Shown: in pieces, positions 1 through 64,000 of the stretch
Layout: each line of letters starts with the position of its first letter
How positions within the stretch are numbered: position 1 is the first letter of the stretch
NCBI GenBank assembly: GCA_038230355.1
Contig: JBBRNK010000014.1
Coordinates: forward strand, 24,747-88,746
Direction: 5' to 3'
Origin: Mycobacteriales bacterium
GTDB lineage: Bacteria > Actinomycetota > Actinomycetes > Mycobacteriales > SCTD01
Length of the DNA stretch: 64,000 nucleotides
The notes under the pieces: model-generated
Databases searched by the model: none
What the model was told of the DNA's origin: nothing
The model's input: only the letters and a program-made list of their open reading frames with translations
Translations under genes and position numbers: made by a program

Positions 1-183
1 GCCCTGTTCCCCCTCGTCGTCGAAGATGCCAGCACCCTGGGGCCGATCTTCATGAACGGCCTGCCGGCCACCCACTCCAGCGTCGAGGACATCTCCGCCG
101 CCGTCGCGTGGCTCGCCTCCGACGAGGCTCGGCACGTCACGGGCGCGGCGATCCCCCTCGACATCGGCACCCTCATGCGCTGA
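1..183 (+). CDS. C-terminal fragment of a short-chain dehydrogenase/reductase (5' end outside window)
   Basis: Frame 1 is open from the window edge to TGA at 181-183. The tail ...ISAAVAWLASDEARHVTGAAIPLDIGTLMR is a typical SDR C-terminus. Confidence 0.7.
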   Translation, partial: ALFPLVVEDASTLGPIFMNGLPATHSSVEDISAAVAWLASDEARHVTGAAIPLDIGTLMR

Positions 184-189
184 GCCGCG

Positions 190-711
190 TCAGCCGCCGG
201 CGGCCAGGACGGCGTGGTTCTCGGCTTTGCGCTCGGCCTCGAGCCGGTCGTACCGGCCTCGCTCGAGGCCCTTGCCGCCGACGGTCGCAACGGCCGAGGT
301 GAACTGCTCGTAGGCAAGCTTGGCGCCGACGGTGTCCCAGTAGTCCTCCTGGTAGCCGAACAGCCCCCCGCCGGCGTGCTCGAGGACGCTGAGGCCGGCG
401 AAGTCGATCGGGGTGCCGGCCGGGTCGGGGTGGTAGTAGCGGTTCGTCATGTTGAGGACGACCCGGTCGCCCTTCACCTGGTACCAGTTCAGGACCGCGT
501 GCACATCGCCGCGGACGGCCATCAGGTCGGTGATCCAGGTGCGGACCGCGTCACGGCCGCGCATGGTGCCGAAGACGCGCTCGACGTACAGGACGTCCAT
601 GGTCAGGCAGTCCGGCCAGGAAACCCAGTCCTCGTCGATGCTGCCGGTCGTCCAGATCCGCTGGAACGCCCGCTCCGTGGTCCATCGGGCACCGGGTTCC
701 GCCGTGCTCAC
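190..711 (-). CDS. SnoaL-like / NTF2-fold protein
   Basis: 173-aa ORF with balanced, non-shadow composition. The W/Y/D-rich alpha+beta-barrel style sequence resembles SnoaL-like polyketide cyclase family proteins. Family call is from memory only. Confidence 0.5.
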   Translation of the reverse strand: MSTAEPGARWTTERAFQRIWTTGSIDEDWVSWPDCLTMDVLYVERVFGTMRGRDAVRTWITDLMAVRGDVHAVLNWYQVKGDRVVLNMTNRYYHPDPAGTPIDFAGLSVLEHAGGGLFGYQEDYWDTVGAKLAYEQFTSAVATVGGKGLERGRYDRLEAERKAENHAVLAAGG

Positions 712-832
712 GCGATCTCGCGCAGCGCCGTGACGTCCGAGACGGACAGCCCGGACGACCCGAGACGGCGGTAGTCCATGCCGGCAGGCTAACGGCCGTA
801 CATGGCTGCTGCCGACCCCAGCCGCCGGACGG

Positions 833-1324
833 TCAGACGACCTCGCGCAGGGTTCCCTTCGTGACGTCGTAGACGAAGCCGCGCACGGAGTCCTTCAGCG
901 GGATGGACGGCTCGGCGTGGATGCGCGCGATGCTCTGCCGCACGTCGATGTCGAGGTCGCTGAACGCCTCGGTCGACCAGGACGGCTTGATGCCGGTGTC
1001 GGCCAGGACGGCGGCCTTGAACTCGTCCTCGGTGAAGGTCAGCATCCCGCAGTCGGTGTGGTGGATCAGGACGATCTCCTTGGTGCCGAGCAGCCGCTGG
1101 CTGATCGCCAGCGAGCGGAGCTCGTCCTGAGTGATGACGCCACCGGCGTTGCGGATGACGTGGGCGTCGCCCTCCTGCAGCCCGAGCAGGCCGAAGGGGT
1201 TCAGCCTCGCGTCCATGCACGCGACGATGGCGATCTGCTTGGCCGGCGGCAGGGGCAGGTCACCCTTGTCGAAGCTGGCGGCATACGCCTCGGCGTTGCT
1301 GAGCAGCTGGTCGGTCACGGACAT
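833..1324 (-). CDS. beta-class carbonic anhydrase
   Basis: 163 aa. Zn-ligand motifs VACMDARL and HHTDCGM are present; size and layout match small actinobacterial beta-CAs. Confidence 0.9.
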   Translation of the reverse strand: MSVTDQLLSNAEAYAASFDKGDLPLPPAKQIAIVACMDARLNPFGLLGLQEGDAHVIRNAGGVITQDELRSLAISQRLLGTKEIVLIHHTDCGMLTFTEDEFKAAVLADTGIKPSWSTEAFSDLDIDVRQSIARIHAEPSIPLKDSVRGFVYDVTKGTLREVV

Positions 1325-1424
1325 CCACGTGCTCCTTCAGGACGGGCTCGGATGTGGCCGAGCAAAACACTGCAATCAGGTAGGGAAATAGGGTACGACG
1401 AACCGGTGTCGTCAGCCAGCGGGG

Positions 1425-2210
1425 TCAGCGAGCCCCGACCGCTGTCGCGCCACCGTCGACGGTGACGACCTCGCCGGTGGTCGCCGGGAACCAGGAGGAC
1501 AGCAGCATCACGGCGGCCTTCGCGATCGCCTCCGACGACGTGGCTGACGAGGCGTCCCAGCCGAGCGGTGCCCGGGCGGCGTACTCCTCGACCAGGCTGG
1601 TGTGGCCGGGAAGCGCGCGGGCGAGCAGGGTCACGACGGGTCCGCCGGCGACCAGGTTGACGCGGACACCACGCGGTCCGAGCTCGCGGGCCAGTGACCG
1701 CGCGGTGGCGGCGAGGGCCGCGTGCGAGACCTGGAGCCAGTCCGGGTCACCCCACACCTGGGAGGTGTTCTGGGTCAGACCGACGACCGCAGATCCTTTG
1801 ACCAGCAGGGGATCCAATGCATGGGCGACCGCCGCCAACGACCAGGCGGTCACTTCGAAAACCTGGCTGGCAAGCGACCAGGGGGTACCCGCGAAGGTGG
1901 TCGCGTCGAAGCCCTCCGGCAGGTAGCCGAGGGCGTGCACGACCCCGTCGACCCGGTCCCAGCCCGCCTCGCGCACGGCGTCGGCAAGCGCGTCGAGGTC
2001 CTGCTGGAGGGTGACGTCGAGCTCGAGCACCGGCTCGGCGACACCGAGCCGCGGTGCGACCCGGCTGGTGAGGCGGTGGGCGCGGCAGACCGGCGAGGTC
2101 AGCAGCACCTCGGCCCCCTCGGCGAGGGCCAGCCGCACGACCGCGCTGGCCAGGCTTGACTCGGTCAGGACGCCCGTCACGACCACCCGGCGCCCGGCCA
2201 GCAGGCTCAC
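1425..2210 (-). CDS. enoyl-ACP reductase (FabI/InhA)-like paralog lacking the catalytic Tyr and Lys
   Basis: 261 aa, collinear with the canonical FabI at 8204..8959 (VTGVLTESS N-terminus, ...FPATTGEVVTVDGG C-terminus). Where the canonical copy reads PGYDWMGVAK, this copy reads GDPDWLQVSH (Tyr->Pro, Lys->His). 4-nt overlap with the upstream ACP gene. Confidence 0.8.
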   Translation of the reverse strand: MSLLAGRRVVVTGVLTESSLASAVVRLALAEGAEVLLTSPVCRAHRLTSRVAPRLGVAEPVLELDVTLQQDLDALADAVREAGWDRVDGVVHALGYLPEGFDATTFAGTPWSLASQVFEVTAWSLAAVAHALDPLLVKGSAVVGLTQNTSQVWGDPDWLQVSHAALAATARSLARELGPRGVRVNLVAGGPVVTLLARALPGHTSLVEEYAARAPLGWDASSATSSEAIAKAAVMLLSSWFPATTGEVVTVDGGATAVGAR

Positions 2211-2470
2211 GACGAGGGCCGGTCAGCGACCTTGGCCGCCACGAGGTCCACGAAGGTCCCGAGGTGCCTGGTGCCCGCGATCTCGTCCTCGGGCAGGGAG
2301 ATCCCGAGAGCGTCCTCGACTGCCATGGCGAACTCGATGAGCGCGAGCGAGTCGACGCCGAGGTCGTCGACGAAGGACACGTCCTCGGCGAGCTCCTCGG
2401 GCGCCAGGTCGAGCAGGCTGACGGCCTGGTTGCGCACCACCTCGAGGACTGCCGCTCGCTCCACCCGCAC
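2207..2470 (-). CDS. acyl carrier protein (ACP-1)
   Basis: 87 aa, acidic, with phosphopantetheine attachment motif DDLGVDSLALIE. Confidence 0.9.
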   Translation of the reverse strand: MRVERAAVLEVVRNQAVSLLDLAPEELAEDVSFVDDLGVDSLALIEFAMAVEDALGISLPEDEIAGTRHLGTFVDLVAAKVADRPSS

Positions 2471-2478
2471 GACAGTAG

Positions 2479-3993
2479 TCAGCCCTTGGAGCCGATCGGC
2501 AGCCCCGCTGACTCGGCGTCGGCCAGAGCGGCGCGATCGAGCTTTCCGTTGGCATTGCGGGGGAGAGCTCCCAGGACCCGCAGTGGCCTCGGGACGGCGT
2601 GCGCCCCGAGCTCCTCCTGCACGTGACGACGCAACGCGGGCAGGTCCACCTCGACGCCGGGAAGGGCGACGACCGCGGCCGCGACGTTCTGCCCCGCGAC
2701 AGGGGACGGCACCCCGAACGCTCCCGCGTCGGCGAGCTGACCGCTGCCCATGAGGGCTCGCTCGACCTCCTGCGGGTAGACGTTGACCCCGCCACGCAGG
2801 ATCAGGTCGACGGCCCGACCAGCCAGCGACAGGTATCCGTCTGCGTTGAGCCGACCGAGGTCACCGGTCCGCAGCCACCCGTCCGAGGTGACTCGCAGCC
2901 GCTCCTGGTCACCCCAGTAGCCGGGGGTCACGACCGGCGACCTGACCCAGACCTCCCCGACCTCGCCCGCTAGGACGGCCCGATCGGTCCCGTCCACGAC
3001 CCTCAGCTCGGCGTAGGGGACGGCGCGGCCGACCGTCCCCGGCCGGTCGGCCCCGTCAGGCAGGTGCGTGACCGGGGCGCACGTCTCGGACAGGGCGTAG
3101 ACGTCATGCAGCTCGATCTTCGGGAGGGCGGCACGCACCCGGTCGAGCGTTCCTGCGGGGGCGGGGGCTCCGCCGTACACGGCGAGGCGCACAGCGGTGA
3201 GGGTCGCGAAGCCGTCGCAGCGCAGCAGGCCCTCCCAGATGCTCGGCACCACGTCCAGCCACGTCACTGCGTGCTCGCGGGCAGTCGCCACGAGCAGGGG
3301 CGCGGTGTAGTCCGCCATGGTCACCGCCGAGCCGCCGCTGTGCATCGCCGGGCCGAGCTGGGTGAGGTGGCCGGACACCCAGCTGAACGGCAGGTGGATC
3401 GCCGTCCGGTCGTCCGGCCCCAAGCCCAGTGCCGCGGCGTAGAACTCGGCGGCGTGACCGGCCATCCGCCCGGTGACGCGCACCGCCTTCGGCCTGCCCG
3501 TCGTCCCACTGGTGGGGATGAGCATGTACGTCGTGTCCTCGGCCGGCAGCTCCCCCCTCAGGTCCCACTGACGTGGTGCGGTGATCAGAACCCCTGCAGC
3601 GTCGGCGATCTCTCTTCCACCCAGGGTCCTGGCCAGCCCCGGCTGGGCGAGCACGACTGCCGGGTCCACCAGCTCGAGCAGCTCCTCGTGCCGCGCCCGC
3701 GGGGCGTCGACGGGCAGACCGACGAAGACCAGTCCGGCGCGGGCGCACGCCCAGATGGCGACAGCGCTCTCGAGCCCGTTGCGGGCGAGCAAGGCGACCC
3801 GGTCCCCTCGGCTGAGTCCGCTTCCGAGCAGCTGCGTGGCCGCGCCCTCGACCAGGTCCGCGAACTGCGCGTAGGTCACCGTGCGGCCGAGGGCAGGGTC
3901 CAGCAGCAAGGCCCGATCGGGCCAGGCCCTGCTCGCGGTGTCCAGGATCTCGACCACCGAGGTCGGCCTGGTCCCGAGCGGCCCCGCGGTCAT
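2479..3993 (-). CDS. AMP-dependent acyl ligase (acyl-CoA/acyl-ACP synthetase family)
   Basis: 504 aa. Adenylate-forming motifs TSGTTGRPKAV, YGGAPAP, GWLRTGDLG and a C-terminal NGKLDR. Confidence 0.85.
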   Translation of the reverse strand: MTAGPLGTRPTSVVEILDTASRAWPDRALLLDPALGRTVTYAQFADLVEGAATQLLGSGLSRGDRVALLARNGLESAVAIWACARAGLVFVGLPVDAPRARHEELLELVDPAVVLAQPGLARTLGGREIADAAGVLITAPRQWDLRGELPAEDTTYMLIPTSGTTGRPKAVRVTGRMAGHAAEFYAAALGLGPDDRTAIHLPFSWVSGHLTQLGPAMHSGGSAVTMADYTAPLLVATAREHAVTWLDVVPSIWEGLLRCDGFATLTAVRLAVYGGAPAPAGTLDRVRAALPKIELHDVYALSETCAPVTHLPDGADRPGTVGRAVPYAELRVVDGTDRAVLAGEVGEVWVRSPVVTPGYWGDQERLRVTSDGWLRTGDLGRLNADGYLSLAGRAVDLILRGGVNVYPQEVERALMGSGQLADAGAFGVPSPVAGQNVAAAVVALPGVEVDLPALRRHVQEELGAHAVPRPLRVLGALPRNANGKLDRAALADAESAGLPIGSKG

Positions 3994-5036
3994 GCGCGCA
4001 GGGCCTCCAGGGTGGCCGCACGGATGCCGGCGGCCTGGCTGTGCACCACCTGGAAGGCGGCCGCCCGGAGCAGCCGCTGGGCCGGGTCGGCCAAGTCCAT
4101 GCCTTGCCCGCCACGGGCCGTCAGCAGGGCCGTGGCGGACTCGATGCCCAGCAGCAGGGCTTGCGCGCGCGCGGCGAGCCGCTCGTCGTTGCGCTCGTTG
4201 AACGGGGCGGTGTCGAGGAGGTCGTAAGCGGTGGCCCGGACCGCGAGGACCCGCTCCCTCAGCGCCGCCGCCGTCTCCGGGGAGCGGACCTCGAGCAGGT
4301 CCAGCGCCGCCAGCGCGATCCCGAAGGTCGACGGCTGCACGTTGGTGTTGGCGGAGGCGTCGACGGCGAAGAAGTCCTTGTACGGCAGGAGGTTCAGCAC
4401 CTGGGAGGCTTTCATCCGGAGCCCGTCGAACGCGAGCGCGTGGGTGGAGGTGCCCCCCATCGCGGCGAGGTCCAGCAGGCCGGTGCTGCGCAGGCCGGCG
4501 CCCTCGCGGGCGGGCACGAGGCCGAAGACGATCTCGTCGGTCTCACGAACGACGGCACCCACCACGAGCACGTCGACCAGGCCCCAGCCGGTGCACCACG
4601 GCTGGGTACCGGTCAGGACGTAGGCGTCACCGTCTCGCTCGGCGAAGATGCTCGGCTTGGGCGTGCGGACGTGGCTGTAGGAGACCCCTCCCTGCACCGC
4701 CCCGCTGACCAGGTCTGCAAGGTAGGTCTCCCGGAGCGCCTGGTTGACGGTGCTCGCGACCATCTTCAGGACCGGGCCGTGCTGGAACCACACGAACCAC
4801 AGGTCCGGGCTGGCCCCGGCCAGCAACTCGATGACGGCCCGTTGCTCGTCGGTGCCGGCGCCCCCGAGCTCGACCGGGGCGTAGGTGCCGTAGAGCCCCG
4901 CCTGCGCCAGCATCTCGGTGTCGGCGCGCGTGACCCCTTCCCGCTCCAGCCGGGCGGCGTCGCCGACGAGCGCCTCCCGGAGCTCGGTGGCGCGGGTGAG
5001 CAGTATCCCGGGGGCAGTGGTGGCTGTGAGTGTCAC
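3990..5036 (-). CDS. acyl-CoA (or acyl-ACP) dehydrogenase family protein
   Basis: 348 aa with ACAD-like layout (N-terminal helical region, WCTGWG mid-domain, C-terminal helical bundle). 4-nt overlap with the ligase gene. Shorter than classical ACADs, and I could not see the usual C-terminal catalytic Glu context. Confidence 0.7.
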   Translation of the reverse strand: MTLTATTAPGILLTRATELREALVGDAARLEREGVTRADTEMLAQAGLYGTYAPVELGGAGTDEQRAVIELLAGASPDLWFVWFQHGPVLKMVASTVNQALRETYLADLVSGAVQGGVSYSHVRTPKPSIFAERDGDAYVLTGTQPWCTGWGLVDVLVVGAVVRETDEIVFGLVPAREGAGLRSTGLLDLAAMGGTSTHALAFDGLRMKASQVLNLLPYKDFFAVDASANTNVQPSTFGIALAALDLLEVRSPETAAALRERVLAVRATAYDLLDTAPFNERNDERLAARAQALLLGIESATALLTARGGQGMDLADPAQRLLRAAAFQVVHSQAAGIRAATLEALRA

Positions 5037-5073
5037 CTCTATGACGGTAACCGCCTGCGACCGGACGGGCGCG

Positions 5074-6246
5074 TCAGGGGGCCAGGACGATCGAGCCGTT
5101 GTGCCCGCCGAACCCGAAGCTGTTGCTCACGGTCGGGCCCGGCTCCCACGACCGGGGCGCGAGGACGACGTCGACCTCGAGGGAGGGGTCGACCTCGGTC
5201 GTGCCCATCGTCGGCGGCAGCTCGCGGTGGTGGAACGACAACAGCACGGCCGCTGCCTCCAGGGCGCCGGCCGCGCCCAGTCCGTGGCCGGTCACACCCT
5301 TGATCGATGTGACGGGCACCGCGCCCGGACCGAAGACGGTGGCGACAGCCTGAGCCTCCGCCTGGTCGTTCAGTGGGGTCGAGGTGCCGTGGGCGTTGAC
5401 GTGCCGCACCTGGTCGGGGGTGAGGCCGGCGTCGTCGAGGGCCAGCCGCATGCAGGCGGCCGCCCCGACCCCACCGGGGCTGGGAGCGGTGATGTGGTGG
5501 GCGTCGCAGGTCGACGCGGTGCCGACGATCTCGCCGTACACGTGGGCACCCCTGGCGAGGGCCTGCTCGCGCTCTTCCAGCAGCAGCACGCCGGCCCCTT
5601 CGGACAGGCAGAAGCCGTCCCGGCCGGTGTCGAAGGGGCGGCTGAGACCGGTCTCGGACAGCGCGGTCATCTTGGTGAACGCCCCCACGGTCACGCCGTT
5701 GACCGAGGCCTCGGCACCGCCGGCGAGCACGACGTCGCAACGCCCGTCGAAAATCATCCGGGCACCGGCACCGACGCTGTGCGTGCCCGCCGCGCAGGCG
5801 GTCGTCAGCGTTTCGCACGGGCCACGCCACCCCAGGCGGAGGCTGACCGAAGCGGCGCCCGCGTTGGGCATCACCATCGGGATCGTGAACGGCGAGACGC
5901 GACCCGGCCCGCGCTCCGCCAGCACCCCGCACTGCACCTGGAACGTGTTGATCCCGCCGATCCCGGTCCCGAGGCTGACCCCGGCGCGGTCCGGGTCGAG
6001 GTCAGGAAGGCCGCCGGCGGTCGCCATCTCGGCGGCCGCGATCGCGAAGTGCGTGAAGCGGTCGTGGTGGCGCTGCTCCTTCGGCGACAGCCACTGGCTG
6101 GCATCGAAGTCGTCGATAGTCCGGACGCGCCGCTGCCCCGGCTCGGTCTGCAGGCCCTTCCAGAACGCTTCGAGGCCGATGCCGGCCGGTGACACGACCC
6201 CGATGCCGGTGACGACGACGCGACGCGGGGGCGGGTAGGCCTTCAC
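5074..6246 (-). CDS. beta-ketoacyl-ACP synthase, elongating KAS I/II (FabF/KasA-like) type
   Basis: 390 aa, GTG start. Cys-His-His triad contexts are present: TTACAAGTHS, NAHGTSTP, KGVTGHGLGAAG. Confidence 0.9.
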   Translation of the reverse strand: MKAYPPPRRVVVTGIGVVSPAGIGLEAFWKGLQTEPGQRRVRTIDDFDASQWLSPKEQRHHDRFTHFAIAAAEMATAGGLPDLDPDRAGVSLGTGIGGINTFQVQCGVLAERGPGRVSPFTIPMVMPNAGAASVSLRLGWRGPCETLTTACAAGTHSVGAGARMIFDGRCDVVLAGGAEASVNGVTVGAFTKMTALSETGLSRPFDTGRDGFCLSEGAGVLLLEEREQALARGAHVYGEIVGTASTCDAHHITAPSPGGVGAAACMRLALDDAGLTPDQVRHVNAHGTSTPLNDQAEAQAVATVFGPGAVPVTSIKGVTGHGLGAAGALEAAAVLLSFHHRELPPTMGTTEVDPSLEVDVVLAPRSWEPGPTVSNSFGFGGHNGSIVLAP

Positions 6247-6297
6247 GGCACCGAGCCTACGTCCGGGATACGGCGCCGGGTGGGGCAGGATCTCCGG

Positions 6298-7179
6298 ATG
6301 CGCACCGCTCTCGTGTTCCCCGGGCAGGGATCGCAGCGTCCCGGCATGGGCGCCGCGTGGACCTCGACCCCCGGCTGGTCCCTCGTCGCCGAGGCCTCCG
6401 CAGCCCTGGACCGCGACCTGTCGTGGTTGCTGCTGGAGGCCGACGCCGAGCAGCTGCGCCAGACGAGGGAGGCTCAGGTCGCGACGTTCCTCGTGTCCCT
6501 GCTCGCCCTACGGGCCCTGCCGGAACTCGTCGTGAACAACGTCACGGTAGTCGCCGGTCACTCGCTCGGGGAGTACACGGCACTGGTCGCCGCCGGGGTC
6601 CTGTCCGAGGCTGACGGCCTCCGGCTGGTGGCCGAGCGCGGGGAGGCCATGCAGGTCGCCGCCGAGGCTGCGCCGGGGACGATGGCAGCTGTGTTGGGCC
6701 TGCCCGACGAGCAAGTGGCCGCGGCCTGTCCCGACGGAGTGTGGGTCGCCAACCTCAACGCCCCGAGCCATGTCGTGGTCTCGGGCGGGGTCCCGGCAAT
6801 GGCCGGGGCAGCAGACCTCCTGAAGGCCGCCGGAGCCCGCCGCGTCCTGCCGCTGCCGGTCGGTGGCGCCTTCCACACCCCGCTCATGGCGCCGGCCCGG
6901 GAGCGCCTCGACCGCGCCCTCTCGCAAGCGGTGTACGCCGCGCCGACGCTGCCCGTCCTCGCCAACGTGACCGCTTCCCCGTACCCGACAGGGGTTGCCG
7001 CCCTGCTGTCCGAGCAGCTGACCGCGCCCGTCCGCTGGCGACAGACGCTGGAGGCCCTCGACGTCGACCGGGTCGTCGAGGTCGGGCCCGGAGGTGTGCT
7101 CACCGGCCTGGTGAAGCGAACCCGGTCCGACCTGGCCGCTGGCAGCGTCACGACCCCAGCCGACCTGGCGGCGCTGTGA
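6298..7179 (+). CDS. fabD: malonyl-CoA:ACP transacylase
   Basis: MRTALVFPGQGSQRPGMG N-terminus and active-site GHSLGEYTAL. The ORF is also open from GTG 6280; ATG 6298 is preferred because a GGGGCAGGA purine tract lies 7 nt upstream. Confidence 0.9.
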   Translation: MRTALVFPGQGSQRPGMGAAWTSTPGWSLVAEASAALDRDLSWLLLEADAEQLRQTREAQVATFLVSLLALRALPELVVNNVTVVAGHSLGEYTALVAAGVLSEADGLRLVAERGEAMQVAAEAAPGTMAAVLGLPDEQVAAACPDGVWVANLNAPSHVVVSGGVPAMAGAADLLKAAGARRVLPLPVGGAFHTPLMAPARERLDRALSQAVYAAPTLPVLANVTASPYPTGVAALLSEQLTAPVRWRQTLEALDVDRVVEVGPGGVLTGLVKRTRSDLAAGSVTTPADLAAL

Positions 7180-7904
7180 CCGCCGATCCGAGCACCGCGA
7201 CCCCGAGCCGCTCGGTGCTCGTCACCGGTGGCAACCGCGGCATCGGGCTGGCGACGGCCCGGATGCTGGCAGCCCAGGGGCACCGGGTCGCCGTGACCTA
7301 CCGGTCCACGGTCCCTGAGGGCCTGTTCGGGGTGCGTTGCGACGTGACCTCGACGGCCGAGGTCGACGCGGCCTTCACCGAGGTCGAGGCTGCCCACGGG
7401 CCGGTCGAGGTGCTGGTCTCGAACGCCGGCCTGACCGACGACGGCCTGCTGCTGCGGATGTCCGAGGCGTCCTTCACTCGCGTGCTCGACGCCAACCTCA
7501 CGGGCGCCTACCGGGTCGCGAAGCGGGCCTCCCGGGGAATGCTCCGGGCCCGGTGGGGGCGCCTGGTGTTCGTGTCCTCCGTCGTGGGGCTGTCCGGCGC
7601 GGCGGGGCAGGCCAACTACGCCGCGTCCAAGGCGGGGCTCGTCGGGCTGGCGAGGTCGTTGGCGCGCGAGCTGGGGGGCCGGGGCATCACCTCCAACGTC
7701 GTGGCGCCGGGCTATGTCGACACCGACATGACCGCGGCGCTCAGTGAGGCACGCAGGACCGAGCTGCTGACGACGATCCCCGCCGGGCGGACCGCCACTG
7801 CGGACGAGATCGCCACCGTCATCGCCTTCCTGGCCGGCGACGGAGCGGCCTACGTCAACGGGGCCGTCCTACCCGTGGACGGTGGGCTCGGGATGGGGCA
7901 CTGA
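7176..7904 (+). CDS. fabG: 3-oxoacyl-ACP reductase (MabA/FabG1-like)
   Basis: GTG start in a GTGA overlap with fabD. SVLVTGGNRGIG, NYAASKAG and a PVDGGLGMGH C-terminus; closely resembles mycobacterial MabA end to end. Confidence 0.9.
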   Translation: MTADPSTATPSRSVLVTGGNRGIGLATARMLAAQGHRVAVTYRSTVPEGLFGVRCDVTSTAEVDAAFTEVEAAHGPVEVLVSNAGLTDDGLLLRMSEASFTRVLDANLTGAYRVAKRASRGMLRARWGRLVFVSSVVGLSGAAGQANYAASKAGLVGLARSLARELGGRGITSNVVAPGYVDTDMTAALSEARRTELLTTIPAGRTATADEIATVIAFLAGDGAAYVNGAVLPVDGGLGMGH

Positions 7905-7957
7905 CCCGCGCAGCCGCGTCCCGACCTCGATCGGCTGAGGCCGGATACGCTGCCGAC

Positions 7958-8203
7958 ATGGAACGCGCAGAGGTGTTGCAGGTCATGCGTGACAAGGCCG
8001 TCGAGATGCTCGAGGTCGAGGCTGACGCGGTGCAGGAGGACAAGTCGTTCGTCGATGACCTCGAGGTCGACTCGCTCTCGCTGGTGGAGTACACGATGGA
8101 GCTCGAGGACTCCCTCGGCGTCGAGCTGCCCGAGGATGAGTTGACCGACCTCACGACGATCGGCGCCTTCCTGGACCTGATCATGACCAAGGTCCCCGCG
8201 TAG
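7958..8203 (+). CDS. acyl carrier protein (ACP-2)
   Basis: 81 aa, acidic, with DDLEVDSLSLVE attachment motif. Confidence 0.9.
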   Translation: MERAEVLQVMRDKAVEMLEVEADAVQEDKSFVDDLEVDSLSLVEYTMELEDSLGVELPEDELTDLTTIGAFLDLIMTKVPA

Positions 8204-8959
8204 GTGCTGCTGGCCGGAAAGCGGTTGCTGGTGACGGGGGTCCTCACCGAGGCGAGCATCGCCTTCTCGGTCGCCCGGCTGGCTGCTGAGCAGGGAGCCG
8301 ACGTCGTGCTGTCCGGCTTCGGCCGCGCGCTGTCGCTGACCCGGCGGGTCGCCCGGCGACTGCCCGGCGACCTGCCGGTGGTCGAGCTCGACGTGACGAG
8401 CGAGGCCGACCTCGCCGCGGTGCCCGAGCGGGTCGGAGGACGGCTCGACGGGGTCCTGCACGCCATCGGGTTCGCGCCGGCGTCAGCCCTCGGGTCTGGC
8501 CTGCTCGACACCCCCTGGGCGGACGTCGGCACAGCTCTGCACGTGTCGACCTGGTCCTACGCAGCGTTGGCGCGCGCCTGCGCGCCCCTGATGCCTCCTG
8601 GCTCGTCCTACGTCGGGCTCGACTTCGACGCGCGCGTGGCATGGCCGGGCTACGACTGGATGGGCGTCGCGAAGGCCGGCCTGGAGAGCGCCAACCGTTA
8701 CCTGGCAAGGGATCTGGGCGTACGCGGGATCCGCAGCAACCTCATCGCCGCGGGGCCGGTCAAGACGATGGCCGCCAAGAGCGTCCCCGGCTTCGAGCAG
8801 TTCGAGGCCGTCTGGGACGAGCGGGCGCCCCTCGGTTGGGACGTCACCGACGCCGAGCCCGTCGCCCAGGCCTGCGTGGCCCTGCTCTCGGACTGGTTCC
8901 CCGCGACGACCGGAACCATCGTGCACGTCGACGGCGGCTTCTCGGCGGTCGGCGCATGA
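8204..8959 (+). CDS. fabI: NADH-dependent enoyl-ACP reductase (FabI/InhA type), catalytically intact
   Basis: 251 aa. GTG start abuts the ACP stop. Y-x6-K motif is intact in PGYDWMGVAKAGLES; AAGPVKT is present. Confidence 0.9.
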   Translation: MLLAGKRLLVTGVLTEASIAFSVARLAAEQGADVVLSGFGRALSLTRRVARRLPGDLPVVELDVTSEADLAAVPERVGGRLDGVLHAIGFAPASALGSGLLDTPWADVGTALHVSTWSYAALARACAPLMPPGSSYVGLDFDARVAWPGYDWMGVAKAGLESANRYLARDLGVRGIRSNLIAAGPVKTMAAKSVPGFEQFEAVWDERAPLGWDVTDAEPVAQACVALLSDWFPATTGTIVHVDGGFSAVGA

Positions 8960-9729
8960 GCACCTGGCGGCTCACCGACGCCGACTGGAACTCCTGGCCC
9001 GACGGCCTTTCCGGACCCGACCACGTCCGGCAGACCGCCGCCCTCGGTCTCGAGGGCGTCGAGCTGGGGGTTTACGACGCCTCCGTCGAGCTCGCCCCGG
9101 AGCGGCTGGCCGCGCTGCCGTCCGACGTGCCCGTCACCGACGTGCTGCTGTCGCTGACGGTCGAGCGCTGGCCAGGCGGCGCCCTGTCCGGTGACGTGGA
9201 CCGGCTCGTGACGCAGGTGCGCGCCTGCGCGGACGTCTGCCGCTCGATGGGGCTTCCCGTCCTCGGGCTCTGGCCCGGTGCCGACCCCATCGGCGCCGAC
9301 GTCGTCGAGGGAGCTCGGCGGGTCGTCGAGGCGGCCGGCGATGTCCGCGTCGCCCTCGAGTACAAGCCCGGCACAGCCGTCGAGACCGCATCGGACGCCC
9401 TCGCTCTGTGCGGGCGGGTCCCGGGCCTCGGGGTCCTGCTCGACACCGGCCACGCCTACGCAGCCGGGGAGGACCCGGCGCAGGTCGTCGACGCCCTCGC
9501 AGACCTGCTCCTGCACTGCCACCTTGGCGATGCCGACCTCGGCGGCAGCGACGACGACCTGCCCTGCGGCAGGGTGCACGACCTGAGCTCGTTCGTGGCC
9601 GCTCTCGACGCCTCGGGCTTTCGGGGCACCGCCTCCTTCGACCTGTACGGCGCGGTCGTGGCCGGGCTTGCCACCGGCCGGGAGGCCGTGCGGGAGAGCC
9701 GCGACCACGTTCTGTCGAGGCGGGTGTGA
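8956..9729 (+). CDS. sugar phosphate isomerase/epimerase (xylose-isomerase-like TIM barrel)
   Basis: ATG in an ATGA overlap with the fabI stop. Motifs VALEYKPG, LLDTGHA and HCHLGD are typical of AP_endonuc_2-type TIM barrels. Confidence 0.75.
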   Translation: MSTWRLTDADWNSWPDGLSGPDHVRQTAALGLEGVELGVYDASVELAPERLAALPSDVPVTDVLLSLTVERWPGGALSGDVDRLVTQVRACADVCRSMGLPVLGLWPGADPIGADVVEGARRVVEAAGDVRVALEYKPGTAVETASDALALCGRVPGLGVLLDTGHAYAAGEDPAQVVDALADLLLHCHLGDADLGGSDDDLPCGRVHDLSSFVAALDASGFRGTASFDLYGAVVAGLATGREAVRESRDHVLSRRV

Positions 9730-10679
9730 GGGCGGTCGTCGCCCACGGTCCCGGCGACTTCCGCCTCGAGAACCTTGACGACCCGGACGCCCCCGCCGGC
9801 GGCCTGCTGGTCCGGGTCGAGGCCACCGGGGTCTGTGCGGCCGACCGAATGCTCTGGACCGGCCGCCATCCCTGGGGCGAGCTTTCGTGGCCGTTCACGC
9901 CGGGCCACGAGGTGGTCGGGACGGTCGTCGCCGGCCGCCTGCCGGTCGGGACGAGGGTGACCGCGGAGGTCAAGCTGCCCTGCGGCTCCTGTGCGTTCTG
10001 CGCCCGTGACGAGCAGCACCTGTGCCCGCACGGCCTGCATCTGGGCAGCGGGATCCCCGGCGGCTTCGCCGAGCTGCTCGCCCTGCCGCCGGCAGCGAGG
10101 GTGCACGAGGTACCCCTGACGCTCACCCTCGAGCAAGCCGTGCTCGCCGAACCGATGGCCTGCGCGCTGCACGCGGTCCGACGGGCCGGCGTGCGCGACG
10201 GCGACCGGGTCCTCGTCGCAGGCCTCGGAGGTCTCGGGGCGCTAGCCGTCACCGCGGCCCGCCACGCGGGAGCTGCGCGCGTAACGGCACTGGTGCGGAC
10301 CGACGAGAAGGCTCGGCTGGCAACCGATCTCGGCTACGACGACGTTGTGCGCCGGCCCACCGAGTCGTCGTACGACGTGGGGGTGGACGTGAGCGGGTCG
10401 GTCGACGCGGTCGCGGCCGTGCTGGCCGCCGTGAGGCCTGGGGGTCGGGTCGGCGCGTACGGCGTCTACGACCGGCCACTCGTGCTGGACCTGAACCAGC
10501 TGGGCGAGTTCGGCGAACGCTCCCTGGCCGGCGGGCACCTCGCTCCCAGCTGCTTCCCGGAAGCCATCGCCCTGCTCGCGCAGGTGCACGGCGTCGTCAC
10601 CGGCAGCCACCCCCTGGAGCGCGTCGCCGACGCGTTCGCCCCACGACCGCAGCGCATGAAGGAGATCGTGGTCCCGTGA
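9726..10679 (+). CDS. zinc-dependent medium-chain alcohol/polyol dehydrogenase
   Basis: GTGA overlap start. Catalytic-Zn context GVCAAD...GHEVVG, structural-Zn cluster CGSCAFCARDEQHLC, and nucleotide fold VAGLGGLG. Confidence 0.85.
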   Translation: MRAVVAHGPGDFRLENLDDPDAPAGGLLVRVEATGVCAADRMLWTGRHPWGELSWPFTPGHEVVGTVVAGRLPVGTRVTAEVKLPCGSCAFCARDEQHLCPHGLHLGSGIPGGFAELLALPPAARVHEVPLTLTLEQAVLAEPMACALHAVRRAGVRDGDRVLVAGLGGLGALAVTAARHAGAARVTALVRTDEKARLATDLGYDDVVRRPTESSYDVGVDVSGSVDAVAAVLAAVRPGGRVGAYGVYDRPLVLDLNQLGEFGERSLAGGHLAPSCFPEAIALLAQVHGVVTGSHPLERVADAFAPRPQRMKEIVVP

Positions 10680-11323
10680 CGCCCCGGCAAGCCGACCTCG
10701 TGGAGCAGCTCATCACCGTCGGCCGCAAGGCCGTGGCCGCAGGCATGGTCATCGGGTCCGGCGGCAACCTGTCGGCCCGCGAGCCCGGCAGTGACGAGTG
10801 CGTGGTGACCTGCTCCGGCTCGTGGCTCGACGAGCTGCGCCCAGAAGACTTCTCGGTGGTGGCGATCGATGACGGCACCGTCCGTGGCGGTCACCCGAAG
10901 CCAAGCAGCGAGGCGATGCTTCACCTGGCGACCTACCGGGTCCGGGCGGACGTGAACGCGGTGATCCACCTGCATCCGCAGACGTCGGTCCTGCTCGACG
11001 CCCTCGGCAAGGACATCCGGCTGCTGACGATCGACCACGCCTACTACGTCCGCGAGGTCCGCTCCACCCCCTTCATCCAGAGCGGTACCCCGGAGCTGGC
11101 GGAGGCCGGGGCCGCAGCCGTCGCCGACGGCTGCAACTGCGTGATCCTCGGCCACCACGGCTGCTCGGTCCTGGGCGAGACCGTCGAGCTCGCCCACAAG
11201 CGGGCCGCCAACCTCGAGGAGGCAGCGCGGGCCACCCTGACGATGCTGCAGCTCGGGGACACGACGACCGCCTGCCCCCCGGAGTACCTTGCCCGCGTGC
11301 GTGCCGGTGAGGGCTCGGTCTAG
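10676..11323 (+). CDS. class II (metal-dependent) aldolase/adducin-family protein
   Basis: GTGA overlap start. GSGGNLSAR, SSEAMLH, VIHLHP and GHHGCSVLG match the fuculose/ribulose-phosphate aldolase-epimerase family. Confidence 0.85.
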   Translation: MTPRQADLVEQLITVGRKAVAAGMVIGSGGNLSAREPGSDECVVTCSGSWLDELRPEDFSVVAIDDGTVRGGHPKPSSEAMLHLATYRVRADVNAVIHLHPQTSVLLDALGKDIRLLTIDHAYYVREVRSTPFIQSGTPELAEAGAAAVADGCNCVILGHHGCSVLGETVELAHKRAANLEEAARATLTMLQLGDTTTACPPEYLARVRAGEGSV

Positions 11324-12709
11324 ATGCTGCTGGTCGCCGGCCTGGACCTCGGCGGGTCGTCGGTGAAGGCCTGGGTGCAACAGGTCGGTGGCCCAATGGT
11401 CGCCTCGATCACGGTTCCCACGGTGACGGATCGACAGGGGTTCCGGGCCGAGTTCGACGCCACCTCCTGGGAAGCGGCGTGCCACGAGGCACTGGGGGCC
11501 GTCACCAAGGACCTGGCGGGTGAGTGGCTGGGAGTGACCGTGAGCTCGCTGCGACAGGGCTTCGTTCTCCTCGACGCCGGCGGCGGGGTGCTCGGTCCCG
11601 GGGTCCTCAACAGCGACCGGCGAGGGGCTCCCTACGCGCACGTGCTCGACGGGCAGCACTCCCTCACCGGTCACTGGCCGGCACCGGAGCTCACGTTGCC
11701 CAAGCTGCTCGCCGTCAAGGCCGAGGAGCCGGACCGGTGGGCACTGACGGCCCGCGTCCTGTTCCTGCACGACTGGCTCGTGAACGCCATGACCGGCGAG
11801 CAGGTCACCGAGGTGTCGTACGCCTGCGCCGGCGGCATGGCCGACGTCGCCCGCAGAGGCTGGGCCCGCGACCTGCTCGCGGCCTGCGGCATCCCAGACG
11901 GCCTGCTGGCTCCGATCGTGGAGGCCGGGACCGTCGTCGGGTCGCTGCAACCGGGGTGGGCACTTCCGACCGGGCTGCCGGTCGTGGCGGGCTGCGGTGA
12001 CACCCAGCTGGCCGCGATGGGCGCCGGCGGCCTCAGCGACGCCGTCGTGACCGTCGTCGCCGGCTCGAGCACCCCGGTCCTCGCCGCGACCCGCACCCCC
12101 GTCACCGATCCGCTGGGTCGGCCCTGGATCTCGACGCACGCGGCACCGGACCTGTGGGCCGTCGAGGGCAACGCCGGCTACCCCGGGTCCTTCTCCGGCT
12201 GGTGGGCGGGCATCGTCGACGCACCGTTGGCCGACGACCCCGGCGGCGTCGTCGCCGTCACCGCGGTCGAGCTGTGGTCCCAGCGCACCTGGGAGACCAA
12301 ACCTCCCTGGTCCCTGCTCCACCTGAGCCCGACGACCACCCCGGGCCAGGTACGCCGGGCACTGCTGGAGGCGCACGCGTTCTCGGTCGCGGCAGGCGTC
12401 GACGACCTCGCCCGGTTGCTCGGACCGGCCCGCCACGTCGTGGTCACCGGCGGTGCCGCTACTGACGGGGAGCTCCCAGCGCTGCTCGCGACCGTCCTCG
12501 GCCGCGAGGTCCGCTGGGACCGCGAGCCCAGCGCCGCCGCAGCCGGCACGGCCCTCGTCGCCCGCGCCCTCGATGCCGGCCCTGCCGACGAACACACCCT
12601 CCGACTCCCCCGAACCCCCCGCTCCCCGGGCGATCTCGCTGCCCTGGGCGACAGGCGCACGCAGTGGACCCAGGCCGTCGAGGCCCTGCGCGCGGTGGCC
12701 CCCTCGTGA
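11324..12709 (+). CDS. FGGY-family carbohydrate kinase
   Basis: ATG directly after the TAG of the aldolase gene. N-terminal GLDLGGSSVKAW and GCGDTQLAAMGAG motifs. Confidence 0.85.
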   Translation: MLLVAGLDLGGSSVKAWVQQVGGPMVASITVPTVTDRQGFRAEFDATSWEAACHEALGAVTKDLAGEWLGVTVSSLRQGFVLLDAGGGVLGPGVLNSDRRGAPYAHVLDGQHSLTGHWPAPELTLPKLLAVKAEEPDRWALTARVLFLHDWLVNAMTGEQVTEVSYACAGGMADVARRGWARDLLAACGIPDGLLAPIVEAGTVVGSLQPGWALPTGLPVVAGCGDTQLAAMGAGGLSDAVVTVVAGSSTPVLAATRTPVTDPLGRPWISTHAAPDLWAVEGNAGYPGSFSGWWAGIVDAPLADDPGGVVAVTAVELWSQRTWETKPPWSLLHLSPTTTPGQVRRALLEAHAFSVAAGVDDLARLLGPARHVVVTGGAATDGELPALLATVLGREVRWDREPSAAAAGTALVARALDAGPADEHTLRLPRTPRSPGDLAALGDRRTQWTQAVEALRAVAPS

Positions 12710-13647
12710 AGGCCCTCGTCACGGCGGAGTTCACCGCCGAGGGAATCCGGCGTCTGGAGGCGCTGGGCTACACGGTCGACAGGGCCGGCTGGGGCATGAC
12801 CCGGCGGGCCCTCGACCGGGCACAGCTGGTTGCTGCCGCCGAGGGCGCCGAGCTCCTGGTGACCGAGATCGAAGTCGTCGACGCCGACGTCCTCGCGGCC
12901 CTGCCCGACCTCCTGCTCGTCGCGACGGCCCGGGGTGGACCGGTCAACGTCGACCTGGCGGCGTGCACTGCTCGCGGGATCCCCGTGCTGTTCACGCCAG
13001 GGCGCAACGCCGACTCGGTTGCCGACTTCGTGGTCGGCACCGTCCTGTCCCTGGTCCGCGGCATAGCAGCCTCCGAGCGGCACCTGCGCGACACCGGATG
13101 GAACGTCGACGACGAGCTGCCCTACCTGCACTTTCGGGGACCCGAGCTGTCCCAGCTGACGGTCGGGGTCGTGGGCAACGGCGCGATCGGGGTCCGCGTC
13201 GGGCAGCGGTTCCGCGACGGTTTCGGGACGACCGTCGTCGTCCACGACCCGGTGCAGGGCATCGGGCCGTCGCTCGGCGAGCTCGCCGACCAGGTCGACC
13301 TGCTGACCCTGCATTGCCCACGCTCGCCCGCGACCCGGGGCCTGGTCGACGCCGCCCTGCTGGACCGCCTCGGGCCGGGCTGGATCGTCAACACTGCCGG
13401 CGGCGGCATCGTCGACGAGCAGGCCCTGTGCGACGCCCTCGATGCGGGCACCTTGCGCGGCGCAGCCCTCGACGTCTTCAGCTCCGAGCCACTCCCCAGG
13501 GACAACCGCCTGCTCCGCACACCTGGGCTGCTGCTCACCCCTCACCTGGCGGGGGCGGCCGACGACGTCGTGCGCCATCACACTGACCTGATCGTCGCCG
13601 ACGTCGAGCGCTGGCACCGTGGCGAGCCCCTGCTGCACCGCGCCTGA
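12706..13647 (+). CDS. D-isomer-specific 2-hydroxyacid dehydrogenase family protein
   Basis: GTGA overlap start. GVVGNGAIGVRVG NAD fold, and catalytic His in LLLTPHLAGAA. Confidence 0.85.
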   Translation: MKALVTAEFTAEGIRRLEALGYTVDRAGWGMTRRALDRAQLVAAAEGAELLVTEIEVVDADVLAALPDLLLVATARGGPVNVDLAACTARGIPVLFTPGRNADSVADFVVGTVLSLVRGIAASERHLRDTGWNVDDELPYLHFRGPELSQLTVGVVGNGAIGVRVGQRFRDGFGTTVVVHDPVQGIGPSLGELADQVDLLTLHCPRSPATRGLVDAALLDRLGPGWIVNTAGGGIVDEQALCDALDAGTLRGAALDVFSSEPLPRDNRLLRTPGLLLTPHLAGAADDVVRHHTDLIVADVERWHRGEPLLHRA

Positions 13648-13731
13648 CCCGCTGAGCGGCACAAACGGCGGTGCATGCAACACTGGTCGTCACTCATTAC
13701 GGGCTATTCCGTACCGTCACCTAGGAGCCAC

Positions 13732-14952
13732 GTGCGCCGCCTGCTCGCCACCGCCACCCTCGCCACCCTCGCGCTGAGCGCGTGCGGCTCCGGCTCGACC
13801 AGCGCCACCCCCAAGGCCAGCGGTGCAAGCTTCGCCGACGTCCTGACCCAGGCCAAGGGCCAGACCGTCAACTGGTACATGTACGGGGGGGACGACACCA
13901 TCAACGGCTTCGTCAACGGCTACGTCGCCGACAAGCTCAAAGCCCTCGGGGTCACGCTGAACCAGGTCAAGATCACCGACACGGTCACCGCCGTCGACAA
14001 GGTGCTCGCGGAGAAGCAGGCAGGCACGAAGGACGGCTCGGTCGATGCGATCTGGATCAACGGCGAGAACTTCGCGACCGGCAAGCAGGCCGGTGCGTGG
14101 TACTGCGGCGGCGACAAGAAGCTGGCCAACGCGAAGTACGTCGACTTCACCAAGCCGGCCGTCGCCAACGACTTCGGGCTGCCCGTCGACGGCTGCGAGT
14201 CGGTGTGGCAGCAGGCCAACTCAGCCCTCGTCTACGACAGCTCCAAGCTCACCGCGGACGACGTCAAGAGCGTGAGCAGCCTGTTCGCCTGGGCGACGGC
14301 GCACCCGGGCCAGTTCACCTACCCGGCTCCCCCGGACTTCACCGGCTCGATGGCCGTCCGCACCTTCTTCTACGACACCAACGGCGGTCCGACCGGGTTC
14401 AAGGGAGCCTTCGACAAGGCCACCTACTCGCCGGCCGCCACCAAGCTGTGGGACCGGCTCAACGCCCTCAAGCCCAGCCTCTACAAGAAGGGCGCGACCT
14501 ACCCGGCCGGCCAGCCCGACGTCGAGAAGCTGTTCGCCAACGGCGAGGTCGCCGCGTTCCTCACTTACGGCCCCGGCGGGGTCGGCGACCAGGTCACCAA
14601 GGGCGTCTATCCCAAGACCACCCGCGAGGCCGTCCTCGACGTCGGCAACATCAGCAACTACAGCTTTCTGAGCATCCCCGCCAACAGCCCGCACAAGGCC
14701 GCCGCCCAGGTGCTCGAGAACGTCCTGCTCGACCCGCAGACTCAGCTGCAGTTCTACAAGCTCTCGGGCAGCTTCCCCGCCATCGACCTCGCCAAGCTCA
14801 CCACCGCTGAGCAGGCGCAGTTCGCCGCCGTGAGCACCAGCCCCTCCGTGCTGCCCCTGACCGAGTTGACCAAGAACGCCCAGCCGGAGCTCACGAGCGG
14901 TTACGTCACCGCGATCGAGAAGGACTGGAAGACCAACGTCCTCCAGAAGTAG
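13732..14952 (+). CDS. ABC transporter substrate-binding lipoprotein, YnjB-like
   Basis: GTG preceded by AGGAGC. Signal peptide with lipobox (LALSAC). The body resembles E. coli YnjB-type binding proteins (VLAEKQAG...GSVDAIWINGENFATGKQAG). The ORF is also open from 13675. Confidence 0.8.
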   Translation: MRRLLATATLATLALSACGSGSTSATPKASGASFADVLTQAKGQTVNWYMYGGDDTINGFVNGYVADKLKALGVTLNQVKITDTVTAVDKVLAEKQAGTKDGSVDAIWINGENFATGKQAGAWYCGGDKKLANAKYVDFTKPAVANDFGLPVDGCESVWQQANSALVYDSSKLTADDVKSVSSLFAWATAHPGQFTYPAPPDFTGSMAVRTFFYDTNGGPTGFKGAFDKATYSPAATKLWDRLNALKPSLYKKGATYPAGQPDVEKLFANGEVAAFLTYGPGGVGDQVTKGVYPKTTREAVLDVGNISNYSFLSIPANSPHKAAAQVLENVLLDPQTQLQFYKLSGSFPAIDLAKLTTAEQAQFAAVSTSPSVLPLTELTKNAQPELTSGYVTAIEKDWKTNVLQK

Positions 14953-15013
14953 CCGCGTTCCCCGGGGACTGCGCATCGCCCTGCTGCTGAGTCCTGCGCT
15001 CGGCCTCGTCGGC

Positions 15014-15820
15014 GTGCTGTTCCTGGGGGGACTGGGACTCGGGGTGGCGCAGTCCTTCGGCTACCTGCCCTTCCTACCCGGCTGGCACTGGTCGCTCGAC
15101 GCCTACTCGGGTCTGCTCGACGACAAGGCCGTCCGGCAGTCGTTCGTCCTCACCTTCCGGGTGGCGTTCCTGTCGACCGGCCTGGCCGTCGTGTTGGGGG
15201 TCGGCAGCGCCCTGCTGATCCGGTCCACCCGAAGGGGCAAGCGGCTGCTGTCCGCGCTGTTCCAGAGCACCCTGCCCGTACCCCACGTCGTCGGGGCCCT
15301 CGCCATGCTCCTGCTGTTGTCCCAGGGCGGCACGCTGTCGCGGCTGACCAACGCGGTGGGCCTGACGCACGGCTCGCAGAGCTTCCCGGAACTGGCCGGG
15401 GACCGGTTCGGCTGGGCGATCCTCGCCGAGTACGTCTGGAAGGAGGCCCCCTTCATCGGGGTCGTCGTCCTGTCCGCCCTCAGCTCGGGCGTGGCCGACC
15501 TCGAAGACGCCGCCCGCACCCTCGGCGCGGGTCCCGCAGCCCGGCTGCGCCATGTCGTGCTGCCCCTCATCACGCCGGGCGTGCTCGCGACCTCGATCCT
15601 GGTCTTCGCCTACAGCTTCGGCTCCTACGAGGTGCCCTATCTGCTCGGTCGGCCCTACCCTGCCACCCTGCCCGTGGTGGCCTACCAGTACTACACCGAC
15701 GTCGACCTCAACGCCCGCCCGGTGGCGATGGCGATCTGCGTCGTCATCGCGGTCCTCATCGCCTCGCTGGTGGCGCTCTACATGCTGCTCGCCGAGCGCT
15801 TCGTCCGGAGGACAGCGTGA
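15014..15820 (+). CDS. ABC transporter permease (YnjC N-half-like)
   Basis: Multi-TM protein with an EAA-loop-like ARTLGAGPAARLRHVVLP. Start is uncertain: the frame is open from 14870 and encodes TM-like residues, but has no ATG/GTG/TTG before 15014. Confidence 0.8.
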   Translation: MLFLGGLGLGVAQSFGYLPFLPGWHWSLDAYSGLLDDKAVRQSFVLTFRVAFLSTGLAVVLGVGSALLIRSTRRGKRLLSALFQSTLPVPHVVGALAMLLLLSQGGTLSRLTNAVGLTHGSQSFPELAGDRFGWAILAEYVWKEAPFIGVVVLSALSSGVADLEDAARTLGAGPAARLRHVVLPLITPGVLATSILVFAYSFGSYEVPYLLGRPYPATLPVVAYQYYTDVDLNARPVAMAICVVIAVLIASLVALYMLLAERFVRRTA

Positions 15821-16611
15821 TCCGGACGCTTCCGCGCTGGCTGCTCGCGATCGGGCTGCTGCTGCCCTTCGTCCCCCTGCTGGTCTGGGCCGGCTCCGGC
15901 CAGTGGCGGTATCCGGCCGTCGTACCGCAGCGCGGGAGCGGGCGCGGACTGCGACTGCTCCTCGACCCCGCCTCCGACATCCCCCAGGGCCTGCTCACGT
16001 CCTTGCTACTCGGCGTCACCGTCAGCGTGATCGCCTGCGCGATAGGGCTGTGCGCCGGACGGGCGCTAGGGCTGTACGCGTTCCGGGGCAAGAGGGCGGT
16101 GCGGTTCCTGCTGCTCGCCCCGGCCATCGTTCCTGGTCTCGCCGTCACGCTCGGGATCCAGGTCTTCTTCCTGCGCTACCGACTGGCGGGGACGCTGCCC
16201 GGGGTCGTGCTCGTGCAGCTGCTGCCCACGATCCCCTACGTCACGCTCGTCCTGGGGAGCGCCTTTGCCAACTTCGAGACGGGCTACGAGGAACAGGCCC
16301 GCACTCTCGGCGCCGGCCCGCTGCGCACCTTCTGGCACGTCACGCTGCCGGTGCTGCGACCCTCGCTGGTCGTGGCGGCTTTCTTCGCGTTCCTCATCTC
16401 GTGGAGTGAGTACATCCTGACCCTGCTCATCGGCGGAGGCACCGTGAAGACCCTGCCGCTGCTGCTGTTCGCCTACATCGGCAGCTCCGACCAGAACGTC
16501 GCGGCGGCACTCGCCCTGCTGGTCGTGCTGCCACCGTTCCTGCTGGTGCTGCTCACGTCGCGCTTCCTCACCGGGAGCCAGACCGGCGCCGTCGGATTCG
16601 GTCGCCTGTGA
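15817..16611 (+). CDS. ABC transporter permease (YnjC C-half-like)
   Basis: GTGA overlap start. Multi-TM, with EAA loop ARTLGAGPLRTFWHVTLP. Confidence 0.85.
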   Translation: MIRTLPRWLLAIGLLLPFVPLLVWAGSGQWRYPAVVPQRGSGRGLRLLLDPASDIPQGLLTSLLLGVTVSVIACAIGLCAGRALGLYAFRGKRAVRFLLLAPAIVPGLAVTLGIQVFFLRYRLAGTLPGVVLVQLLPTIPYVTLVLGSAFANFETGYEEQARTLGAGPLRTFWHVTLPVLRPSLVVAAFFAFLISWSEYILTLLIGGGTVKTLPLLLFAYIGSSDQNVAAALALLVVLPPFLLVLLTSRFLTGSQTGAVGFGRL

Positions 16612-17624
16612 CCACCGGTACGACGGTCGAGCTCCGTGGCCTGACCAAGTCCTACGACGGCACGCAGGTCGTGGCCGGCCTGGACCTGGTGATCCGGCCG
16701 GGGTCGCTGACCGCACTGCTGGGCCCGTCGGGATGCGGGAAGACGACGACCCTGAAGGTCGTGGCCGGGCTGCTCGACGCCGACGCCGGCGACGTCCTTT
16801 TCGACGGCCGAAGCGTGTTGTCCCTGCGCGCGGAGCAGCGGCCGGTGGCGATGGTGTTCCAGAAGCCGCTGCTGTTCCCGCACCTCTCGCTCGGCGACAA
16901 CGTCGGCTTCGGGCTGCGGATGCGCAAGGTGCCCAAGAAGGAGCGGGTCGAACGGGTGGCGCGGGCCCTCGAGCTGGTCCGGCTGCAGGACCTGGCCTCC
17001 CGGCGGGTCGGCGAGGTCTCCGGTGGCCAGGAGCAGCGGGTGGCCCTGGCCCGCGCGCTCGTGACCGAGCCGTCCGTGCTGCTGCTGGACGAGCCCTTCT
17101 CGGCCCTGGACGCCAGTCTGCGTGGAGAGGTCCGTGACCTGGTCCGCGGGCTCCAGCAGGAGCTCGGGGTCACGACACTGTTCGTCACGCACGACCAGGA
17201 GGAGGCTGTCGCCATGTCGGACGACATCGCCTTGCTGTTCGAGGGACGCGTCGAGCAGAGCGGACCGCCGAGGGACTTCTACGCGGCGCCGGCCAGCATG
17301 CGGGTGGCCCGCTTCTTCGGGGGCCGCAACGAGCTGCCGGCAACCGTGCGGACGGGCATGGTGCACTCCGCCCTCGGGCAGTGGGCGACGTCCCGGACGG
17401 AGGGGGCTGCAGTGCTCACGGTCCGGCCCGAGGCCGTCGTACTGGCAGCGGAAGGCCTGCCCGCGAAGGTGCTCGAGGCCCGCTTCCTCGGTACCCACGT
17501 GGCCGTCACGGTCGAGCTCGCCGACGGGTCACGCCTGCGGCTGCACGCCCCACCCAGCACCGCATTGCCGTCCCACGTGCACCTGTCGGTCGACCCGGCC
17601 GCGACGACCCTGCTGGAGCCGTGA
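16608..17624 (+). CDS. ABC transporter ATP-binding protein (PotA/FbpC/YnjD-like, with C-terminal TOBE-like domain)
   Basis: Walker A GPSGCGKTT, signature SGGQEQRVALAR, Walker B LLLDEPFSALD. GTGA overlap start. Confidence 0.9.
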   Translation: MTTGTTVELRGLTKSYDGTQVVAGLDLVIRPGSLTALLGPSGCGKTTTLKVVAGLLDADAGDVLFDGRSVLSLRAEQRPVAMVFQKPLLFPHLSLGDNVGFGLRMRKVPKKERVERVARALELVRLQDLASRRVGEVSGGQEQRVALARALVTEPSVLLLDEPFSALDASLRGEVRDLVRGLQQELGVTTLFVTHDQEEAVAMSDDIALLFEGRVEQSGPPRDFYAAPASMRVARFFGGRNELPATVRTGMVHSALGQWATSRTEGAAVLTVRPEAVVLAAEGLPAKVLEARFLGTHVAVTVELADGSRLRLHAPPSTALPSHVHLSVDPAATTLLEP

Positions 17625-18577
17625 TGGACCCGCTCGACCTCCCGCCCACCGACCGCGTTCTCGACGTCGTCATCGACACCGACCCGCTCAACGAGGTTGA
17701 TGACCAGTTCGCCATCGCCTGGGCCCTGCTGCGCCCTGACCGGCTCAACGTCCGGGCCCTGCTCGCCGCGCCGTGGGTCAGCGACGAGCAGGTCTACGCG
17801 AGCACCGACCCAACGGTCGACGCACCACGGCACGAGCAGGCCACCCGACCGGCAGTGGCCCCAGCCGAGGGCGTCGCGCGTGCCACCGCTGAGCTCCACC
17901 GCCTCGTCGAGCTGACCGGCAGCGGGGCAGCCGTCCACCAGGGTGCTGACCGGTTCATGACCGGGCCGGGACAGCCGGTCACCAGCGCCGCGACCGAGGC
18001 CCTCATCGCCCTCGCCCACGAGCCGCGCACCGGGCCCCTGTACGTCGTGGGGATCGCCTGCGCGACGAACCTGGCCAGCGCCCTGCTCCTGGATCCGAGC
18101 ATCGCCGACCGGATCTGCGTCGTGTGGACCAGCGCGCACCCGACGTTCTGGCCGCGGCCGACCGCGTCGTACAACCTGTCATTGGACCTGGTGGCGTCGC
18201 GGGTGCTCTTCGACTGCGGCGTGCCGCTCGTCTACCTGCCCGGCTACTACGTCGGGGAGGAGCTGCGGACGACGCGGGCGGAGCTGGCTGACCACGTCCG
18301 CGGTCGAGGACCAGTCGGCGACTACCTGTGGCAGACCTGGGAGAGCCACTGGATGACGCGGACGCGGCGGCCCGGGTTCAGCAAGGTGATCTGGGACCTG
18401 CTCAACATCGCCTACCTCGTCGAACCCGCGTGGCTGGCGACCGACCTGGTCGACTCGCCTGTGCTCGACGACGAGCTGCGCTGGCAGCACCCTCCCGGTC
18501 GGCACCAGATCCGGGAGGCGTACGACGTCGACCGCGACGCCGTCTTCGGCGACCTGTTCCGCGTCCTCGCCGGCTAG
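17624..18577 (+). CDS. nucleoside hydrolase-like protein
   Basis: ATG overlaps the ATPase stop (TGATG). The N-terminal Asp cluster VVIDTDPLNEVDDQFAI resembles the IU-nucleoside hydrolase DxDxxxDD motif but has a 5-residue spacer. Confidence 0.7.
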   Translation: MDPLDLPPTDRVLDVVIDTDPLNEVDDQFAIAWALLRPDRLNVRALLAAPWVSDEQVYASTDPTVDAPRHEQATRPAVAPAEGVARATAELHRLVELTGSGAAVHQGADRFMTGPGQPVTSAATEALIALAHEPRTGPLYVVGIACATNLASALLLDPSIADRICVVWTSAHPTFWPRPTASYNLSLDLVASRVLFDCGVPLVYLPGYYVGEELRTTRAELADHVRGRGPVGDYLWQTWESHWMTRTRRPGFSKVIWDLLNIAYLVEPAWLATDLVDSPVLDDELRWQHPPGRHQIREAYDVDRDAVFGDLFRVLAG

Positions 18578-19281
18578 CGCACGAGGCTCAGGGCGACCTC
18601 GAAGGTCGCGTCGTTGGCGCGCTGCTGGGCAGCCACCTCGACCTTGCTGAACGACTCCGTCCACGACCGCCCAGGCAGCTCGTCCCAGACGAAGAGCAAC
18701 GACACCGCCTGTGCGCCATGGCAACTGGCCGCCGAGAACACCGCGCTGGTCTCCATGTCGACGCCCAGGTGTCCCGCCTCGTTCCAACGGGTGAGCAGCT
18801 CCGGGGGCTGCGCGAGCAGCGCGTCCGTCGAGACGGTCGGGCCGACGTGGACGCGCACGGGACCGAAGGACACGGCCGCCCGTGCGACCAGGTCGGGCGT
18901 CGGCAGCGACGTACCCGAGGAGCCGTAGTACTGGGAGGCGCCCTCACCGATCGTGGCGCGCGAGGAGACGACCACGTCGCCGGTGGGGATCCCGAACCCG
19001 CCGCACGAACCGATCTGCACCACCCGGGGGGTGCCGCACGTCACGAGCACCTGCACCGGCTCGACCGCGCGGGCCGCGCCGTAGGCCGGGCAGTAGGCGA
19101 CGGGGACCCCGTCGAGACGTCCCCACCACAGGTCGGGCATCCCGGTCTCCCGGACGTCCGTCAGATAGGGCAGCCGCTTGTCGAGCGCTTTCGCGCGCCA
19201 CCAGGTGCCCTCGCAGACGAGCAGCTGCGGCACCTCATCCTCGCCGAGGCCGAGCAGGCTCAGCCATCCCGCGCGGTCCAC
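18574..19281 (-). CDS. nucleoside phosphorylase family 1 (PNP/UDP/MTAP-like) protein
   Basis: GSCGG and GVDMETSAV motifs. GTG 19281 is chosen as start. The ORF is open to 19467, but that extension is Cys/Pro/Arg-rich and unlike the family. Confidence 0.7.
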   Translation of the reverse strand: MDRAGWLSLLGLGEDEVPQLLVCEGTWWRAKALDKRLPYLTDVRETGMPDLWWGRLDGVPVAYCPAYGAARAVEPVQVLVTCGTPRVVQIGSCGGFGIPTGDVVVSSRATIGEGASQYYGSSGTSLPTPDLVARAAVSFGPVRVHVGPTVSTDALLAQPPELLTRWNEAGHLGVDMETSAVFSAASCHGAQAVSLLFVWDELPGRSWTESFSKVEVAAQQRANDATFEVALSLVR

Positions 19282-19471
19282 GCGACACAACCTACTGTTC
19301 GCCGGCGCGCGACAGGGCCATGCTGGCGGGCGTCCGCCCTGGTCGAAGGCTGCCCCAACTGGCCGACGGACACAGACCGAGGAAAGTCCGCCCGGCGCCA
19401 CCTCCGCCGACCACGGGCAGGACAGAACCTTGCAGCAGTCCCAGCCAGGCCAGCCTGGGCCCAGCAAAGGC

Positions 19472-19789
19472 CTAGCAGGGCTTGATCTTGGCTATCTCGG
19501 CAGCGTTGTCCGCCATGAGCTGCAGGCGATGAGCAAGCGCGGACAACGAGCTGGGCCGCAGGATGTAAACGGTCACCCGCTCGCACACAGTGGAGGTCAC
19601 GAGGCCCGCGTCGCGTAGCACCTTGAGATGATGGGAGACCAGAGGTTGCGACATGTCGAGTTGCTTGGACAGGTCGCGCTGGGACCGGTAGCCGAGTTCG
19701 AGCAGGCGCACCATGTCGGCGCGACGTGGCTCGGCGAGGGCGGCAAGAACCGCTCCGGAGTCGAGCTGCGAGGCGGCCATCAGCTGCAC
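19472..19789 (-). CDS. ArsR/SmtB-family transcriptional regulator
   Basis: 105 aa. LAEPRRADMVRLL...SQPLVSHHLKVLRDAGLV is a typical ArsR wHTH. Confidence 0.9.
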   Translation of the reverse strand: MQLMAASQLDSGAVLAALAEPRRADMVRLLELGYRSQRDLSKQLDMSQPLVSHHLKVLRDAGLVTSTVCERVTVYILRPSSLSALAHRLQLMADNAAEIAKIKPC

Positions 19790-19869
19790 GCGCGCCGGGT
19801 GGTGACCGGCATGGGTGGCACGGACGAGCTCATGGCGGCGAAGGGGAGCAACGGGGGCACACGCCCACT

Positions 19870-19886
19870 GTCGCGACCTTCGCGAC
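19870..19886. promoter_or_regulatory. 7-3-7 inverted repeat GTCGCGA-CCT-TCGCGAC upstream of arsR-like gene (candidate operator)
   Basis: Perfect inverted repeat read directly from the sequence, 81-97 nt upstream of the ArsR start at 19789. Confidence 0.25.
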
Positions 19887-19973
19887 GTTCGTCAAAGGCG
19901 GCCTGATGGGAGGCGCGCTCGTCAGCCGGTGGCACAGTCCATCTGCGGCCCCCGACAACGACTGGCGGGTAGG

Positions 19974-20735
19974 TCAGCGACTCAAGACGATCCGACGAAG
20001 GGGGACCGCGACCCGGTGGCCGACCCAGTTCGCCACCACCCGGCGGGCCGCGGCCAGCCGTTCAGGCGCGACCTCGGGAAGGTAGAGGGAGTCAAGCAGC
20101 AGATCCGCGCGGGCGGCCGTGTCGACGTCGAACGTGAACGCGCGGGCACTGTCGTCGACGACGCGAAGGCCGGCTACGTCAGGGAAGTCGACCAGCTCGG
20201 CATCGTTGGGGTAGCCCAGTCCACGGACCCGAAGTGCCACCAGGAGCCGCCCGTAGCGCAGCACGTCTGCGAGCGGGAGCGGCCCCGTGGCTGGCAGGGT
20301 CGCCACAAGCACACCACCGGGACGTAGAACCCGGCTGACCTCCACCAGGGTCTCGCGCAGCGGCACCAGCATCAGCGCCATCGACACGACGACCGCGTCG
20401 ATGCAGGCATCTGGCAGTGGCAGTCGCGTCGCGTCGGCCCGGACGACCGGGACACCGCGGGTCGCCGCGCGGGCCAGCTCCGCCGCCGACAGGTCGATCC
20501 CGACGTACGAGGTGGGGGTGAGCTCATCACGCAGCGGGGCGCTGCCGCAGCACAGGTCCAGGACCCGCCCCCCGGCAGGGACAGCCTGACCGGCCCAGGC
20601 GTAGGGCGTGAGGCCAGCTGCGAAGGCAAGCGACAGCAGGTCCTCGGTGATGCCCGGCCGCTCCTGGTGGAAGCCCGCGACATAGCCGGCCCAGTCGGTC
20701 ATGGGATCAGCAGCTGGTCTCGGAAGCCATGGCAA
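19974..20735 (-). CDS. class I SAM-dependent methyltransferase
   Basis: 253 aa. Motif I VLDLCCGSAPL, then post-I IDLS and a later GGVLV. Confidence 0.8.
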   Translation of the reverse strand: MPWLPRPAADPMTDWAGYVAGFHQERPGITEDLLSLAFAAGLTPYAWAGQAVPAGGRVLDLCCGSAPLRDELTPTSYVGIDLSAAELARAATRGVPVVRADATRLPLPDACIDAVVVSMALMLVPLRETLVEVSRVLRPGGVLVATLPATGPLPLADVLRYGRLLVALRVRGLGYPNDAELVDFPDVAGLRVVDDSARAFTFDVDTAARADLLLDSLYLPEVAPERLAAARRVVANWVGHRVAVPLRRIVLSR

Positions 20736-20745
20736 TGGTCACGAG

Positions 20746-22161
20746 CTACCCCCCGAGCCGGGTCACGACATGCTTGACCCGGGTGTAGTCCCGCAGGCTG
20801 TACGCCGACAGGTCACTCCCCCAGCCGCTGCTTGCGTAGCCCCCGTGGGGCATCTCGCAGGCCAGCACCGAGTGGCAGTTCACCCAGACCGCACCGAAGT
20901 CGAGGGCCTTCGCGCAGCGGGCCGCGGCGCTCGCCGAGGTCGTCCAGACCGACGCCGCCAGGCCGTAGTCGGTGGCGGCCGCCGTACTCAGGGCTTCGGC
21001 CTCGTCGGCGACCTGCGTCACCGAGACGACCGGACCGAAGACCTCCTCGCGGGCCAGCTCGTCCTCGGGCCGCACGCCCACGACGACGGTTGGAGGGTAG
21101 AAGAAACCGGCCCGGTCCAGCGGCGCGCCACCGGCGACGACCTCGACGTGGGGGCCGCGGCGGTCGACCAGCCCGGCAACCCTGGCCAGCTGGCTCGCGT
21201 TGTTGAGGGCTCCGTAGTAGCCGCCCTCATCGGGGCCGCCGGTCCGCATGGCCTTGGCGCCGGCGGCCAGCCGCTCCACGAGGGCGTCGTGGATCCCCTC
21301 GGAGGCAAGGACTTTCGTCGCTGCCGTGCACGACTGACCTGCGTTGTAGTAGCCGATGTCGAGGATCCCCTGAACGGTCAGGTCGAGGTCGGCGTCGTCG
21401 AGGACGAGCACCGGAGCCTTGCCTCCGAGCTCGAGGTGCAGCCGCTTGAGTCCCACAGCCGAGGCCGCCACGACCTCGCGGCCGGCACGTACCGACCCGG
21501 TCAGGGCGACCATCGCCGGCACCGGGTGGCGGACCATCGCCTCACCCGTACCCCGGTTGCCGCAGACGACGTTGAGGACGCCGGGAGGCAGGTGCTCAGC
21601 GCCGAGCTCGGCCAGCATGAGCGGCGTGACCGGGGTCGTCTCGGCGCTCTTGAGGACCACGGTGTTGCCCGCCGCGACGGCGGGGGCCCACTTCCAGGTG
21701 GCCATCATGAGCGGGTAGTTCCAGGGCGTGATCTGCGCGACGACCCCGACCGGCTCGCGGCGCATCACGCTGGTGAAGCCGACGACGTACTCCCCGCTCG
21801 CAATGCCCTCAGGCGCCCTGGACTGCCCTGCGGCGGACCGGATCACATCCAGGACGTGAGGCATCTCGGCCCGCATCGCCTCCCGGGGCTTGCCGGTGTT
21901 GCGGCACTCGGCGTCGACGAACTCCTCGGCCCTGTCCTCGAGGGCCTGCGCCAGCCGGAGCAGGGCCAACATCCGCGCCGAGGGCGGGGTGTCCCGCCAG
22001 CCGGGGAAGGCGGCGGCAGCGGCGGCGAACGCTCCGTCGAGGTCCTCCGGGCCCGCCACCGGCGCGACGTCGTAGCCCCGTCCGGTTGCCGGGTCGAGGA
22101 TCTCGGTGGTCGCTGCGGCCAGGGGGGTCCGGCGAGATCCGCCGTAGAAGTGATGGAGCAC
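20746..22161 (-). CDS. NAD(P)-dependent aldehyde dehydrogenase
   Basis: 471 aa. ITPWNYP, ELGGKAP and catalytic Cys in NAGQSCTA. Confidence 0.9.
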   Translation of the reverse strand: MLHHFYGGSRRTPLAAATTEILDPATGRGYDVAPVAGPEDLDGAFAAAAAAFPGWRDTPPSARMLALLRLAQALEDRAEEFVDAECRNTGKPREAMRAEMPHVLDVIRSAAGQSRAPEGIASGEYVVGFTSVMRREPVGVVAQITPWNYPLMMATWKWAPAVAAGNTVVLKSAETTPVTPLMLAELGAEHLPPGVLNVVCGNRGTGEAMVRHPVPAMVALTGSVRAGREVVAASAVGLKRLHLELGGKAPVLVLDDADLDLTVQGILDIGYYNAGQSCTAATKVLASEGIHDALVERLAAGAKAMRTGGPDEGGYYGALNNASQLARVAGLVDRRGPHVEVVAGGAPLDRAGFFYPPTVVVGVRPEDELAREEVFGPVVSVTQVADEAEALSTAAATDYGLAASVWTTSASAAARCAKALDFGAVWVNCHSVLACEMPHGGYASSGWGSDLSAYSLRDYTRVKHVVTRLGG

Positions 22162-22170
22162 GTACCGACT

Positions 22171-23712
22171 CTAGGTCCGGGCTCGCAGGGCCTGCTTGTC
22201 GGTCTTCCCGACGCCGTTGCGGGGGAGCGACTCGACCAGCTCGACGACCTTGGGGGCGGCGTAGTCGGCCATCCCCTCGCGGACCCACGCCCGCACCTCG
22301 GCAGGGGTCACGGGCGCACGCACGACGAGGTAGGCCGCGATGACCTCTCCCCCCAGCGCGTCGGGGATGCCGACAACGGCCGCGTCCTCGATGAGGGGGT
22401 GCCGTCGGAGCAGCTCCTCGAGCTCTGCCGAGAACACCTTCGTGCCACCGCGGTTGATCATGTCCTTGCTGCGGTCGAGGACCGTCACGAAGCCGTGCTC
22501 GCAGACCCGGACGATGTCGCCGGTGTCGAACCACCCGTCGATGATCGCGGCGGCGGTGGCCTCCCCGTCCCCTGCGTAGCCGGTCGTCACCAACGAGCCA
22601 CGCAGCCACAGCTCACCCGCTTCGCCTTCCCTGCAGGGCTTCCCGCTCTCGTCGCGGACCTCGGCCTGCATGCAGTCCAGTGGCCGGCCGACCGTCCCGG
22701 CGTGCTCGGCGAAGTCCTCGTCGCGCAGGATGCAGCCCGGCGAGTGCGTCTCGGACAAGCCATAGACGTCGTGCAGGCGCACGCCCGGCAGGGCAACCCG
22801 GAGCCCGTCCTGCAGGTCCAAGGGGAACGGCGCACCCCCGGCAGCCACCCGTGACAACCGTGGCAGGTCATCCAGGCCGGCCCGCAGGGCGAGCCGCCAC
22901 CAGCTCGGCACGGCGTAGGCCCAGGTGACGCCCTCCCGCCGCAGCAGCTCGACGTACTCGCGCGGACTCTGCGAGTCGACGAGCACCAACCGCGCACCGG
23001 CGAGCATCGCCGGCAGCACGTGGGCATGCATCGCCGAGATGTAATACATCGGAAACAGCACGGCCGTGACGTCGTCCGGGCCGAGGGACAGCACCCGCTG
23101 GTAGCTCATCCCGGAGTGCACCGACGCGCGATGCACGACCTGCGACGCCTTCGGCCGCCCCGTCGTCCCCGACGTGAACACCACCTGGTACGTCGCGTCC
23201 TCGGCAAGCCCCGACGGGCCTTCGGCCCAGGACCGCTCGGGTGCCTCCATCAGGACCGCCGCGAGCGGCTCGGCGCCCGAGAGGTGGTCCAGGAAGGGCT
23301 TGGACGCCAGCGTCAGCCGGGTCTTCATGTGCTCGACCATGTAGGACCATTGCGGCGGCGCGAGGCGGGTGTTCAGGCCCACCATCACACAGCCCACGCG
23401 GGCGCAGGCAAGCAGCAGCACGGCGAGGTCGACGGTGTTGCCACTTGCTACTGCGACGGCGACGCCGGGCTCTAGACCCCTGGCACGCAGGGAGTCGGCG
23501 GCGCGCTCGACCCGGTCGGCGAACTGCCGCCAGCTCAGGTGAAGGTCCCCGTCGGTCCAGCCCGGGCGGTCACCGTGCAGGCGCACCGCCCGGTCCAGGG
23601 CGTCGACGACGGTCGCCGGCCGTCGGGCGTACGACAGGGCAGGTGCACCAAGCCACTGCTCGATGGCGACCGGGTCGCCGGGTCGGTCGTCGAGGTCGTG
23701 GAGCGCTGCCAT
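22171..23712 (-). CDS. AMP-dependent synthetase/ligase
   Basis: 513 aa. FTSGTTGRPKAS, YGLSET, GWFDTGD and a C-terminal GKTDK. Confidence 0.85.
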   Translation of the reverse strand: MAALHDLDDRPGDPVAIEQWLGAPALSYARRPATVVDALDRAVRLHGDRPGWTDGDLHLSWRQFADRVERAADSLRARGLEPGVAVAVASGNTVDLAVLLLACARVGCVMVGLNTRLAPPQWSYMVEHMKTRLTLASKPFLDHLSGAEPLAAVLMEAPERSWAEGPSGLAEDATYQVVFTSGTTGRPKASQVVHRASVHSGMSYQRVLSLGPDDVTAVLFPMYYISAMHAHVLPAMLAGARLVLVDSQSPREYVELLRREGVTWAYAVPSWWRLALRAGLDDLPRLSRVAAGGAPFPLDLQDGLRVALPGVRLHDVYGLSETHSPGCILRDEDFAEHAGTVGRPLDCMQAEVRDESGKPCREGEAGELWLRGSLVTTGYAGDGEATAAAIIDGWFDTGDIVRVCEHGFVTVLDRSKDMINRGGTKVFSAELEELLRRHPLIEDAAVVGIPDALGGEVIAAYLVVRAPVTPAEVRAWVREGMADYAAPKVVELVESLPRNGVGKTDKQALRART

Positions 23713-23763
23713 GGCCGGTCAGTCTGCCAGGTCGAGTCGGTCGTCGGTGGTGGCGACGGAGGG

Positions 23764-24180
23764 TCAGGTGACGACCAGGTCCGCCTTCATGTTGCCGTGG
23801 AAGTCACAGGTGATCGAATACTTGCCTGGCTTCGCGGGCGCGGTGAGGGTGGCGGTGGCGCCGGGTTGGACGACGAGGCCCGGCATGCCCTTGAGGGTGA
23901 CCGTGTGCGCGGTTCCGTCGGCGTTCTTGACCATGACGGTGCTGCCGGCCTTGACCGAGGAGGGCACGGTGTACATGAAGTTCTTGATGGTGAGCACGGC
24001 AGCCGAGGCGGTGGCGGGTGCCGTCGTCTCGGTTGCCGGTGCGCTGGTGGTGGCCGACGTCGGGGCCGAGGCCGGGCTGCTGGCCGTGGGTGTGGTGGCG
24101 GTCGTGGTGCCGGAGCACCCGGCCAGCACGGCGGTCGCGGCGAGGGGGAGCAGGAGCGAGCTGAGCTGACGGGGCGTCAT
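23764..24180 (-). CDS. cupredoxin (plastocyanin/azurin-like) lipoprotein
   Basis: 138 aa from ATG 24180. Lipobox AVLAGCSG, a Thr/Ser/Pro/Ala linker, then type-1 Cu ligand pattern AHTV...CDFHGNM. Confidence 0.8.
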   Translation of the reverse strand: MTPRQLSSLLLPLAATAVLAGCSGTTTATTPTASSPASAPTSATTSAPATETTAPATASAAVLTIKNFMYTVPSSVKAGSTVMVKNADGTAHTVTLKGMPGLVVQPGATATLTAPAKPGKYSITCDFHGNMKADLVVT

Positions 24181-24203
24181 GGGGGCCTTTCGTGGGGGGC
24201 AGG

Positions 24204-24887
24204 TCAGAGCAGGTGTGCGAAAGCGACCACGTTGTCGAGGTAGTGACCGGTCTTTCTGTCGAAGCCGCCGCCGCAGGTGATCAGCCGCAACTCGGCGCGC
24301 TGGGTGGTGTCGCCGTAGACCGCGCTCGTCGGGAAGCGGTCCTTGGGGTAACGGGCGACCTTGTCCACCATGAAGCGTGCAGTGCTGCCGTCGGCGCGCC
24401 CGACGGTAACCGTCGCCCCGGGCCGGAGCGCCCCGAGCTGGTAGAAGATGCCGGGCCCGTTGGTGCTGTCGACGTGCCCGGCGATGACCGCGGGCCCGAA
24501 CTGGCCGGGGGCCGGCCCGTCGACGTACCAGCCGGCCTTGCCGAAGTCTGTGGGTACCTGCAGGCTGCCGTCGGCCTGCTTGCCGAGGTTGACGAGCGTC
24601 TTGCTGTCCACACCGATCGAGGCGATGGCGATGCTGACCGGGCGCGACCGGCTCAGGGTCTTGGCCGAGAAGCCGATGGCGTCCCGGGTGGTCCCCGACG
24701 TGGGTGGCGTGCCGGGGGCGCTGGGACCGGATGTGCTGGACGAAGCCGCGACCGGCGGCTGCGGCGGACCGCCACTGGGTTGTAGCCCCACGATGACCGC
24801 GGTCGTGCCGGCGACCCCGAGCGTGACCGTCACGGCCGCCGCGGCAAGTACACCGCGGCGGCCGTGGGGGGTTGCGAGAGTGCTCAC
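24204..24887 (-). CDS. class F sortase
   Basis: 227 aa. N-terminal TM anchor, Pro/Ser linker, His context VIAGHVD, active-site LRLITCGG. Its GTG start shares 1 nt with the upstream CHRD gene's stop (TAGTG). Confidence 0.8.
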   Translation of the reverse strand: MSTLATPHGRRGVLAAAAVTVTLGVAGTTAVIVGLQPSGGPPQPPVAASSSTSGPSAPGTPPTSGTTRDAIGFSAKTLSRSRPVSIAIASIGVDSKTLVNLGKQADGSLQVPTDFGKAGWYVDGPAPGQFGPAVIAGHVDSTNGPGIFYQLGALRPGATVTVGRADGSTARFMVDKVARYPKDRFPTSAVYGDTTQRAELRLITCGGGFDRKTGHYLDNVVAFAHLL

Positions 24888-25624
24888 TAGCTCCGGGCGC
24901 GGCGGGCAGCGAAAGCGCCCGTGCCGGCTGCGGCGAGCAGGCCGATGCCACCAAGGGCGAGCAGGCCCTCGTTCTGCGTCGGGGCGGTGCCACCGGCACC
25001 AGTGCCGGCGCCACCGGACGGCGACGCGGACAGCACGCCGCAGATCGCCGGGTCAGTGGCGGACGCGGGCAGCGCCGGGTTCAGGTCGCTCTTGGCCTGC
25101 GCCTTGGCACCGGTGTAGGAGACGCCGTGCACGACGACCAGGGCCTGGCCCTTCTCGATGGCGGTAGCGATCTCGGGAGCAACCGTGACGCCGCCCCGCA
25201 TGTACTGAATGCTGGTGCCGGAACCGAAGCGGTCCACGGCCAGCCCGCTGGTCGGGCTGGTGTCACCGGTCTTGGTCAGCGACACGACGACGGCACCATA
25301 TGCCGGGCCGCCCTCGGTCGTGCTCAAGCGGCCGTCGCCGTCCTTCTCATCGGACACGGCGGGGCACTCGTGACGGGCATCGGCGCCGAAGTGGATGTGG
25401 GCAGCGTGCGGACCGGCCGCCAGGCCGGAGGCGGCCAGCGTGAACTCGATCTTGTTGCCGGTGACGGTGACCATCGCCGTGCCGCTGCCGTTGGAGCCGT
25501 TCACGACGACAGGTGTGAGGTTGGCGGTGGCACTGCCATCGGCCCACGCCGTGCCGACACCGACGAAGGGGAGAGAAAGGGGAAGGGCGAGGACGAGCGG
25601 GGCAAGTCTCATCGAGCGGCGCAT
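24887..25624 (-). CDS. secreted CHRD-domain protein with C-terminal hydrophobic/basic anchor
   Basis: Signal peptide ...GVGTAWA/DGS. CHRD-like GPHAAHIHFG. C-terminal GLLALGGIGLLAAAGTGAFAARRARS is a sorting-signal-like tail, but no LPXTG precedes it. Alternative start at 25612. Confidence 0.7.
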   Translation of the reverse strand: MRRSMRLAPLVLALPLSLPFVGVGTAWADGSATANLTPVVVNGSNGSGTAMVTVTGNKIEFTLAASGLAAGPHAAHIHFGADARHECPAVSDEKDGDGRLSTTEGGPAYGAVVVSLTKTGDTSPTSGLAVDRFGSGTSIQYMRGGVTVAPEIATAIEKGQALVVVHGVSYTGAKAQAKSDLNPALPASATDPAICGVLSASPSGGAGTGAGGTAPTQNEGLLALGGIGLLAAAGTGAFAARRARS

Positions 25625-25699
25625 CTGTGCTCCAAAGTCGTGACGTGACAGCCGCTTCAGGCGGCCGTCTGAGTAGTTCTTCGCACCTACCCCCTGTTG

Positions 25700-25727
25700 C
25701 GGTTCATAAGCGCGGATGTATGAACCG
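25700..25727. promoter_or_regulatory. AT-rich 9-10-9 inverted repeat CGGTTCATA-N10-TATGAACCG
   Basis: Read directly from the sequence. Lies between tRNA-Ser (3' end at 25771) and the CHRD start (25624) on the minus-strand transcription path. Could be a tRNA terminator hairpin or an operator. Confidence 0.3.
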
Positions 25728-25770
25728 TCATGAGTACGAGGGACGTCTGACCTCGACCGGGTAGGGAGAG

Positions 25771-25859
25771 CGGAGGGTGTGGGGTTCGAACCCACGAGAC
25801 GGGATCAACCGCCTGGCCGCTTTCAAGGCGGCTGCACTAGTCCACTATGCGAACCCTCC
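25771..25859 (-). tRNA. tRNA-Ser(UGA): tRNA-Ser, anticodon UGA
   Basis: Manual cloverleaf: acceptor GGAGGGT/ACCCTCC, D-arm GCAT/GTGC, anticodon stem GCCGC/GCGGC with loop CTTGAAA, long variable arm AGGCGG..CCGTCT, T-arm GTGGG-TTCGAAC-CCCAC, discriminator G. CCA is not encoded. Confidence 0.9.
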
Positions 25860-25968
25860 AGGCCCCTGACTCACACCGCTGCCCTCGAAGAAGGGGGCGG
25901 AGCGTTTAGGGGGTGAAGCAGGAGACTACGTTCCCGCGGCCTTCCGCCGGGCTCTGGGCACACGGCCG

Positions 25969-28900
25969 TCACTGGCTGCCGTGGCCCGGTCCACCGCTTC
26001 GGTCGACCGGCTGGGACAACGGCAGGGCGGGACCTACGTCGCCGACCCACCCGCGCTCGGGGTCCAGGCGCCACAGTTGCCCGTCCGCTGGGTCCACGAC
26101 CTGCAGGGCGACCCAATCCCCGAGGACGAGGCGAGCGAGATCGGGTTGGCGGGAGAGCACGGCATCGACCGTCGAGGGCGGTGCGCACACGATCGCCAGC
26201 AGGCGCACCGGATCGTGCTGCGGGAGCCCGGTCCAGCGGCCACCGTCGGGTGCGTGCGCGGAGACTGCCTGCCACGGCAGGCCGATGCGCAGATCGCCCC
26301 GGACCCCGGTCAGGACTCCGGACAGCGCATGCTCGGTGCCCTCGGCCCCGATCACGATGTTGTGGGTGGTTTTGTCCCCCGCCCCGAAGCGTTCCGGGTC
26401 GACGGTGGAGCACCAGTAGGCCGAGCTGATCCATTGCGCGACCACCAGCGGCCCGGCCATGAGCGTTTCCAGCAGGGTCCCGTCGGGGTCGATGTCGGGT
26501 CGGTAGGACTGCAGGAATACGCGGCCACCCAGGTCGCTGTCGACGGTCAAGGAGCGAGGCCCGATCACCATGGCAGCATTGCCGGCCAGGCCCCACTCGG
26601 GTCGGACCTGCGCCCAGTCACCGGCGCGCCGGTCGAGTTGTCGCCTGAGGCGAGCCGATGATGCCGTCGGGTCCGCCTGGGGCAGGTCCTTGGCGCGCTC
26701 TCGGGCAACGCCGTCGCCGGCAACCTTCAGGTCCCTGACCAGGTGGGCGAGGGTGGATTCGGCGGCCACGTCGACGTCGAGGATCGTGACGCTGTCCCGA
26801 GTGGTGTCGTGCAGCGCAGCGACGAACTGCGTGCCGCGCACGTCCATGCCCCGCACGAACAGGCCCGCAACGACGCGGGGGTCGGACAGGACCTGCACCA
26901 TCGCGCGTGCGCTCACGTCACCGGACCGTCCGCCGCAGGCGCCACAGTCGTACGCCGCAAGGTGGGGGTTGTTGGTCGCGGCGCCACCGTGGCCGCACAG
27001 GACCACCAAGGGCGCCGGCTCGACCAACCCGGTGCTGCTCAGGAAGGCAGCGGCAAGGTCGACGAGTTCGGTGACACCGAAGTTTTCTGCTGACACCGCG
27101 CCGCCGTCGGGCCGGGGGGAGGAGAGGGAGTCCGGCGCCGTGATGACGTCAAGGGGGCCGCGGGTCGGCGCGCCTACAGCGTGTCGAAGGTCGGCGGCCC
27201 GGTGCGACCACCAGGCGGGCGCGGCGGTGCGCAGGGCGGCCAGCGGCCCCAGGACCCACCCGGACCCCTCCGCCAGGGTGAACGGCGTGAAGGGTCGAGC
27301 TTCCATGCCGTGCACGGCGTCGAAGGCCTCCGTGGTCGACCACGACCATCGACGCGGTGCCGCCGTCTCGCGAACGGTGCGGTCCGGGCGCAGGAGCACC
27401 GGGCACCGCTCGGAGACCGCCCCGGTGGGTGAGACGTGGCGCAGGGGCAGCCCAAAGAACCCGGCCGCGCCATAGGTCTCCCACGGTCCGGTCACCTCGA
27501 GCTGGCGGCGCAGCCGCTCGGAGCGAACGTCGATGCAGAGCACGACCTGGGCGTCGGGACCGCCGGGCGCTCGCGACGACACCCCGATGCCACCCCCACC
27601 GCCGGCAAGCTCTGCAGCTCGGGCCTGCACCCCCCGGACAAGGGGACGCCGCACAGCGCTCTCCCACACCTCCAGCCGAAGGCGTTCCACGCCGTACGAG
27701 ACGACCGTCGCGATCAGGGTCGTGAGCTCGTCGACGTCGCGCGCGTCGAGCCGCACGCCATCAACTTCGAGCTCGCGCAGGACGGCTGCCAGGTCTGGGC
27801 CCGGTCCAGGGTCGGCGGCGGCGGCGGCGGGACCTCGCGCAGGGTGGGTGAGCACGTCCAGCAGCCGCACCGACACGAGGTCGGCGTAGGCGTCCGCCCT
27901 CGCCCGGTCGCCCTGTTCCGCGATCACGCCGGGCAGGGCGACGCGTTGACGCAGCCTCCAGGCGACGTGCGCCGCCCACCCGGCACCCTCGGTGAGCAGC
28001 TGACCCAGCACCACCATCTCGGGTTCCCCGGACGGGTCGAGCGCCTCGAGCATGACCGCCACCGCGTCAACGGGATCGGCGGGCAGGGCTGTCGCGAGGT
28101 CCCGGGCACCGGTAACCCCGAGGCCGGCATCGAGGGCCGCGTCTGCTCGGGCGGCGGCCCAGACCCCGCCCGGCGCGGTCGGCCAGGCCGCGTCCCCGTA
28201 GACCCGGGCGAGCAGCAGGTCCGCGTACGCCGACGGCACACGTCGACTTTGCCTGCGGGGCCAGCCGTCGTGCAGCAGAACGGCGCGAACCACGTCCACT
28301 CGAGCGACCTTGCCACACAGGGGGGCACGTGGGTCGAGGAACTGCGCGCATCCCTGCAGAAGCGCCTCGTCGTCGATCCGCCCGGCCGACAGCGCGCGGC
28401 CGAACAGGTCTGCACCCGGGCCCGTGGCATTGCCCCAGACCCGTGCGGCCAGCGCCAGCGCGTCGTGGAACTCCAGGCACTCCAACGACGCGAGAGGGTT
28501 GGAGGCGACGAACGACTCGAGCGGCCAGGCCGGAGACACGATGTCGCCGGCTGCAAGCAGCAGGGCGCGGGTGCGCGCAGCCTGTTCGACTGACGGCCCG
28601 CTGGCCACCGCCGTCACAAGGTCAGGGTTGACCACCGGGGCCGACACCACCACCTGGCGCAGCGTCCGGGGGGGTAGGGACGTGGCCGCGACCGCGTCGA
28701 CGATCCAGCGGACGCCACCGGAGCGAGCTCGGCGGTCCAGCCACCAGAACGCAGCGCCGGCGGTGACCAGGAACAGCACGAGCAGGCTGACCTTCACAGC
28801 TCCGGTCTGGCCCCACGAGGGGGTGGACGAGGCCAACAGCCCGTCGGTGGCGGTGGTCAGCGCGCGCAGCCCCAGCAGGTAGCCCACCACGGCGAGCACC

Positions 28901-30099
28901 GTCACGGCTGTGGCTGCTGCATGGGCGCGCGTCCTGAGACGGTGTGCACCAAGCAGTGCGGAGCCCAACGCGGTCGCCGCCAGGATCACCGGAAGTGCGG
29001 CGGCCGGACCCACCAAGAGCGGCGAGCCCCACGGACCAGGAACCACTGCAGCGGCGGCGACCACGCCCACGGCTGCCGCCACACCCACGATGGTGCGCCG
29101 ACCACCCACGAGCGGAGGCGGAGCGACCCCGCGCCGGGCCCGCTCGACCGCGCCACCCGCACCGAGGAACAGCGACGCCTTCCACATCCCGTGGCCGACG
29201 AGGTGGGCCAGGGCGGCTGCCGGCAGGCCGAGCGCGACCTGCACGCCGAGATAGCCCATCTGTGCTGTCGTCGATCCGGCCAGTCTGCCTTTGAGGTCGG
29301 GGCGGGTCCGGACCTGCGCGGTACCCATCAGCGCAGTCGCCACCGCCAGCCCCAGAAGCACACCACGGGCTGTCGCCGAGGGCGCGAGCACCGGCCACAG
29401 CAGCAACCCGAGCACCCCGACCCCGTTGACCAGTCCTGCATGCAGCAGTGCACTCACCGGAGAGGGAGCCTCGGCGGTCTCCGGCAGCCATCGATGGGCC
29501 GGCACGAGGGCGCTGCGCGCGACACCAGCGGCCACCACGAGCAAGGCGAGCACGGTCACCGTGGAGGCAGGTGCAGAGGAGACCGCGGCAGGTAGGCCGT
29601 CCAGCCGCAGTGTGTGCAGCTGAACCCCTGTCACCACCACCGCGGCCCACAGCGCGGCATCACCCACCAGCAGCCGGGAGGTCACGATGAGGGACGAGCG
29701 GCGGGCGTCCACGGTGCCCGTGTGGCCGACCAGCGCCGCCACTGCCAGCCCGCCCACCGTCCAACCCAGCGCGAGCTGCACCAGGCTCGGCGCCACGACC
29801 GCCGAGACCAGGGCGACGACCCCGACCACCTCGAGGGCGGCGAACCGGGCCAGACGGGGCTGTCCTACGAGGTTGCGGGCCGCATACGCGGCGACAACCG
29901 CACCGATCCCCGAGACGAGGACCAGCAGGAGCCAGGAGACCAGGCCACCGACCACGCCGAACGGCGACGTGCCGAGACGCCCCAGGTCCAGCAGGACCGG
30001 CGTCCAGGCGAAGGGATGGACGACGGCCACGGGCAGTAGCACGAGGACGCCGGCCAGCAGGGCCACCAGCAGGTTCCGCGCGAAGCGAAGCAGTAACAT
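25969..30099 (-). CDS. dabBA: fused DabB-DabA inorganic-carbon transporter homolog (NuoL/MrpA-like proton-conducting module + DUF2309 module in one ORF)
   Basis: Uninterrupted 1376 codons from ATG 30099. The N-terminal ~470 aa carry HRWLPETAEAPSPVSALLHAG and HLVGHGMWKASLFLGAG (NuoL-like). The C-terminal ~880 aa carry SPAWPLESFVASNPL, VLCIDVRSERLRR, LCGHGGAATNNPHLAAYDCGACGG and WAQVRPEWGL (DUF2309/DabA hallmarks). The domain junction is near nt 28630. Confidence 0.85.
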   Translation of the reverse strand: MLLLRFARNLLVALLAGVLVLLPVAVVHPFAWTPVLLDLGRLGTSPFGVVGGLVSWLLLVLVSGIGAVVAAYAARNLVGQPRLARFAALEVVGVVALVSAVVAPSLVQLALGWTVGGLAVAALVGHTGTVDARRSSLIVTSRLLVGDAALWAAVVVTGVQLHTLRLDGLPAAVSSAPASTVTVLALLVVAAGVARSALVPAHRWLPETAEAPSPVSALLHAGLVNGVGVLGLLLWPVLAPSATARGVLLGLAVATALMGTAQVRTRPDLKGRLAGSTTAQMGYLGVQVALGLPAAALAHLVGHGMWKASLFLGAGGAVERARRGVAPPPLVGGRRTIVGVAAAVGVVAAAAVVPGPWGSPLLVGPAAALPVILAATALGSALLGAHRLRTRAHAAATAVTVLAVVGYLLGLRALTTATDGLLASSTPSWGQTGAVKVSLLVLFLVTAGAAFWWLDRRARSGGVRWIVDAVAATSLPPRTLRQVVVSAPVVNPDLVTAVASGPSVEQAARTRALLLAAGDIVSPAWPLESFVASNPLASLECLEFHDALALAARVWGNATGPGADLFGRALSAGRIDDEALLQGCAQFLDPRAPLCGKVARVDVVRAVLLHDGWPRRQSRRVPSAYADLLLARVYGDAAWPTAPGGVWAAARADAALDAGLGVTGARDLATALPADPVDAVAVMLEALDPSGEPEMVVLGQLLTEGAGWAAHVAWRLRQRVALPGVIAEQGDRARADAYADLVSVRLLDVLTHPARGPAAAAADPGPGPDLAAVLRELEVDGVRLDARDVDELTTLIATVVSYGVERLRLEVWESAVRRPLVRGVQARAAELAGGGGGIGVSSRAPGGPDAQVVLCIDVRSERLRRQLEVTGPWETYGAAGFFGLPLRHVSPTGAVSERCPVLLRPDRTVRETAAPRRWSWSTTEAFDAVHGMEARPFTPFTLAEGSGWVLGPLAALRTAAPAWWSHRAADLRHAVGAPTRGPLDVITAPDSLSSPRPDGGAVSAENFGVTELVDLAAAFLSSTGLVEPAPLVVLCGHGGAATNNPHLAAYDCGACGGRSGDVSARAMVQVLSDPRVVAGLFVRGMDVRGTQFVAALHDTTRDSVTILDVDVAAESTLAHLVRDLKVAGDGVARERAKDLPQADPTASSARLRRQLDRRAGDWAQVRPEWGLAGNAAMVIGPRSLTVDSDLGGRVFLQSYRPDIDPDGTLLETLMAGPLVVAQWISSAYWCSTVDPERFGAGDKTTHNIVIGAEGTEHALSGVLTGVRGDLRIGLPWQAVSAHAPDGGRWTGLPQHDPVRLLAIVCAPPSTVDAVLSRQPDLARLVLGDWVALQVVDPADGQLWRLDPERGWVGDVGPALPLSQPVDRSGGPGHGSQ

Positions 30100-30107
30100 A
30101 CGAACCA

Positions 30108-30121
30108 CAATACACGTATTG
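30108..30121. promoter_or_regulatory. perfect 6-2-6 palindrome CAATAC-AC-GTATTG in the dabBA/wHTH divergent intergenic region
   Basis: Read directly in an unusually AT-rich stretch. It overlaps a minus-strand TATTGT -10-like hexamer (30107..30112) that ends 7 nt before the dabBA ATG. Confidence 0.4.
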
Positions 30122-30178
30122 CAATTCAAGTGTCTGGGATCTGGCTCGATCGGTCATGATGAAGGGGTGAACAACAAC

Positions 30179-30472
30179 GTGGCACCGGAGGTGGGCCACG
30201 TGGTCAGGTCGTGGACGCTGTTGACCAACCACGGCCGACTGCTCCTGCTCATCTCAGCCAACCCCGAGGCGCGCCTGCGTGACCTTGCAGAGCAGGCCGG
30301 GATCACCGAACGTGCGGCAAGCTCGATCGTGGGTGACCTCGGAGAAGCCGGCTACGTGACCTGGACGCGGGTCGGACGCCGTAACAGCTACGTCGTCCAC
30401 CCAGACCGGCCGTTCCGTCACCCTGCCGAGGCCGGCCACGACATCGGCGAGCTCCTGTCGCTGTTCCCCTGA
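30179..30472 (+). CDS. small winged-helix (ArsR/MarR-like) transcriptional regulator
   Basis: About 97 aa. LRDLAEQAGITERAASSIVGDLGEAGYVTWTRVGRRNSY is an HTH plus wing. Divergent from dabBA. Alternative GTG starts at 30167 and 30191. Confidence 0.65.
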   Translation: MAPEVGHVVRSWTLLTNHGRLLLLISANPEARLRDLAEQAGITERAASSIVGDLGEAGYVTWTRVGRRNSYVVHPDRPFRHPAEAGHDIGELLSLFP

Positions 30473-30497
30473 CCCAGCGCCGCTGCGGAAAGACGCC

Positions 30498-30739
30498 ATG
30501 TCAGCGCATGACCACCACCACGGTCTCACCGCAGCACTGGCCACCCGGCACGGCAAGCACCCGCTGATCGCCCCGTACCTCGCCGACCCGGTGACGCCGT
30601 CAAGGGCATCACCGACCCCGAGACCCTGCACGAGGCCATCGCTACCGCCTACCGGCTCGAAGGAGTTCAGCTAGGCAACCCCTGCTCCACCTGCGGCACA
30701 CCGACGGCGGTCAAGGTGGACCTCGAGCACATCCGCTGA
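30498..30739 (+). pseudogene. frameshifted remnant of a small conserved ORF
   Basis: ATG 30498 gives MSAHDHHHGLTAALATRHGKHPLIAPYLADP.., then drifts into low-complexity sequence. A different frame continues with protein-like ..VKGITDPETLHEAIATAYRLEGVQLGNPCSTCGTPTAVKVDLEHIR ending at TGA 30737-30739. A single indel would join the two. Confidence 0.35.
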
Positions 30740-31134
30740 TCGTGCACGTAGGGACGGCCGGGGAAGTCGACGACGGGTGGGCGCGCAACATCCCGCCCCA
30801 GGCAGTGCACATGGGAGCTGCCTGCTGGCCGGGGCCCCTGACGCTCGTCCGCACCCGGGGGCCTCGATCGGGCGACCACGCAATCGGAGGTCAGACCACT
30901 TTCGGGTTGCGCGTGCCCTCGCACCCGACCGCACACGAGCTACTCCTGGCGTTCGGCGCAGTCGTGGCAGCTCCGTGTGCTGACCGCTTCGGTCGGGCCT
31001 CGCCGACGGCCGTCGAGCTCGTCCTGGACGAGCTGGGCACCTCCCTGGACTCGCGGCGCAACGTCGTACTCGCAGGCGTCGATTCCCATGTCGGTGTCGA
31101 GTCGACGATCATGGACTGCACGGGCGCCAGCCCC
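30715..31134 (+). pseudogene. N-terminally truncated, degenerate YrdC/Sua5 (TsaC)-domain remnant, in frame with plsY
   Basis: GGPRAHPLIVHV...WPGPLTLV...FGLRVPSHP...AAPCADRFGRASPT...VESTIMDCTG parallels the second half of the YrdC domain (KGRPxxNPLIVHV / WPGPLTL / RxPxHP / PSANxSG / ESTIxD). The N-terminal half (PTDTxYGL) is absent, there is no canonical start upstream of GTG 30742, and the PSAN motif is altered. Confidence 0.5.
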
Positions 31135-31275
31135 ATGACGGCGCACTGGCCGCAGCCGTTCATGACGCCTATGTCGTGCCGCCCATGCCCCAAGCTGACG
31201 TGGGCACAGCTCTTGGCCCATGACCGGCGTACCGCCCGTCGGAGCCGCGTCCGGCGGCGTGGGAGGCTCTCGGTC

Positions 31276-31890
31276 GTGACCCTGACCCGCTCGGCCGCAG
31301 CCGTCGCAGCCGGCTACCTCCTGGGGACCGTGCCCGCAGCCGACCTCGCCGGCCGGCTCGTCGGGGTGAGCGTCCGGACCGCCGGCACCGGGAACCCCGG
31401 AGCCATCAACGCCTCCGTGCTGCTCGGCAAGCGCTGGGGCACGGCGGTCGCTGGCGTCGACATGGCAAAGGGCTGTGCGGCGGGGCTGCTCGGCCGGCAG
31501 GTCGGTCCGGCGACGGCCTACGCGACGGCGACGGCCGCGGTCGTGGGACATGTCTTCCCGGTCTGGTCGAGGTTCCAGGGGGGCAAGGGCGTCGCGACGT
31601 CGTACGGCGCGGTGGTGGGGGTCTTCCCGGCCTACGCGGTGCCGGACCTGCTGGTGGCCGGGGCCGCTGCCCGGCTGACCAAGGATCCGCGCCGCGCCAA
31701 CGACATCTCCAGTGCGGCGTGGACCGGGGCGGCGTTGCTCTGGTGGGCAAGGCGCCTGCCGAACCTCTGGGGCCCGACGCCGACGGTCGCGCTCCCCCTG
31801 CACGCAGCCGCCACCAGCGCCCTGATCAGCTGGCGCTTCCGCCAGCCGGAGCGGGTCAGCGGCGGCATGCGGCTCGGGGACCCGGCGTGA
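31276..31890 (+). CDS. plsY: acyl-phosphate:glycerol-3-phosphate acyltransferase
   Basis: GTG 31276 with GGGAGG 9-10 nt upstream. AAGYLLGTVP, TGNPGAINA and FQGGKGVATSYG match PlsY motifs. The ORF as computed (30742..31890) reads through from the YrdC remnant. Confidence 0.8.
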   Translation: MTLTRSAAAVAAGYLLGTVPAADLAGRLVGVSVRTAGTGNPGAINASVLLGKRWGTAVAGVDMAKGCAAGLLGRQVGPATAYATATAAVVGHVFPVWSRFQGGKGVATSYGAVVGVFPAYAVPDLLVAGAAARLTKDPRRANDISSAAWTGAALLWWARRLPNLWGPTPTVALPLHAAATSALISWRFRQPERVSGGMRLGDPA

Positions 31891-32393
31891 CCGACCGGAT
31901 GCCCCTGCCCGGGTCGCTGTCGATCGGTCGGGACTGCTTCGCCTGCGGGCTCGACAACGACCGAGGGCTCCACATCCCTTACGAGAAGGTCGGCGACCGG
32001 GTCGAGGCCCTGTTCACCCTCGGCGAGGAGTTCTCCGGTGCACCTGCCTATGTGCACGGAGGGGTGATCATGACGGTGCTCGACGAGGGCATGGCCTGGG
32101 CCACGATCGCGCTGCGCTCCCGGTTCGCTGTCACCACCGAGTTCACCTCCGCCTTCAGACGGCCGGTGCTCGTCGGCCAGCCGCACACGCTGGTCGCCGA
32201 GTGCGGGCTTCTCGAGGAGGACGGCCGCACCCTGCGCGTGACGGCCAGCATCAGCCGCGCCGACGGCAAGCTGTGCACGCAAGCGAGCGCCCGCTACTAC
32301 GCGATGACCGTCGAGGAGACCGCCGCCTCGGCCGGGATCCCGGCGCTGCCCCAGGAGATGACGCGGGCCTTCGGCTTCGCCGAGGGCTCGTGA
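31887..32393 (+). CDS. PaaI-family hotdog thioesterase
   Basis: GTGA overlap with plsY (alternative ATG at 31899). Has a CFACG N-terminal zinc-ribbon-like element, and the YVHGGVIMTVLDEGMAWA core is typical of PaaI/4HBT thioesterases. Confidence 0.75.
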   Translation: MTDRMPLPGSLSIGRDCFACGLDNDRGLHIPYEKVGDRVEALFTLGEEFSGAPAYVHGGVIMTVLDEGMAWATIALRSRFAVTTEFTSAFRRPVLVGQPHTLVAECGLLEEDGRTLRVTASISRADGKLCTQASARYYAMTVEETAASAGIPALPQEMTRAFGFAEGS

Positions 32394-33607
32394 CCTGGGC
32401 CGTCATCGGTGCCGGCTACACCGGGATCGCCGTAGCCGCAGCCCTTCTGGACGCGGGTTTGGGCGTCGAGGTGCTCGACCGGCGACCCGTCGTCGGGGGC
32501 CTGTGGGTCGACGGGACCTACGACTCGGTCCGCCTCATCACCAGCCGCAAGGTAACCGCCTTCGACGGCCGCCCGCTCCCGAACGGACCGACCTTCCCCA
32601 CCGGCCCGGAGCTGCTCGCCTACCTCACGGGGACGGCAACGAGCACCGGGGTGCTCGACCACTTCCGGGGGTCCAGCCAGGTCCTGTCAGTCACCCCCGA
32701 GGGCGCCGGCTGGGCGGTGACCACCGCGACCGGCCACACGTCGTACGACGGAGTCGTGCTGGCGACGGGTCTGTTCCAGGTGCCTCGGATCCCCGTGCTG
32801 CCAGGCGTTCTGATCATCCCCCAGCTGCACACGTCGGCCTACCGGCACCCGGGGCAGCTCGGTGACGACGTCCTGGTGGTCGGGCTCGGCAACTCGGGGG
32901 CCGACGTCGCGCAGGACGCCGTCGCCGCCGGGAAACGGGTCACCCTCGCGGTCTCCCGCGGCCGACACGTCGTCCCCCGCAGGATCCTGGGCTCTCCGGT
33001 CGTCGAGCTGCGCCGCCCTGCCCTGCTGCCCGAGCTCCCGATGCGGCTGGGGCTGGACGCCCTGGTGCGCATGGGCTCCTGGCGCTCAGGTCGACTGCCC
33101 GCGCCACGGCACCTGGTCCTGGCCGAGTCCCCGGTGGTGCACTCCGCCCTGCTGCCGCTGGTCGCCTCGCGCGCGGTCACCGTGCGGGCGGGGGTGAGCG
33201 CACTGTGCGGCAACGAGGTGGCCTTCAGCGACGGGAGCACCAAGGGTTTCGACACCGTCGTGTGGGCCACCGGCTACGACTACGACCTTCCCATCGACCG
33301 CGCTCACCTCGACGGCGGGGCCGGGGGCTACCGCTCAGCGCCACCGAGGCTGGTCGGGGGTGCCTGGTCGGCGGTCTCCCGAGGCCTGGCGGCCGTCGGC
33401 CACCGGGAGCCGCGAGGCGGTCGCGGGCCGTACCTGTCCGCACTGGCCGGGCTGGTGGCGGCGGGGGCCCGCGCCCAGGGCTGGGTGGACGAACCCGTTG
33501 GCCGACACCTGGCCGACACGGTCCGACCGACGGCTTCGGTGTTCGTCGACAACGCCCCGGAGATCAGGACCCTGCGCCTGCTGACGGCAGCCGCAAACCG
33601 GCTCTGA
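32390..33607 (+). CDS. flavin-containing (class B-like) monooxygenase / NAD(P)-binding oxidoreductase
   Basis: GTGA overlap start. FAD fold VIGAGYTGIAVA...VGGLW and a second dinucleotide fold VVGLGNSGADVA. Confidence 0.75.
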   Translation: MTWAVIGAGYTGIAVAAALLDAGLGVEVLDRRPVVGGLWVDGTYDSVRLITSRKVTAFDGRPLPNGPTFPTGPELLAYLTGTATSTGVLDHFRGSSQVLSVTPEGAGWAVTTATGHTSYDGVVLATGLFQVPRIPVLPGVLIIPQLHTSAYRHPGQLGDDVLVVGLGNSGADVAQDAVAAGKRVTLAVSRGRHVVPRRILGSPVVELRRPALLPELPMRLGLDALVRMGSWRSGRLPAPRHLVLAESPVVHSALLPLVASRAVTVRAGVSALCGNEVAFSDGSTKGFDTVVWATGYDYDLPIDRAHLDGGAGGYRSAPPRLVGGAWSAVSRGLAAVGHREPRGGRGPYLSALAGLVAAGARAQGWVDEPVGRHLADTVRPTASVFVDNAPEIRTLRLLTAAANRL

Positions 33608-34436
33608 GGGCCGCCCCTGCGACGGGGTGGAAGACGCAGCCGACGGTACCGATCCCCACGTGCACGGCGACCGAAGGTCCCATGTCGTAGCGCACGAGCT
33701 GCTCCACGTCGCAGGCTTCGCGCAGTCCGCTCTCGAGGGCATCGGCGAGGGCAGCCGCGCCCAGATGACCGACTCCGACACGGAGGCGCACACCCGCGGA
33801 CTGCTCCCGCACATAGCCGACGAGAGCCTTCACTGCCCCGTCGACGTCACCGACCCGACCGACCGGGGTCATCCCGCCCTCAGCCAGGGCCAGCACCGGG
33901 ATCGCATCGGCGGCGGCGGACCGCGCCAGCCGACCTCCACCGACGGCCAGCGCGAGCGTGCCCACGACGAAGACGTTGCCCATCGCCTCCGCCGTGCGAC
34001 GGGCGACGTCGGCCGCCGCGAGGACGTCCCCACCGGCGGCAAGCACCTCACCCGCAGCCCATACGCACAAGGACACCGGGAAGCTCGCCGACCGGGTGTC
34101 GACGACCTCGACGGGGACCCGAGCCATCGAGGCTGCCAGCCGCGCCGAGTTGGCGACCCCGGAGATGTCCCCCCCGGCGTGGATCGACAGCACCTGCGTC
34201 GCCCCCTCGTCGGCGGCCCGCTCGTACGCTGCGAGGACCTGCCCAGGGCTCGGGGTTGACGAGCCCACAACGGCACCACGCTCGAGGGCTGCCGTGACCC
34301 CGGCCAGGTCGAGGTCCACGCCTTCCAGATGGGCGACACCGTCGACGACCACGGTCATCGGTACGACGAGGACGCCGTACTCCTGCTGCAGGGCAACGGG
34401 AAGCTGGCTGTTGGAGTCGGTGACGAGGCCGATCAC
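33564..34436 (-). CDS. DegV-family fatty-acid-binding protein (FakB-like)
   Basis: 290 aa. N-terminal IGLVTDSNSQLP, STPSPGQ, and a C-terminal GPSVAVHVGIGTVG. The 3' end overlaps the convergent monooxygenase gene by 44 nt. Confidence 0.85.
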   Translation of the reverse strand: MIGLVTDSNSQLPVALQQEYGVLVVPMTVVVDGVAHLEGVDLDLAGVTAALERGAVVGSSTPSPGQVLAAYERAADEGATQVLSIHAGGDISGVANSARLAASMARVPVEVVDTRSASFPVSLCVWAAGEVLAAGGDVLAAADVARRTAEAMGNVFVVGTLALAVGGGRLARSAAADAIPVLALAEGGMTPVGRVGDVDGAVKALVGYVREQSAGVRLRVGVGHLGAAALADALESGLREACDVEQLVRYDMGPSVAVHVGIGTVGCVFHPVAGAALRAGLRLPSAGAGS

Positions 34437-35782
34437 GACGGGCGGGCTGGGCGCGGCTTGCGGTCACCGAAGCCGAAGAGCTGCCCGGCGGCCTGTTGCA
34501 CTGCCATCGACCAGGTCGGGTAGGAGTGCGAGGTCTGCGCGAGCCGCCCCACGAGCAGCCCGCAGCGCATCACCAGGGCCACCTCGGCCATCATCTCGCC
34601 GGCCCGCTCCGCCACGATCGTGGCACCGAGCACCCGACCTCCGCCTGCGTTGCGGGTCAGCGGCTTCGGGCCGACGATCAGCTTGACGAAGCCCTCTGTG
34701 CGCCCGGCGGTGCGGGCGCGGTCGAGCTCGGCCATCGGCAGCTCCACGACGCGGGCGTCCTTGTGCTGCTCGGCGGCCTGGGCCTCGGTCAGCCCGATAC
34801 GGGCGACCTCGGGGTCGGTGAAGGTCACCCAGGGCACGGCGTTCTCGGCGAACTTCAAAGGCTTGCGGGTCAATGCGCTGGTCGCCGCGATCCGGCCCAT
34901 CTCATCGGCCGCGTGCGTGAAGGGCAGGCGGCCGGTCACGTCGCCCGCGGCATAGACGTTCTTGACGGAGGTGCGCATCCGCAGGTCGACCTCGACACTG
35001 CCCTGCTTGGTCATGGCCAGCCCGAGCGGCTCGAGACCGGCGGAGGACGGCTTGCGGCCGACGGCAACCAGCAGGTGACTCACCTCGAACGAGCCCTGGT
35101 CGGTCATGACCTGCATGCCGCCGTCGGTGCGGGCGACGGCCTCGACCTTGGTCCCAACGCGCAGGTCGATGCCCCTACGGGTCAGGGCGGCGTGCACCAC
35201 CTCGGAGGCCTCCGGCTCCTCCTTGCTCAGGATGCGGTCGGCCGACTCGAGGACGGTCACCTCGCAGCCGAGGCCGCGGAAGGCCTGGGCCATCTCACAA
35301 CCGATCGCCCCGCCGCCCAGGACCGCGAGGTGCCGGGGGGCTTCGGTGAGCCCGAACATGGTCTCGTTGGTGAGGTAGTCGACGGTCTCGATCCCAGGCA
35401 GCTTCGGGACGACCGGCGAGCTCCCGGTGGCCACCACGAGCTTGCGCGAGCGCAGGGTGCGGCCCCCGACCTGCACGGTCCCCGGACCGGTGAAGACGGC
35501 CCGACCGAGGACGACCTCGATTCCCTCGTGCTCGAGGACGGCGACATTCTCATCGGCAGCGATCCCGGCGATGGTGTCCTGCACCCGCACCATGGCGTCG
35601 CCGAAGGGCATTCCCGCCGAGGCGAGCAGCGTCTTCGACGGCACGCACCCGCTGAAGGTGCAGTCGCCCCCCGGAGGTCCGTCGGTGACCATGACGACGG
35701 TCTTGCCGAAGCGGCGTGCCGAGCGGGCGGCCGAGATGGCCGCGGCGCCCCCGCCAATGACGAGCAGGTCTGGGTCGGTCAT
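34433..35782 (-). CDS. FAD-dependent pyridine nucleotide-disulfide oxidoreductase (dihydrolipoyl dehydrogenase / mercuric reductase-like)
   Basis: 449 aa. VIGGGAAA FAD fold, redox-active GGDCTFSGCVPSK, NAD fold VLGGGAIGCE, and a C-terminal HSYPT dimerisation motif. Confidence 0.85.
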   Translation of the reverse strand: MTDPDLLVIGGGAAAISAARSARRFGKTVVMVTDGPPGGDCTFSGCVPSKTLLASAGMPFGDAMVRVQDTIAGIAADENVAVLEHEGIEVVLGRAVFTGPGTVQVGGRTLRSRKLVVATGSSPVVPKLPGIETVDYLTNETMFGLTEAPRHLAVLGGGAIGCEMAQAFRGLGCEVTVLESADRILSKEEPEASEVVHAALTRRGIDLRVGTKVEAVARTDGGMQVMTDQGSFEVSHLLVAVGRKPSSAGLEPLGLAMTKQGSVEVDLRMRTSVKNVYAAGDVTGRLPFTHAADEMGRIAATSALTRKPLKFAENAVPWVTFTDPEVARIGLTEAQAAEQHKDARVVELPMAELDRARTAGRTEGFVKLIVGPKPLTRNAGGGRVLGATIVAERAGEMMAEVALVMRCGLLVGRLAQTSHSYPTWSMAVQQAAGQLFGFGDRKPRPARPS

Positions 35783-35791
35783 CTGGCCACC

Positions 35792-37201
35792 CTAGGCCTC
35801 AGGCTGCCCTCCGTCGGCGGTAGCGACGAGCTCGGCCAGGGACTCGCGCAGGTATCCGGCGAGGACGTCGAGGTCGGGCACGTTGTCGGCGTCCGCGATC
35901 AAGCCGTAGGTGACCCGTCCGTGATAGCTGATGATCGCGATGGCGAGCGTGTGCTCGGGCGCGAGGAAGGCCAGCGGCACGAGCTCCTCGAGCTGTCGGC
36001 CGAGCAGGTAGATCGGGATCTGCGGACCGGGCACGTTGGTGACGAGCAGGTTGTAGAGCCTGCTCGAGAAGCCGAGCCGGGACGCCCGGGCGAGCATCGC
36101 CGGCGGCAAGGCGTTCTCGAGCGACGTGAGCACCTTCGCCCCCTCGGCCTGCTTGCTGGACTTGAGGTGCTCCATGGACGCCCGCACCGAGGCGAGGCGG
36201 GCGCGGGGGTCGGTCGTACCGACGGGGAGGGGAGCCATCATGATGGCGATCTCGTTGCCGAGCGCGCCCTTGTTGGCCTCGGACCGCAGCGACACCGGGA
36301 CGCAGGCCCGCAGGGTCAGCTCGCTGGTGTCCATACCGCGGTCGGTGAGGAAGCGCCCGAGAGCGCCCGCGACGGCGGCGAGGACGACGTCGTTGACCGT
36401 CGCGCCGCCGGAGGACGCCTTGACCTTCTTGTAGTCCGCGAGGGCGGTGTGGACGATCGCCACGAGGCGGTGCGGACCGGGCTTGGTGTTCAGCGGCGTC
36501 TTGGGGGCGGAGTCGACGAGCGGCTTGGCGGTCTCGGCAAGGGCCGCGAGGGCGCCGAAGGTCGACCGGACGGCGTCCTGTGGGTGAAGCGCCATGCCGA
36601 GACCGACCCTGGACAGCTCGACGACGTTGCGCACCAGGCCCTGCGTGCCGGCGGTGAGCAGCTCAACCGCTCCGGGGGTCGGCTGCGGTGACCAGGCCGG
36701 CGGGACCTCGTCGCTGACGGCGCGCTCGACGTCGAACAGCACCGTCAGGAGGTCGACGCCGCTGACGCCGTCGACCATCGCGTGATGGGTCTTGGAGATG
36801 ATCGCCCAGCGACCATCCTCGAGCCCCTCGACGAGCCACATCTCCCAGAGCGGCTTGGTGCGGTCCAGCCGCTGACCGACGACGCGGTCCACCAGGGTGA
36901 GCAGCTCGCGCTCGCTCCCGGGCGGGGGCAGCGCGGTGTGCCGGACGTGGAACTCGAGCCGGAAGGTCGTGTCCTCCACCCAGAGCGGACGGCCGGTGCC
37001 GAGAGGCATCTCCTGGATCCGCTGCCGGTAGCGCGGGAGCCGTGGCAGGCGGGCGTCGATGTGGGCGCGGAACGCCTCGATGGAGGGCGCCCGGCCCTCG
37101 AACACCCCCAGCGCGCCGATGTGCATGTGCGCGCCGTCCTCCTCCATGTGCAGGAAGCCCGCGTCGATGCTGCTGAGACGGTCGAGGTGCCCCTGTGCCA
37201 T
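35792..37201 (-). CDS. wax ester synthase/diacylglycerol acyltransferase (WS/DGAT)
   Basis: 469 aa from ATG 37201. Active-site HHAMVDG, with NVPGP downstream. The computed ORF's 5' extension to 38317 is antisense to qor and Arg/Gly/Pro-rich. Confidence 0.9.
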   Translation of the reverse strand: MAQGHLDRLSSIDAGFLHMEEDGAHMHIGALGVFEGRAPSIEAFRAHIDARLPRLPRYRQRIQEMPLGTGRPLWVEDTTFRLEFHVRHTALPPPGSERELLTLVDRVVGQRLDRTKPLWEMWLVEGLEDGRWAIISKTHHAMVDGVSGVDLLTVLFDVERAVSDEVPPAWSPQPTPGAVELLTAGTQGLVRNVVELSRVGLGMALHPQDAVRSTFGALAALAETAKPLVDSAPKTPLNTKPGPHRLVAIVHTALADYKKVKASSGGATVNDVVLAAVAGALGRFLTDRGMDTSELTLRACVPVSLRSEANKGALGNEIAIMMAPLPVGTTDPRARLASVRASMEHLKSSKQAEGAKVLTSLENALPPAMLARASRLGFSSRLYNLLVTNVPGPQIPIYLLGRQLEELVPLAFLAPEHTLAIAIISYHGRVTYGLIADADNVPDLDVLAGYLRESLAELVATADGGQPEA

Positions 37202-37260
37202 GCGTGCCCTCCAGGGCAATCGTCGGTGACAGTCGTCGCTGCAAGGCTTCGCTGGAAAGC

Positions 37261-37279
37261 AGAGTGCCAGATGCACTCT
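37261..37279. promoter_or_regulatory. 7-5-7 inverted repeat AGAGTGC-CAGAT-GCACTCT in the WS/DGAT-qor divergent intergenic region
   Basis: Perfect inverted repeat read directly from the sequence; 60 nt upstream of the WS/DGAT start and 109 nt upstream of the qor start. Confidence 0.25.
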
Positions 37280-37387
37280 CACGGGCGGGGCGGCATGACC
37301 CGGGTGCACCGACGGGCGCCCGCGGGGGGCTAGTAGAACGCCACCTTGCGGCCCTAGCGAGAGCTGGCCCCTCCTAGGGTGAGAGCC

Positions 37388-38347
37388 ATGCAGGCCATCA
37401 CCCTCCCCTCGTACGGCGGACCCGAGGTCCTCACCCTGGCTACGGTGGACGACCCTGTGGCCGGCCCGGGGGAGGTCCTCGTCGATGTGACCGCCACCGC
37501 GGTGAACCGGGCGGACCTCCTTCAGCGCCAGGGCTTCTACAACCCGCCTCCCGGCGCGTCGCCCTACCCGGGGCTGGAGTGCAGCGGCGTGATCAGCGCC
37601 CTCGGCGCGGGTGTCGCGGGCTGGGCTGTCGGCGACCAGGTGTGCGCGCTGCTGTCGGGAGGCGGCTACGCCGAGAGGGTCGCCGTACCCGTGGGGCAGC
37701 TGCTGCCCGTCCCTGCCGGTGTCTCGCTGGTCGAGGCGGCGGCGCTGCCCGAGGTGGCCTGCACCGTCTGGTCCAACGTCTTCGCGCTCGCGGGGCTCCA
37801 GCCCGGCGAGCGGCTGCTCGTGCACGGTGGTACCTCGGGCATCGGGACGATGGCGATCCAGCTGGCCGTCCGTCACGGCGCCGAGGTCGTCGTCACGGTC
37901 GGGTCGACGCAGAAGGCTGGGCGCGCCCTGGAGCTCGGGGCGAGCCGGGCGGTTCTCTACAAGGACGAGGACTTCGTCGCGGCCGGGCCCTTCGACGTCA
38001 TCCTCGACAACATGGGTGCGAAGTACCTCGCCCGCAACGTCGAGGCCCTCGCGACCGACGGCCGCCTGGTCGTGATCGGGATGCAGGGTGGTGCGTCGGC
38101 CGAGCTCAACCTGGGGCAGCTGATGCAGAAACGGGCGGCGGTGCACGCGACCTCCCTCCGGGCGCGCCCGGCGAGGGAGAAGGCCGACATCGTCGCCGCG
38201 GTCCTCGGCGCTGTCTGGCCCTGGATTGCCGCGGGCGATGTCACACCGATCGTCGACCAGGTGCTCCCGCTGTCCGCCGCCGCCGACGCCCACCGGGTCG
38301 TCGAGGCGTCCACGCACATCGGCAAGGTGCTGCTGCAGGTCCGCTGA
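37388..38347 (+). CDS. qor: NAD(P)H:quinone oxidoreductase (zeta-crystallin family MDR)
   Basis: MQAITLPSYGGPEVL..., NRADLLQRQGFY, and VHGGTSGIGT nucleotide fold. Confidence 0.85.
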   Translation: MQAITLPSYGGPEVLTLATVDDPVAGPGEVLVDVTATAVNRADLLQRQGFYNPPPGASPYPGLECSGVISALGAGVAGWAVGDQVCALLSGGGYAERVAVPVGQLLPVPAGVSLVEAAALPEVACTVWSNVFALAGLQPGERLLVHGGTSGIGTMAIQLAVRHGAEVVVTVGSTQKAGRALELGASRAVLYKDEDFVAAGPFDVILDNMGAKYLARNVEALATDGRLVVIGMQGGASAELNLGQLMQKRAAVHATSLRARPAREKADIVAAVLGAVWPWIAAGDVTPIVDQVLPLSAAADAHRVVEASTHIGKVLLQVR

Positions 38348-38396
38348 CCCGACCCCAGGATCACGAGTTCGGACGACTTCGTCCTACGGGACAGTG

Positions 38397-39251
38397 CTAC
38401 AGGCCGGGGCCCATCCGGCCGAAGGTGCCCGCCTCGGAGATCGCCTTGCTCAGCGGCCGGACCAGGTCGCGCAGCCGCGCGGCCCCGTCCTCGCCGATGC
38501 GCTCCCACGCGGGAAGGGCCAGCTGGTCGGTCAGCAGCTCGATGGCCTCGCGCCGGGCGGTGCCGTCCTCGCTCAGGCTCCCGTCAGCGTGCAGCCAGCC
38601 GCGTGCACCGAGGGAGGCGGCGGCGGCGTCCCACTCCTCGTCGCTGTAGACGCGGGTGGCCTGCAGGGCCTGGCGGTTCCACGGGGAGCCGGGCATCGCG
38701 ACGTGCAGGATGGTCGCCTCCAGTCCGGTGAGGCCGGCCGCGACGAGAGCGGCGATATGGCCGTCGCCGCGGAACTCGCGCAGCAGGGTGACGGCATGCC
38801 ACAGCTGCAGGTGCGGTGGCTCCGGCCACGTCAGCGCCGCGTGCGCGGCGTAGAGCGGACGCCCGTACGGCGTACAGCCCTCTGTTGCCTTGCGAGCCAG
38901 GCCGACGGCCTCGCCGAGGTCGGCGAGCTGGTCGCCGCAGATTCGGGTGAGGGCACGGTCGGCGCCACGCAGCCGGGCGCCCAGCAGGTCCTCCGGCGAG
39001 GCGATGTCCCAGACGCCAGTGATGCCGAACTGCACCGCGACGGGCGAGAAGTTGAAGAAGGTCGCGTGCACCGTCGGCCAGGTCACCGCACCCATGGCTG
39101 CGGCCCGCGCGGGGAAGTACCCGACGGCCCGGTTGGCCTTGCTGTCCAGGCCGAGGGCGGCGTACTCCTCCTGGGCCTCGGGGACGAAGTAGACCATCGC
39201 GTGGTAGGGCTCGAGGGTCCGGTGCGTGCTGCGGGCGATGTCCGGGTTCAC
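38397..39251 (-). CDS. conserved actinobacterial hypothetical protein (resembles the family I recall as SCO6745-type)
   Basis: 284 aa with non-shadow composition. N-terminal LEPYHAMVYFVPEA...YFPARAAAMG. Family name is from memory only. Confidence 0.55.
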   Translation of the reverse strand: MNPDIARSTHRTLEPYHAMVYFVPEAQEEYAALGLDSKANRAVGYFPARAAAMGAVTWPTVHATFFNFSPVAVQFGITGVWDIASPEDLLGARLRGADRALTRICGDQLADLGEAVGLARKATEGCTPYGRPLYAAHAALTWPEPPHLQLWHAVTLLREFRGDGHIAALVAAGLTGLEATILHVAMPGSPWNRQALQATRVYSDEEWDAAAASLGARGWLHADGSLSEDGTARREAIELLTDQLALPAWERIGEDGAARLRDLVRPLSKAISEAGTFGRMGPGL

Positions 39252-39391
39252 AGGGTGTCCAGGAGGCGGTCGACGTCGTCCGCAACGAACCCCGGGACCT
39301 GCGTCCCACCGGGTCCGTCGACGTGCGCGAGCCCCTCGGCGAGGGCGGGGAAGTGGCTTCGGATGTCCATGCCGAGAAGGTATGCGCTTGG

Positions 39392-39919
39392 ATGGGTTCC
39401 ATGAGCAGCGACACCGGTCACCCCCAGAGCATCGTTCTTGTCGGGGAGGATGGCCAGCAGGTCGTCGTACCCCAGGCGACCGGCGACGAGGAGCGCAGCC
39501 CGGCTGACCTCGTGGAGCAACCGGCGAAGGTCATGCGCATCGGCTCGATGGTCAAGCAGCTGCTCGAGGAGGTTCGCACGGCGCCGCTCGACGACGCCGC
39601 CCGGACCCGCTTGCGGGAGATCCACCAGAGCTCGATCAAGGAGCTGGAGGAGGGGCTCGCCCCGGAGCTGCACGACGAGCTCGAGCGCCTCACGCTGCCT
39701 TTCACCGACGATGTCATTCCCTCCGACGCCGAGCTGCGGATCGCGCAGGCGCAGCTGGTCGGCTGGCTCGAAGGGTTGTTCCACGGGATCCAGACGGCGC
39801 TGTTCGCGCAGCAGATGGCTGCCAGGGTTCAGCTCGAGCAGATGCGCGGTGGCCAGGCAGCCCTGCCTCCCGGCTCGTTGCCGTCCGGCCCGAACTCCAG
39901 CACCGGTCAGTACCTGTAG
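39392..39919 (+). CDS. bpa: bacterial proteasome activator Bpa/PafE
   Basis: 175 aa helical protein ending in the proteasome-docking GQYL C-terminus. GAGAAGG lies 11 nt upstream of ATG 39392. Confidence 0.85.
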   Translation: MGSMSSDTGHPQSIVLVGEDGQQVVVPQATGDEERSPADLVEQPAKVMRIGSMVKQLLEEVRTAPLDDAARTRLREIHQSSIKELEEGLAPELHDELERLTLPFTDDVIPSDAELRIAQAQLVGWLEGLFHGIQTALFAQQMAARVQLEQMRGGQAALPPGSLPSGPNSSTGQYL

Positions 39920-39969
39920 CCGTAGTGGTGTTTCCACCGGTGTGACGGCCCGCCGGCGGCAGGGAACAG

Positions 39970-40758
39970 TCAGAACCAGCGGGCGAGAACCTCGGCGACA
40001 CCGTCGTCGTCATTGGATGTCGTCACCTCGTCGGCAATGTGGAGGACCGAAGGGTGGGCATTGGCGACGGCGACACCAAGGCCTGCCCAGGTCAGCATCG
40101 GCAGGTCGTTCGGCATGTCCCCGAACGCCACGACATCGGCGGCGGGGATGCCCCTTTCGGCGGCGAGGCGAGCCAGACCGGTGGCCTTGGAGACGCCGGC
40201 CGCGCTGATCTCAAGCAGCCCGTCGCTGGAGGAGTGGGTCAGGGTCACCGCGTCGCCGACGGCGGCGACGGCGGCGGCGAGCAGCTCATCGGAGCCGAAG
40301 CCCTCGTGACGGGCGAGCAGCTTCACCACGTCGGATGACAGCAGGTCGTCGACGTGCGCGGTGCTGCGCGGGTCCGCCGAGTCCCAACGGGGGACGTACG
40401 TCGGTTCGTGGGCGAAGGGCTGACCCAGTGGCTCTACCGCGAAGGTGATGCCAGGAATCGCCTCGCGCAAGGCGGTGGCGACGTCGCGACCGACGGTGGA
40501 GGGGAGCAGGAAGGACTCGAGGACCTGCTCGGCGTGCAGGTCGTAGACCACAGCACCGTTGGCGCAGACCGCGATGCCGTGATGGCCGGTCTGGTCGGCG
40601 ACGACCTTCATCCAACGGGTCGGCCGGCCGGTGACCATGACGAACGGGACACCGGCCGCCTCCACCGCTGAGATGGCGGCCTTGGTGCGTACCGAGATGG
40701 TCCCGTCGGAGCGGACGATCGTGCCGTCGAGGTCCGAGGCGACCAGCCGGGGGGTCAC
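39970..40758 (-). CDS. Cof-type HAD-IIB phosphatase
   Basis: 262 aa. [10 protein letters not shown] motif I, VMVTGRP, and [10 protein letters not shown] motif IV. Confidence 0.85.
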
Positions 40759-42008
40759 GGCGTGAGCTCGGTGACGCCACCGAGGAAGGGGCGTAGCGCG
40801 ACGGGAACGTGTACCGACCCGTCCGCCCGCTGGTGCACCTCGAGCAGGACGGCGATGGTGCGGCCCACCGCGCAGAGCGTCCCGTTGAGGGTGGCGGCCA
40901 CGCGGGGGCCGTCCGGCGTACGACCTCGCACGTTGAGACGGCGGGCCTGGAAGTCGGTGCAGTTGGACGTGGAGGTGAGCTCGAGCCAGCGCTCCTGCGA
41001 CGGCAGCCAGGCCTCGTTGTCGAACTTGCGGCAGGCGCTGGATCCGAGGTCGCCGGCCGCGACGTCGATCGTGCGGAACGTCAGTTCGAGGTCACCGAGG
41101 AACGCCTTCTCCTGCTCGAGCAGGCGGGCGTGCTCGGCCTCGGCGTCAGCCACCTCGACGTAGGAGAACATCTCCACCTTGTCGAACTGGTGGACCCGGA
41201 TGATGCCGCGGGTGTCCTTACCGTGGCTGCCCGCCTCCCGCCGGAAGCAGGACGAGAAGCCCGCGTAGCGCAGGGGAAGCGCGTCGAGAACCTCGCCGGA
41301 GTGGTAGGCAGCGAGGGGCACCTCGGAGGTACCGACGAGGTACAGGTCGTCGGCCTCGAGCTTGTAGACCTCTGCCGCGTGGGCACCCAGGAAGCCGGTG
41401 CCCTCCATGGCCTCGGGGCGTACCAGCGCCGGAGCGATGACCGGGATGAAGCCGGCCGCGACGGCCCGGGCCATGGCCAGGTTCACCAGGGCCAGCTCGA
41501 GCAGCGCACCAGGACCGGTGAGGAAGGCGAAGCGCGAGCCGGAGACCTTGGCGCCGCGCTCGGTGTCGATGGCCTTGAGGATCTCACCGACCGCCAGGTG
41601 GTCCCGGACCTCGAAGTCGTAGGTCGGCACCTCGCCGGTCTGCCCGAGTACGACGAAGTCGGCCTCGCCACCGGGGGGCGTGAGGGGGTGCACGACGTTC
41701 GGGATCGCCAGGTGGGCCGCGCGAAGCGCCTCGTCAGCGGCGCTCTGCGCGACCTCGGCCTCCTTGACCTCGGCGGCCAGGGCCTTCGCGCGCTCGAGCA
41801 CAGCGGGACGCTGCTCGGCCGTGGCGGTGCGGACCGACTGGCTGGCGGCTTTCTGCTCACCGCGAAGGTTGTCGGCCCGACTGACCGCGGCGCGACGCTC
41901 CTCGTCGGCCTTGAGCAGGGCGTCGACGAGGGACGGATCGTCGCCGCGGGCGGTCTGGGAGGCGCGGACCCGGTCGGGGTCCTCACGCAGGAGCTTCAGG
42001 TCGATCAC
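40755..42008 (-). CDS. serS: serine--tRNA ligase
   Basis: 417 aa. [13 protein letters not shown]-terminal coiled-coil arm and class II motifs ([31 protein letters not shown]). Confidence 0.95.
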
Positions 42009-42040
42009 CCCCCCAGGCTATCGGGGCGGCAGGAGCAGGT

Positions 42041-42589
42041 TCAGTGCCGGGAGAAGCGCCCGCGGCGCTGGGGCTCGGCTTCCGTGACCTCTCGCGGCTG
42101 TACGGCGGTGCGGGTCGCGTAGCCGATCGCCTGCAGCTCCTCGGGGCTGAGCGAGTGGTCGCTCTCCCCTGCCTTGACGCCCTTGGCGTAGGTGCGGGTC
42201 TCGGACCGCCCGTTGATCGAGGTGAGCACGAGGCCGTCGCCGGCATCGTCCAGCAGAGCCGCGCTGAACGACAGGCGCCCGCCCATGTCCCCGAAGGCGT
42301 CGTACCGCACGACCGCGACGTGCCGGAGCGCATCGGACAGGTCGGCGCGGGCAGCTGACAGGTCGTCACGGAGCCGACCGACGTCGGTGCGCAGGGCCTC
42401 GGACTCGCGGTGCTGGCGGCTCACCGCGTCGACGAAGGTGGCGCTGTTGTCGCCGCCGGTCAGGTCTCGGTGCGCGCGACTGAGCTTGTTGAACCGCACC
42501 AGCAGGGCAACCGCGAGGCCGAAGGTCAGGACCGCCACCCCGGCCGCGGCGAGGGAGACGAACTCCAGGGTCTGGCGGTCGAGGAGCAC
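42041..42589 (-). CDS. DUF4446-family membrane-anchored protein
   Basis: 182 aa. N-terminal TM, then VAVVRYDAFGDMGGRLSFSAALLD...SLSPEE, typical of DUF4446. Confidence 0.7.
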   Translation of the reverse strand: MLLDRQTLEFVSLAAAGVAVLTFGLAVALLVRFNKLSRAHRDLTGGDNSATFVDAVSRQHRESEALRTDVGRLRDDLSAARADLSDALRHVAVVRYDAFGDMGGRLSFSAALLDDAGDGLVLTSINGRSETRTYAKGVKAGESDHSLSPEELQAIGYATRTAVQPREVTEAEPQRRGRFSRH

Positions 42590-42658
42590 GTGCCAAGACT
42601 ACCGACCCGACCGATGATCATTGGCTGCCCGGCGCGGACGGCTGACTAAAGTGCGCAG

Positions 42659-43516
42659 GTGGACCGGGAACAGGCATCGCGACTGCTCGAGCACGTCGCT
42701 GCCGGCGAGCTCACCCCCGCGGACGCCCTCGACCGGTTCGCGACCGCGCCGTACGACGCGCTCGCTCACTCCCTCGTCGACACCCACCGCGCGCTGCGCA
42801 CCGGCGACCCGGAGGTCGTCTACGCCGAGGGAAAGACGACCCAGCAGGTCCTCGACAACGTCGCCCAACTCCGCGCTTCCTCCGACCGGGTCCTCGTCAC
42901 CCGCTGCTCCCCCGAGGTCGCGACAGCCCTGGGTGGGTCGGGGCGGACGGTCCTGGTCGGGTCCCCACCTGCGGCCCGCGGCCTCGTGGCCGTCCTTGCA
43001 GCCGGTACGTCGGACGGACCCGTCGCCGAGGAGGCGGCGCTCACGGCGGTGGCGTTCGGGGCCGGCGTCGAGCGCGTCGACGACGTGGGGGTGGCCGGGC
43101 TGCACCGGCTGATCGCGGCCCGGCCGGTCCTCGACCGGGCCGACGTGCTCATCGTCGTGGCCGGGATGGAGGGCGCGTTGCCGTCGGTCGTGGGCGGCCT
43201 GGTCGGGACGCCGATGGTCGCCGTGCCGACCTCGATCGGCTACGGCGCATCCTTCGGGGGGCTGGCCGCCCTGCTGGCCATGCTGAACTCCTGCGCCCCG
43301 GGCGTCACCGTCGTCAACATCGACAACGGGTTCGGCGCTGGGGTGTTCGCGGCGCGGGTGGCGCGCCGGGTGGCGGCGGGGGCGCTGGCTCCCGGGGGCA
43401 GTTCTTCCTCAGGCAGCGGTTCTTCCTCAGGCAGCGGTTCTTCCTCAGGGAGCAGTTCTTCCTCAGGGAGCAGTTCTTCCTCTGGGAGCAGTTCTTCCTC
43501 TGGGAGCACGGCGTGA
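42659..43516 (+). CDS. larB: LarB-type (PurE-like) nickel-pincer cofactor biosynthesis carboxylase/hydrolase with Ser/Gly repeat tail
   Basis: DTHRALRTGDPEVVYAEGKT, AAGTSDGPVAEEA and VVAGMEGALPSVVGGL..VAVPTSIGYGA match LarB. The last ~45 aa are (G-S-[GS]-S-S-S)n. Confidence 0.8.
   Translation: MDREQASRLLEHVAAGELTPADALDRFATAPYDALAHSLVDTHRALRTGDPEVVYAEGKTTQQVLDNVAQLRASSDRVLVTRCSPEVATALGGSGRTVLVGSPPAARGLVAVLAAGTSDGPVAEEAALTAVAFGAGVERVDDVGVAGLHRLIAARPVLDRADVLIVVAGMEGALPSVVGGLVGTPMVAVPTSIGYGASFGGLAALLAMLNSCAPGVTVVNIDNGFGAGVFAARVARRVAAGALAPGGSSSSGSGSSSGSGSSSGSSSSSGSSSSSGSSSSSGSTA
43394..43507 (+). repeat. 18-bp in-frame tandem repeat, about 6.3 copies (GGN AGC RGT TCT TCC TCN)
   Basis: Counted directly: six consecutive 18-bp units plus a partial unit, encoding GSGSSS/GSSSSS at the 3' end of larB just before the larB/larC GTGA overlap. 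Confidence 0.95.
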
Positions 43517-44748
43517 TCGGCTGGCTCGACTGCCAGGCCGGCGTCAGCGGCGACATGCTGCTCGGCGCCCTGGTTGATGCCGGCGTTCCGCTGTCGGTCC
43601 TGTCGGACGGCGTTGCCGCGCTCGGGCTCGGGCTGTCCCTGGTCGCCTCGCCGGTGACCCGGGCCGGGCTCGGAGCCTGCAAGGTCGACGTGCAGCTCCA
43701 TGGTCAGAGCGCCGGTCCGGAGGATGGTCGGGGGAATGGTCCGGGGGATGGTCCGGGGGATGGTCCGGGAAATGGCAGTGCGCCCGCTGAGGAGCCCTTG
43801 CGCACCTGGGCGGTCGTCCGGGACCTCCTGCGCGACGCCCCGCCCGCGGCGCACGAGGCGTTCCGTCGGCTCGCCGAGGCCGAGGCCGCCGTCCACCGGG
43901 TGCCCGTCGAGGACGTGCACTTCCACGAGGTCGGGGCCCTGGATGCCCTCGCCGACATCGTCGGGGTCTGCACCGGCTTTGCCCACCTCGCCGCCCAAGC
44001 CGCACTGACCGAGCTGCACTGCTCGACGGTCGCGCTCGGGTCGGGGACGACTCGCGGCGCACACGGCCCGCTACCCGTGCCGGCCCCGGCGGTCCTGGCC
44101 CTGCTCGCCGGCCGTCCGGTCCTTGCCGGCCCGTCGCCGCACGAGAGCACGACACCCACCGGGGCAGCCCTGCTCGCTGCACTGGTGACCTCGTGGGGAC
44201 CGCTCCCCCCGATGAGCGTCAACGCGGTCGGCATGGGAGCCGGTGGCCGTGAGGTCGAGGAGGTGGCGAACGTCGTACGCCTCGTGCTCGGTGAGGCCCT
44301 GCCAGGTAACGGATCTGCGGTCGTCCTGGAAGCCAACGTGGACGACCTGGACCCGCGGCTGTGGCCGCATGTGCTCGCCACGCTGCTCCAGGCCGGGGCG
44401 TCGGACGCGTGGCTCACGCCGATCCTGATGAAGAAGGGGAGGCCGGCGTACACGCTGTCCGTGCTCTGCTCTACCGCCCTGGAGGAGGGGCTGCGCACGG
44501 TCGTGTTCCGCGAGACGAGCACCATCGGGCTGCGCAGCGCGCGGGTCGACAAGCACGCCCTGGCCCGCACTGACACGCAGGTCGTCGTCGGGGGTCAGCG
44601 GATCCGGGTCAAGGCTGCGTCCCTCGACGGGACGGTGGTCAACCGCAACCCGGAGTGGGAGGACGTGCTCGCGGCCGCGACCGCGCTGGGCAGGCCGGCC
44701 AAGGACGTGCTCGCCGAGGCCGTGGCGCAGGTGCAGCGCCAGCCCTGA
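43513..44748 (+). CDS. larC: LarC-type nickel insertion protein (DUF111)
   Basis: GTGA overlap start. MIGWLDCQAGVSGDMLLGALVDAG N-terminus, HFHEVGALDALADIVG, and a C-terminal EWEDV... domain. Confidence 0.85.
   Translation: MIGWLDCQAGVSGDMLLGALVDAGVPLSVLSDGVAALGLGLSLVASPVTRAGLGACKVDVQLHGQSAGPEDGRGNGPGDGPGDGPGNGSAPAEEPLRTWAVVRDLLRDAPPAAHEAFRRLAEAEAAVHRVPVEDVHFHEVGALDALADIVGVCTGFAHLAAQAALTELHCSTVALGSGTTRGAHGPLPVPAPAVLALLAGRPVLAGPSPHESTTPTGAALLAALVTSWGPLPPMSVNAVGMGAGGREVEEVANVVRLVLGEALPGNGSAVVLEANVDDLDPRLWPHVLATLLQAGASDAWLTPILMKKGRPAYTLSVLCSTALEEGLRTVVFRETSTIGLRSARVDKHALARTDTQVVVGGQRIRVKAASLDGTVVNRNPEWEDVLAAATALGRPAKDVLAEAVAQVQRQP
43714..43773 (+). repeat. 12-bp in-frame tandem repeat, 5 copies (GGT CCG GGG GAT-like) encoding GPED-GRGN-GPGD-GPGD-GPGN
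   Basis: Counted directly within larC. Confidence 0.9.
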
Positions 44749-44775
44749 GCTAGCCCTGAGCCAGCCCGGGCCGGG

Positions 44776-45312
44776 TCAGACAGCGGTGAAGAAGGCGAGC
44801 GCTCCGGCGCCCCTCGCCAGGGGCACCCCGACGACGTCGTGCGTCGACGTACGCCCGTTTCGCGTGAAGCGGACCAGACCGCGGGCCAGCGCTCCGGTCG
44901 CCAGGGCCCGCAGCGGGGGGACCTGGCGCTCCGGCTCGGTCAGGGGCAGCGCTGCGGCCGTGAAGTCGACCAGTGTCACCATGTCGACGAGCAGGGCACC
45001 GAAGACCTGACCGGGATCGACCCGCAGCAGCCCCGCGCAGCTCGCGCTCATCCCGGTGACGCGGCCGCGGGCGTCCAGCACGAGCACGGCCTCGTCGGCC
45101 TCCCGGACTCTCGTGGTCCAGGCCTGGAGACCCTCGTCCTTGGGGGCGTCGAGGTGCACCAGCCGAGGCAGCGAGGGATACGGCTCGACGAGCTCCTCGA
45201 CGAGCTCCTCGGGCTCGGCCACCACGTCGGGGACGGTCGGTCCCGCGGGCTCGACCGGTGTCAGCCGGTGCAGCGGCATGAGGAGCTGGGGGTGCAGGGC
45301 GGGCGATTTCAT
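44776..45312 (-). CDS. hypothetical protein (possible PAS-like fold)
   Basis: ATG 45312 forms an ATGA overlap with the upstream epimerase-family gene. No diagnostic motif recognised. Confidence 0.5.
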   Translation of the reverse strand: MKSPALHPQLLMPLHRLTPVEPAGPTVPDVVAEPEELVEELVEPYPSLPRLVHLDAPKDEGLQAWTTRVREADEAVLVLDARGRVTGMSASCAGLLRVDPGQVFGALLVDMVTLVDFTAAALPLTEPERQVPPLRALATGALARGLVRFTRNGRTSTHDVVGVPLARGAGALAFFTAV

Positions 45313-46277
45313 GCGGACGCCACCGTCGCGAGCCCCTCCGCCAGCGGGCGGAAGGACCACCCCAGCTCGCGCTGCGCCTTGTCGCTGCTCGCCCAGAACG
45401 TGACCCCGTCGGAGGAGGTCACGACCTCGCGCAGGTTGCTCGGAAAGCCCAGGATCGGACCCACGACCCGCCCGAAGGGCGCCAGCCCACGGAGCAGCAC
45501 CGTGGGCACCGACCCGCGGGGAGGCTTGCGGCCGGCGACCCGCGCGAGCTCAGCGACCAGGGCCCCCATCCGGGTCGGCTCACCCGCCAGGACGTACGAC
45601 GAGCCGCTGGTGCCCTTGTCGAGGGCGAGCACGATGCCGGCCGCGACGTCGTCACGGTGGACGGGGGTGACGCCGAGGTCGGGAAAGGGCATGAGGGGGA
45701 GCTTGCCCGCCAGGAGGCGATCGAACAACCCGCCGATCTCGCTGGTGTCCCCGGGCCCGTAGACGGTGCCGGGCTGCACGGTCACCAGCGGCAGGCCGCG
45801 CGCGCCGAGCTCGAGCGCGCGCTCGTGCGCCTGGACCTTCGTCTGCTCGTAGACCGACGTGTAGCCCAGACCCTGCGGACGCAGCCACTGCTCGTCGGCG
45901 ACGTCCCCACGGGTGTCCCCGAACACCGCGACCGTGCTGACGTAGACCGCCCGGCGAACGCCGGCGGCGAGCGCGGCGCCGAGGACGCGTTCGGTGCCGC
46001 GCACGTTCGCGTCGACCAGGGCCTCGCGGCGGGAAGCAGGGACGCCGATCTCGTAGACCGCGGCGCAGTGGATCACCGCGTCGGCCCCCTTCATCGAGGT
46101 CCGCAAGGCGTCCTCGTCGGACAGGTCGCCGGCTGCCAGCTCGCAGCCGAGAGCCAGGAGGGCGGTTGCCTTGGCCGGCGTCCGAACCAGCGCCACCACG
46201 TCGTCCCCGCGCTCGCGGAGCAGGCGCGCGACCTCACCACCGATGAAACCGGTACCCCCGGTCAGGAAGACGCGCAC
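45309..46277 (-). CDS. NAD-dependent epimerase/dehydratase family (extended SDR) protein
   Basis: GTG 46277. VFLTGGTGFIGGEV Rossmann motif and YEQTK (YxxxK). Confidence 0.85.
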   Translation of the reverse strand: MRVFLTGGTGFIGGEVARLLRERGDDVVALVRTPAKATALLALGCELAAGDLSDEDALRTSMKGADAVIHCAAVYEIGVPASRREALVDANVRGTERVLGAALAAGVRRAVYVSTVAVFGDTRGDVADEQWLRPQGLGYTSVYEQTKVQAHERALELGARGLPLVTVQPGTVYGPGDTSEIGGLFDRLLAGKLPLMPFPDLGVTPVHRDDVAAGIVLALDKGTSGSSYVLAGEPTRMGALVAELARVAGRKPPRGSVPTVLLRGLAPFGRVVGPILGFPSNLREVVTSSDGVTFWASSDKAQRELGWSFRPLAEGLATVASA

Positions 46278-46311
46278 CGGATGATGGTAGTGCCCCGTTA
46301 GGCTCCCGCAT

Positions 46312-47517
46312 ATGAGTGGCGTGCAGGTAACCAGCGAGGTCGGACGGCTACGCACGGTGCTGCTGCACCGGCCGGGCGCGGAGCTGCAGCGCCTGACGCC
46401 CCGCAACAGCGCCGACCTGCTGTTCGACGGCGTCCCGTGGGTGGGTCGGGCGCAGGACGAGCACGATGCCTTCGCGTCGGCACTGCGCGACCACGGGACC
46501 GAGGTGCTCTACCTGCAGCAGCTGCTGGCGCAGGCGCTGGACGTCCCCGAGGCGCGCGCGGAGGTCATCAACACGGCGGTCGCGCCGACGGTCGTGGGGC
46601 CGACCCTGGCCGCGACGTTGCGGACCTGGCTGCTCGACCTGCCGTCGACCGAGCTGGCAGCGCACCTGGCCGCCGGGCTCACCCACGACGAGCTGCCGCG
46701 CAGCGGCGCCGCGGGTGTCGTGGGCCGCCTCGCGGGTCCCCACGAGTTCCTCCTGCCGCCCCTTCCCAACCTGCTGTTCACCCGCGACTCGAGCGTCTGC
46801 GTCTTCGACCACGTCGCGATCACCAGCCCGTCGATGCGGGCCCGGCAGCGCGAGACGTCCCTCACCGGCGCGATCTACCGCTACCACCCGCGCTTCGCCG
46901 GCACCCCGTGGCTGTACGGCGAGTCGCGCGAGGAGGCGTGGTTCGAAGGTGGCGACGTCCTGCTGCTCGCCCCGGGTGTGGTCGCCGTCGGCGTGGGTCA
47001 GCGGACCACCCCCGCCGGCGTAGAAGCCTTTGCCATCCGGGCCTTCGCCGCCGGCGTTGCCCACACGGTGCTGGCGGTGCCGATCGCGCAGGAGCGCGCC
47101 ACGATGCACCTGGACACCATCTGCACGATGGTCGACGTCGACGCGATCGTGATGTTCCCCGCGGTCGCCGACACCCTCGAGGCGTGGACCGTGACGGCCC
47201 TCGACGGGTCAGTGCACGTCAGCGGACCGGAGCCGTTCCTCGTCGCGGCCGCCAAGGCGATGGGCGTCGACGAGCTGCGGGTCGTCGACACCGGCCTCGA
47301 CCCGGTCACCGCCGAGCGGGAACAGTGGGACGACGGCAACAACACCCTCGCTCTCGCGCCGGGACTCGTCGTCGCCTACGAGCGCAACGTCGTGACCAAC
47401 CACGCCCTGGAGTCCGCAGGCATCGAGGTGGTCCGGATCGCCGGGTCGGAGCTCGGCTCCGGACGGGGCGGACCCCGCTGCATGTCCTGCCCGGTCCTGC
47501 GGGATGCGCTGCCCTGA
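46312..47517 (+). CDS. arcA: arginine deiminase
   Basis: 401 aa. [16 protein letters not shown]-terminus, FTRD, and C-terminal catalytic Cys in GGPRCMSCP. Confidence 0.9.
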
Positions 47518-47595
47518 TCCGACGTACGAGCCTGGCCAGATCCGGCGTACCGGAGGAGGGTGAACCGGGAAGCCTTCCCGGGCGAAGGAAGCAGT

Positions 47596-48015
47596 GTGAA
47601 CCGATCCGTTGTCTTGCGCGTCCTCACGGCCGCTGCCCTTGTCGGCTTCGCCGTCGTCCACCTGAGCATCGCCGGAAACTACGCGGGCCTCGGCAAGCAT
47701 CCGCTGGCGCTCAGCGACCAGTTCTACGCGCAGGCCGTCATCGCCTCCGTGCTCGCGCTGGCCCTGCTGGTGCGCCCCTGGCTGCTGGTGTGGCTCGCGG
47801 CTGCGGGCTTCGCTGCCGGCTCCCTGGCCGTGCTCGTCTACAGCCGCTCGAACTGCCTGCCCATCTATGGCTTCGACGGGTGCTTCTTGGAGACCTGGAG
47901 CGTCGAGGGCGCGAAGAACGCGGCCTACTTCGAGACCGCGGCCCTCGTGCTGGCCGCTGTGGGGGCCCTGACCGCCCGCGCTACCTCGCGACGGGCGGGC
48001 GGTGTGAGTCGGTGA
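47596..48015 (+). CDS. small integral membrane protein
   Basis: Four predicted hydrophobic helices. GTG 47596 is preceded by GAAGGAAG. The ORF is also open from 47560. Confidence 0.55.
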   Translation: MNRSVVLRVLTAAALVGFAVVHLSIAGNYAGLGKHPLALSDQFYAQAVIASVLALALLVRPWLLVWLAAAGFAAGSLAVLVYSRSNCLPIYGFDGCFLETWSVEGAKNAAYFETAALVLAAVGALTARATSRRAGGVSR

Positions 48016-48943
48016 TCGTGGCGCACGCGACCGAAGCCTGGAGGCAGTTGCGCGTCAGGTAGGTCATCTCGGACGGGGTCCAGGCACTGATGTAGTCCGA
48101 GTGCAACGTGTACGGCGAGAAGCTGCCGTCGGCGGCCGCAATGACCATCGGCTTGCCGCCGTCGAAGGCTCCGACCGGGAAGCGCTCGGCGAAGGTCAGG
48201 CCGGGCAGGCGGACCGGGTGGGCTGTGTCGCACGACCCGCTCGGCGTGGCGTACGACATGTGGGACTTGTGGTCGGCGCTGTCGAGGTTCTTGCCGTCCC
48301 AACAGTTCGGGTAGATCACGCTGGCCTCGAGGAACTCCTGGTTGGCGCTGTTGCAGCTCGGGGGGGTCGCCGACTTGCCGCCGACGTTGCCGCTCGCGAG
48401 GGTCCGGCACTGCCAGCCGGCGACACCGGCCGACTGGGCGCTGGTGGCCTTGCTGTTACCGGCGATGACCTTCAGGCCGAAGGGCACCTCGTGCAGGCTC
48501 TTGCCGTTGAAGGTCTGGGCCCGGTAGTAGGCGCGGTCCTCGTACGGTTCGACGAGCGTGGCTGTGCCGTCCGGCTTGACCCTGTAGACGCTCGGCATCC
48601 AGTACGAGGACTTGTTGAGGTTGTCCGAGCAGTTGGTCCCGCCGGCGAGCAGCGAGGCGGAGGTCGAGCTCGGGTTGACGGAGGTGGCGCCGGAGAAGCT
48701 GTGGCGGTGGCCGCCGGGGACGCCGGGGGAGACGACCGGGTCGAAGTTCCCGGCCTGGGTGAGCTTGCAGGCAGTGACGAAGTCGACCTTCGTGGGGTAG
48801 GAGGAGTTGCTCGACGACAGGACGGGCCAGCTGGTGCTGGCTGAGGCGATCGGGGGGTGTACGCCGGTCAGCGCGGAGGCGACGACCGTCACGGCAGCCA
48901 GGGACAGGGCCAGGGAGACGGTCGTGATCTTCTGTAAGGTCAT
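47981..48943 (-). CDS. secreted DUF1996-domain protein
   Basis: 320 aa with signal peptide. FDPVVSPGVPGGHRHSFSG and SSYWMPSVY match DUF1996 hallmarks. The 3' end overlaps the convergent membrane-protein gene by 35 nt. Confidence 0.75.
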   Translation of the reverse strand: MTLQKITTVSLALSLAAVTVVASALTGVHPPIASASTSWPVLSSSNSSYPTKVDFVTACKLTQAGNFDPVVSPGVPGGHRHSFSGATSVNPSSTSASLLAGGTNCSDNLNKSSYWMPSVYRVKPDGTATLVEPYEDRAYYRAQTFNGKSLHEVPFGLKVIAGNSKATSAQSAGVAGWQCRTLASGNVGGKSATPPSCNSANQEFLEASVIYPNCWDGKNLDSADHKSHMSYATPSGSCDTAHPVRLPGLTFAERFPVGAFDGGKPMVIAAADGSFSPYTLHSDYISAWTPSEMTYLTRNCLQASVACATITDSHRPPVAR

Positions 48944-49058
48944 GGTTGAAAATCGGGGGGTCGCAACACTTGCTGTAGCGAATGTTCATGGAAAGTTAGC
49001 GAGTTCGCCCGATCGGGCTAGCGGGCCAGCGTCCCAACAGCCCCGGACCGCCATCTCG

Positions 49059-49931
49059 TCAGCGCAGGGTCAGCTGCCGGCTGAGCAGGCCGGAGCGGGC
49101 CCGGCGCTGGTCCTCGCTCAGGCCGCCGGAGGTCGCCAGGGCCTCGTCGAGGCGGACCCGCAGGGCCACCGCCGGCTCCTCGAGCTGCTCGGCTCCCGTC
49201 TCCAGCGGCAGGTCCCAGACGGGTACCAGCAGGCCATGGGCCCGAAACGAACCGACGTACCGGGTGGAGGGACCCAGGGACAGGCCCGCGACGCCCAGGC
49301 GGGCCATCGCGTCGAGCAGGGCGTCCTCGTCCTCCGGGAGCACCCAGCGCAGGTGCGCGCGCTCCTTCATCCGGCACCAGTAGCCGCTCTGGACGCTCGT
49401 GAGCTTGGCAGTGGGTACGACGGAGGCGTTGGCGCGCTCCATCGACGCGGCGACGTCACCGTCAGGGTCGTCGGCGCCTTCGACCCAGTAGTCGAAGCCG
49501 TCGTGGACGGTCACCACGAGGGGGGTGTTCTGGAGCAGGTCCTGCAACCGCGGGCCGGGGGCCGGCAGGTCCGTCGGGGTGACGCTGGTCCCCGGCGGGG
49601 CGGTGACCACCTGCTCCAGGACGGCAGCCAGGTCGCGGCTCGCGTCGCCGGAGCGGCTGTTGACCTGCAAGCCCAGGAAGCGGCGGCCGTCGAGGGTGAC
49701 CATCCCGGGCCAGGCCATCGGAAGGACGGTCGAGAGGGTGACCGTGACGTCGCTGCCCTTCAGGGTCAGGGGTGCCGTGGCTGCCGGGACGACCTCGCGC
49801 AGGGCGACCCAGTCGGTCTCGTCAACCCGCCCGGCGAAGGGCCGCGCGACGAACGCCGGCGTGGATGTCAGGTCGGCCTTGGCGGCTCTGGCGGCTCTGT
49901 CGGCCCTGGCGACCTTGCGTCGGGTGCTGAT
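49059..49931 (-). CDS. conserved actinobacterial protein (resembles the family I recall as DUF5926), possible ATC start
   Basis: The conserved-looking body begins ..STRRKVARADRAARAAK..FVARPFAG..VALREVVPAATA. AGGAG lies 6 nt upstream of an in-frame ATC at 49931. The nearest canonical in-frame start (GTG 50074) would overlap the divergent gene by 70 nt. Confidence 0.6.
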   Translation of the reverse strand: MSTRRKVARADRAARAAKADLTSTPAFVARPFAGRVDETDWVALREVVPAATAPLTLKGSDVTVTLSTVLPMAWPGMVTLDGRRFLGLQVNSRSGDASRDLAAVLEQVVTAPPGTSVTPTDLPAPGPRLQDLLQNTPLVVTVHDGFDYWVEGADDPDGDVAASMERANASVVPTAKLTSVQSGYWCRMKERAHLRWVLPEDEDALLDAMARLGVAGLSLGPSTRYVGSFRAHGLLVPVWDLPLETGAEQLEEPAVALRVRLDEALATSGGLSEDQRRARSGLLSRQLTLR

Positions 49932-50003
49932 GTCGAACTCCTGAGGGGTCGGCGGGGGGCGCTCGGCTCGCCGCCGGAGCGTAGTAGGCCTGACACTGAC
50001 GGC

Positions 50004-50969
50004 ATGCGAGTCGGTGTCGTCGGAGCGGGCATCTCCGGGATCGCCTGTGCCCGGGTGCTCGTCGACGCCGGCCACGAGGTCGTGGTCCTGGACCGCGGGC
50101 GGGTTCCCGGCGGCCGGATGGCGTCGCGCCGGTTCGCGAGCTCCCGGTACGTCGACCTGGGGGCGTCGTACTTCACGGTGAGCGAGCCGGCATTCGGCGC
50201 GGTCGTCGACGCGTGGGAGGCCGCCGGACTGGCCAGGCCATGGACCCACCGCTTCGCGGTCTGGGACGGAGCCTTCGGCGTCCCCAAGGACGGGCCGGTG
50301 CGTTGGGCCTCCCCTGGCGGGCTCCGGTCCCTCGTCGCCGCACTCGCCGAGGGGCTCGACGTACAGCAGGGGGTCCACGTGAAACAGGTCTCACGTCCGG
50401 CCGGCACCGGCGGCACCGCTGGCACCGCTGGCTTCGAGGTGGACGGCGACCGGTACGACGCGGTCGTGCTCGCCGTACCCGATCCGCAGGCGCTCGCCGT
50501 CCTCGACCCCGCCCTGCTCCGGGACAGTGGGCTGCCGAGCTTGGCGGACCGGGCCTGGGACCCGGTGCTCGTCCTGGCCGCCCGGTGGGACCGGCGGGCC
50601 TGGGACTTCGAGGACGGGGCGTTCGTGCACGGCTCCGAGGTGCTGTCCTGGGTCGCCGATGACGGCGCCCGACGGGGGGACGGAGCCTTCGTGCTGACCG
50701 CTCACTCGACACCGGCCTTCGCCTCCACCCGCCTCGCGGTACCCGCTGACGCCGGCCCCGACCTCATCGCGGGGCTGGCCGCCCTAGGGGTGCCCGAACC
50801 CGCGGAGGTCCTGCGGGTCCAGCGGTGGACCTTCGCCAAGCCGGTCGGTCCGCGCGAGCCGGCGTTCTTCCTCGAGGACGGCCTCGGGTTGTGCGGGGAC
50901 GGCTGGGGACGATCCCGCGTCGAGGGCGCCTGGCTGTCCGGGACCCTGCTGGGCCGAGCCCTCGCCTGA
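50004..50969 (+). CDS. FAD/NAD(P)-binding amine-oxidase/renalase-like oxidoreductase
   Basis: MRVGVVGAGISGIACARVL..VLDRGRVPGGR dinucleotide fold. The computed ORF's long 5' extension from 48807 is a shadow ORF. Confidence 0.8.
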   Translation: MRVGVVGAGISGIACARVLVDAGHEVVVLDRGRVPGGRMASRRFASSRYVDLGASYFTVSEPAFGAVVDAWEAAGLARPWTHRFAVWDGAFGVPKDGPVRWASPGGLRSLVAALAEGLDVQQGVHVKQVSRPAGTGGTAGTAGFEVDGDRYDAVVLAVPDPQALAVLDPALLRDSGLPSLADRAWDPVLVLAARWDRRAWDFEDGAFVHGSEVLSWVADDGARRGDGAFVLTAHSTPAFASTRLAVPADAGPDLIAGLAALGVPEPAEVLRVQRWTFAKPVGPREPAFFLEDGLGLCGDGWGRSRVEGAWLSGTLLGRALA

Positions 50970-51076
50970 CCTCCACGTCACCGGCGGTTGCCCGGCGACG
51001 TGTCTTGCGGGCCTGCACCACATCAGCCTGCGCTGGGCGTGCCGAGCGGCTCCCGGACGGCGGAGGGCAAGACACG

Positions 51077-51865
51077 TCAGCGGGAGAGCTGGCGCAGAAC
51101 CCGGCGGGGATGGTCGCTGATCACGGCGTCGACGCCGAGGCCGAGGACAAACGCGATGTCCTCGGGGGTGTCGACGGTCCACACGTGGAGCCGGTTCCCG
51201 GAGGCGTGGACGCGTTCGACGTACCGGGGGTGGGCTTTGAGGATGTCGAGGGAAGGGCCGGCGACGTCGATCTGCGGGGGCAGGGTGCCGTCGCGATAGC
51301 GCAGCGGGACACGGGCCATCAGCAGCACGGTCGGCAGCTCGGGGGCCATCAGGTGAATCCGCCGCAGTGAGGTCGCCGCGAACGACATCACCGTCACCCG
51401 TGACGCCGAGCGGGAGACGGGGGACGCCAGCCCGTAGCGTGCCAGCAGGTCGAGCAGGGCACGTTCGACGAGACCGCCGTACCGGGTGGGGTGCTTGGTC
51501 TCGACGTGCAGCTCGACGGGGCGGTCGTGGTCGAGGGAGAGCTGGACCAGGCGCTCGAGCGTCAGGACCGCACCGTGGTCCTGCTCGGCTTGCTCCCAGG
51601 ACGCCTCGAGCAGCCGGTCCCCGCCCTTCCAGGACGCGAAGTCGAGCTCGGCGAGGTCGGCGAGCTCCAGGGTCGACACGACCCCGCGGCCGTCCGAGGT
51701 GCGGTCGACGCGGCGGTCGTGGACGCACACGAGGACGCCGTCGCGGGTCAGGCGCACGTCGCACTCGAGCGCGTCGGCGCCCTCGGCGACGGCCTTCTCG
51801 TACGCGGTGAGGGTGTGCTCGGCATGGGCGCCGGAGGAGCCCCTGTGGGCCACGACCAAGGTCAC
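51077..51865 (-). CDS. glycerophosphodiester phosphodiesterase
   Basis: VVAHRGSSG...ENT-like HTLTAYE, LECDVRLTRDG. Start is ambiguous (GTG 51865, 51880, 51886 or upstream). Confidence 0.85.
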   Translation of the reverse strand: MTLVVAHRGSSGAHAEHTLTAYEKAVAEGADALECDVRLTRDGVLVCVHDRRVDRTSDGRGVVSTLELADLAELDFASWKGGDRLLEASWEQAEQDHGAVLTLERLVQLSLDHDRPVELHVETKHPTRYGGLVERALLDLLARYGLASPVSRSASRVTVMSFAATSLRRIHLMAPELPTVLLMARVPLRYRDGTLPPQIDVAGPSLDILKAHPRYVERVHASGNRLHVWTVDTPEDIAFVLGLGVDAVISDHPRRVLRQLSR

Positions 51866-51914
51866 GCCGCCATGGTGCCGCACTGGCACCAAACCTGAGG
51901 ACGTCGCCACGCCC

Positions 51915-52952
51915 TCACTCCCCCTCCCTCGCCCCACGTGACGAGCGGAGCGCGACGCGCGGTGAGACCCCGTTCACCACGTCCACCACCGGCTCGCCGT
52001 CGAGCGCCCGGAGCAGGTTGGCCTTGGCCTGGCCGATGATCCGCATCGCGGCTTCCTGCGTCGAGCCGGCCGTGTGCGGCGACAGCAGCAGCCCGGGTAC
52101 GTCGAGCAGGTCACTCGTGGGTGGAAGCGGCTCGACGGCGTAGACGTCCGTGGCGGCCCGGATCCGGCCGCTCCGCAGCGCCTCGAGCAGGGCCTGCTCG
52201 TCGACGACCTCACCGCGCGCACCGTTGACGAGCAGGGCGCCAGGCTTCAAGGTCGCGATCCTGGTCGCGTCGAGCAGGCCCCTCGTCTGGGCTCCGAGGG
52301 CGATGACGAGGACGACGACGTCGCTGGTCGCGAGCAGCGCGTCGAGCGGCTGGTAGGGGACGGGCGCGTCGGCGTGCTCGCTCCTGGACCAGTAGGTGAC
52401 GGTGCAACCCAGAGCCTGGAACAACGCGCTGGTCCGGCGTCCGATCGCCCCCATCCCCACGACCCCGACGTGCTGGCCGGCGAGCTCGCGGGCGCCGAGG
52501 GAGGTCTGCGGCCACTCACCCCGGCGTACCGCCGCATCGGCTTCGACGGTCCTTTTCACGAGGGCGAAGGTCGCGCCGACGCACCACTCGGCAACGCTGG
52601 TCGCGTTGGCGCCGGCGCAGTTGGCGACCGGCGTACCGCGTCGGGTGCAGGCGTCGAGGTCGATCCCGTCGACCCCGGCGCTGGGCTGCTGGACGAACGC
52701 CACCCGCGGACCCGGGTCCTTCAGGGTCAGCTGCGGTGACCAGTCGCCCAGCACCAGGTCGACCGTGGGCAACAGCGCATCGACCTGTTCCTGGGTGCGC
52801 TCGGCTGGGGTGACCAGCTCGATCCGGGGGTCGCCGAACAGCGCCTGGAGCAGGTCGTGCGGGAGGGGAGGCAGTGCCAGCAGCCGCCGGGGAGCCGGCC
52901 GGGCGCCAGCAACGCGACGGCCGGGGCCGTCAGGGCGGTCGAGTTCATCCAT
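51915..52952 (-). CDS. D-isomer-specific 2-hydroxyacid dehydrogenase family protein
   Basis: ATG 52952. GVVGMGAIGRR NAD fold and catalytic His in LLLSPHTAGST. Confidence 0.85.
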   Translation of the reverse strand: MDELDRPDGPGRRVAGARPAPRRLLALPPLPHDLLQALFGDPRIELVTPAERTQEQVDALLPTVDLVLGDWSPQLTLKDPGPRVAFVQQPSAGVDGIDLDACTRRGTPVANCAGANATSVAEWCVGATFALVKRTVEADAAVRRGEWPQTSLGARELAGQHVGVVGMGAIGRRTSALFQALGCTVTYWSRSEHADAPVPYQPLDALLATSDVVVLVIALGAQTRGLLDATRIATLKPGALLVNGARGEVVDEQALLEALRSGRIRAATDVYAVEPLPPTSDLLDVPGLLLSPHTAGSTQEAAMRIIGQAKANLLRALDGEPVVDVVNGVSPRVALRSSRGAREGE

Positions 52953-52957
52953 GCCGG

Positions 52958-53284
52958 TCAGACGATCCAGGCCGACCCGGTGTCGCTGACGACGGGCAGT
53001 GACTGGGCGGCCCAGGCCAGCATGCCGCCTTCGACGTTGCGCGCCTCGACGCCCTGCGCGAGCAGCCACGCGGTGGCGTGCGCGGAACGGCTGCCAACCC
53101 GGCAGACCACCGACAGCGGCCGGTGCGCGGGAACATCCGCGAGCCGGTCCGGCAGCTCATGGAGCGGGATGTGGACGGCCTGCGGCGCGTGACCGGCGTT
53201 CCACTCGTCGTGCTCGCGGACGTCGAGCAGGATCTCGTCGCTGGCTTCCCGGGGGGTGACGGTCGCGATCTCATGCGGGTGCAT
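52958..53284 (-). CDS. rhodanese-domain sulfurtransferase
   Basis: 108 aa with active-site loop CRVGSRS. Confidence 0.85.
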   Translation of the reverse strand: MHPHEIATVTPREASDEILLDVREHDEWNAGHAPQAVHIPLHELPDRLADVPAHRPLSVVCRVGSRSAHATAWLLAQGVEARNVEGGMLAWAAQSLPVVSDTGSAWIV

Positions 53285-53332
53285 GACTGCAGTCTCGCAG
53301 GAGCCCCCCTTCGTCAGCCCCCGGGAGTGGCC

Positions 53333-54193
53333 CTACTTCAGCAGCCGCGACATCCGACGGTCGGCGAGGGGCTTGCCGCCGGTCTGGCAGGTCGGGCAGT
53401 ACTGCAGGGACTTGGTGGCGAAGGACACCTCGCGGATCGTGTCGCCACAGCGCGGGCAGGGGACGCCGGTGCGCGCGTGCACGCTGAGGTTCGACTTCTT
53501 CTCGGCCTTGAGCTCACCCGCGGCCATCCCCTCGGCCCGAACGACGGCCTCCCGCAACGTCCTCACGAGTGCCTCGTGGAGCTGGGCCACCTCCGCGGAC
53601 GTGAGGTGGCCGGCCGGCTTGAAGGGGGACAGGCCGACCTCCCACAGGACCTCGTCGCTGTAGGCGTTGCCGACGCCGGCGATGACCGACTGGTCGGTCA
53701 GGACGCCCTTGACCTGCGCCCGGACCCCCAGGAGCAGCTCCTCCAGCCGCTCGGCGGTGAACTCCGGCGACAGCGGGTCGATCCCCAGCCGGGCCACCCC
53801 CGGGACCTCGGAGGCGTCGGACACGACGTACACGGCGAGGCGTTTCTGGGTGCCCGCCTCCGTCAGGTCGAAGCCGGAGCCGTCGTCGAGGTGGACGCGG
53901 ATCCCGATCGGACCCTTGCCCATCCGCGGCGGCGCCGGTGGCAGCGTCGCGCGCCAGTGCAACCAACCTGCACGCGACAGGTGCGTCACCAGGTGCAGGC
54001 CGCTGACGTCGAGATCGAGGAACTTCCCGTGCCGGCTCGCGCCGGTGATCTCCAGCCCGGCGAGCGACGTGACCGGCGGCGCGTAGGTCTTGAGCACGTG
54101 AAACCCCGGTACGTCGACGCGGGCCACCACCCGCCCGACGGCGCGCTCGCGCAGGAACGCGACCAGCGACTCGACCTCGGGCAGCTCCGGCAC
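53333..54193 (-). CDS. Fpg/Nei-family DNA glycosylase (endonuclease VIII-like)
   Basis: GTG 54193 gives (M)PELPEVES. H2TH region and C-terminal zinc finger CPRCG...CPTCQ. Confidence 0.9.
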   Translation of the reverse strand: MPELPEVESLVAFLRERAVGRVVARVDVPGFHVLKTYAPPVTSLAGLEITGASRHGKFLDLDVSGLHLVTHLSRAGWLHWRATLPPAPPRMGKGPIGIRVHLDDGSGFDLTEAGTQKRLAVYVVSDASEVPGVARLGIDPLSPEFTAERLEELLLGVRAQVKGVLTDQSVIAGVGNAYSDEVLWEVGLSPFKPAGHLTSAEVAQLHEALVRTLREAVVRAEGMAAGELKAEKKSNLSVHARTGVPCPRCGDTIREVSFATKSLQYCPTCQTGGKPLADRRMSRLLK

Positions 54194-54288
54194 GCCGCCC
54201 ACGCTGTCACGAGTGGCGGCGAAGGAGCAACGCCATCGGCCCGCCCACGCGCAGCTCACGGTTCACCGGTTCCGGGGATACTCAGGCG

Positions 54289-55023
54289 ATGGATGAGCGG
54301 GCCTTCCTGGCGGCCTACGACGCACGGGCCTTCCCGCCGTTCGCGGTCACGGTCGACGTGGTGCTGCTGACCGTCCGGGAGGGCGTCCTGTCGGTGTTGC
54401 TCGTCGAGCGCGAGACGCACCCGTCCCGCGGCCGGCTCGCCCTGCCGGGCGGCTTCGTACAGGTCGACGAGGACCTCGAACAGGCGGCCGTGCGGCGCCT
54501 CGAGCAGGAGACCGGCGTACGCCGGTCGGTGGCCCACGTCGAACAGCTCGGCGCCTTCGGCGACCCCCATCGGGACCCGCGGATGCGGGTCGTTTCGGTG
54601 CCGTACCTGGTGTTCGCGCCGGACCTGCCCGCCCCCGTGCCGGGTGTGCGGGCGTCCTGGCTCGCCTGGGTGCCCGTCCGCGCAGTCGAGCCGGACCGGT
54701 TGGCCTTCGACCACGCCGCGGTGCTGGCGGCCGGCGTCGAACGGGCCCGGGCCAAGCTCGAGTACTCCCCCGTCGCGACCGCCTTCTGCGGTGAGGAGTT
54801 CACGATCGGGGACCTGCGGCGGGTCTACGAGGCGGTTTGGGGGGTGCCGCTGGACCCGCGTAACTTCCACCGCAAGACGACCGGTGCCGAAGGGTTCCTC
54901 GTCCCCGCCGGCCGCGAGTCGGTCCCGGGGCCCGAGGGCGGCCGGCCGGCTGCCCTCTACCGGCGCGGCGACGCCGTCCAGCTCCACCCCGCGATGCTCC
55001 GCCCCACCCACGCACCGTCCTAG
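54289..55023 (+). CDS. NrtR-like Nudix-domain transcriptional regulator
   Basis: N-terminal Nudix fold with an altered Nudix box (GGFVQVDEDLEQAAVRRLEQETG). C-terminal wHTH with FTIGDLRRVYEAV...DPRNFHRK, typical of NrtR. Confidence 0.75.
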   Translation: MDERAFLAAYDARAFPPFAVTVDVVLLTVREGVLSVLLVERETHPSRGRLALPGGFVQVDEDLEQAAVRRLEQETGVRRSVAHVEQLGAFGDPHRDPRMRVVSVPYLVFAPDLPAPVPGVRASWLAWVPVRAVEPDRLAFDHAAVLAAGVERARAKLEYSPVATAFCGEEFTIGDLRRVYEAVWGVPLDPRNFHRKTTGAEGFLVPAGRESVPGPEGGRPAALYRRGDAVQLHPAMLRPTHAPS

Positions 55024-55077
55024 CGGCCACGCTCAGCGACGGGGGCGGTTGCTAGGACGTCACGCGGGCGCAGACCG

Positions 55078-58000
55078 TCAGGACGGTCGGCGGCGGCGGC
55101 CGGCGAGCAGCAGGAGCAGGCCCACGCCGAACAGGCTGAGCGCCCACTCGCCCTGCAGATGCACGTCCGCACCGGTGAGCGGCAGGCCGCCACCGGGGTT
55201 GCCACCGTGCCCCCCGGGGTTGCCACCCTTGCTCGGGGTGCCGGGAGCGCCATTGGGGTTGTCCCCGCCACCCTTGATGCCGGTGCCTGTCCCAGCGCCC
55301 TTGACGGTCACCGACACCGTGGCGGTGCTGGTGTGGCCGTGGCCGTCACTGATCGTGTAGGTGAACGCGTCAGCCCCGGCGAAGCCGGCATCGGGTGTGT
55401 AGGTGCAGACACCTTCAAGGGTGCAGGTCACCGTGCCGTGCGCAGGGTCGGTGGTCCTGACCACACTCAGCGGGTCACCGTCGGGGTCGGTGTCGTTGTC
55501 GGTCACCGTGATCGTCACCGGCGTCGAGGGCTGCGCGGTGACGCGGTCCGGGACGGCCGTCGGGGGCCGGTTGGTGACGGTGAGGCTGACCGTGGTGGTC
55601 GCCGTACCGCCGTTGCCGTCCGAGACGGTGTAGGTGAAGGAGTCAGGACCGGCGTAGCCGTCGTTCGGGGTGTAGCTGCACACCCCGGCGCCGGTGCAGG
55701 TGACCGTGCCGTGCTGTGGCTGCGTGTACGCCGTGACCGTCAGAGGGTTGCCCTCGACGTCGGTGTCGTTGGCCAGGACGGAGACCGCTACCGGTACGCC
55801 GGTCGTGGTGGTGCCCTTGTCGGCCTTCGCGATGGGGGCGTCGTTGACGGGCGTCACGGTGAGCGTGACGGTCGCTGTGGCAGTGCCGCCCTTGCCGTCC
55901 GACACCGTGTAGGTGAAGGAGTCGGGCCCGTTGTAGTTCGTGGCGGGCGTGTAGGTGCAGATACCGGCCGCTGGGGCGGTGGTGCAGGTAACCGTCCCAT
56001 GCGTCGGCTGGGTGTACGACGTGACGGTCAGCGGGTCGCCGTTCGGGTCGGTGTCGTTGCCCAGGACGTCGATCGCCAGGGGCGTGTCCTCGAGCGTCGT
56101 GCCGCTGTCCGGGTTGGCGACCGGCACCCCGTTTGCCGCAGAGACGGTCAGGTCGACCGTCGCGGTGTCGAAGCCGCCGTTGCCGTCGGACACCGTGTAG
56201 GTGAAGGAGTCCGGTCCGCTGTACGCCGGGTCCGGGGTGTAGGTGCAGGACCCGGCGCCGGTGCAGCTGACCGTGCCGTGCGTCGGCTGCGTGTACGACG
56301 CGACCGTCAGCGGGTTGCCGTTGGGGTCGGTGTCGTTGCCCAGGACCCCGAAGGACGTCGCGACACCCGCGACGGCCACGCTGTCATTCGTCGCGACCGG
56401 CGGGGAGTTGATCGGCGCGACGACCGTGAAGGTCACGGTGGTCGTGGCGGTGCCGCCCCTGCCGTCGGAGACGGTGACCGTCACGGTGCTGGTGCCTGGG
56501 GTGGTCGCCGTACCGGAGAAGGTGCCGTCCGGGTTGAGCGTCACGCCGGCCGGCAACGTGCCCGTCGTGACCGCGAAGGTCAGCGGGTCGCCGTTGGGGT
56601 CGGAAGCGGACAGCGGGGTCGGGGTAGCTCCGACCGGCACGCTCTGCGACGTGTTGCCCGTGCTGCCGTCGAAGGCCGGTGGGGCGTTCTGCACGGTCAC
56701 GGAGACCGTGCCGACTGCGGTGTTGCCCGTGCCGTCGGAGACCGTGTAGGTGTAGCTGTCGGCCCCGGCGTAGCCCGGGTCGGGCGTGTAGGTGCACGCC
56801 GTCGCCGTGCAGCTGACGATGCCATGGGTCGGGGCGGTGTGACCGACGACCGACAGGGTGTTGCCCGCGTCCGGGTCGGTGTCGTTGGCGAGCACCTGGG
56901 TCGTCACGGCCGTGCCCGTGGGCGTCGTCGCGGTGTCGTTCACCGCGATGGGGGGGCTGCCCGGCGCGACGACGGCGGTGACCGTGATCACGAGGGTGGT
57001 GCTGGCGGTGCCACCCTTCCCGTCGCTGACCGTGATCACGACGGTCAGCGGGCCGCCGGCGGTGGTCGCCGTCCCGGAGAAGGTGCCGTCCGGGTTGAGG
57101 GTCAGGCCCGGCGGCAGGCTGCCACTGGTGACCGTGTAGACGAGCGGGTCACCGTTGGGGTCGGTCGCCGTCACCGGGAGCGGGGTGGTACCGACCTGGA
57201 TGGTCTGCGCCGTGTTGTTGCTCGTCGGGTCGAAGACCGGCGGGTTGTTGGGCGCCGCACTGACGGTGATCCGCACCGTGCCGGTGTCGGTCAGCCCGCG
57301 GCCGTCGGAGACGACGTAGGTGTAGCTGTCCGGTCCGGTGTAGCCGGGGTCGGACGTGTAGGTGCATGTCGGCGCAGGGTGCCCGACGGTCACCGTGTTG
57401 TCGCAGCTCACGGTGCCGTTCGCGGGCTGGGTCACCGATTGGACGGTCAGCGGGTCGCTGTCCGGGTCGGTGTCGTTGCCGAGAACCGTTGTGCTGACCG
57501 GCTGGCCTGAGGTGGCCGCGGCCGTGTCGTCAGCCGCGACGGGGGCGCGGTCCGGCGGCGGCGTGACCGTGATGGTCAGTGTCGTCGTGTCGGTGCCGCC
57601 GTTGCCGTCGCTCGCGGTGATGGTCACCGTGAAGGTGCCGGCGGTCGTCGCCGTACCGGAGAAGGTGCCGTCCGGGTTGAGGGTCACCCCCGGCGGCAGG
57701 GTGCCGTTCGTGACCGCGAAGGTGACGGTCTGGCCCGGGTCCGGGTCGGTGGCCGTCACCGCGACCGGGGTGGCTCCGACCCCGATGGTCTGCGCCGTGT
57801 TGCCGCTGGCCGAGGTGAACGCCGGCGGGTTGTTCGGGCTGACGGTGAGCACCAGCGTCGTGGTGTCGGTGCCGCCCTTACCGTCGGCCACGGTCACCGT
57901 GACCGTGTAGGTGCCCGAGGTCGTCGCCGTACCGGAGAAGGTCCCGTCCGGGTTGAGGGTCAGGCCCGGTGGCAGGCTTCCGCTGGCGACCGTGAAGCTC

Positions 58001-61000
58001 AGCGGGTCACCGTTGGCGTCCGTGGCGGTCAGCGCGACCGGCGTGGTGCCGAGGCCGACGGTCTGGGCGTCGTTGGTGGAGTCGGTCGTGAAGGCCGGGG
58101 CGGTGTTGCTGACGGTGACGTTGACGGTGCCGGTCGACGACAGGCCCGTCCCGGCGGTGATCACATAGGTGAAGCTGTCCGGCCCGGCGTAGCCCGTGGT
58201 GGGCGTGTAGGTGCAGGACGTGGTCGTACAGGTGGCCGTGCCGTGCGCCGGTGTCCCGACGGACGTGAGGGTGATCGGGGTGCCACTCGGGTCGGTGTCG
58301 TTGACCCTCGGGTCGAAGGTGATGACGCCGATCGTGGTGATCGCGTCGGTGTTGGCGACCGGCGGGCCGGCCGTCGAGACCTTGATGACCAGCGTGCTGG
58401 TGTCGGTGCCCCCGCGGCCGTCGGCGACCGTGACGGTGACGGTGTAGGTGCCCGAGGTGGTTGCCGTACCGGAGAAGGTGCCGTCCGCGTTGAGCGTGAT
58501 GCCCGGAGGCAGCGTCCCGCCGGTGGCGCTGTAGGTCAGCGGGTCACCGTTGGCGTCGGTCGCGGTGAGGGCTGCCGGGGTGCCGCCGACACCGATGGTC
58601 TGCGTGGTGTTGCCGGGCGCCGCGGTGAAGGCCGGCGGGGCGTTCGGGACGGTGATGACCAACGTGGTGCTGTCGGTCCCACCCAGGCCGTCGCTGACGT
58701 CGATCGTCACGGTGTAGGTACCCGGGACGGTCGGCGAGCCGGTGAACGTGCCGTCCGGGTTGAGCGTGACGCCCGCCGGGAGGCTGCCGCCAGTGAGCGT
58801 GTAGCTCAGCGAGTCGTTGTTCGCGTCCGTCGCCACGACCGCCGTGACGGTCCCGCCCGCGGGCACGGTCTGCGTCGTGTTGCTGGCCGCCGAGGTGTAG
58901 GCCGGCGGGGCGTTCGGGGTGACCTGGTTGCCGAAGTCGGCGGTCGTGTAGATCTGCGCGGCAGCCAGGGTGACCGTCACGACCGTCGGGGTGGTCGCAC
59001 TGCGGCCGGCCGGGGTCGCGGCCGTCACCGTGTAGGTGCCGGCGGCAAGGCTGTCGAACCGGTAGGCCCCACTGGCGTCGGTGGTGGTCGTCGCGAGGAC
59101 CGTCGGGCCCTGGGTGAGGGTGACGGTGACGGTCGCGAGGCCGGGCTCACCCGCGTCCTGGACCCCGTTGCCGTTGACGTCGTCGAAGACGAGGTCACCG
59201 ATGCTCGCGACACCGAGGCCGAAGTCGACCCCCGTCCGCTGCTGGCCGGCGACCAGCGGGGTCCCGACGGTGGCCGCCGTCGTGGCGGTCGTGCCGGTCG
59301 GCAGCGTGACCGTCACGGTGTAGCTGCCTGCGGGCAGACCCGGGAACTGGTAGGTGCCGGCCGCATCCGTCGTGGCCGTGGTGAGAACGGTCGCGCCCTG
59401 CCTGAGGGTGACGGTCACGCCGGCCCGGCCTGGCTCGCCGGCCTGCTGGGTACCGGAGCCGTCACGGTCGTCATAGACCATGCCGGACAGTGCCGCGTCG
59501 GACCGCAGGATCCCGAAGTCGACGCCGGTGACGGCCTGGCTGGGCGCGACGACGCGGGTCAGGGTGACCGGGCTGGTGGCGACGTAGCCGGTCGGTGTCG
59601 TGACGGTGACGGTGTAGGTGCCGGCCGGGAGGCCGCTGAACGCATAGGCCCCACTGGCGTCGGTCGCCTGGGTCGCGACGGGGCTACCGCCTCGGCTCAG
59701 CGTGACGGTCCCGCCCGGGTAGGACGGCTCGCCCGCCTGCTGCACCCCGTCCTTGCTGGGGTCGTTGAAGACGGTGCCGGAGACCGACGCGTCAACCGGC
59801 TGGAAGCCGAAGGCCGGGCCGGTGACACCAGCTGTCGTGACCGTGACGGTGCCGGTGACCGGGGTGCTGGCAAGCGTGCCGGCCGGTGCGGTAGCCGTCA
59901 CGGTGTAGGTGCCGGCCGGCAGGTTGGCGAACGTGTAGGTCCCACTCGGGCCGGTGACGACTGTCGCGACCGTGGTGGCTCCCTGCGTGAGGGTCACGGT
60001 CACCCCCGCGAGGGCCGGGTCGACCGCTCCGTCATCGGTGCCGTTGCCGTTGACGTCAGAGAACACCGGGCCGGTGACCGCGCCGCTGGTGGTGCGGGCG
60101 CCGAAGTCGATGCCGGTGACGGCGGTGCTGACCGGCACGGTCACGGTGACCGGGTCGGGCGTGGTCGCCGTACTGCCGACCGGGACCACGAACGTCACGG
60201 TGTAGGTGCCCGGGGCGAGCGTCCCGAAGGAGTAGCTGCCGTCGGCCGCCGTGGTCGTGGCGGGCTTGCTCGTCGGGCCCCCGCTGAGCTGGACGGTGAC
60301 GCCGCCGAGGGCGGGCTCACCGGCGTTGCGGGTCTGGTCGGCGTTGGGGTCGCTGAAGACGGTGCCGGCCAGGGAGGAGTCGACCTGCTGCACGCCGAAG
60401 TCGAGCGTGTTGTCGGTCGTGCTCGCCGCGAGGGTCGTGGTCCGGCTGGCACCACCGGTGGTGGTCGTCGTCGCGCCGACGGGCACGGTGAGGGCCACCG
60501 TGTAGGTGCCGGCGGTCAGGCCGGTGAAGGAGTAGGTCCCGTCAGAGGCGGTCGTGGCGGTCGTGACCGTGGTGCCGCCCTTCGTCAGGGTGACCGTGAC
60601 GCCGCTGAGGCCGACCTCGCCGGTGTCCTGCGTACCGTTGCCGTTGGTGTCGGTGAAGACCGTGTCGCCCAGGACCGACGTGGCCGGGGCGAGCCCGAAG
60701 TCGTTGGTCGTGGAGGTCGGGGCGCCGGCGGTCAGGAGCGCGGTCCGGACGGCCGGCGTGCTGGCCGTCGTACCCGTCGGGACGGTGACCGTGACGGTGT
60801 AACTGCCCAGGGGCAGGCCGGTGAAGGAGTAGCTGCCGCCGGCGTCGGTCGTGGTCGTTCCGACGAACGCGCCGCCCCGGGTGAGCGTGACGGTGACGCC
60901 CGGGCGGTTCGGGTCAGCGCCGTTCTTGGCGCCGTCGGCGCCGAGGTCGGTGAAGGCGATCCCGCTGACGACGCCCGGGATCGGCTCGAGGCCGATGTCG

Positions 61001-64000
61001 GCGGTGCGCAGGCTCTGACCGGCTGTCACGGTCGCGACGACCGGGAGCGCGCTGGTCGCGCGGTAGTCGGCGGGGACACTCACCGAGACGGTGTAGCTAC
61101 CCGCGGCCAGCCCGCTGAACAGGTACAGGCCCGCGGCGTCGGTGGTCGTCGTCGCGGTCGCGTCGCCCCCGAGGGTCACGGTCAACGGCGACGTGTACGC
61201 CGGCTCGCCCGCGTCCCGGGTGCCGTTGCCGTTGGTGTCCACGTAGACCTCGTCGCCCACGGACGCATTGGTCTGGCGGGCCCCGAAGTCGGCTGTGGTG
61301 CTCGACGTGCCCGCGGTGACCACGACGGACAGGACCGTCGGGGTAGTCGCGGTGAAACCGGCCGGCGGGGTGAAGGTCGCCGTGTAGGTGCCGGCAGCCA
61401 GGCCGGTCACCAGGTAGGACCCGTCGGCAGCGCTGGTCGCGGTCCCGAAGCTCGTGCCACCCTGGGTGATGGCGACGGTGCCGCCCTGGAGCGGGGTGTC
61501 ACCGGTCTGCGAGCCGTCGTTGTTGGCGTCGTTGAACACCAGGTCACCGATCGAGCCACTTGTGGGGGCCAGCTCGAAGTTCACGCCCGCCGTGCCCGCG
61601 CCGGCCGTCAGGATGGCCGTCCGGGTCGTGCCGCCGTTCGCGACGTAGCCGGCCGGGACCGTCACGGTCACGGTGTAGCTGCCTGGGGCGTAGCCGTTGA
61701 AGGCGTAGCCGCCGGCCGCGTCCGTCGTCGCGGTGGCGAGCGTCGTGCCGCCCTGGCTGAGCGTGACGGTCGCGCCCGCGATGCCGGTCTCACCGGCAGT
61801 CGGCCCGTCGTTGCCCAGGTCGTTGAAGACCGTGCCGCTGACGCCCTGCGCGATGATCCCGAAGTTGACGACCCTGAGGTTCTGGCCGGCCGACAGCGTG
61901 GTCGTCAGTGTCGCCGGGGTCGTGGCGTTGTAGCCGGCCGGCGTCACCGCCTGGACGGTGTAGGTGCCGGCAGGAAGGCCGTTGAACAGGTAGCGACCGG
62001 TGGCCGTCGTCGGTGAGGTGACAGTGGCCGTCGTTGCTGTGGCGCGAGGCGCACCGGTGGCGGTCGCACCGTCGTACAGGTTGAGGGTGACGCCGTTGAC
62101 GCCGAGCTCACCGGAGTCCTGCGTGCCGTTGTTGTTGTTGTCGGCAAAGACCGTCTGCCCGATCGACGCGTTGGTCTGAAGCTCCGCGAAGTTCAGTGTC
62201 ATGGTGTCGGAGCCGGTGACCGTGGTCGTCTGGGTCGCCGGCGGAACGGCTGTGAAGCCGGTCGGCGGCGTAGCCGTCACCGTGTAGCTGCCGGCGGGCA
62301 GGCCCGGGAAGCTGTAGGTACCGGTGGCTCCGCTGGTGGTCGTCGCCACCGTCGTACCACCCTGGGTCAGGGTCACGGTCGCACCCTGCAGGCCCGGGTC
62401 GGTACCGGTCTGGCCGCTCACGCCGTCGGTCTCGGAGTAGACGGTGCCGTTGATCGTCGAGGCCCGCTGCTGCGCCCCCACGTCGTCGGTGGTGACCGCC
62501 TGACCCGGGGTCAGCGTCGTGCTGTACGTCGTGACGGTTGTGGCGACGTAGCCCGTGGGCAGCGACACCGTCACCGTGTAGGTACCAGCCGGCAGGTTGC
62601 CGACGGTCCAGGCACCGGTACCCGTCGTCGTGACGGTGCCGAGGGTCGTCGCGCCCTGCGTGACCGTCACGGTCGCACCGGCCAGCCCCGCGTCACCGGC
62701 GGTGAAGGTGCCGGAGGCGTCCTTGTCGTCGAAGACGAGGTCACCGACACTGCCGAACGGGGCGAGGCCGAAGTCGGCGTCGGTCACGACGACGCCGGAG
62801 CTGGCGATGTTCCGGTCGACCGACAGCGGCGTGGTCGCGTAGGTGCCTGCGGTCGGCGTCTCGGTCACCCGATAGGTGCCGGTCGCGAGGTTGGCGAAGG
62901 CGTACAGGCCGCCGCCCGCGGTCACCTGGGTGACCGGCGCGAGGTCGTCACCGGTGCCGAACGTGCCATCCGGCCCGGCGCCCAGCAGCGTCACGGTGAC
63001 ACCGTCCAGGCCGATCTCCGCGCCGTTCTGGAACCCGTCCCCGTTCGTGTCGCCGAAGACGGTGTCGCCGATCGAGGAGTTGGCGGCCTGGAAGCCGAAG
63101 TCGGCGGTGGCGACGACGCCGGAGGTCGCGAGGGTGACGTCGAAGAACTGCGGTGTCGTCGAGGCGCCGTACGCCGCCTGCGGGGTGACCCGGACGCGGT
63201 AGGTCCCGGCGACCAGGCCACCGAAGGAGTAGAGGCCGTTCGCGTCGGTCGTGTCGGTGCCGACGGTCGTGCCACCCTGGCTCAGGGTGACCGTGGCTCC
63301 GGAGATCCCGCTGTCACCCGCGTCCTGCGTGCCGTTGCCGTTGACGTCGTGGAAGACGGTGTCGCCGATCGACCCGTTCGCCAGCGTGAGGCCGAGGTCC
63401 TGCACGCCCGGTGTGCCGGAGGTGGTCGTGACCGACGCGACCGTGCCGAGCGGGCTGCCGGTCGTGACGACGTAGCCACTGACCGGTGAGTACCGGACCG
63501 AGTAGCTGCCCGCGGCCAGGCCGGTGAACGAGTACGCGCCGCTGGCACCGCTCGACGTGGTCTGGAGCAGCGTGCCGCCCTGGTACAGCGTGACGGTGAC
63601 GCCGGACAGGCCCGGTTCACCGGCCTGGCGAACGCCGTCCACCGTCGGGGAGGACTCGGAGAACGTCACGCCGGTGATCTGCGCGTCGAAGCGCCGGATC
63701 CCGATGTTGACGCCGGTCGTGGTCGCGCCGTCGTTGACGGTCCGGGCGGTGGTCGGGTCGGGCGTCGTGGCCTGTCGACCGGCCGGGACCGGTACCGAGA
63801 CGGTGTAGGAACCGGCCGGCAGGTTGGCGAAGGAGTAGACACCGGTCGTCGGGTCGACGCTGGCAGTGGCGATCGCGGTGCTGGCCTGGAACAGCGTCAC
63901 GGTCAGGGGTACACCGGTGCCCGCCTCCGTGCCGTTGACCGTCTGGCTGCCGTCGGCGTCGTCGAAGACCAAGCCGGTCAGGGCGCCATCGGAGCGGCGG
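55078..64000 (-). CDS. giant LPXTG-anchored repetitive surface adhesin (3' 8.9 kb; 5' end beyond window)
   Basis: The ORF is open to the window edge. The listed start at 63972 falls inside a repeat unit, so it is not the true start. Contains 17 SdrD-B/Cna-B-like units, 6 putative-Ig (He_PIG-like) units, 7 cadherin-like/Big_9-like units, a Gly/Asn/Pro spacer, then LPLTG plus a TM segment and RRRRPS. Confidence 0.9.
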   Translation of the reverse strand, partial: RRSDGALTGLVFDDADGSQTVNGTEAGTGVPLTVTLFQASTAIATASVDPTTGVYSFANLPAGSYTVSVPVPAGRQATTPDPTTARTVNDGATTTGVNIGIRRFDAQITGVTFSESSPTVDGVRQAGEPGLSGVTVTLYQGGTLLQTTSSGASGAYSFTGLAAGSYSVRYSPVSGYVVTTGSPLGTVASVTTTSGTPGVQDLGLTLANGSIGDTVFHDVNGNGTQDAGDSGISGATVTLSQGGTTVGTDTTDANGLYSFGGLVAGTYRVRVTPQAAYGASTTPQFFDVTLATSGVVATADFGFQAANSSIGDTVFGDTNGDGFQNGAEIGLDGVTVTLLGAGPDGTFGTGDDLAPVTQVTAGGGLYAFANLATGTYRVTETPTAGTYATTPLSVDRNIASSGVVVTDADFGLAPFGSVGDLVFDDKDASGTFTAGDAGLAGATVTVTQGATTLGTVTTTGTGAWTVGNLPAGTYTVTVSLPTGYVATTVTTYSTTLTPGQAVTTDDVGAQQRASTINGTVYSETDGVSGQTGTDPGLQGATVTLTQGGTTVATTTSGATGTYSFPGLPAGSYTVTATPPTGFTAVPPATQTTTVTGSDTMTLNFAELQTNASIGQTVFADNNNNGTQDSGELGVNGVTLNLYDGATATGAPRATATTATVTSPTTATGRYLFNGLPAGTYTVQAVTPAGYNATTPATLTTTLSAGQNLRVVNFGIIAQGVSGTVFNDLGNDGPTAGETGIAGATVTLSQGGTTLATATTDAAGGYAFNGYAPGSYTVTVTVPAGYVANGGTTRTAILTAGAGTAGVNFELAPTSGSIGDLVFNDANNDGSQTGDTPLQGGTVAITQGGTSFGTATSAADGSYLVTGLAAGTYTATFTPPAGFTATTPTVLSVVVTAGTSSTTADFGARQTNASVGDEVYVDTNGNGTRDAGEPAYTSPLTVTLGGDATATTTTDAAGLYLFSGLAAGSYTVSVSVPADYRATSALPVVATVTAGQSLRTADIGLEPIPGVVSGIAFTDLGADGAKNGADPNRPGVTVTLTRGGAFVGTTTTDAGGSYSFTGLPLGSYTVTVTVPTGTTASTPAVRTALLTAGAPTSTTNDFGLAPATSVLGDTVFTDTNGNGTQDTGEVGLSGVTVTLTKGGTTVTTATTASDGTYSFTGLTAGTYTVALTVPVGATTTTTGGASRTTTLAASTTDNTLDFGVQQVDSSLAGTVFSDPNADQTRNAGEPALGGVTVQLSGGPTSKPATTTAADGSYSFGTLAPGTYTVTFVVPVGSTATTPDPVTVTVPVSTAVTGIDFGARTTSGAVTGPVFSDVNGNGTDDGAVDPALAGVTVTLTQGATTVATVVTGPSGTYTFANLPAGTYTVTATAPAGTLASTPVTGTVTVTTAGVTGPAFGFQPVDASVSGTVFNDPSKDGVQQAGEPSYPGGTVTLSRGGSPVATQATDASGAYAFSGLPAGTYTVTVTTPTGYVATSPVTLTRVVAPSQAVTGVDFGILRSDAALSGMVYDDRDGSGTQQAGEPGRAGVTVTLRQGATVLTTATTDAAGTYQFPGLPAGSYTVTVTLPTGTTATTAATVGTPLVAGQQRTGVDFGLGVASIGDLVFDDVNGNGVQDAGEPGLATVTVTLTQGPTVLATTTTDASGAYRFDSLAAGTYTVTAATPAGRSATTPTVVTVTLAAAQIYTTADFGNQVTPNAPPAYTSAASNTTQTVPAGGTVTAVVATDANNDSLSYTLTGGSLPAGVTLNPDGTFTGSPTVPGTYTVTIDVSDGLGGTDSTTLVITVPNAPPAFTAAPGNTTQTIGVGGTPAALTATDANGDPLTYSATGGTLPPGITLNADGTFSGTATTSGTYTVTVTVADGRGGTDTSTLVIKVSTAGPPVANTDAITTIGVITFDPRVNDTDPSGTPITLTSVGTPAHGTATCTTTSCTYTPTTGYAGPDSFTYVITAGTGLSSTGTVNVTVSNTAPAFTTDSTNDAQTVGLGTTPVALTATDANGDPLSFTVASGSLPPGLTLNPDGTFSGTATTSGTYTVTVTVADGKGGTDTTTLVLTVSPNNPPAFTSASGNTAQTIGVGATPVAVTATDPDPGQTVTFAVTNGTLPPGVTLNPDGTFSGTATTAGTFTVTITASDGNGGTDTTTLTITVTPPPDRAPVAADDTAAATSGQPVSTTVLGNDTDPDSDPLTVQSVTQPANGTVSCDNTVTVGHPAPTCTYTSDPGYTGPDSYTYVVSDGRGLTDTGTVRITVSAAPNNPPVFDPTSNNTAQTIQVGTTPLPVTATDPNGDPLVYTVTSGSLPPGLTLNPDGTFSGTATTAGGPLTVVITVSDGKGGTASTTLVITVTAVVAPGSPPIAVNDTATTPTGTAVTTQVLANDTDPDAGNTLSVVGHTAPTHGIVSCTATACTYTPDPGYAGADSYTYTVSDGTGNTAVGTVSVTVQNAPPAFDGSTGNTSQSVPVGATPTPLSASDPNGDPLTFAVTTGTLPAGVTLNPDGTFSGTATTPGTSTVTVTVSDGRGGTATTTVTFTVVAPINSPPVATNDSVAVAGVATSFGVLGNDTDPNGNPLTVASYTQPTHGTVSCTGAGSCTYTPDPAYSGPDSFTYTVSDGNGGFDTATVDLTVSAANGVPVANPDSGTTLEDTPLAIDVLGNDTDPNGDPLTVTSYTQPTHGTVTCTTAPAAGICTYTPATNYNGPDSFTYTVSDGKGGTATATVTLTVTPVNDAPIAKADKGTTTTGVPVAVSVLANDTDVEGNPLTVTAYTQPQHGTVTCTGAGVCSYTPNDGYAGPDSFTYTVSDGNGGTATTTVSLTVTNRPPTAVPDRVTAQPSTPVTITVTDNDTDPDGDPLSVVRTTDPAHGTVTCTLEGVCTYTPDAGFAGADAFTYTISDGHGHTSTATVSVTVKGAGTGTGIKGGGDNPNGAPGTPSKGGNPGGHGGNPGGGLPLTGADVHLQGEWALSLFGVGLLLLLAGRRRRPS
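55171..55185 (-). other. LPLTG sortase recognition motif of the adhesin
   Basis: Reverse complement of 55171..55185 is CTGCCGCTCACCGGT = L-P-L-T-G. It is followed by 30 aa: a hydrophobic segment and RRRRPS. Confidence 0.9.
55300..58935 (-). repeat. array of ~90-100-aa Ig-like repeats (6 He_PIG-like + 7 cadherin-like/Big_9-like) within the adhesin
   Basis: Recurrent NAPPAFT..ATDANGDPLT..GTLPPGxTLNxDGTFSGTATTxGTYTVTVTVxDGxGGT units interleaved with PVAxxD..VLGNDTDPxGxPLTVxSxTQPxHGTVxC..CTYTPxxGYxGPDSFTYTVSDGxGG units. Boundaries are approximate. Confidence 0.8.
58936..64000 (-). repeat. array of 17 (in window) ~100-aa SdrD-B/Cna-B-like repeats within the adhesin
   Basis: Recurrent GDxVFxDxNGNGxQDxGExGLxGVTVTLxxGGTxxxTTTTDAxGxYxFxGLxAGxYTVxVTxPxG; 17 GxYxFxxLxxGxYxV cores counted. 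Confidence 0.85.

Follow-up and report, generated by a model that had tools for sequence, protein, structure and literature searches.

The gene string between positions 6298 and 18577 of the window (the whole 64,000-nt stretch of a Mycobacteriales bacterium analyzed here) raises the question of why genes of the fatty acid synthase (FAS) type run directly into genes for sugar-type enzymes, followed by an ABC importer and a nucleoside-hydrolase-like gene. The explanation that we favor, to which we assign a probability of about 0.5 as a whole, is that the string represents a composite operon, specific to this lineage and assembled from three separable cassettes, which were joined into one operon partly by recent gene deletion.

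Organization of the gene string

Fourteen genes on the same strand constitute the string, and not 16 as counted in an earlier note on this DNA, the gene family calls of which were correct based on Pfam and NCBIfam profile matches. Cassette 1 (6298-8959) comprises fabD', fabG, an ACP, and fabI; cassette 2 (8956-13647) comprises a TIM-barrel isomerase, Zn-ADH, a class II aldolase, an FGGY kinase, and a 2-hydroxyacid dehydrogenase (2-HADH); and cassette 3 (13732-18577) comprises a YnjB-type ABC importer (SBP, two permeases, and an ATPase) and the nucleoside-hydrolase-like (NH-like) gene. Ten of the 13 junctions are spacer-free, and all ten match the sequence exactly as previously described: GTGA at 7176-7179, 9726-9729, 10676-10679, 12706-12709, 15817-15820, and 16608-16611, ATGA at 8956-8959 (fabI/TIM), TAG-GTG at 8201-8206, TAG-ATG at 11321-11326, and TGATG at 17622-17626. 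The three gaps of 53 nt (7905-7957), 84 nt (13648-13731), and 61 nt (14953-15013) were also found as described.

Since four-base overlaps are frequent within actinobacterial operons, the tight packing of the string argues for an operon and is by itself nothing unusual. The string is flanked on both sides by opposite-strand genes (KAS, 5074-6246, and a PNP-like gene, 18574-c.19290, both on the minus strand). In a scan for intrinsic-terminator-like sites, which provides weak evidence in a genome of 72% G+C, none were detected in 6298-16300, and three were found in 16352-16791 vs. 3.1 expected by chance. The whole string may be co-transcribed.

Origin of the fabI/TIM overlap

8956..8959, plus strand: ATGA overlap between the fabI stop and the TIM start, the scar of ACAD-X deletion (junction sequence comparison with locus L026)

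In relatives at 81% TIM identity, the gene order is fabI, a 25-nt gap, ACAD-X, and TIM. The window junction reads GGCGCATGA followed directly by GCACCTGG, and in L026, GGCGCATGA is followed by CGGCGG..(ACAD-X, 1074 nt)..CCGGGTGA and then GCGCCTGG. ACAD-X overlaps TIM in both actinobacterial groups; the ancestral arrangement, therefore, had ACAD-X ahead of TIM. Because relatives keep ACAD-X between fabI and TIM, the ATGA overlap is a by-product of gene loss; as judged from the junction sequences, it was derived by the exact loss of ACAD-X between two TGA triplets in the window lineage. The overlap is common only to the closest relatives, L001-L003 (93-94% TIM identity). Regarding the possibility raised previously that the junction is unique to this strain, the answer is narrowly negative: the exact junction occurs in one near-species-level group only, and the wider neighborhood is conserved.

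The co-transcription and translational coupling proposed in the earlier note across position 8956 are plausible. No Shine-Dalgarno-like sequence precedes the TIM ATG, and so the translation of TIM probably needs ribosomes terminating fabI and is coupled to this termination. An opposite-strand DUF1697 gene lies between fabI and ACAD-X in L005 and L034; therefore, the co-transcription of cassettes 1 and 2 is not conserved.

Cassette 1 and the divergent operon

6298..7179, plus strand: fabD', putative dedicated malonyl-CoA:ACP transacylase (Pfam Acyl_transf_1)
7176..7904, plus strand: fabG, 3-oxoacyl-ACP reductase of the housekeeping FabG1 type (NCBIfam FabG1, 371 bits)
7958..8203, plus strand: ACP1, putative dedicated acyl carrier protein (Pfam PP-binding)
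8204..8959, plus strand: fabI, enoyl-ACP reductase of the InhA/FabI type, extra or relocated copy (NF005908, 402.6, above the 299 cutoff)
5074..6246, minus strand: KAS', putative dedicated beta-ketoacyl-ACP synthase, divergent from the string (Pfam ketoacyl-synt N and C domains)
3990..5036, minus strand: ACAD-Y, ACAD-fold paralogue (weak Pfam Acyl-CoA_dh_N/M)
2479..3993, minus strand: AMP-forming acyl ligase, candidate starter-loading enzyme (Pfam AMP-binding and AMP-binding_C)
2207..2470, minus strand: ACPy, stand-alone acyl carrier protein (Pfam PP-binding, 48 bits)
1425..2210, minus strand: FabI2, FabI-like SDR paralogue, last gene of the divergent operon (Pfam adh_short_C2, 167 bits)

Cassette 1 and the divergent operon KAS'-ACAD-Y-acyl ligase-ACPy-FabI2 may together form a second, dedicated type-II FAS-like system. 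In the window as well as in L023, neither fabD' nor KAS' nor either ACP reached its NCBIfam equivalog cutoff; of the window copies, fabD' scored 257.2 against TIGR00128 (cutoff 260.9), KAS' 430 against TIGR03150 fabF (cutoff 493.75), ACP1 59.5 with its top ACP model (cutoffs 66-84), and ACPy fell under all ACP cutoffs. Identities of 35% to housekeeping FabD, 30% between ACP1 and housekeeping AcpP (30-31% for both window ACPs), and 44% between KAS' and FabF of a related genome indicate that the window fabD, ACP, and KAS diverged from their housekeeping paralogues long ago. KAS' was found at every related Mycobacteriales-type locus with sufficient flank.

The two reductases of cassette 1, fabG and fabI, are of the housekeeping type and represent relocated or extra copies. 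The fabG product exceeded the cutoff of subfamily NF009466 (232.9 vs. 222) and is 78% identical to its counterpart in the canonical operon of L035 (fabD-fabH-acpP-fabF-fabG-x-fabI), which shares a contig with locus L024; fabI is 81% identical to FabI of that operon. FabI2 scored 264 against NF005908 (cutoff 299) and is 47% identical to a housekeeping FabI. The acyl ligase, which did not reach the NCBIfam equivalog level, overlaps ACAD-Y by 4 nt, as does ACPy with FabI2. FabI2 is also present in L029, together with an orthologue of the ligase (66% identity) and a copy of ACAD-Y (67% identity); ACAD-Y is only 36-41% identical to members of the ACAD-X family, which is usually found ahead of TIM.

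The fabI gene of the string had been regarded as a core lipid-synthesis gene, and it falls in the housekeeping InhA/FabI orthogroup. Its core status was not borne out: only a pseudogene remnant of the locus copy is left in L004, the copy in L025 has a frameshift, and L024 and L028-L033 lack it altogether. A separate fabI is part of each of the ten canonical fabD-fabH-acpP-fabF operons that were recovered for the clade, and the copy at the string locus is dispensable.

Cassette 2 and its downstream neighbors

8956..9729, plus strand: TIM, metal-dependent sugar isomerase/epimerase-fold TIM barrel of a small family (Pfam AP_endonuc_2, 76.7 bits)
9726..10679, plus strand: Zn-ADH, Zn-dependent alcohol/polyol dehydrogenase (Pfam ADH_N and ADH_zinc_N)
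10676..11323, plus strand: class II (FucA/DrdA-type) ketose-1-phosphate aldolase (Pfam Aldolase_II, 139 bits)
11324..12709, plus strand: FGGY-family sugar kinase (Pfam FGGY_N and FGGY_C)
12706..13647, plus strand: 2-HADH, D-isomer-specific 2-hydroxyacid dehydrogenase (Pfam 2-Hacid_dh_C and 2-Hacid_dh)

Cassette 2 recurs in uncultured Actinomycetota, usually with ACAD-X (acyl-CoA-dehydrogenase fold) at its head and a PNP-family gene nearby. The AF2 model of TIM (pLDDT 95) has Art22, 3KTC, ketose 3-epimerases, UlaE, IolE, and xylose isomerase as its Foldseek neighbors (TM 0.7-0.8); only 14 relatives at E<=1e-30 were found among 1.84 billion representatives, and candidate metal-ligand residues are invariant across the family alignment. 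The closest NCBIfam models of Zn-ADH are threonine 3-DH, scyllo-inosose 3-DH, and idonate 5-DH, all sub-cutoff, and the nearest of 2-HADH are PGDH and 2-HADH, both sub-cutoff. The best solved relative of the aldolase is 6BTD (81.9 bits), the 5-deoxyribulose-1-P aldolase DrdA (PMC6079011); the PSSE, HxH, and HHG motifs align with DrdA/FucA, and Glu/His/His/His are kept. FGGY is nearest to XylB (161 bits, below the cutoff of 380) and LsrK in NCBIfam, with xylulokinase and AI-2 kinase as its best PDB matches. The aldolase and FGGY form an invariant pair in all variant loci long enough to show both.

18574..19290, minus strand: PNP/UDP-family nucleoside phosphorylase/nucleosidase-like gene, convergent on the string (Pfam PNP_UDP_1, 75 bits; start, c.19290, estimated from orthologues of 235-238 aa)
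19974..20735, minus strand: SAM-dependent methyltransferase, neighbor (Pfam Methyltransf_11/25)
20746..22161, minus strand: aldehyde dehydrogenase (ALDH), candidate oxidizer of the aldehyde product of the aldolase (Pfam Aldedh, 469 bits)
22171..23712, minus strand: second AMP-forming acyl ligase (Pfam AMP-binding)

The best PDB matches of the PNP-like protein are uridine phosphorylase and Sulfolobus MTA phosphorylase. Twelve distinct related loci, with both groups represented, have a PNP_UDP_1 gene beside the sugar cassette, and in L018, a radical-SAM fusion, PNP, TIM, Zn-ADH, and the aldolase lie on one strand at a spacing of ~15 nt. ALDH adjoins PNP in the window and in the distant loci L021 and L022 (copies 63-65% identical). 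Orthologues of the second acyl ligase flank the locus in L004, L025, L026, L028, and L030, and follow FGGY in L021.

Cassette 3

13732..14952, plus strand: SBP, YnjB-type lipoprotein substrate-binding protein of the ABC importer (NF008633, 408.9, above the 203 cutoff; Pfam SBP_bac_8)
14969..15820, plus strand: ABC permease 1, start uncertain, CTG 14969 or GTG 15014 (Pfam BPD_transp_1)
15817..16611, plus strand: ABC permease 2 (Pfam BPD_transp_1)
16608..17624, plus strand: ABC ATPase with a TOBE_2 domain, PotA/FbpC-like (Pfam ABC_tran and TOBE_2)
17624..18577, plus strand: NH-like, divergent nucleoside-hydrolase-fold protein (Pfam IU_nuc_hydro, 50.9, above the 34.2 cutoff)

SBP starts at GTG 13732, which has AGGAG ahead of it, and no such site accompanies the in-frame ATG at 13675. 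The SBP N terminus carries the lipobox LSAC, and no solved structural relative was found for this protein. The frame upstream of GTG 15014 encodes RVPRGLRIALLLSPALGLVG, a peptide that both L001 and L029 have conserved, the latter with third-position changes, and the third gap (14953-15013) is, therefore, probably coding. Since no ATG, GTG, or TTG is available in this frame, CTG 14969 is a candidate start for permease 1. The nearest NCBIfam models of the ATPase, PotA and a ferric ATPase, are sub-cutoff. NH-like has the N-terminal motif DTDPLNEVDD and weak PDB matches to plant NRH1 and RihB/YeiK; this NH-fold gene at the end of the string was counted toward the nucleoside link considered below. 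The window, L001, L002, and L029 are the only loci in which the ABC and NH genes lie behind 2-HADH, which restricts this position of cassette 3 to the sub-clade of the window.

Separability of the cassettes and possible functions

The comparison of loci indicates that the three cassettes are separable and occur apart elsewhere. Distant loci (TIM 43-58% identical; mostly labeled Acidimicrobiales) have TIM, the aldolase, and FGGY, and most also have Zn-ADH, 2-HADH, and ACAD-X; no FAS gene or ACP was found at these loci. L029 and L031 have lost TIM and Zn-ADH and retain the aldolase, FGGY, and 2-HADH; therefore, an aldose-isomerase first step is not essential. The synteny lies largely within a conserved core region (HisN, MsrA, and EamA), and adjacency may thus partly reflect shared ancestry, which weakens the case both for and against a functional link.

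It is possible that the sugar enzymes supply a head group or starter for the lipid made by the adjacent FAS genes. All ten close loci of which the flank is visible have FAS-type genes upstream of the sugar genes, arranged in four or more different architectures. In L031, FAS-type genes enclose the sugar genes on both sides, with ACAD-X-aldolase-FGGY-2-HADH running directly into genes for a KAS III-like protein and a single-chain acyl-CoA carboxylase, which hints at a functional tie. However, Acidimicrobiales-type MAGs have the sugar cassette but no FAS gene alongside it, and the KAS-centered loci L028, L030, and L033 have the FAS-like cluster but no sugar genes. Cassettes 1 and 2 lie side by side repeatedly, but this arrangement is not obligatory. 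The capture of a catabolic operon downstream of fabI, the other option in the earlier note, fits best, but by a different mechanism, the loss of ACAD-X having made the junction.

Cassettes 2 and 3 most likely convert a nucleoside-derived or related sugar, the putative substrate, via a ketose-1-phosphate to DHAP and an aldehyde. The importer of cassette 3 would bring in the substrate and the NH-like protein would remove the base; an aldose or polyol would be converted to a ketose by the TIM isomerase or Zn-ADH and phosphorylated by FGGY; the FucA/DrdA-type aldolase would split the ketose phosphate into DHAP and a short aldehyde; and the aldehyde may then be reduced or oxidized by Zn-ADH, the nearby ALDH, and 2-HADH. 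This order of reactions, the release of DHAP, and the nucleoside origin of the substrate are inferred; none of the enzymes on the proposed route reached curated equivalog cutoffs. Because the PNP-family neighbor persists, the favored substrate is the sugar part of a nucleoside or 5'-deoxynucleoside. Xylulokinase and LsrK phosphorylate C5, not C1, and the proximity of FGGY to these kinases counts against the proposed route, as does the type of Zn-ADH, which is that of a polyol/secondary-alcohol enzyme and not of an acetaldehyde reductase. ACAD-X, in most loci coupled to TIM at the level of translation, is given no role by a plain sugar pathway.

Taken together, the composite operon that we favor would contain, as cassette 2, an accessory sugar-processing module of uncultured Actinomycetota with an uncharacterized pathway, and the deletion of ACAD-X would have brought cassettes 2 and 3 under the transcription of cassette 1 and coupled them to it translationally.

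Composition and junctions of the string

The string, a run of genes on one strand from 6298 to 18577, had been credited with 16 genes in the earlier note, but our count is 14. These genes form cassette 1 (fabD' to fabI, 6298-8959), cassette 2 (from the TIM-barrel gene, hereafter TIM, to the 2-hydroxyacid dehydrogenase gene, 2-HADH, 8956-13647) and cassette 3 (an ABC importer and a nucleoside-hydrolase-like, or NH-like, gene, 13732-18577), in a window with a G+C content of ~72%.

Table. Genes of the string
6298-7179, plus strand, fabD-like Acyl_transf_1 protein (fabD'); TIGR00128 257.2, below the cutoff of 260.9
7176-7904, plus strand, FabG1-like SDR (fabG)
7958-8203, plus strand, ACP (ACP1), below every ACP cutoff
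8204-8959, plus strand, enoyl reductase of the FabI/InhA type (fabI); NF005908 402.6, above the cutoff of 299
8956-9729, plus strand, AP_endonuc_2 TIM barrel (TIM)
9726-10679, plus strand, Zn-ADH of the polyol/threonine-DH group
10676-11323, plus strand, class II aldolase
11324-12709, plus strand, FGGY kinase, nearest to XylB and LsrK, both below cutoffs
12706-13647, plus strand, D-2-hydroxyacid dehydrogenase (2-HADH)
13732-14952, plus strand, YnjB-subfamily binding protein; NF008633 408.9, above the cutoff of 203
14969 or 15014-16611, plus strand, two permeases (BPD_transp_1)
16608-17624, plus strand, ATPase (ABC_tran and TOBE_2)
17624-18577, plus strand, divergent nucleoside-hydrolase-fold protein; PF01156 50.9, above 34.2

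Translation of the proposed genes confirmed all of the junctions listed earlier, namely, six GTGA and one ATGA four-base overlaps, one TGATG overlap, two abutting stop/start pairs and three gaps. The gap lengths also stand as stated; however, the 61-nt gap before the first permease (14953-15013) is probably coding. The in-frame peptide RVPRGLRIALLLSPALGLVG upstream of this permease is kept in the related loci L029 and L001, with third-position changes in L029. The frame has no canonical start codon, and its sole available start, CTG 14969, is a candidate start of the permease gene. TIM has no ribosome-binding sequence of its own, which fits translational coupling to fabI. A consensus scan, which is weak evidence in this type of genome, found no terminator-like sites before 16.3 kb and a chance-level number after that point.

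The importer resembles YnjBCD of E. coli in combining a YnjB-subfamily binding protein with two permeases and a single TOBE-domain ATPase; unlike YnjBCD, it has a nucleoside-hydrolase-fold gene behind it. GTG 13732, with AGGAG ahead, is the start of the binding-protein gene, whose product has the lipobox LSAC in its N-terminus; a PDB search gave no solved relative of this protein. A foreign origin of the ABC module, considered from its lower G+C content, was rejected at a GC3 of 0.95, which indicates that the dip reflects amino-acid composition.

Both ends of the string are flanked by genes on the opposite strand, the ketoacyl synthase gene KAS' (5074-6246, minus strand) and a PNP_UDP_1-family (PNP-like) gene (18574-c.19290, minus strand). 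The upstream flank is a tight minus-strand operon of KAS', an acyl-CoA-dehydrogenase-fold gene (ACAD-Y), an AMP-forming ligase, a second ACP (ACPy) and a second FabI-like SDR (FabI2), followed by a beta-carbonic anhydrase gene (833-1324, minus strand) at the end of this FAS-like operon. On the minus strand downstream, the PNP-like gene is accompanied by genes for a methyltransferase, an aldehyde dehydrogenase (ALDH) and a second AMP-forming ligase. Other genes noted in the window are listed below; PlsY and the phosphodiesterase are lipid-related genes near the wax-ester synthase/DGAT gene.

Table. Other genes noted in the window
24204-24887, minus strand, sortase gene
25969-30129, minus strand, one long ORF in which a domain of the DabA inorganic-carbon transporter occurs together with a DabB-like one (Proton_antipo_M); ORF calling may have joined two genes here
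30742-31890, PlsY; the ORF also matches a Sua5/YciO domain
35792-38317, minus strand, wax-ester synthase/DGAT gene; the longest ORF has an N-terminal extension of ~380 aa with no Pfam matches
51077-51937, glycerophosphodiester phosphodiesterase
55078-63972, minus strand, giant ORF of at least 2964 aa for a repetitive surface protein, with 17 SdrD_B, 13 Big_9, cadherin-like, SpaA and He_PIG domains and tandem repeats of 270-288 nt

Related loci

A TIM-centred scan of one genome per species returned 22 loci, all from uncultured Actinomycetota, and the mapping of window proteins onto these loci, together with the gene tables of further contigs, gave two groups. In the close group, from MAGs labelled Frankiales or Mycobacteriales, TIM is 70-94% identical to that of the window, and each of the 10 loci whose upstream flank is visible has FAS-type genes there in the same orientation. 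In the distant group, mostly labelled Acidimicrobiales, TIM is 43-58% identical, and no FAS gene or ACP was found, even at relaxed thresholds (hidden ACPs, E<=0.05). The TIM family is small: a search of 1.84 billion representatives (50% identity) gave 14 relatives at E<=1e-30 and 43 at E<=1e-10.

The aldolase and the FGGY kinase are present in every locus of either group long enough to show them, and a PNP-family gene adjoins cassette 2 in 12 distinct loci drawn from both groups. Zn-ADH and 2-HADH are missing in L021 and L022, and TIM and Zn-ADH in L029 and L031. A PhnD-type ABC system and an FAD oxidoreductase are frequent in distant loci, and a metallophosphoesterase (Metallophos_2)/radical-SAM fusion lies next to the sugar cassette in all eight of those with enough flank. 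The nearest NCBIfam model to this fusion, "Rv1681 family", scores 263 bits, below its cutoff of 380. In L018, the fusion, PNP, TIM, Zn-ADH and aldolase genes follow each other on one strand with gaps of ~15 nt.

Table. Metallophosphoesterase/radical-SAM fusions in distant loci
L012:7128-8804, minus strand
L016:8213-9889, minus strand
L018:2999-4672, plus strand
L021:4593-6518, minus strand

Seven independent contexts centred on KAS' (L028-L034) were examined for the presence of the sugar genes and of ACAD-X, the acyl-CoA-dehydrogenase-fold gene that usually heads cassette 2.

Table. Contexts centred on KAS'
L029, sugar genes adjacent
L031, sugar genes adjacent in a tight operon of ACP, ACAD-X, aldolase, FGGY kinase, 2-HADH, a 654-aa KAS III-like protein and an 1851-aa single-chain acyl-CoA carboxylase
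L031:1-5152, minus strand, the KAS III-like gene and the biotin carboxylase/carboxyltransferase gene (long-chain acyl-CoA carboxylase type), directly after 2-HADH
L032, sugar genes adjacent; a MaoC dehydratase at the position of the window's fabI
L034, sugar genes adjacent; an opposite-strand DUF1697 gene between fabI and ACAD-X, as also in L005
L028 and L030, without sugar genes; ACAD-X kept
L033, without sugar genes

In L005, L028, L030 and L034 (e.g., L034:6592-7137), a DUF1697 gene on the opposite strand stands precisely between ACAD-X and the FAS-like genes; its presence in L005 and L034 implies that cassettes 1 and 2 are transcribed separately in these two loci. Conserved genes, HisN, MsrA and EamA among them, adjoin the whole block, and part of the synteny is thus inherited. 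An inositol-phosphatase neighbour in relatives, considered as a pathway member, was rejected as being HisN itself (288 bits against a cutoff of 275). Literature searches found no paper describing cassette 2 or clusters of an FGGY kinase and class II aldolase with an ACP and ketosynthase, and nothing relevant on Art22, on the function of Rv1679-Rv1681 or on radical-SAM/metallophosphoesterase genes combined with an aldolase and a phosphorylase.

Origin of the fabI/TIM overlap

Among close-group loci, a direct fabI/TIM junction occurs only in L001-L003, in which TIM is 93-94% identical to that of the window; the others have ACAD-X (354-366 aa) ahead of TIM and overlapping its start. In L026 (TIM 81% and fabI 87% identical to the window), the region reads ...GTCGGCGCATGA CGGCGG..., followed by the 1074 nt of ACAD-X and by ...CAGTCCGGGTGA GCGCCTGGCGGCTC, whereas in the window and L002 the junction reads ...GTCGGCGCATGA GCACCTGGCGGCTC. 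The segment missing in the window relative to L026, which lies between two TGA triplets, is exactly ACAD-X and its 25-nt leader, and with its deletion the fabI stop codon now gives the A of a new TIM ATG. Since ACAD-X directly precedes TIM in both actinobacterial groups, that order is ancestral. To judge from the compared sequences, the overlap between fabI and TIM was left by a recent deletion.

L029 (KAS 87% identical) likewise has no ACAD-X and has in addition lost TIM and Zn-ADH; in this locus, fabI is followed by the aldolase gene after 55 nt. The window's own acyl-CoA-dehydrogenase-fold gene, ACAD-Y (3990-5036), was considered as a displaced ACAD-X orthologue and rejected because it is only 36-41% identical to ACAD-X and forms its own family with the L029 gene (67% identical), being accompanied in both loci by a ligase, an ACP and FabI2 beside KAS'. 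ACAD-X orthologues were found with either cassette 1 or cassette 2, and their best weak matches are SfnB-type sulfur-acquisition oxidoreductases and ordinary acyl-CoA dehydrogenases.

A second FAS-II-like system

Whether cassette 1 belongs to the core FAS was addressed by searching for the contexts of KAS' and fabI. Elsewhere on the contig bearing the related locus L024 lies a fabI with 81% identity to the window's, as part of a canonical operon (L035:3135-8771) in the order regulator-fabD-fabH-acpP-fabF-fabG-hydrolase-fabI. The window's fabD' (35%), KAS' (44%) and ACPs (ACP1 and ACPy, 30-31%) are just 30-44% identical to this canonical set. Its fabG (78%) and fabI (81%) are identical at the level of orthologues, in line with the 61-85% of other orthologues shared by the window and the L024/L035 genome. 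Besides fabD', the NCBIfam equivalog cutoffs are missed by KAS' (430.5 against 493.75), ACP1 (59 against 66-84) and ACPy (48 against 66-92), and the L023 orthologues of fabD', KAS' and the ACPs also fall below curated equivalog cutoffs. The window's fabI scores 324.7 against the InhA exception model, below its cutoff of 430.

A metagenome search that used the canonical FabF as query recovered 10 canonical operons of this clade with enough flank; every one has fabI downstream and only three have fabG, which suggests that fabG is often encoded only in the second cluster. The FabI tree has no deep split between the copies at the studied locus and the canonical copies. The copy at the studied locus is absent in L024 and L028-L033; in L004 (8630-8930) it is a remnant in which ~150 nt of the 5' end are fused to ~110 nt of the 3' end, and the L025 copy (8150-8905) is frameshifted by 1 nt compared with the almost identical L026, which could be real decay or an assembly error. 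The fabI copy at the studied locus is dispensable in relatives, and the premise that fabI here is the sole core gene is weakened by the L004 pseudogene and by the fabI found in 10/10 canonical operons.

We conclude that the locus encodes a second, dedicated FAS-II-like system, whose reductases are of the housekeeping type and may be borrowed or spare copies. Plain housekeeping FAS-II genes next to sugar genes by accident would agree with a fabI above the FabI equivalog cutoff, with a FabG1-like fabG, and with the KAS/ACP/fabD/HisN block being present in every related locus of the clade within a conserved core region. This reading is scarcely tenable, being already largely refuted, and we dropped it once a canonical operon had been found on the contig of the related locus L024; the divergence and low scores of fabD', KAS' and the ACPs, the degenerate fabI of L004, the two extra ACPs, the acyl ligase and the ACAD-fold genes all speak against it, as does the lack of fabH, no ACP_syn_III gene being found in the first 24 kb of the window.

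In its gene families, including reductases of the FabG1/InhA orthogroup, the second system resembles actinobacterial FAS-II (fabD-fabH-acpP-fabF; in mycobacteria fabD-acpM-kasA-kasB and fabG1-inhA), and a second condensing system also coexists with the primary synthase in mycobacteria; it differs in lacking fabH, in its two to three stand-alone ACPs, in its ACAD-fold genes and acyl ligase, and in that its fabD', KAS' and ACPs are paralogues at 30-44% identity to the canonical operon of a related genome. The minus-strand ligase, ACP, ketosynthase and ACAD-fold genes recall the AmcB/AmcF/AmcH starter system of cispentacin (adenylating enzyme, free ACP and ketosynthase). In contrast to Amc, a single ketosynthase without a chain-length-factor partner is present, together with the full-reduction enzymes fabG and fabI, and the AmcF model scores 196.7 with the window's ketosynthase (cutoff 325) and AmcB 31 with the ACP (cutoff 80).

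Predicted chemistry of the sugar cassette

Regarding the aldolase, its best solved relative (81.9 bits) is 6BTD, the 5-deoxyribulose-1-phosphate aldolase DrdA (PMC6079011). It aligns with DrdA and FucA through the PSSE, HxH and HHG motifs, and its sequence points to a DHAP-releasing aldolase rather than an epimerase. Curated models were not reached by this protein (FucA_Meth, 103 against 250; 3-oxo-tetronate-4-phosphate decarboxylase, OtnC, 89 against 250; AraD models, 44-53 bits against cutoffs of 257-389). The AF2 model of TIM has a pLDDT of 95, and its structural neighbours are generic sugar isomerases and epimerases at 15-23% identity, UlaE being one of many (18-19%), which fix no substrate; among NCBIfam models, TIM had no UlaE-type or OtnI-type match and only a weak IolE match. 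E135, D163, H189 and D229 are invariant in the family alignment and, from their position in motifs, are candidate metal ligands. The FGGY family has ketose 1-kinases among its members, e.g., fuculokinase and rhamnulokinase; the models of these two score 56 and 37 bits with the window kinase (cutoffs 471 and 528), which is closest to C5 kinases. Zn-ADH resembles a polyol dehydrogenase, and no curated model was reached in cassette 2.

An aldose or polyol would accordingly be the entry point in the scheme that we propose: it would be converted to a ketose, which may be phosphorylated and then split into DHAP and an aldehyde, with ADH, ALDH and 2-HADH as possible finishing steps. The role of ACAD-X is unaccounted for by this scheme. 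We favour the sugar of a nucleoside or 5'-deoxynucleoside as the putative substrate because a PNP-family gene persists next to the cassette, because the window's sub-clade has an NH-fold gene and an importer added, and because a radical-SAM gene adjoins the cassette in the distant loci. The PNP-like protein matches PF01048 at 75 bits, and its second-best PDB match is the Sulfolobus MTA phosphorylase (39 bits). Its longest ORF (18574-19467, minus strand) has an N-terminal extension of ~60 aa with many Cys, Pro and Trp residues; the orthologues, at 235-238 aa, lack this extension, and the true start is probably near 19290. The NH-like protein carries the motif DTDPLNEVDD, two residues longer than the canonical N-terminal calcium/ribose motif of nucleoside hydrolases, which we take to be DXDXXXDD, and scores 26-29 bits with the RihC/RihB models (cutoffs 382-459).

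Given such a substrate, cassette 2 would be a candidate non-orthologous analogue of the DHAP shunt, i.e., 5-deoxyribose salvage by MtnP or MtnN and MtnK, MtnA and Ald2, or by DrdK-DrdI-DrdA of Bacillus thuringiensis (PMC6079011). As in the shunt, a PNP_UDP_1-family base remover stands beside an isomerase, a kinase and a class II aldolase related to FucA; sugar transporters are also part of some known clusters, in which an ADH or ALDH processes the aldehyde, as would be the case here. Unlike the shunt, the kinase is of the FGGY family, with no MtnK/DrdK-type gene found, the isomerase is an AP_endonuc_2 TIM barrel and not MtnA/DrdI (IF-2B), and Zn-ADH, 2-HADH and ACAD-X are extra in the window cassette or its relatives. 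The FGGY kinase and AP_endonuc_2 isomerase imply that the free sugar is isomerized and then phosphorylated, as in fucose and rhamnose catabolism. The pathways for L-fucose, L-rhamnose and D-arabinose share this enzyme logic (isomerase, FGGY ketose 1-kinase, class II aldolase, and lactaldehyde or glycolaldehyde oxidation) and the core families FGGY and Aldolase_II, with the catalytic Glu and three His of FucA conserved and aldehyde and hydroxy-acid dehydrogenases downstream; however, the window has no FucI or RhaA, and its cassette is tied to nucleoside-cleaving genes. In contrast to the L-arabinose/L-xylulose routes (AraB-AraD, LyxK-SgbU-SgbE), neither the aldolase-fold protein nor TIM could be assigned to the corresponding epimerase (an AraD-type 4-epimerase and a UlaE/SgbU 3-epimerase, respectively).

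Tetritol/pentitol-type or acid-sugar-type chemistry is also possible for cassette 2. The tetritol pathways of Mycobacterium smegmatis and Brucella (EltD/LerK/LerI/DerI; EryA/EryB/EryC) likewise combine a polyol dehydrogenase, a sugar kinase and a TIM-barrel isomerase or racemase, with an FAD oxidoreductase in some of our loci, an ABC importer and an actinobacterial host as further likenesses; the window differs in having an aldolase in place of RpiB- or TpiA-type isomerases, and the curated models are unreached. With regard to the Otn tetronate pathway, the differences are an FGGY kinase instead of DUF1537, the lack of an OtnI-type (Hyi) TIM match and an OtnC score below the cutoff.

Relationship between the FAS-like and sugar genes

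The string is best read as a composite operon of three cassettes, of which cassette 2 is an accessory sugar module moving independently across actinobacterial classes and cassette 3 is an importer and a base-cleaving enzyme added in one sub-clade. A biochemical link between cassettes 1 and 2 is hinted at by L031 and the recurrent adjacency of the two, and is not required by the data.

The idea of the earlier note, that the sugar genes supply a head group or starter for a lipid, takes its most explicit form in one hybrid pathway, in which a short aldehyde, acid or C3 unit would come from the sugar cassette. An AMP-forming ligase would activate this starter and load it on a stand-alone ACP, KAS' would elongate it with malonyl-ACP1 supplied through fabD', and fabG and fabI would carry out the reductions, giving a specialised lipid with a sugar-derived or omega-functionalised end. 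In each of the 10 close loci whose flank is visible, FAS-type genes directly precede the sugar genes on their strand, in several distinct architectures (fabI-TIM, fabI-ACAD-X-TIM, ACP-MaoC-ACAD-X-TIM and fabD-ACAD-X-TIM); the tight L031 operon runs from an ACP through the sugar genes to the KAS III-like protein and acyl-CoA carboxylase, a ligase, ACP and ACAD-Y accompany KAS' in the window and L029, ACAD-X goes with either cassette, and ALDH and a second ligase are neighbours. Precedents are provided by the salinosporamide chloroethylmalonyl-CoA and fluoroacetate routes, in which a 5'-modified adenosine is turned into an acyl building block via sugar-type enzymes. Nevertheless, we regard a hybrid pathway as unlikely. 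The distant loci hold the cassette without any FAS gene or ACP, three of the seven KAS-centred contexts have the FAS-like cluster without sugar genes, and in L005 and L034 a gene on the other strand lies between the two cassettes. Furthermore, TIM, Zn-ADH, ACAD-X, fabG and fabI have each been lost in some lineage, the window has no dehydratase, and adjacency within a conserved core-genome region may be inherited rather than selected. Somewhat less probable still is an ordinary polyol or acid-sugar catabolic operon, perhaps on the model of a tetritol or pentitol route (EltD/LerK, EryA/B/C) or of the Otn tetronate pathway, with the PNP-like and NH-like genes as incidental neighbours. It agrees with the placement of Zn-ADH in the polyol/secondary-alcohol dehydrogenase group, with a dedicated importer in the string, with the 89 bits of the 3-oxo-tetronate-4-phosphate decarboxylase model, near the 103 of FucA, and with the FAD-oxidoreductase-TIM-FGGY arrangement of L021/L022, which is like EryB/EryC/EryA under the family assignments that we presume for these three. 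A precedent exists in the tetritol pathway, in which a dehydrogenase and an erythrulose 1-kinase act and erythrulose-1-phosphate is cleaved by an aldolase (PMC10733421). On the other hand, the PNP-family gene is the most persistent neighbour in both groups and is co-directional and tightly spaced with TIM in L018, an NH-fold gene closes the string, the Otn, Ula, Ery and Ler models are all unreached, with weak IolE the only NCBIfam match of TIM, and the kinase is FGGY, not DUF1537.

For the distant loci, radical adenosylation was also weighed. The radical-SAM fusion would add the 5'-deoxyadenosyl group of SAM to a substrate, PNP would remove adenine, and the isomerase, kinase and aldolase would cut off DHAP, leaving the substrate extended by a two-carbon aldehyde. 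This aldehyde may then be oxidized and activated, and in the window's clade it may go on to the second FAS. MqnB and HpnG similarly remove adenine after MqnE and HpnH. The fusion in 8/8 distant loci with enough flank, the co-directional L018 run with PNP, TIM, Zn-ADH and aldolase, the Rv1681-like nature of the fusion beside weak matches of ACAD-X to the Rv1679 family, and the ALDH and acyl ligase in the same loci (L021/L022) are consistent with this idea. It is nonetheless a long shot: no radical-SAM gene occurs in the 64-kb window or in any Mycobacteriales-type locus, the HpnH model scores just 38 bits, and plain salvage of by-product 5'-deoxyadenosine explains the same adjacency more simply.

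The boldest reading joins the second FAS-like system and the sugar cassette into one pathway of an abundant uncultured actinobacterial clade, from a nucleoside to an omega-functionalised lipid, and we give it a probability of about one in ten. A PNP-like or NH-like enzyme would strip the base from a 5'-substituted or 5'-deoxy nucleoside, which in Acidimicrobiales-type relatives the metallophosphoesterase/radical-SAM fusion may make via radical adenosylation. The sugar would be isomerized, phosphorylated and cleaved to DHAP and a two-carbon-extended aldehyde, and this aldehyde may be oxidized, adenylated, loaded on the stand-alone ACP and elongated by KAS', fabG and fabI.

Implications

An overlap of start and stop codons between genes of unlike function may be what a lost gene leaves behind and need not indicate a shared pathway; the overlap between fabI and TIM is a caution for predicting function from operons. 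The Rv1681-like fusion and the weakly Rv1679-like ACAD genes represent a lead on uncharacterised families that include genes of M. tuberculosis.

A second FAS-II-like system exists beside the canonical operon in a widespread environmental clade of Mycobacteriales/Frankiales-type MAGs. The present analysis also defines an uncharacterised cassette with a small TIM family, in which an FGGY kinase and a DrdA/FucA-like aldolase are constant and Zn-ADH, 2-HADH, ACAD-X and a PNP-like neighbour are usual; it is confined to uncultured Actinomycetota and is a candidate for a non-orthologous DHAP shunt or for nucleoside-sugar catabolism. If the two systems do form one pathway, its product would be an unusual omega-functionalised lipid, and the ribose of SAM or nucleosides would have a new use as a building block of carbon chains.

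Follow-up and report, generated by a model that had tools for sequence, protein, structure and literature searches.

A class F sortase gene coupled to the gene of a CHRD-domain protein with a GVDTG-type, non-LPXTG C-terminal signal in a Mycobacteriales bacterium

In the sorting systems of the LPXTG and LAXTG types, which work with class A or E sortases, the substrate ends with a motif closing in T-G, a hydrophobic helix, and a basic tail, and the enzyme is a membrane-anchored protein with the sortase fold and a Cys/His pair. Tripartite C-termini of this kind, composed of a motif, a transmembrane (TM) segment, and basic residues, are common to several unrelated sorting systems. Among extracellular copper proteins, SOD5 of Candida albicans is covalently attached to the cell wall. 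The substrates and roles of class F sortases are called unknown in papers published up to 2026. The only "class F" enzyme that has been studied biochemically, that of C. acnes, was reported to use LPXTG (PMC8225981). [quoted passage not shown]

We analyzed a 64,000-nucleotide stretch of contig JBBRNK010000014.1 from a Mycobacteriales bacterium (hereafter, the window; positions are numbered from its first letter). On the minus strand, the gene for a CHRD protein is followed back to back by those for a class F sortase and a cupredoxin lipoprotein (Table 1). A preliminary description of this DNA had reported that the first two genes share a nucleotide, and this was confirmed from the sequence: base 24887 is common to the TAG stop codon of the CHRD gene and the GTG start codon of the sortase gene. 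The cupredoxin gene was likewise found where that description had placed it, with 23 nt (24181–24203) between the sortase stop codon and the cupredoxin ATG. A scan of positions 23500–26000 for promoters and terminators detected none above the shuffled expectation. A 9-bp inverted repeat is located upstream of the CHRD gene, and because it was absent from the related loci that were compared, no operator is claimed for it.

Table 1. Positions in the window of the genes, protein regions, and residues discussed in the text
Feature	Positions	Strand	Basis or remark
CHRD/SOD-fold protein gene	24887–25624 (coding 24890–25624, stop 24887–24889)	-	245 aa; predicted sortase substrate
Class F sortase gene	24204–24887 (coding 24207–24887)	-	227 aa, GTG start
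Cupredoxin lipoprotein gene	23764–24180 (coding 23767–24180, stop 23764–23766)	-	138 aa, ATG start
TAGTG overlap of CHRD stop and sortase GTG	24885–24889	-	Translational coupling; plus strand reads CACTA
CHRD signal peptide, residues 1–28 (MRRSMRLAPLVLALPLSLPFVGVGTAWA / DG)	25541–25624	-	Basic n-region, hydrophobic core, AWA-D site; inferred cleavage site
CHRD SOD-like β-sandwich domain, residues 29–200	25025–25540	-	Alignment, model, Foldseek
CHRD sorting motif P202-S-G-G-A-G-T208-G209-A-G-G212 (GVDTG type)	24989–25021	-	NF058571 match and alignment
CHRD variable spacer, residues 213–219 (TAPTQNE)	24968–24988	-	Motif proposed in the preliminary description
CHRD TM helix (220–240) and basic tail RRARS (241–245)	24890–24967	-	Sequence; predicted helix 219–242; conserved architecture
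Sortase N-terminal membrane anchor, helix residues 10–34	24786–24860	-	Model secondary structure, pLDDT, alignment
Sortase Pro/Ser/Thr-rich disordered linker, residues 35–80	24648–24785	-	Model, alignment
Sortase catalytic domain, residues 81–227	24207–24647	-	Alignment, 4d70 and SrtA comparisons
Sortase catalytic H138 (AGHVDS)	24474–24476	-	Invariant in family alignment
Sortase catalytic C205 in LITC (LRLITC)	24273–24275	-	Invariant in family alignment
Sortase N219, in the place of the catalytic Arg of other sortases	24231–24233	-	Invariant in family alignment

The C-terminus of the CHRD protein is built as the preliminary description had stated, with a hydrophobic stretch followed by RRARS at the end of a protein that begins with a signal peptide. 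Neither LPXTG nor LAXTG precedes the TM segment, again as described, and none of LPXTG, LAXTG, and NPXTG occurs in the last 60 residues. The string LPASATD was found at residues 185–191; considered as a degenerate LPXTG, it was rejected, being invariant and lying inside the folded domain (pLDDT approximately 90) at 60 residues from the end. The preliminary description had taken TAPTQNEGLL as the recognition site and had named a lack of conservation of these residues as the finding that would speak against it. They are variable among 120 homologues, and the proposal was abandoned.

A conserved motif stands 12 residues before the TM segment (spanning peptide, SASPSGGAGTGAGGTA). P202, G205, G209, G211, and G212 are invariant, and G204 and T208 are found in at least 90% of the homologues, whereas residue 207, a Gly in the window protein, is Ala or Asp in most of them. 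The stretch from P202 to G212 had been overlooked in the preliminary description. With GAGTG at residues 205–209, the TM segment, and RRARS, the protein has the tripartite C-terminus of the GVDTG type. The alignment between this tail and the NCBIfam model NF058571 (GVDTG_CTERM; 44 positions) is end to end; residues 202–242 scored 28.9 bits (E = 1e-6), 0.1 bit short of the cut-off of 29, unlike several of the unrelated sortase-adjacent proteins that match the same model, which score above the cut-off. All 58 aligned CHRD homologues matched NF058571 at E ≤ 0.01, the best at 1.5e-10. The signal, which the preliminary description had presented as unrecognized, is therefore already covered by a database model, and the locus in the window is an unexceptional example of a putative sorting system that this database curates. 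The motif is nonetheless unrecognized in the published literature: in the papers searched, "GVDTG" was found only in unrelated peptides and in nothing on sortases. When all six frames of the 64-kb window were scanned for strict tails, two ORFs passed, and the CHRD protein alone adjoins a sortase.

The neighborhood comparison suggested in the preliminary description was carried out on 80 loci with a class F sortase, all taken from named genomes; 73 of these loci were evaluable. The regular expression P.[GSA][GASN]..[TA]G was searched in the last 80 amino acids of the ORF ending at the sortase start. An ORF with the motif ends at this point in 59 of the 73 loci (81%), or in about 66 when variants are included, and the background rate was 2.2% (125 of 5673 other ORFs). 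Positions outside the choice of the regular expression were also conserved, with Ala or Val at +4 in 46 of 51 sequences and Gly at +9 in 45 of 51, and the conserved element reads P-x-G-G-[AVM]-x-T-G-x-G-G. The passengers of the motif are unrelated to one another and belong to at least five families, among them CHRD, DUF4397, Excalibur, and VWA/SpaA proteins. The distance from T-G to the TM segment has a median of 11 residues. In eight loci, the substrate ends 3–8 residues past the motif and has no TM segment, indicating that the classical retention step is not universal. The stop and start codons overlap, by 1 nt or 4 nt, in 35 of 58 substrate/sortase pairs. In all 17 sortase-anchored CHRD loci, the sortase gene is immediately preceded by the CHRD gene, although a transposase ORF has been inserted into one of the pairs, and the three CHRD-anchored look-ups each had a sortase directly downstream, with unrelated flanking genes. 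Adjacency to the sortase was seen in Actinomycetota and in a few other phyla, and no other sorting-enzyme gene recurred in the flanks examined. Culturable carriers of the CHRD locus include Phycicoccus sp. Soil802, Cellulomonas aerilata NBRC 106308, Nakamurella lactea DSM 19367, and Modestobacter.

Compared with the LPXTG and LAXTG systems, the motif of the window type, P-x-G-G-[AV]-x-T-G-x-G-G, has no Leu-Pro and is separated from the TM segment by a longer spacer. The genetic arrangement is also different: in place of a housekeeping enzyme that serves many substrates, one class F sortase gene is coupled here to one substrate gene. AMIS_11010 and AMIS_36440 resemble the CHRD protein in being class F neighbors of unknown function, a likeness that follows from their published description.

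The sortase in the window scored 197.1 bits against the class_F_sortase model NF033748, above the cut-off of 166, and 71 bits against PF04203. The class F profile is matched by 15,062 cluster representatives and is abundant in Actinomycetota. A PDB sequence search with the sortase profile returned nothing at E ≤ 0.01, the marginal match being a sortase D at E = 0.27. The AF2 model (pLDDT 80; mostly above 88 in the catalytic core) retrieved sortases of classes A, C, D, and E from the PDB in a Foldseek search, with E-values of about 1e-8 and a probability of 1.0. H138 was aligned with "IAGHRN" of the sortase D 4d70, and the C205 motif, by hhalign, with "LTLITC" of SrtA. The catalytic Arg of strand β8, present in other sortases, was not found: the family alignment contains no conserved Arg after the Cys, the position of SrtA R197 maps onto N219 (hhalign), and the residue at Cys+14 is Asn in 136 of 146 representatives of the family and in nearly all of the 80 loci. 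As judged from these alignments, class F sortases lack the canonical catalytic Arg and have Asn instead, and the "universal" His-Cys-Arg triad fails here. Transpeptidase chemistry is therefore not to be assumed for them. Long proteins (330–605 aa) with a C-terminal class F domain were also considered as substrate–sortase fusions and were rejected, since no convincing sorting motif was found in them; in one (P0322), the regular expression matches, but within a low-complexity Pro/Ala/Gly repeat.

The passenger in the window matched the CHRD family (PF07452) at 28.9 bits, above the gathering cut-off of 24.1, and 850 homologues were collected. Its signal peptide is conserved among them and appears as a low-confidence, unstructured segment in the structure model, the core of which has a pLDDT of approximately 85–94. 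In a Foldseek search of the PDB, the best matches of the model were Cu-only SOD5 and Cu,Zn SODs (4n3t, SOD5: E = 6e-5, target-normalized TM-score 0.59), and the top 50 consisted of SODs, domain II of CCS, and one SOD-fold protein (EA4), with TM-scores of 0.5–0.6 to the target and an rmsd of about 7 Å. At the sequence level, Sod_Cu (PF00080) was absent from the Pfam search at E ≤ 0.01, and a PDB sequence search with the CHRD profile gave no match at the same threshold; hhalign placed H76, H78, and C87 onto H46, H48, and C57 of SOD1 in a weak local match (E = 0.11). The H-x-H-F-G-x-D, V-V-H, and C-G-V motifs of the CHRD protein occur at SOD-equivalent places, with the Cys nine residues past the second His, as in SOD1. 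In the homologue alignment, H73, H76, H78, E86, C87, H166, and C195 are invariant, and H85 is kept in at least 90% of the sequences. Unlike Cu,Zn SODs, the CHRD domain has no zinc-site ligands, and Pro192 occupies the position of SOD1 Arg143, the electrostatic Arg of SODs.

From the model and the alignments, the CHRD domain is probably a Cu,Zn-SOD-like β-sandwich with a copper site composed of H76, H78, H166, and either H73 or H85, and C87 and C195 probably form a disulfide. Because the electrostatic Arg is missing, a copper-binding or redox surface protein is more likely than a classical dismutase. Copper binding itself is plausible from the similarity of fold, but the TM-scores are modest, the hhalign match is weak, and Sod_Cu gave no Pfam match.

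The third protein of the locus matched Cupredoxin_1 (PF13473) at 41.2 bits, above the cut-off of 27. A lipobox, L-A-G-C22, is followed by a linker rich in Thr, Pro, Ala, and Ser and by the cupredoxin domain at about residues 60–138. The His/Cys/His/Met type-1 copper pattern that the preliminary description had read in the sequence corresponds to H92...C125-x2-H128-x2-M131, and the copper-bound cupredoxin 4hcf aligns with H92, C125, and H128. Both the lipobox and the ligand pattern are kept in six orthologues. A cupredoxin gene is present in 6 of the 17 CHRD loci and in none of the 61 others (Fisher p = 5e-5); the cupredoxin is thus an optional partner, specific to CHRD-type loci and found in about a third of them. 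The idea of a copper- or redox-related module, put forward in the preliminary description, is plausible in part: it agrees with the SOD-like fold and ligand motifs of the CHRD protein and with the tie of the cupredoxin to CHRD loci, but only about a third of these loci have the cupredoxin.

Direct observations are the arrangement of the genes, the motif and its conservation, the exclusive association of this motif with class F sortases over unrelated passengers, and the translational coupling. Because the same motif, a TM segment, and a basic tail precede class F sortases on unrelated passengers, the sortase next to the CHRD protein very probably has this protein as its dedicated substrate, by way of a non-LPXTG signal, as had been supposed from the DNA of the window by itself. 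We consider it likely that the locus is a class F/"GVDTG" cassette of a substrate and its dedicated sortase, with an accessory copper protein. In such a cassette, the signal peptide would export the CHRD protein, and the C-terminal TM segment and Arg-rich tail would retain it in the membrane. The co-translated, membrane-anchored sortase may then recognize P-S-G-G-A-G-T-G-A-G-G and, using H138 and C205, cut after T208; the predicted scissile bond, T208/G209, is drawn from the analogy with LPXT/G. The SOD-fold domain would be passed to a cell-wall amine, presumably of the lipid II stem peptide, and the lipid-anchored type-1-copper cupredoxin with its long linker could act as an optional electron donor or copper donor.

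Other explanations must be weighed against this scheme. The class F enzyme may be a processing or release protease, or may transfer its substrate not to peptidoglycan but to some different acceptor (a lipid, another protein, or water), in which case the CHRD protein would be shed or modified. This would suit the replacement of the β8 Arg by Asn across the family, the occurrence of substrates without any TM tail, and the unchanged surface and morphology of A. missouriensis when its four srtF genes are missing (PMC13251363). However, the fold and the His/Cys pair of class F enzymes are those of transpeptidase sortases and most substrates have kept the full tripartite wall-anchor signal, and we regard this explanation as unlikely. 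The C-terminus of the CHRD protein might also be a mere membrane anchor with a Gly-rich linker, with the sortase serving LPXTG proteins. A candidate client, an adhesin with LPLTG, a TM segment, and RRRR, is present in the same window (55078–63999), LPXTG was reportedly accepted by the C. acnes enzyme (PMC8225981), and the motif region is of low complexity (Gly/Ala-rich) in a genome of 72% GC. Against this, Pro, Thr, and Gly are conserved at fixed positions while the adjacent residues vary, and the motif is carried by at least five unrelated passenger families almost only beside class F sortases (81% versus 2.2% background); the stop/start coupling is conserved, and 30 kb separate the adhesin, which is unlinked, from the sortase. 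This second explanation is accordingly very improbable.

We give hardly any credence to a further scenario, in which the tail is read by another sorting machine encoded elsewhere, of the rhombosortase, exosortase, or archaeosortase type, and the adjacency of the sortase is coincidental. Tripartite tails are known from several unrelated systems, and the Gly-rich motif recalls GlyGly-CTERM, but in Actinomycetota and a few other phyla the motif adjoins class F sortases almost universally and with translational coupling, the flanks examined contain no second recurring sorting-enzyme gene, and the motif ends in T-G, as in sortase signals.

A broader proposal can be made only tentatively. The NF033748 sortases may constitute a mechanistically distinct His-Cys-Asn lineage in which each enzyme, lacking the catalytic Arg, is translationally coupled to a single private substrate marked by P-x-G-G-[AV]-x-T-G-x-G-G in place of LPXTG, and the wall-anchored, Cu-only SOD-like cargo found here, together with the cupredoxin, may represent an undescribed extracellular copper/redox module of Actinomycetota. 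For the class F family, the comparative data yield three testable items, namely a motif for recognition, the scissile bond predicted above, and a one-enzyme/one-substrate rule. As a protein-ligation tool orthogonal to the LPXTG enzymes, a sortase of new specificity would also be of interest.

On the minus strand, genes for the CHRD protein, the class F sortase, and the cupredoxin lipoprotein follow one another head to tail in this order; the CHRD stop and the sortase start overlap in TAGTG (24885–24889), and the cupredoxin gene begins 23 nt past the sortase gene. In Pfam, the first encoded protein matched CHRD with 28.9 bits (cut-off, 24.1), the second matched Sortase with 71 bits, and the third matched Cupredoxin_1 with 41 bits; the middle protein was also assigned to class_F_sortase by the NCBIfam model NF033748 (197 bits; cut-off, 166). 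The CHRD protein begins with a signal peptide, predicted to end between AWA and DG; its C-terminus consists of a hydrophobic segment (residues 220–240) and a closing RRARS, and contains neither an LPXTG nor an LAXTG motif. The preliminary description of the genes, overlap, gap, and tail agreed in every detail with the ORFs, family matches, and ligand pattern.

Positions of the cassette and other features in the window
Feature	Position	Strand	Size	Remark
Cupredoxin lipoprotein gene	23767–24180	minus	138 aa	
Class F sortase gene	24207–24887	minus	227 aa	GTG start
CHRD protein gene	24890–25624	minus	245 aa	stop 24887–24889
Perfect 9-bp inverted repeat	25700–25727			75–100 nt upstream of the CHRD start codon
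tRNA-Ser(TGA) gene	25770–25859	minus		immediately upstream of the CHRD gene, same strand
Antiporter-like/DabA fusion gene	25969–30129	minus	1386 aa	
Giant surface protein gene	55078–63999	minus	>2973 aa	runs off the window

In terms of the sorting signal, residues 202–242 of the CHRD protein matched the NCBIfam model NF058571, "GVDTG sorting domain" (28.9 bits, E = 1e-6), 0.1 bit under the curated cut-off, and 58 of 58 aligned homologues matched the same model (best E = 1.5e-10). The C-terminus was retained, apart from a few truncated entries, in the 120 matches listed of 850 CHRD homologues. In the 58-sequence alignment, P202, G205, G209, G211, and G212 were invariant and G204 and T208 were at least 90% conserved; the consensus of the homologues, AP[AS]GG[AMV][AD]TG[AGL]GG, corresponds to PSGGAGTGAGG in the window protein. 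At least seven residues after the motif, TAPTQNEG among them, were free to vary in this alignment. The proposal of TAPTQNEG as the motif is therefore not supported; the conserved motif begins upstream, at P202, and is already covered by NF058571 rather than unrecognized. The string LPASATD (residues 185–191) was rejected as a sorting element: it is invariant, but lies inside the confidently folded domain of the model.

A scan with a class F sortase alignment, using one genome per species, yielded 80 loci (41–84% identity), mostly from Actinomycetota, including Frankiales, Dermatophilaceae, Cellulomonas, Amycolatopsis, Pseudonocardia, Streptosporangiaceae, and Acidimicrobiia. Seventeen of them had a CHRD homologue directly upstream of the sortase gene; the only split pair was that of Pengzhenrongella phosphoraccumulans (L010, 4614–5981), in which a 455-aa transposase-like ORF is inserted. 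In the remaining loci, the upstream genes usually ended with the same signal (e.g., KPVGGVATGGGE, PSGGVDTGGR, PAGGAATGFGGT, and PRGGAATGLGGT, each followed by a transmembrane segment [TM] and an RRR tail). These passengers carried unrelated domains (DUF4397, Excalibur, VWA with SpaA-like domains, and small Ig-like proteins), and several scored above the NF058571 cut-off. When the pattern P.[GSA][GASN]..[TA]G was sought within the last 80 residues of ORFs, a motif-containing ORF ended at the sortase gene start in 59 of the 73 loci with enough upstream DNA, against a background of 125 of 5673 other ORFs (2.2%). This adjacency backs the earlier proposal that the CHRD protein is the dedicated substrate of the neighbouring sortase via a non-LPXTG signal. 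The count rose to about 66 of 73 once variants were included (T-to-A forms, downstream or opposite-strand placement, and PANGVDTG). Conservation extended to positions outside the pattern's selection (A/V at +4 in 46 of 51 and G at +9 in 45 of 51), and the median spacer between motif and TM was 11 residues. The substrate stop and sortase start overlapped (TGATG, GTGA, ATGA, or TTGA) in 35 of 58 pairs, and the TAGTG of the window is therefore a conserved sign of translational coupling. In all three loci looked up from CHRD proteins, the sortase lay immediately downstream of CHRD and the flanking genes were otherwise unrelated; the CHRD–sortase pair is a self-contained cassette. The locus probably comprises a class F sortase with a private GVDTG-type substrate, a pairing in which we are more confident than in wall anchoring as its outcome or in copper chemistry.

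Eight sortase neighbours (L013, L016, L020, L043, L049, L053, L071, and L073; ORF ends at about 5600–5950) stop 3–8 residues past the motif (e.g., ...VRVHPVGGVATGGGL and then the stop codon), and lack both a TM and a basic tail. Excalibur-type Cys motifs are present in at least four (L016, L020, L049, and L071), with Pfam confirmation for the L020 protein only; five of the eight overlap the sortase start codon, and several of the adjacent sortases have lipoprotein-like N-termini (LAAC, VAGC).

The core of the CHRD protein (residues 29–200) was modelled with pLDDT mostly 85–94, and its closest folds in Foldseek were Candida albicans Cu-only SOD5, Cu,Zn SODs, and CCS domain II (E down to 6e-5; TM 0.5–0.6 relative to the target). 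Conserved CHRD residues occupy the positions of the SOD1 copper ligands and disulfide: AHIH78FGAD corresponds to FHVH48EFGD, VVVH166G to LVVH120E, and AIC195GVL to LAC146GVI, and C87, like SOD1 C57, lies nine residues past the second His. The first of these blocks was weakly recovered by hhalign (E = 0.11). Unlike SOD1, the CHRD protein lacks the zinc ligands and an equivalent of Arg143, and the Pfam search gave no Sod_Cu match. Copper binding is plausible, and dismutase activity doubtful. In Phycicoccus sp. Soil802, a second, tail-less CHRD-like ORF (L006, 3054–3734, minus strand; E = 5e-32, profile positions 8–197) adjoins the CHRD–sortase–cupredoxin cluster.

The cupredoxin carries the lipobox LAGC22 and ligands arranged as H92...C125-x2-H128-x2-M131; three of these, H92, C125, and H128, align to the cupredoxin 4hcf, which is copper-bound. 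Such a lipoprotein accompanied 6 of 17 CHRD loci and none of the 61 remaining class F loci (Fisher p = 5e-5); its orthologues conserve the lipobox and ligands and vary in position and orientation. The cupredoxin is thus a specific yet optional partner of CHRD loci. Of the copper or redox module envisaged earlier, the copper flavour is plausible in view of the SOD-like fold and this specificity. AhpC-TSA/thioredoxin-type genes occur within 5–6 kb of the cassette in two of the three CHRD-anchored loci (L082, 12862–13725; L083, 12646–14304), one of which also has a DsbD/CcdA-type gene; this proximity may be coincidence.

The sortase model comprises an N-terminal TM helix (residues 10–34), a disordered Pro/Ser/Thr linker, and a confident barrel resembling solved sortases of classes A, C, D, and E (13–20% identity). 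The PDB contained no class F structure and no sequence matches at E ≤ 0.01. According to recent papers, all sortases share a His–Cys–Arg triad (PMC8225981; PMC13257024). In the class F alignment, H138 and C205 (LRLITC) were invariant, and no conserved Arg followed the catalytic Cys. R197 of Staphylococcus aureus SrtA fell on the invariant N219 (24231–24233) in a local alignment. Among 146 representatives of the wider family, 136 had Asn here, as did nearly all of the 80 loci; judging from sequence, N219 would be spatially equivalent to R197. Speculatively, the invariant R201 on the Cys strand might make up for the absent Arg. Eight long family members (P0266, P0267, P0280, P0288, P0322, P0346, P0355, and P0359; 366–605 aa) carry the sortase domain in the C-terminal half, after an N-terminal extension; they contained no convincing GVDTG-type motif, the P0322 pattern matches being confined to a low-complexity repeat.

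Elsewhere in the window, the inverted repeat CGGTTCATA-N10-TATGAACCG was absent from related loci and occurred in the identical contig (L001) alone; candidate explanations are a strain-specific operator or a tRNA 3' hairpin. In the antiporter-like/DabA fusion, a proton-antiporter-like membrane domain (Proton_antipo_M) is joined to DabA (PF10070), and the protein looks like a DabB–DabA inorganic-carbon transporter in a single polypeptide. The giant surface protein has Big_9, cadherin-like, and He_PIG repeats and ends with a canonical LPLTG, TM, and RRRRPS signal, presumably served by a housekeeping sortase whose gene lies elsewhere; the window itself yielded no second sortase.

Within the library searched, papers containing the string "GVDTG" were all unrelated to sortases. 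In Actinoplanes missouriensis, deletion of all four class F sortases gave no phenotype in a 2026 study, in which two sortase-adjacent proteins with a signal peptide, TM, and basic tail "but no pentapeptide" were noted as possible substrates (PMC13251363). Two curated NCBIfam models, one for the class F sortase and the other for the GVDTG sorting domain, fit the cassette. Databases therefore already cover systems of this kind, and the window locus is a new member.

Follow-up and report, generated by a model that had tools for sequence, protein, structure and literature searches.

A single-polypeptide DabB-DabA protein with the features of an inorganic-carbon pump, and a candidate winged-helix repressor encoded divergently from it

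Results

A single reading frame joins both subunits of a DAB-type pump

In the window (the whole 64-kb stretch of DNA that was analysed) we find one gene, dabBA, whose product, to judge from its sequence, is very probably a single-polypeptide energy-coupled CO2 hydratase, or inorganic-carbon pump, and a new member of the DAB/DAC type. The fusion is real, yet it is already described and common; what appears to be undescribed within the searchable literature is the module beside it, consisting of a divergent winged-helix (wHTH) gene and an operator candidate (Table 1).

The frame runs without a break from ATG 30099 to the stop codon at 25969..25971, both in the ORF listing and in the translation, and the public gene call (P0001, 1376 aa) is 100% identical to the fused protein of the window. 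An earlier reading made from the letters alone (hereafter the sequence-only reading) had proposed this DabB-DabA fusion; ORF, Pfam domains and P0001 agree on it, and all the peptides that it quoted are found in the translation. An upstream start at TTG 30129, suggested by automatic ORF extension, was discarded because P0001 and all homologues begin at ATG 30099. The Pfam search set the domain borders, with PF00361 at aa 103-320 (3.2e-28) and PF10070 (DabA) at aa 517-1330 (E = 9.5e-166; 553.8 bits, cutoff 25; covering profile positions 4-747 of 747). This full-length match, together with Zn ligands that align with those of PDB 9rd0_A, upholds the assignment of the C-terminal part to DUF2309. 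With phmmer, the DabA module aligned to 9rd0_A (DabA2; 1.5e-82; aa 521-1337 on 28-809) and the DabB module to 9rd0_B (DabB2; 1.4e-25; aa 50-411), the latter also matching NuoL/NdhF. Judged by eye, the alignments show an identity to this nearest solved homologue of about one third in the DabA part and one quarter in the DabB part.

Table 1. Coordinates of the features discussed (positions within the window)
Feature	Position	Strand	Basis or remark
Fused dabBA	25969..30099	-	1376 codons + stop; uninterrupted ORF, translation, PF00361 + PF10070
DabB (NuoL/MrpA-like) membrane module, ~aa 1-475	28675..30099	-	PF00361 core 29140..29793
DabA (DUF2309, beta-CA-like) cytoplasmic module, ~aa 495-1376	25972..28617	-	PF10070 part 26110..28551
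Arg195 (TM7 site of DabB2 Lys235 / NuoL Lys229)	29515..29517	-	Alignment to 9rd0_B; pairs with Asp147 (= Asp185)
Cys855, Zn ligand (= DabA2 Cys351)	27535..27537	-	Alignment to 9rd0_A; in CIDVRSE with Asp857-Arg859 dyad and Ser860
Glu944 (= DabA2 Glu444), predicted membrane-inserting 'finger' helix pair	27268..27270	-	Alignment to 9rd0_A
His1037, Zn ligand (= DabA2 His524)	26989..26991	-	Alignment to 9rd0_A; in GHG...DCGACGG
Cys1052, Zn ligand (= DabA2 Cys539)	26944..26946	-	Alignment to 9rd0_A; in GHG...DCGACGG; His1037-Cys1052 span 26944..26991
-10 hexamer TATTGT	30107..30112	-	Ends 7 nt before ATG; predicted leaderless dabBA promoter
Palindrome CAATAC-AC-GTATTG	30108..30121	.	From the sequence-only reading; overlaps -10 hexamer and proximal half of 20-bp dyad
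20-bp dyad, pattern ACAnGAA-N6-TTCnTGT	30112..30131	.	Window copy ACACGTATTGCAATTCAAGT (+ strand); fills -35/-10 spacer; operator candidate
-35-like AGACAC	30130..30135	-	17-nt spacer to TATTGT
Small wHTH gene, candidate dabBA repressor	30167..30472	+	101 aa from GTG 30167; alternative starts 30179, 30200

Hydropathy and AF2 modelling of aa 1-520 of the fused protein give the DabB module ~15 TM helices and a short lateral helix (pLDDT 89, pTM 0.90 for the membrane module; last helices at 434-459 and 464-473). The four extra hydrophobic helices of the sequence-only reading are present, yet they are not a linker: phmmer, hydropathy and AF2 identify them as TM12-15 of the DabB module, which passes directly, essentially without a linker, into a complete DabA module. 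The top Foldseek matches of the modelled membrane module were NuoL/ND5/MrpA. Since 9rd0 was not returned by Foldseek against the PDB, seemingly because it is missing from the library copy, the fold supports a NuoL/ND5-like class only, and the assignment to DabB comes from sequence.

The catalytic site is conserved and the ion path nearly so

We mapped residues by one-to-one alignment to 9rd0, following the numbering in Lo et al. 2026. Eleven residues of the DabA module could be placed in this way (C855, D857, R859, S860, A879, E944, H1037, C1052, H1097, D1102, and L1171), and they are invariant or almost so in an alignment of 16 fused homologues; the Zn ligands C855/H1037/C1052 and the dyad D857/R859, which aligns with D353/R355 of DabA2, are strictly invariant there. 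By these alignments the beta-carbonic-anhydrase-like Zn site is intact. A Cys/Asp and a His/Cys pair had previously been proposed for this site: C855, H1037 and C1052 are indeed the ligands, while the solved structure puts Asp857 in the Asp-Arg dyad, outside the ligand set. In DAB2, the finger residue Glu444 completes the proton path (Lo et al. 2026). The corresponding motif appears as FTLAEGSG around E944, against FTFVESAG around E444, with A943, E944 and G947 invariant in the 16 fused homologues.

In the alignment to 9rd0_B, the TM5 Glu of NuoL is absent (T114 stands at the position of NuoL E144 and DabB2 I151) and the ion-path residues H220, H299, H303, K307, and D147 are retained. The TM7 Lys is replaced by Arg, here and in 107/107 fused homologues matching the motif search (120 scanned). 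Given that the substitution is found in every fused homologue checked, the details of proton conduction may differ. That the change sets fused pumps apart as a mechanistically distinct form of the NuoL-type ion path seems doubtful; it is the weaker point of a reading that joins it to the wHTH family described below.

The fusion is widespread in Actinomycetota

We assembled a comparative sample of 80 species-level genome loci, in which nearly all fusion carriers belong to Actinomycetota. The same fusion occupies one open frame in ~55 of the 80 loci, and both Pfam domains lie in one protein in 120/120 best database homologues; homologues of this architecture bear DabA/MpsB names in databases. 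Among species-level genomes the best match, at 77% identity, comes from a MAG of the Actinomycetales, and the carriers include cultured members of Longivirga, Terrabacter, Actinotalea, Phycicoccus, Tessaracoccus, and Nocardioides. For Acidimicrobium ferrooxidans, Desmarais et al. 2018/2019 (bioRxiv 10.1101/476713) mention a natural DabA:DabB fusion, and PMC11934965, citing Schmid et al. 2021 (J Bacteriol 203:e0037721), lists the one-subunit 'CM' system of this species (4149 bp) as characterised. Lo et al. 2026, who also cite Schmid et al. 2021, patterned their engineered DabB2-DabA2 cryo-EM construct on the A. ferrooxidans fusion. This precedent and a common, already named architecture remove the novelty that the sequence-only reading had attached to the fused form.

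Proposed mechanism, and other accounts of the pump gene

By analogy with Halothiobacillus DAB2, CO2 would diffuse in and reach a buried zinc site with Cys-His-Cys ligands (C855/H1037/C1052), where, assisted by the D857/R859 dyad, it would be hydrated; the site lies within a cytoplasmic DabA module predicted to consist of a helical N-terminal domain and two beta-carbonic-anhydrase-like domains. A flow of cations, most likely protons, through the membrane module and the finger residue E944 would make this hydration one-directional, so that bicarbonate would accumulate in the cytoplasm. The engineered DabB2-DabA2 fusion, with the same module order, rescues E. coli deficient in carbonic anhydrase no less well than the separate subunits do (Lo et al. 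2026); this construct and the A. ferrooxidans system indicate, by analogy, that the fused format works in principle. Transport activity, coupling ion and physiological role are likewise predicted from such parallels. The ten neighbouring genes scanned (19974..38317) include no RuBisCO, carboxysome or other autotrophy genes, and the likely role would be, as for Staphylococcus MpsAB, to supply bicarbonate to carboxylases at ambient CO2.

A lost stop codon or a frameshift could, in principle, have joined adjacent dabB and dabA genes during sequencing or assembly, as the characterised DAB2 and MpsAB are made of two polypeptides and three related MAG loci (L015, L018, and L041) carry the modules in separate frames. 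These three splits are more simply explained as MAG frameshifts, and the continuous frame recurs at similar length in ~55 independent genomes, among them those of isolates assembled into Mb-scale contigs. That recurrence rules out an artefact for any practical purpose, and the single-protein architecture of the 120 best homologues and conserved residues in the junction region of fused homologues (W429, P477, and TSLPP) speak the same way, leaving the artefact a negligible probability. Less extreme, yet still improbable, is that the protein serves chiefly to translocate cations (Na+ or H+), as a membrane-potential or Mrp-like device, or that it is coupled to Na+ rather than H+. A complete carbonic-anhydrase-like Zn site, with the CO2-pocket residues A879 and L1171 conserved, is hard to square with a mere cation device, even if the name 'Na-translocating system protein MpsB' is given to some homologues and the TM7 Lys-to-Arg change implies an ion path not identical to that of DabB2. 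Such a role was first proposed for MpsAB, which is argued to use sodium; yet MpsAB complements a carbonic-anhydrase mutant (PMC6689103, abstract), and DAB2 is independent of Na+ and does not rescue a Na+-transporter mutant (Lo et al. 2026).

A leaderless promoter probably drives dabBA

We took as the mark of a leaderless transcript a -10 TAnnnT hexamer that precedes the start codon by 6-8 nt, too short a distance to accommodate a Shine-Dalgarno sequence. This is the arrangement of dabBA, whose mRNA is probably leaderless and transcribed from TATTGT. Both the hexamer, ending 7 nt from the ATG, and the leaderless transcript had been suggested by the sequence-only reading, and both gain from the comparison: TAnnnT stands 6-7 nt ahead of the start codon in 43/62 related loci, and the spacing is exactly 7 nt, the same as in the window, in 28/28 related wHTH-linked loci having the hexamer. 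The divergent region is also AT-rich, as that reading had noticed, with 47.5% GC at 30080..30159, compared with ~70-78% in most 80-bp segments on either side. A scan for consensus sigma-70 promoters (TATAAT/TTGACA) returned no promoter, because this rule is too strict for a high-GC actinomycete. Rfam, run over 25500..30800, found neither riboswitches nor leader elements between the divergent genes; its sole match above the gathering score was a tRNA downstream of dabBA.

A divergent winged-helix gene and a conserved dyad accompany the pump

The divergent wHTH gene had been placed at 30179..30472, leaving a spacer of 79 bp. The gene stands, its start is uncertain, and since its homologues have ~101 aa we favour GTG 30167, which shortens the spacer to 67 bp. 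A mini-ORF of 3-4 codons over this start, considered as a case of translational coupling, was rejected, a -10-like (C/G)AnnAT hexamer 6 nt before the GTG being the simpler explanation.

The protein matches HTH_24 in Pfam (26.7 bits; cutoff 21.9) and falls short of membership in MarR (MarR_2, 24.3 bits against 27; MarR, 17.3 against 24.6) and in ArsR/SmtB (NF033788, 19.9 bits against 55; profile against SmtB, E = 0.013). AF2 predicts a three-helix bundle with a beta-hairpin wing (helices 21-31, 37-44, and 48-61; strands 64-69 and 72-77), that is, core helices, wing and one C-terminal helix only, and a Foldseek search with this model returned only MarR/SmtB/AspA cores, over ~60 residues at low rmsd. 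Invariant motifs of the family alignment are WTLLT, GRRN.Y and FRHPAEA.H; no Cys-rich metal site is found in this alignment, and no ligand-binding domain is recognisable in the protein. A divergent wHTH homologue (46-82% identity) adjoins dabBA in ~38 loci. The family is larger (~2,660 members), and the three long-contig members inspected all lie away from dabBA.

Upstream of dabBA, symmetry across the family is best at a centre of -22.5 (complementarity 62%, median 23%), where a 20-bp dyad, ACAnGAA-N6-TTCnTGT, shows compensatory variants at one arm position (G:C, C:G, and T:A). Over the 1.14 Mb of locus sequence the pattern occurs 45 times, and ~38 of these copies lie immediately ahead of dabBA; the window has one match, an imperfect copy with 2 mismatches to the pattern and 7/10 pairs complementary. 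Loci with an adjacent wHTH gene have the dyad in 24/32 cases and those without in 5/14; the five have no wHTH gene within ~6 kb, and conversely eight loci with the gene lack a good dyad. At loci with an alternative upstream motif (L035), a search for another divergent regulator yielded ORFs without Pfam matches. One locus (L083) has the same dyad and leaderless layout in a non-dabBA context, ahead of an icd-wHTH gene pair.

We propose that the 101-aa protein probably represses dabBA, a dimer of it occupying the 20-bp dyad between -35 and -10. A broader reading is tentative, though possible: the ~101-aa protein would found an undescribed actinobacterial repressor family acting on ACAnGAA-N6-TTCnTGT, and through it the output of a leaderless single-polypeptide CO2 pump would follow inorganic-carbon status, sensed as CO2/bicarbonate or as a carboxylation-linked metabolite.

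The operator candidate of the sequence-only reading, CAATAC-AC-GTATTG, is a perfect palindrome, but the conserved dyad is longer and centred at -22.5, not at -15.5. The window contains 363 perfect palindromes with 6-bp arms (0.45 expected per 79 bp), and as such palindromes are not rare, the significance of this one depends on comparative evidence. It is one of only 2 with AT-rich arms in the 64 kb, its centre is the second-best of the family (44%), and similar ATAC(G/A)TGTAT cores are found in L053, L056, and L025. Nevertheless, that it is the operator in place of the 20-bp dyad seems unlikely: the matching sequence in the closest relative, L001, is GATTCGTGTATCC, which is not palindromic, the family symmetry is clearly stronger at -22.5, and the conserved -10 hexamer, together with the right half-site, accounts for part of that at -15.5. 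We give somewhat more weight, while still leaning against it, to the wHTH protein not controlling dabBA at all, the upstream element being then a promoter or the site of another factor and the gene a conserved neighbour with another or a global role. The size of the family and its three members found elsewhere would fit, as would a dyad that coincides partly with -35/-10 promoter bases and is only moderately associated with the gene. Yet a promoter needs no dyad symmetry with compensatory changes, the divergent adjacency holds across many families from 46% to 82% wHTH identity, and in L083 the dyad travels with the wHTH gene outside the dabBA context. We retain repression through the 20-bp dyad as the preferred reading.

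Discussion

DAB-type pumps are moved into crops and industrial autotrophs as small self-contained CO2-capture devices. The one-gene natural fusion is the most convenient format of such a pump, and the family offers >100 natural variants, which is useful rather than new. How these pumps are controlled in heterotrophic actinomycetes is a subject that the searchable literature leaves uncovered, and the cassette of regulator, operator and leaderless promoter provides a testable handle on CO2/bicarbonate sensing in Actinomycetota as well as a compact regulated expression module. If true, the wHTH-dyad reading would amount to a CO2-responsive regulon in heterotrophic Actinomycetota.

Comparison with known systems

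MarR and ArsR/SmtB repressors act from divergent genes on palindromic operators that overlap the promoter, and the candidate repressor resembles them in its winged-helix core, its divergent gene and a dyad placed between -35 and -10. With ~101 aa, against ~140-150 aa for the MarR fold, it is without the dimerisation helices that flank the wHTH of MarR at both ends; unlike MarR/ArsR it has no recognisable ligand or metal site, and it carries a C-terminal FRHPAEA.H of its own. To our knowledge, no wHTH-dyad module accompanies MpsAB.

MpsAB of Staphylococcus aureus, and the MpsAB-like system of Bacillus subtilis, are DabB/DabA-type pairs of non-autotrophs, and replace carbonic anhydrase at atmospheric CO2 (PMC6689103, abstract). 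They differ from the window protein in being two polypeptides, of a Firmicute, with a proposed Na+ coupling.

Halothiobacillus neapolitanus DAB2 (PDB 9rd0, 9rd8, and 9rd9) has in common with the window protein the two modules, in the order of the engineered fusion 'Dab2'. Its S356/H585/D590 relay, A376, L658 and finger Glu444 are all conserved here alongside the Zn ligands and the Asp-Arg dyad, and so is the DabB signature, in which TM5 has no Glu and TM11 carries His/His/Lys. In contrast, DAB2 is natively encoded by two genes as two polypeptides and acts with a carboxysome CCM in an autotroph; its TM7 Lys235 is Arg195 here, the N-terminus is ~38 residues shorter here, and identity is modest.

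The 'CM' complex of A. ferrooxidans comes from an acidophilic autotroph, whereas the context of the window is heterotroph-like, and the available passages of papers citing that system make no mention of a wHTH gene or an operator at the fusion. Like the window protein, it belongs to Actinomycetota, its DabA is predicted to be cytoplasmic, and, as far as length and published descriptions allow a comparison, it unites membrane and cytoplasmic subunits in one polypeptide of nearly the same gene length (4149 bp against 4131 bp here).

A fused dabBA gene of known type

The dabBA gene lies in one unbroken frame, as the sequence-only reading had it, and its ATG start is common to an identical public gene call (P0001, 1376 aa) and to every homologue; a mechanical ORF listing pushes the start to TTG 30129. 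The profile searches that the same reading had proposed placed both PF00361 and PF10070, the latter nearly end to end. NCBIfam matches on the N-terminal part were of NuoL/MrpA type and all sub-threshold, as expected for a DabB.

Features of the dabBA locus in the window, and DabA-module residues with their DabA2 counterparts
Feature	Position	Strand	Detail
dabBA	25969..30099	-	ATG 30099, stop 25969..25971; 1376 aa
PF00361 (Proton_antipo_M)	aa 103-320		Pfam 3.2e-28
PF10070 (DabA)	aa 517-1330		Pfam 9.5e-166; profile positions 4-747 of 747
Zn ligands	C855, H1037, C1052		DabA2 C351, H524, C539
Asp-Arg dyad	D857, R859		DabA2 D353, R355
Proton relay	S860, H1097, D1102		DabA2 S356, H585, D590
Enlarged CO2 pocket	A879		DabA2 A376
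Leu in place of beta-CA Gln	L1171		DabA2 L658
Essential glutamate, membrane-inserting finger	E944		DabA2 E444
14-bp palindrome	30108..30121		CAATAC-AC-GTATTG
20-bp dyad, window copy	30112..30131		2 mismatches to ACANGAANNNNNNTTCNTGT
ATG-N5-GTGA string	30155..30170	+	
wHTH gene	30167..30472	+	GTG 30167 start favoured
tRNA-Ser (anticodon TGA)	25770..25859	-	110 bp downstream of dabBA stop, same strand

An assembly artefact is excluded as the explanation of this single ORF. With one genome scanned per species, 553 related loci came up, and about 55 of the best 80 of them carry DabB-like and DabA modules in the same continuous frame (1250-1500 aa). Nearly all of these are Actinomycetota, including the cultured Longivirga aurantiaca, Terrabacter tumescens, Actinotalea lenta, Phycicoccus jejuensis, Tessaracoccus antarcticus, Nocardioides taihuensis and N. 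zeae. Residues across the module junction are conserved too when 16 fused homologues are aligned. The species-representative set leaves out the window's own genome, and the closest representative (L001, an Actinomycetales MAG) is 77% identical. Three close relatives (L015, L018, and L041) have the two modules in separate frames, a split that probably reflects frameshifts or pseudogenes of the MAG assemblies and not ancestral split genes.

The proposal that the fused form was new falls, because the fusion is already in the literature. Both domains occur in one protein in 120/120 best database matches (34-100% identity, 1123-1478 aa), several of them named "putative inorganic carbon transporter subunit DabA" or "Na-translocating system protein MpsB". 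Lo et al. 2026 (PMC13144422) made a fusion of DabB2 and DabA2 with the module order of the window protein, and it complements carbonic-anhydrase-deficient E. coli like the wild type. Their construct in effect exploits the suggested benefits of a fusion, a fixed stoichiometry and a more stable complex. On its sequence, the window protein is correctly identified as a putative single-polypeptide DAB-type CO2 pump, and pumps of this kind are widespread and on record already, with experimental characterisation in one species, Acidimicrobium ferrooxidans.

Some records of this survey stand apart. One entry filed under a fungal genome (P0060, Hyaloraphidium curvatum) is a fused PF00361+PF10070 protein of 1290 aa with 41% identity to the window protein; it could be a case of horizontal transfer or bacterial contamination. 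Actinobacterial-type fused dabBA with a divergent wHTH gene was found under two record titles where it was unexpected: L024 ('Bifidobacterium breve' MAG) and L060 ('Jannaschia sp. R86511'), whose title is that of an alphaproteobacterium and which may be a mislabelled record or a transferred locus. Six Nitrospira MAGs (L069, L070, L072, L073, L077, and L080) have frames of about 1450 aa with DabA, in which PF10070 matches in two stretches (7.5e-252) and the N-terminal 580-620 aa or so gave no Pfam and no DabB-like match, a different, unexplained DabA architecture.

The membrane module and its junction with DabA

The assignment of the N-terminal part to the NuoL/MrpA type holds by the PF00361 match, by alignment of aa 50-411 with DabB2 (PDB 9rd0_B, 1.4e-25), and by structure prediction. 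A confident AF2 model of aa 1-520 (pLDDT 89, pTM 0.90) shows about 15 TM helices, the last at 434-459, then a short helix (464-473), after which the N-terminal domain of DabA begins with its first helices. The two modules are joined almost end to end. Top Foldseek matches were NuoL, ND5, NdhF and MrpA. The "four more hydrophobic helices" noticed after the membrane module do exist, yet they are no separate element: because of the AF2 model and the Foldseek matches we take them as TM12-15 of DabB. In DAB2, TM12-15 are the helices that dock the DabA finger.

A proposed module of regulator, dyad and leaderless promoter

The divergent region is AT-rich, as had been noted, with GC falling to 47.5% at 30080..30159 vs about 70-78% in most flanking 80-bp windows. 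It holds a TATTGT hexamer ending 7 nt upstream of the dabBA ATG. When upstream sequences from 62 loci were anchored on the start codon, a TAnnnT hexamer was found 6-7 nt before the ATG/GTG in 43 of them; by chance we would expect it at that spacing in a few per cent of loci (an estimate, with A/T at about 0.14 each). The spacer is exactly 7 nt in 28/28 related wHTH-linked loci having TAnnnT, and likewise in the window. Actinobacterial leaderless transcripts have this geometry, and the comparison supports the earlier suggestion that the dabBA transcript may be leaderless.

The perfect 14-bp palindrome proposed as operator is present, but a different dyad is the stronger candidate. A perfect palindrome with 6-bp arms is in itself unremarkable in the window, which holds 363 of them (0.45 expected per 79 bp), only 2 with AT-rich arms. 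Its axis (-15.5) ranks second family-wide (44% complementary pairs), its counterpart in the closest relative, L001, is not palindromic, and the palindrome shares bases with both the proximal half-site and the -10. The strongest axis is at -22.5, with 62% complementary pairs vs a median of 23% at other axes, and wHTH-linked loci share the consensus ACAnGAA-N6-TTCnTG-TATTnT-N7-ATG. Pair -29/-16 is found as G:C, C:G and T:A, which indicates compensatory change in the dyad arms, and the arms are perfect over 9-11 bp in L006, L010, L013, and L034 and over 7 bp in L024 and L063. This dyad occupies the spacer from a -35-like (T)TGACA/AGACA to the -10, the classical position for a repressor. Across the 1.14 Mb of loci that were fetched, the pattern ACANGAANNNNNNTTCNTGT, allowing up to 2 mismatches, matched 45 times; about 38 matches lie directly upstream of dabBA vs about 4 by chance (estimated). 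The single match in the 64-kb window is an imperfect copy (7/10 complementary pairs). Since the motif occurs in 24/32 loci with an adjacent wHTH gene vs 5/14 with none within about 6 kb, we rate its putative link to the wHTH regulator as moderate.

Nine fused loci lacking an adjacent wHTH gene (L017, L019, L030, L031, L035, L036, L041, L043, and L049) share another upstream element, cTTGCAATACCTGAAnTGnAATGCGcTAnTAT followed by 6 nt and the ATG, which holds two direct TGCAAT(A/G)C repeats; the subgroup motif is TTGCAATACCTGAAnTGnAATGCG-TAnTAT-N6-ATG. This suggests that another regulator may act on the same, putatively leaderless dabBA gene. As a side observation, TTGCAATAC also occurs in the window's own spacer.

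The divergent gene does encode a winged-helix protein (HTH_24 above cutoff), as had been read. Its start was probably misplaced: homologue lengths and a (C/G)AnnAT-N6-GTG conserved in the closest clade favour GTG 30167 over 30179. The latter element hints that the wHTH mRNA may be leaderless too. The ATG-N5-GTGA string before the gene is conserved in L001-L004, L009, and L015; a mini-ORF of 3-4 codons with its TGA overlapping the GTG was set aside, a -10-like (C/G)AnnAT hexamer 6 nt before the GTG being the simpler reading.

A homologue (46-82% identity) lies directly upstream and divergent in about 38 dabBA loci. The wHTH family numbers about 2,660 database entries with a length of about 101 aa and has invariant motifs WTLLT.H.R.LLL, RLRD, TER, GRRN.Y and a C-terminal FRHPAEA.H. 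Neither the MarR nor the ArsR models reach their cutoffs, and the protein belongs to neither family in canonical form. In its AF2 model (pLDDT 77) a single C-terminal helix is added to a minimal winged-helix fold. Only generic MarR/SmtB/AspA cores came up in Foldseek and in a PDB profile search, and no ligand site was nameable.

All three family members seen on long contigs lie away from dabBA, so the family is broader than this association. In L083 (4523..4557 and 853..3552), where the wHTH gene is likewise not next to dabBA, icd, the isocitrate dehydrogenase gene, is directly upstream of the wHTH gene and is preceded by the motif and TAATTT, 7 nt, ATG, suggesting that the dyad may travel with the regulator. 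A gene for PEP carboxylase, a bicarbonate user, is close by in L083, and L082 has a SulP/STAS transporter about 3.6 kb away from its wHTH gene.

Genomic context and probable physiological role

Ten genes neighbouring dabBA were scanned (19974..38317). They encode a methyltransferase, aldehyde dehydrogenase, acyl-CoA ligase, sortase, CHRD-domain protein, Sua5/PlsY-like protein, flavin monooxygenase, DegV, pyridine-nucleotide disulfide oxidoreductase and wax-ester synthase; no RuBisCO or carboxysome gene is among them. MpsAB has been shown to supply bicarbonate to carboxylases at ambient CO2 in S. aureus (PMC6689103), and by analogy this would most likely be the role of the window pump.

Two mechanically listed ORFs deserve mention. 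The 'CHRD' ORF (24887..25795) overlaps the 3' end of the tRNA-Ser gene, so its true start is probably farther downstream. At 55078..63972 (-), a 2964-aa ORF overlaps a series of plus-strand ORFs with GC3 of 0.93-0.98, including one of 1257 aa at 58243..62016. Of the two strands, plus looks like the one that is really coding, and the gene there may be large and repetitive or frameshifted.

Comparison with DAB2

The family has two minor traits of its own. One is a Lys-to-Arg change in TM7; the other is a conserved module in which the wHTH gene goes with the dyad and the putative leaderless promoter. Only this second trait may be new, and it can be tested directly; no description of an actinobacterial DabBA regulator was found in the searchable literature.

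Halothiobacillus neapolitanus DabA2 (PDB 9rd0_A) matches aa 521-1337 at 1.5e-82, and all DabA2 residues that have been tested functionally have equivalents in the window protein (DabA2/DabB2 numbering after Lo et al. 2026, bioRxiv 10.64898/2026.03.13.711513; PMC13144422). The mapped residues are invariant or nearly so among the 16 aligned fused homologues. In the membrane module, alignment to 9rd0_B shows D147, H220, H299, H303 and K307 retained and the NuoL TM5 glutamate absent, with T114 at the DabB2 I151 position, which is the DabB signature. One difference is systematic: DAB2 and NuoL have a lysine in TM7 (DabB2 K235, NuoL K229), whereas the window protein (Arg195) and its fused homologues (107/107 matching the motif search, 120 scanned) have an arginine.
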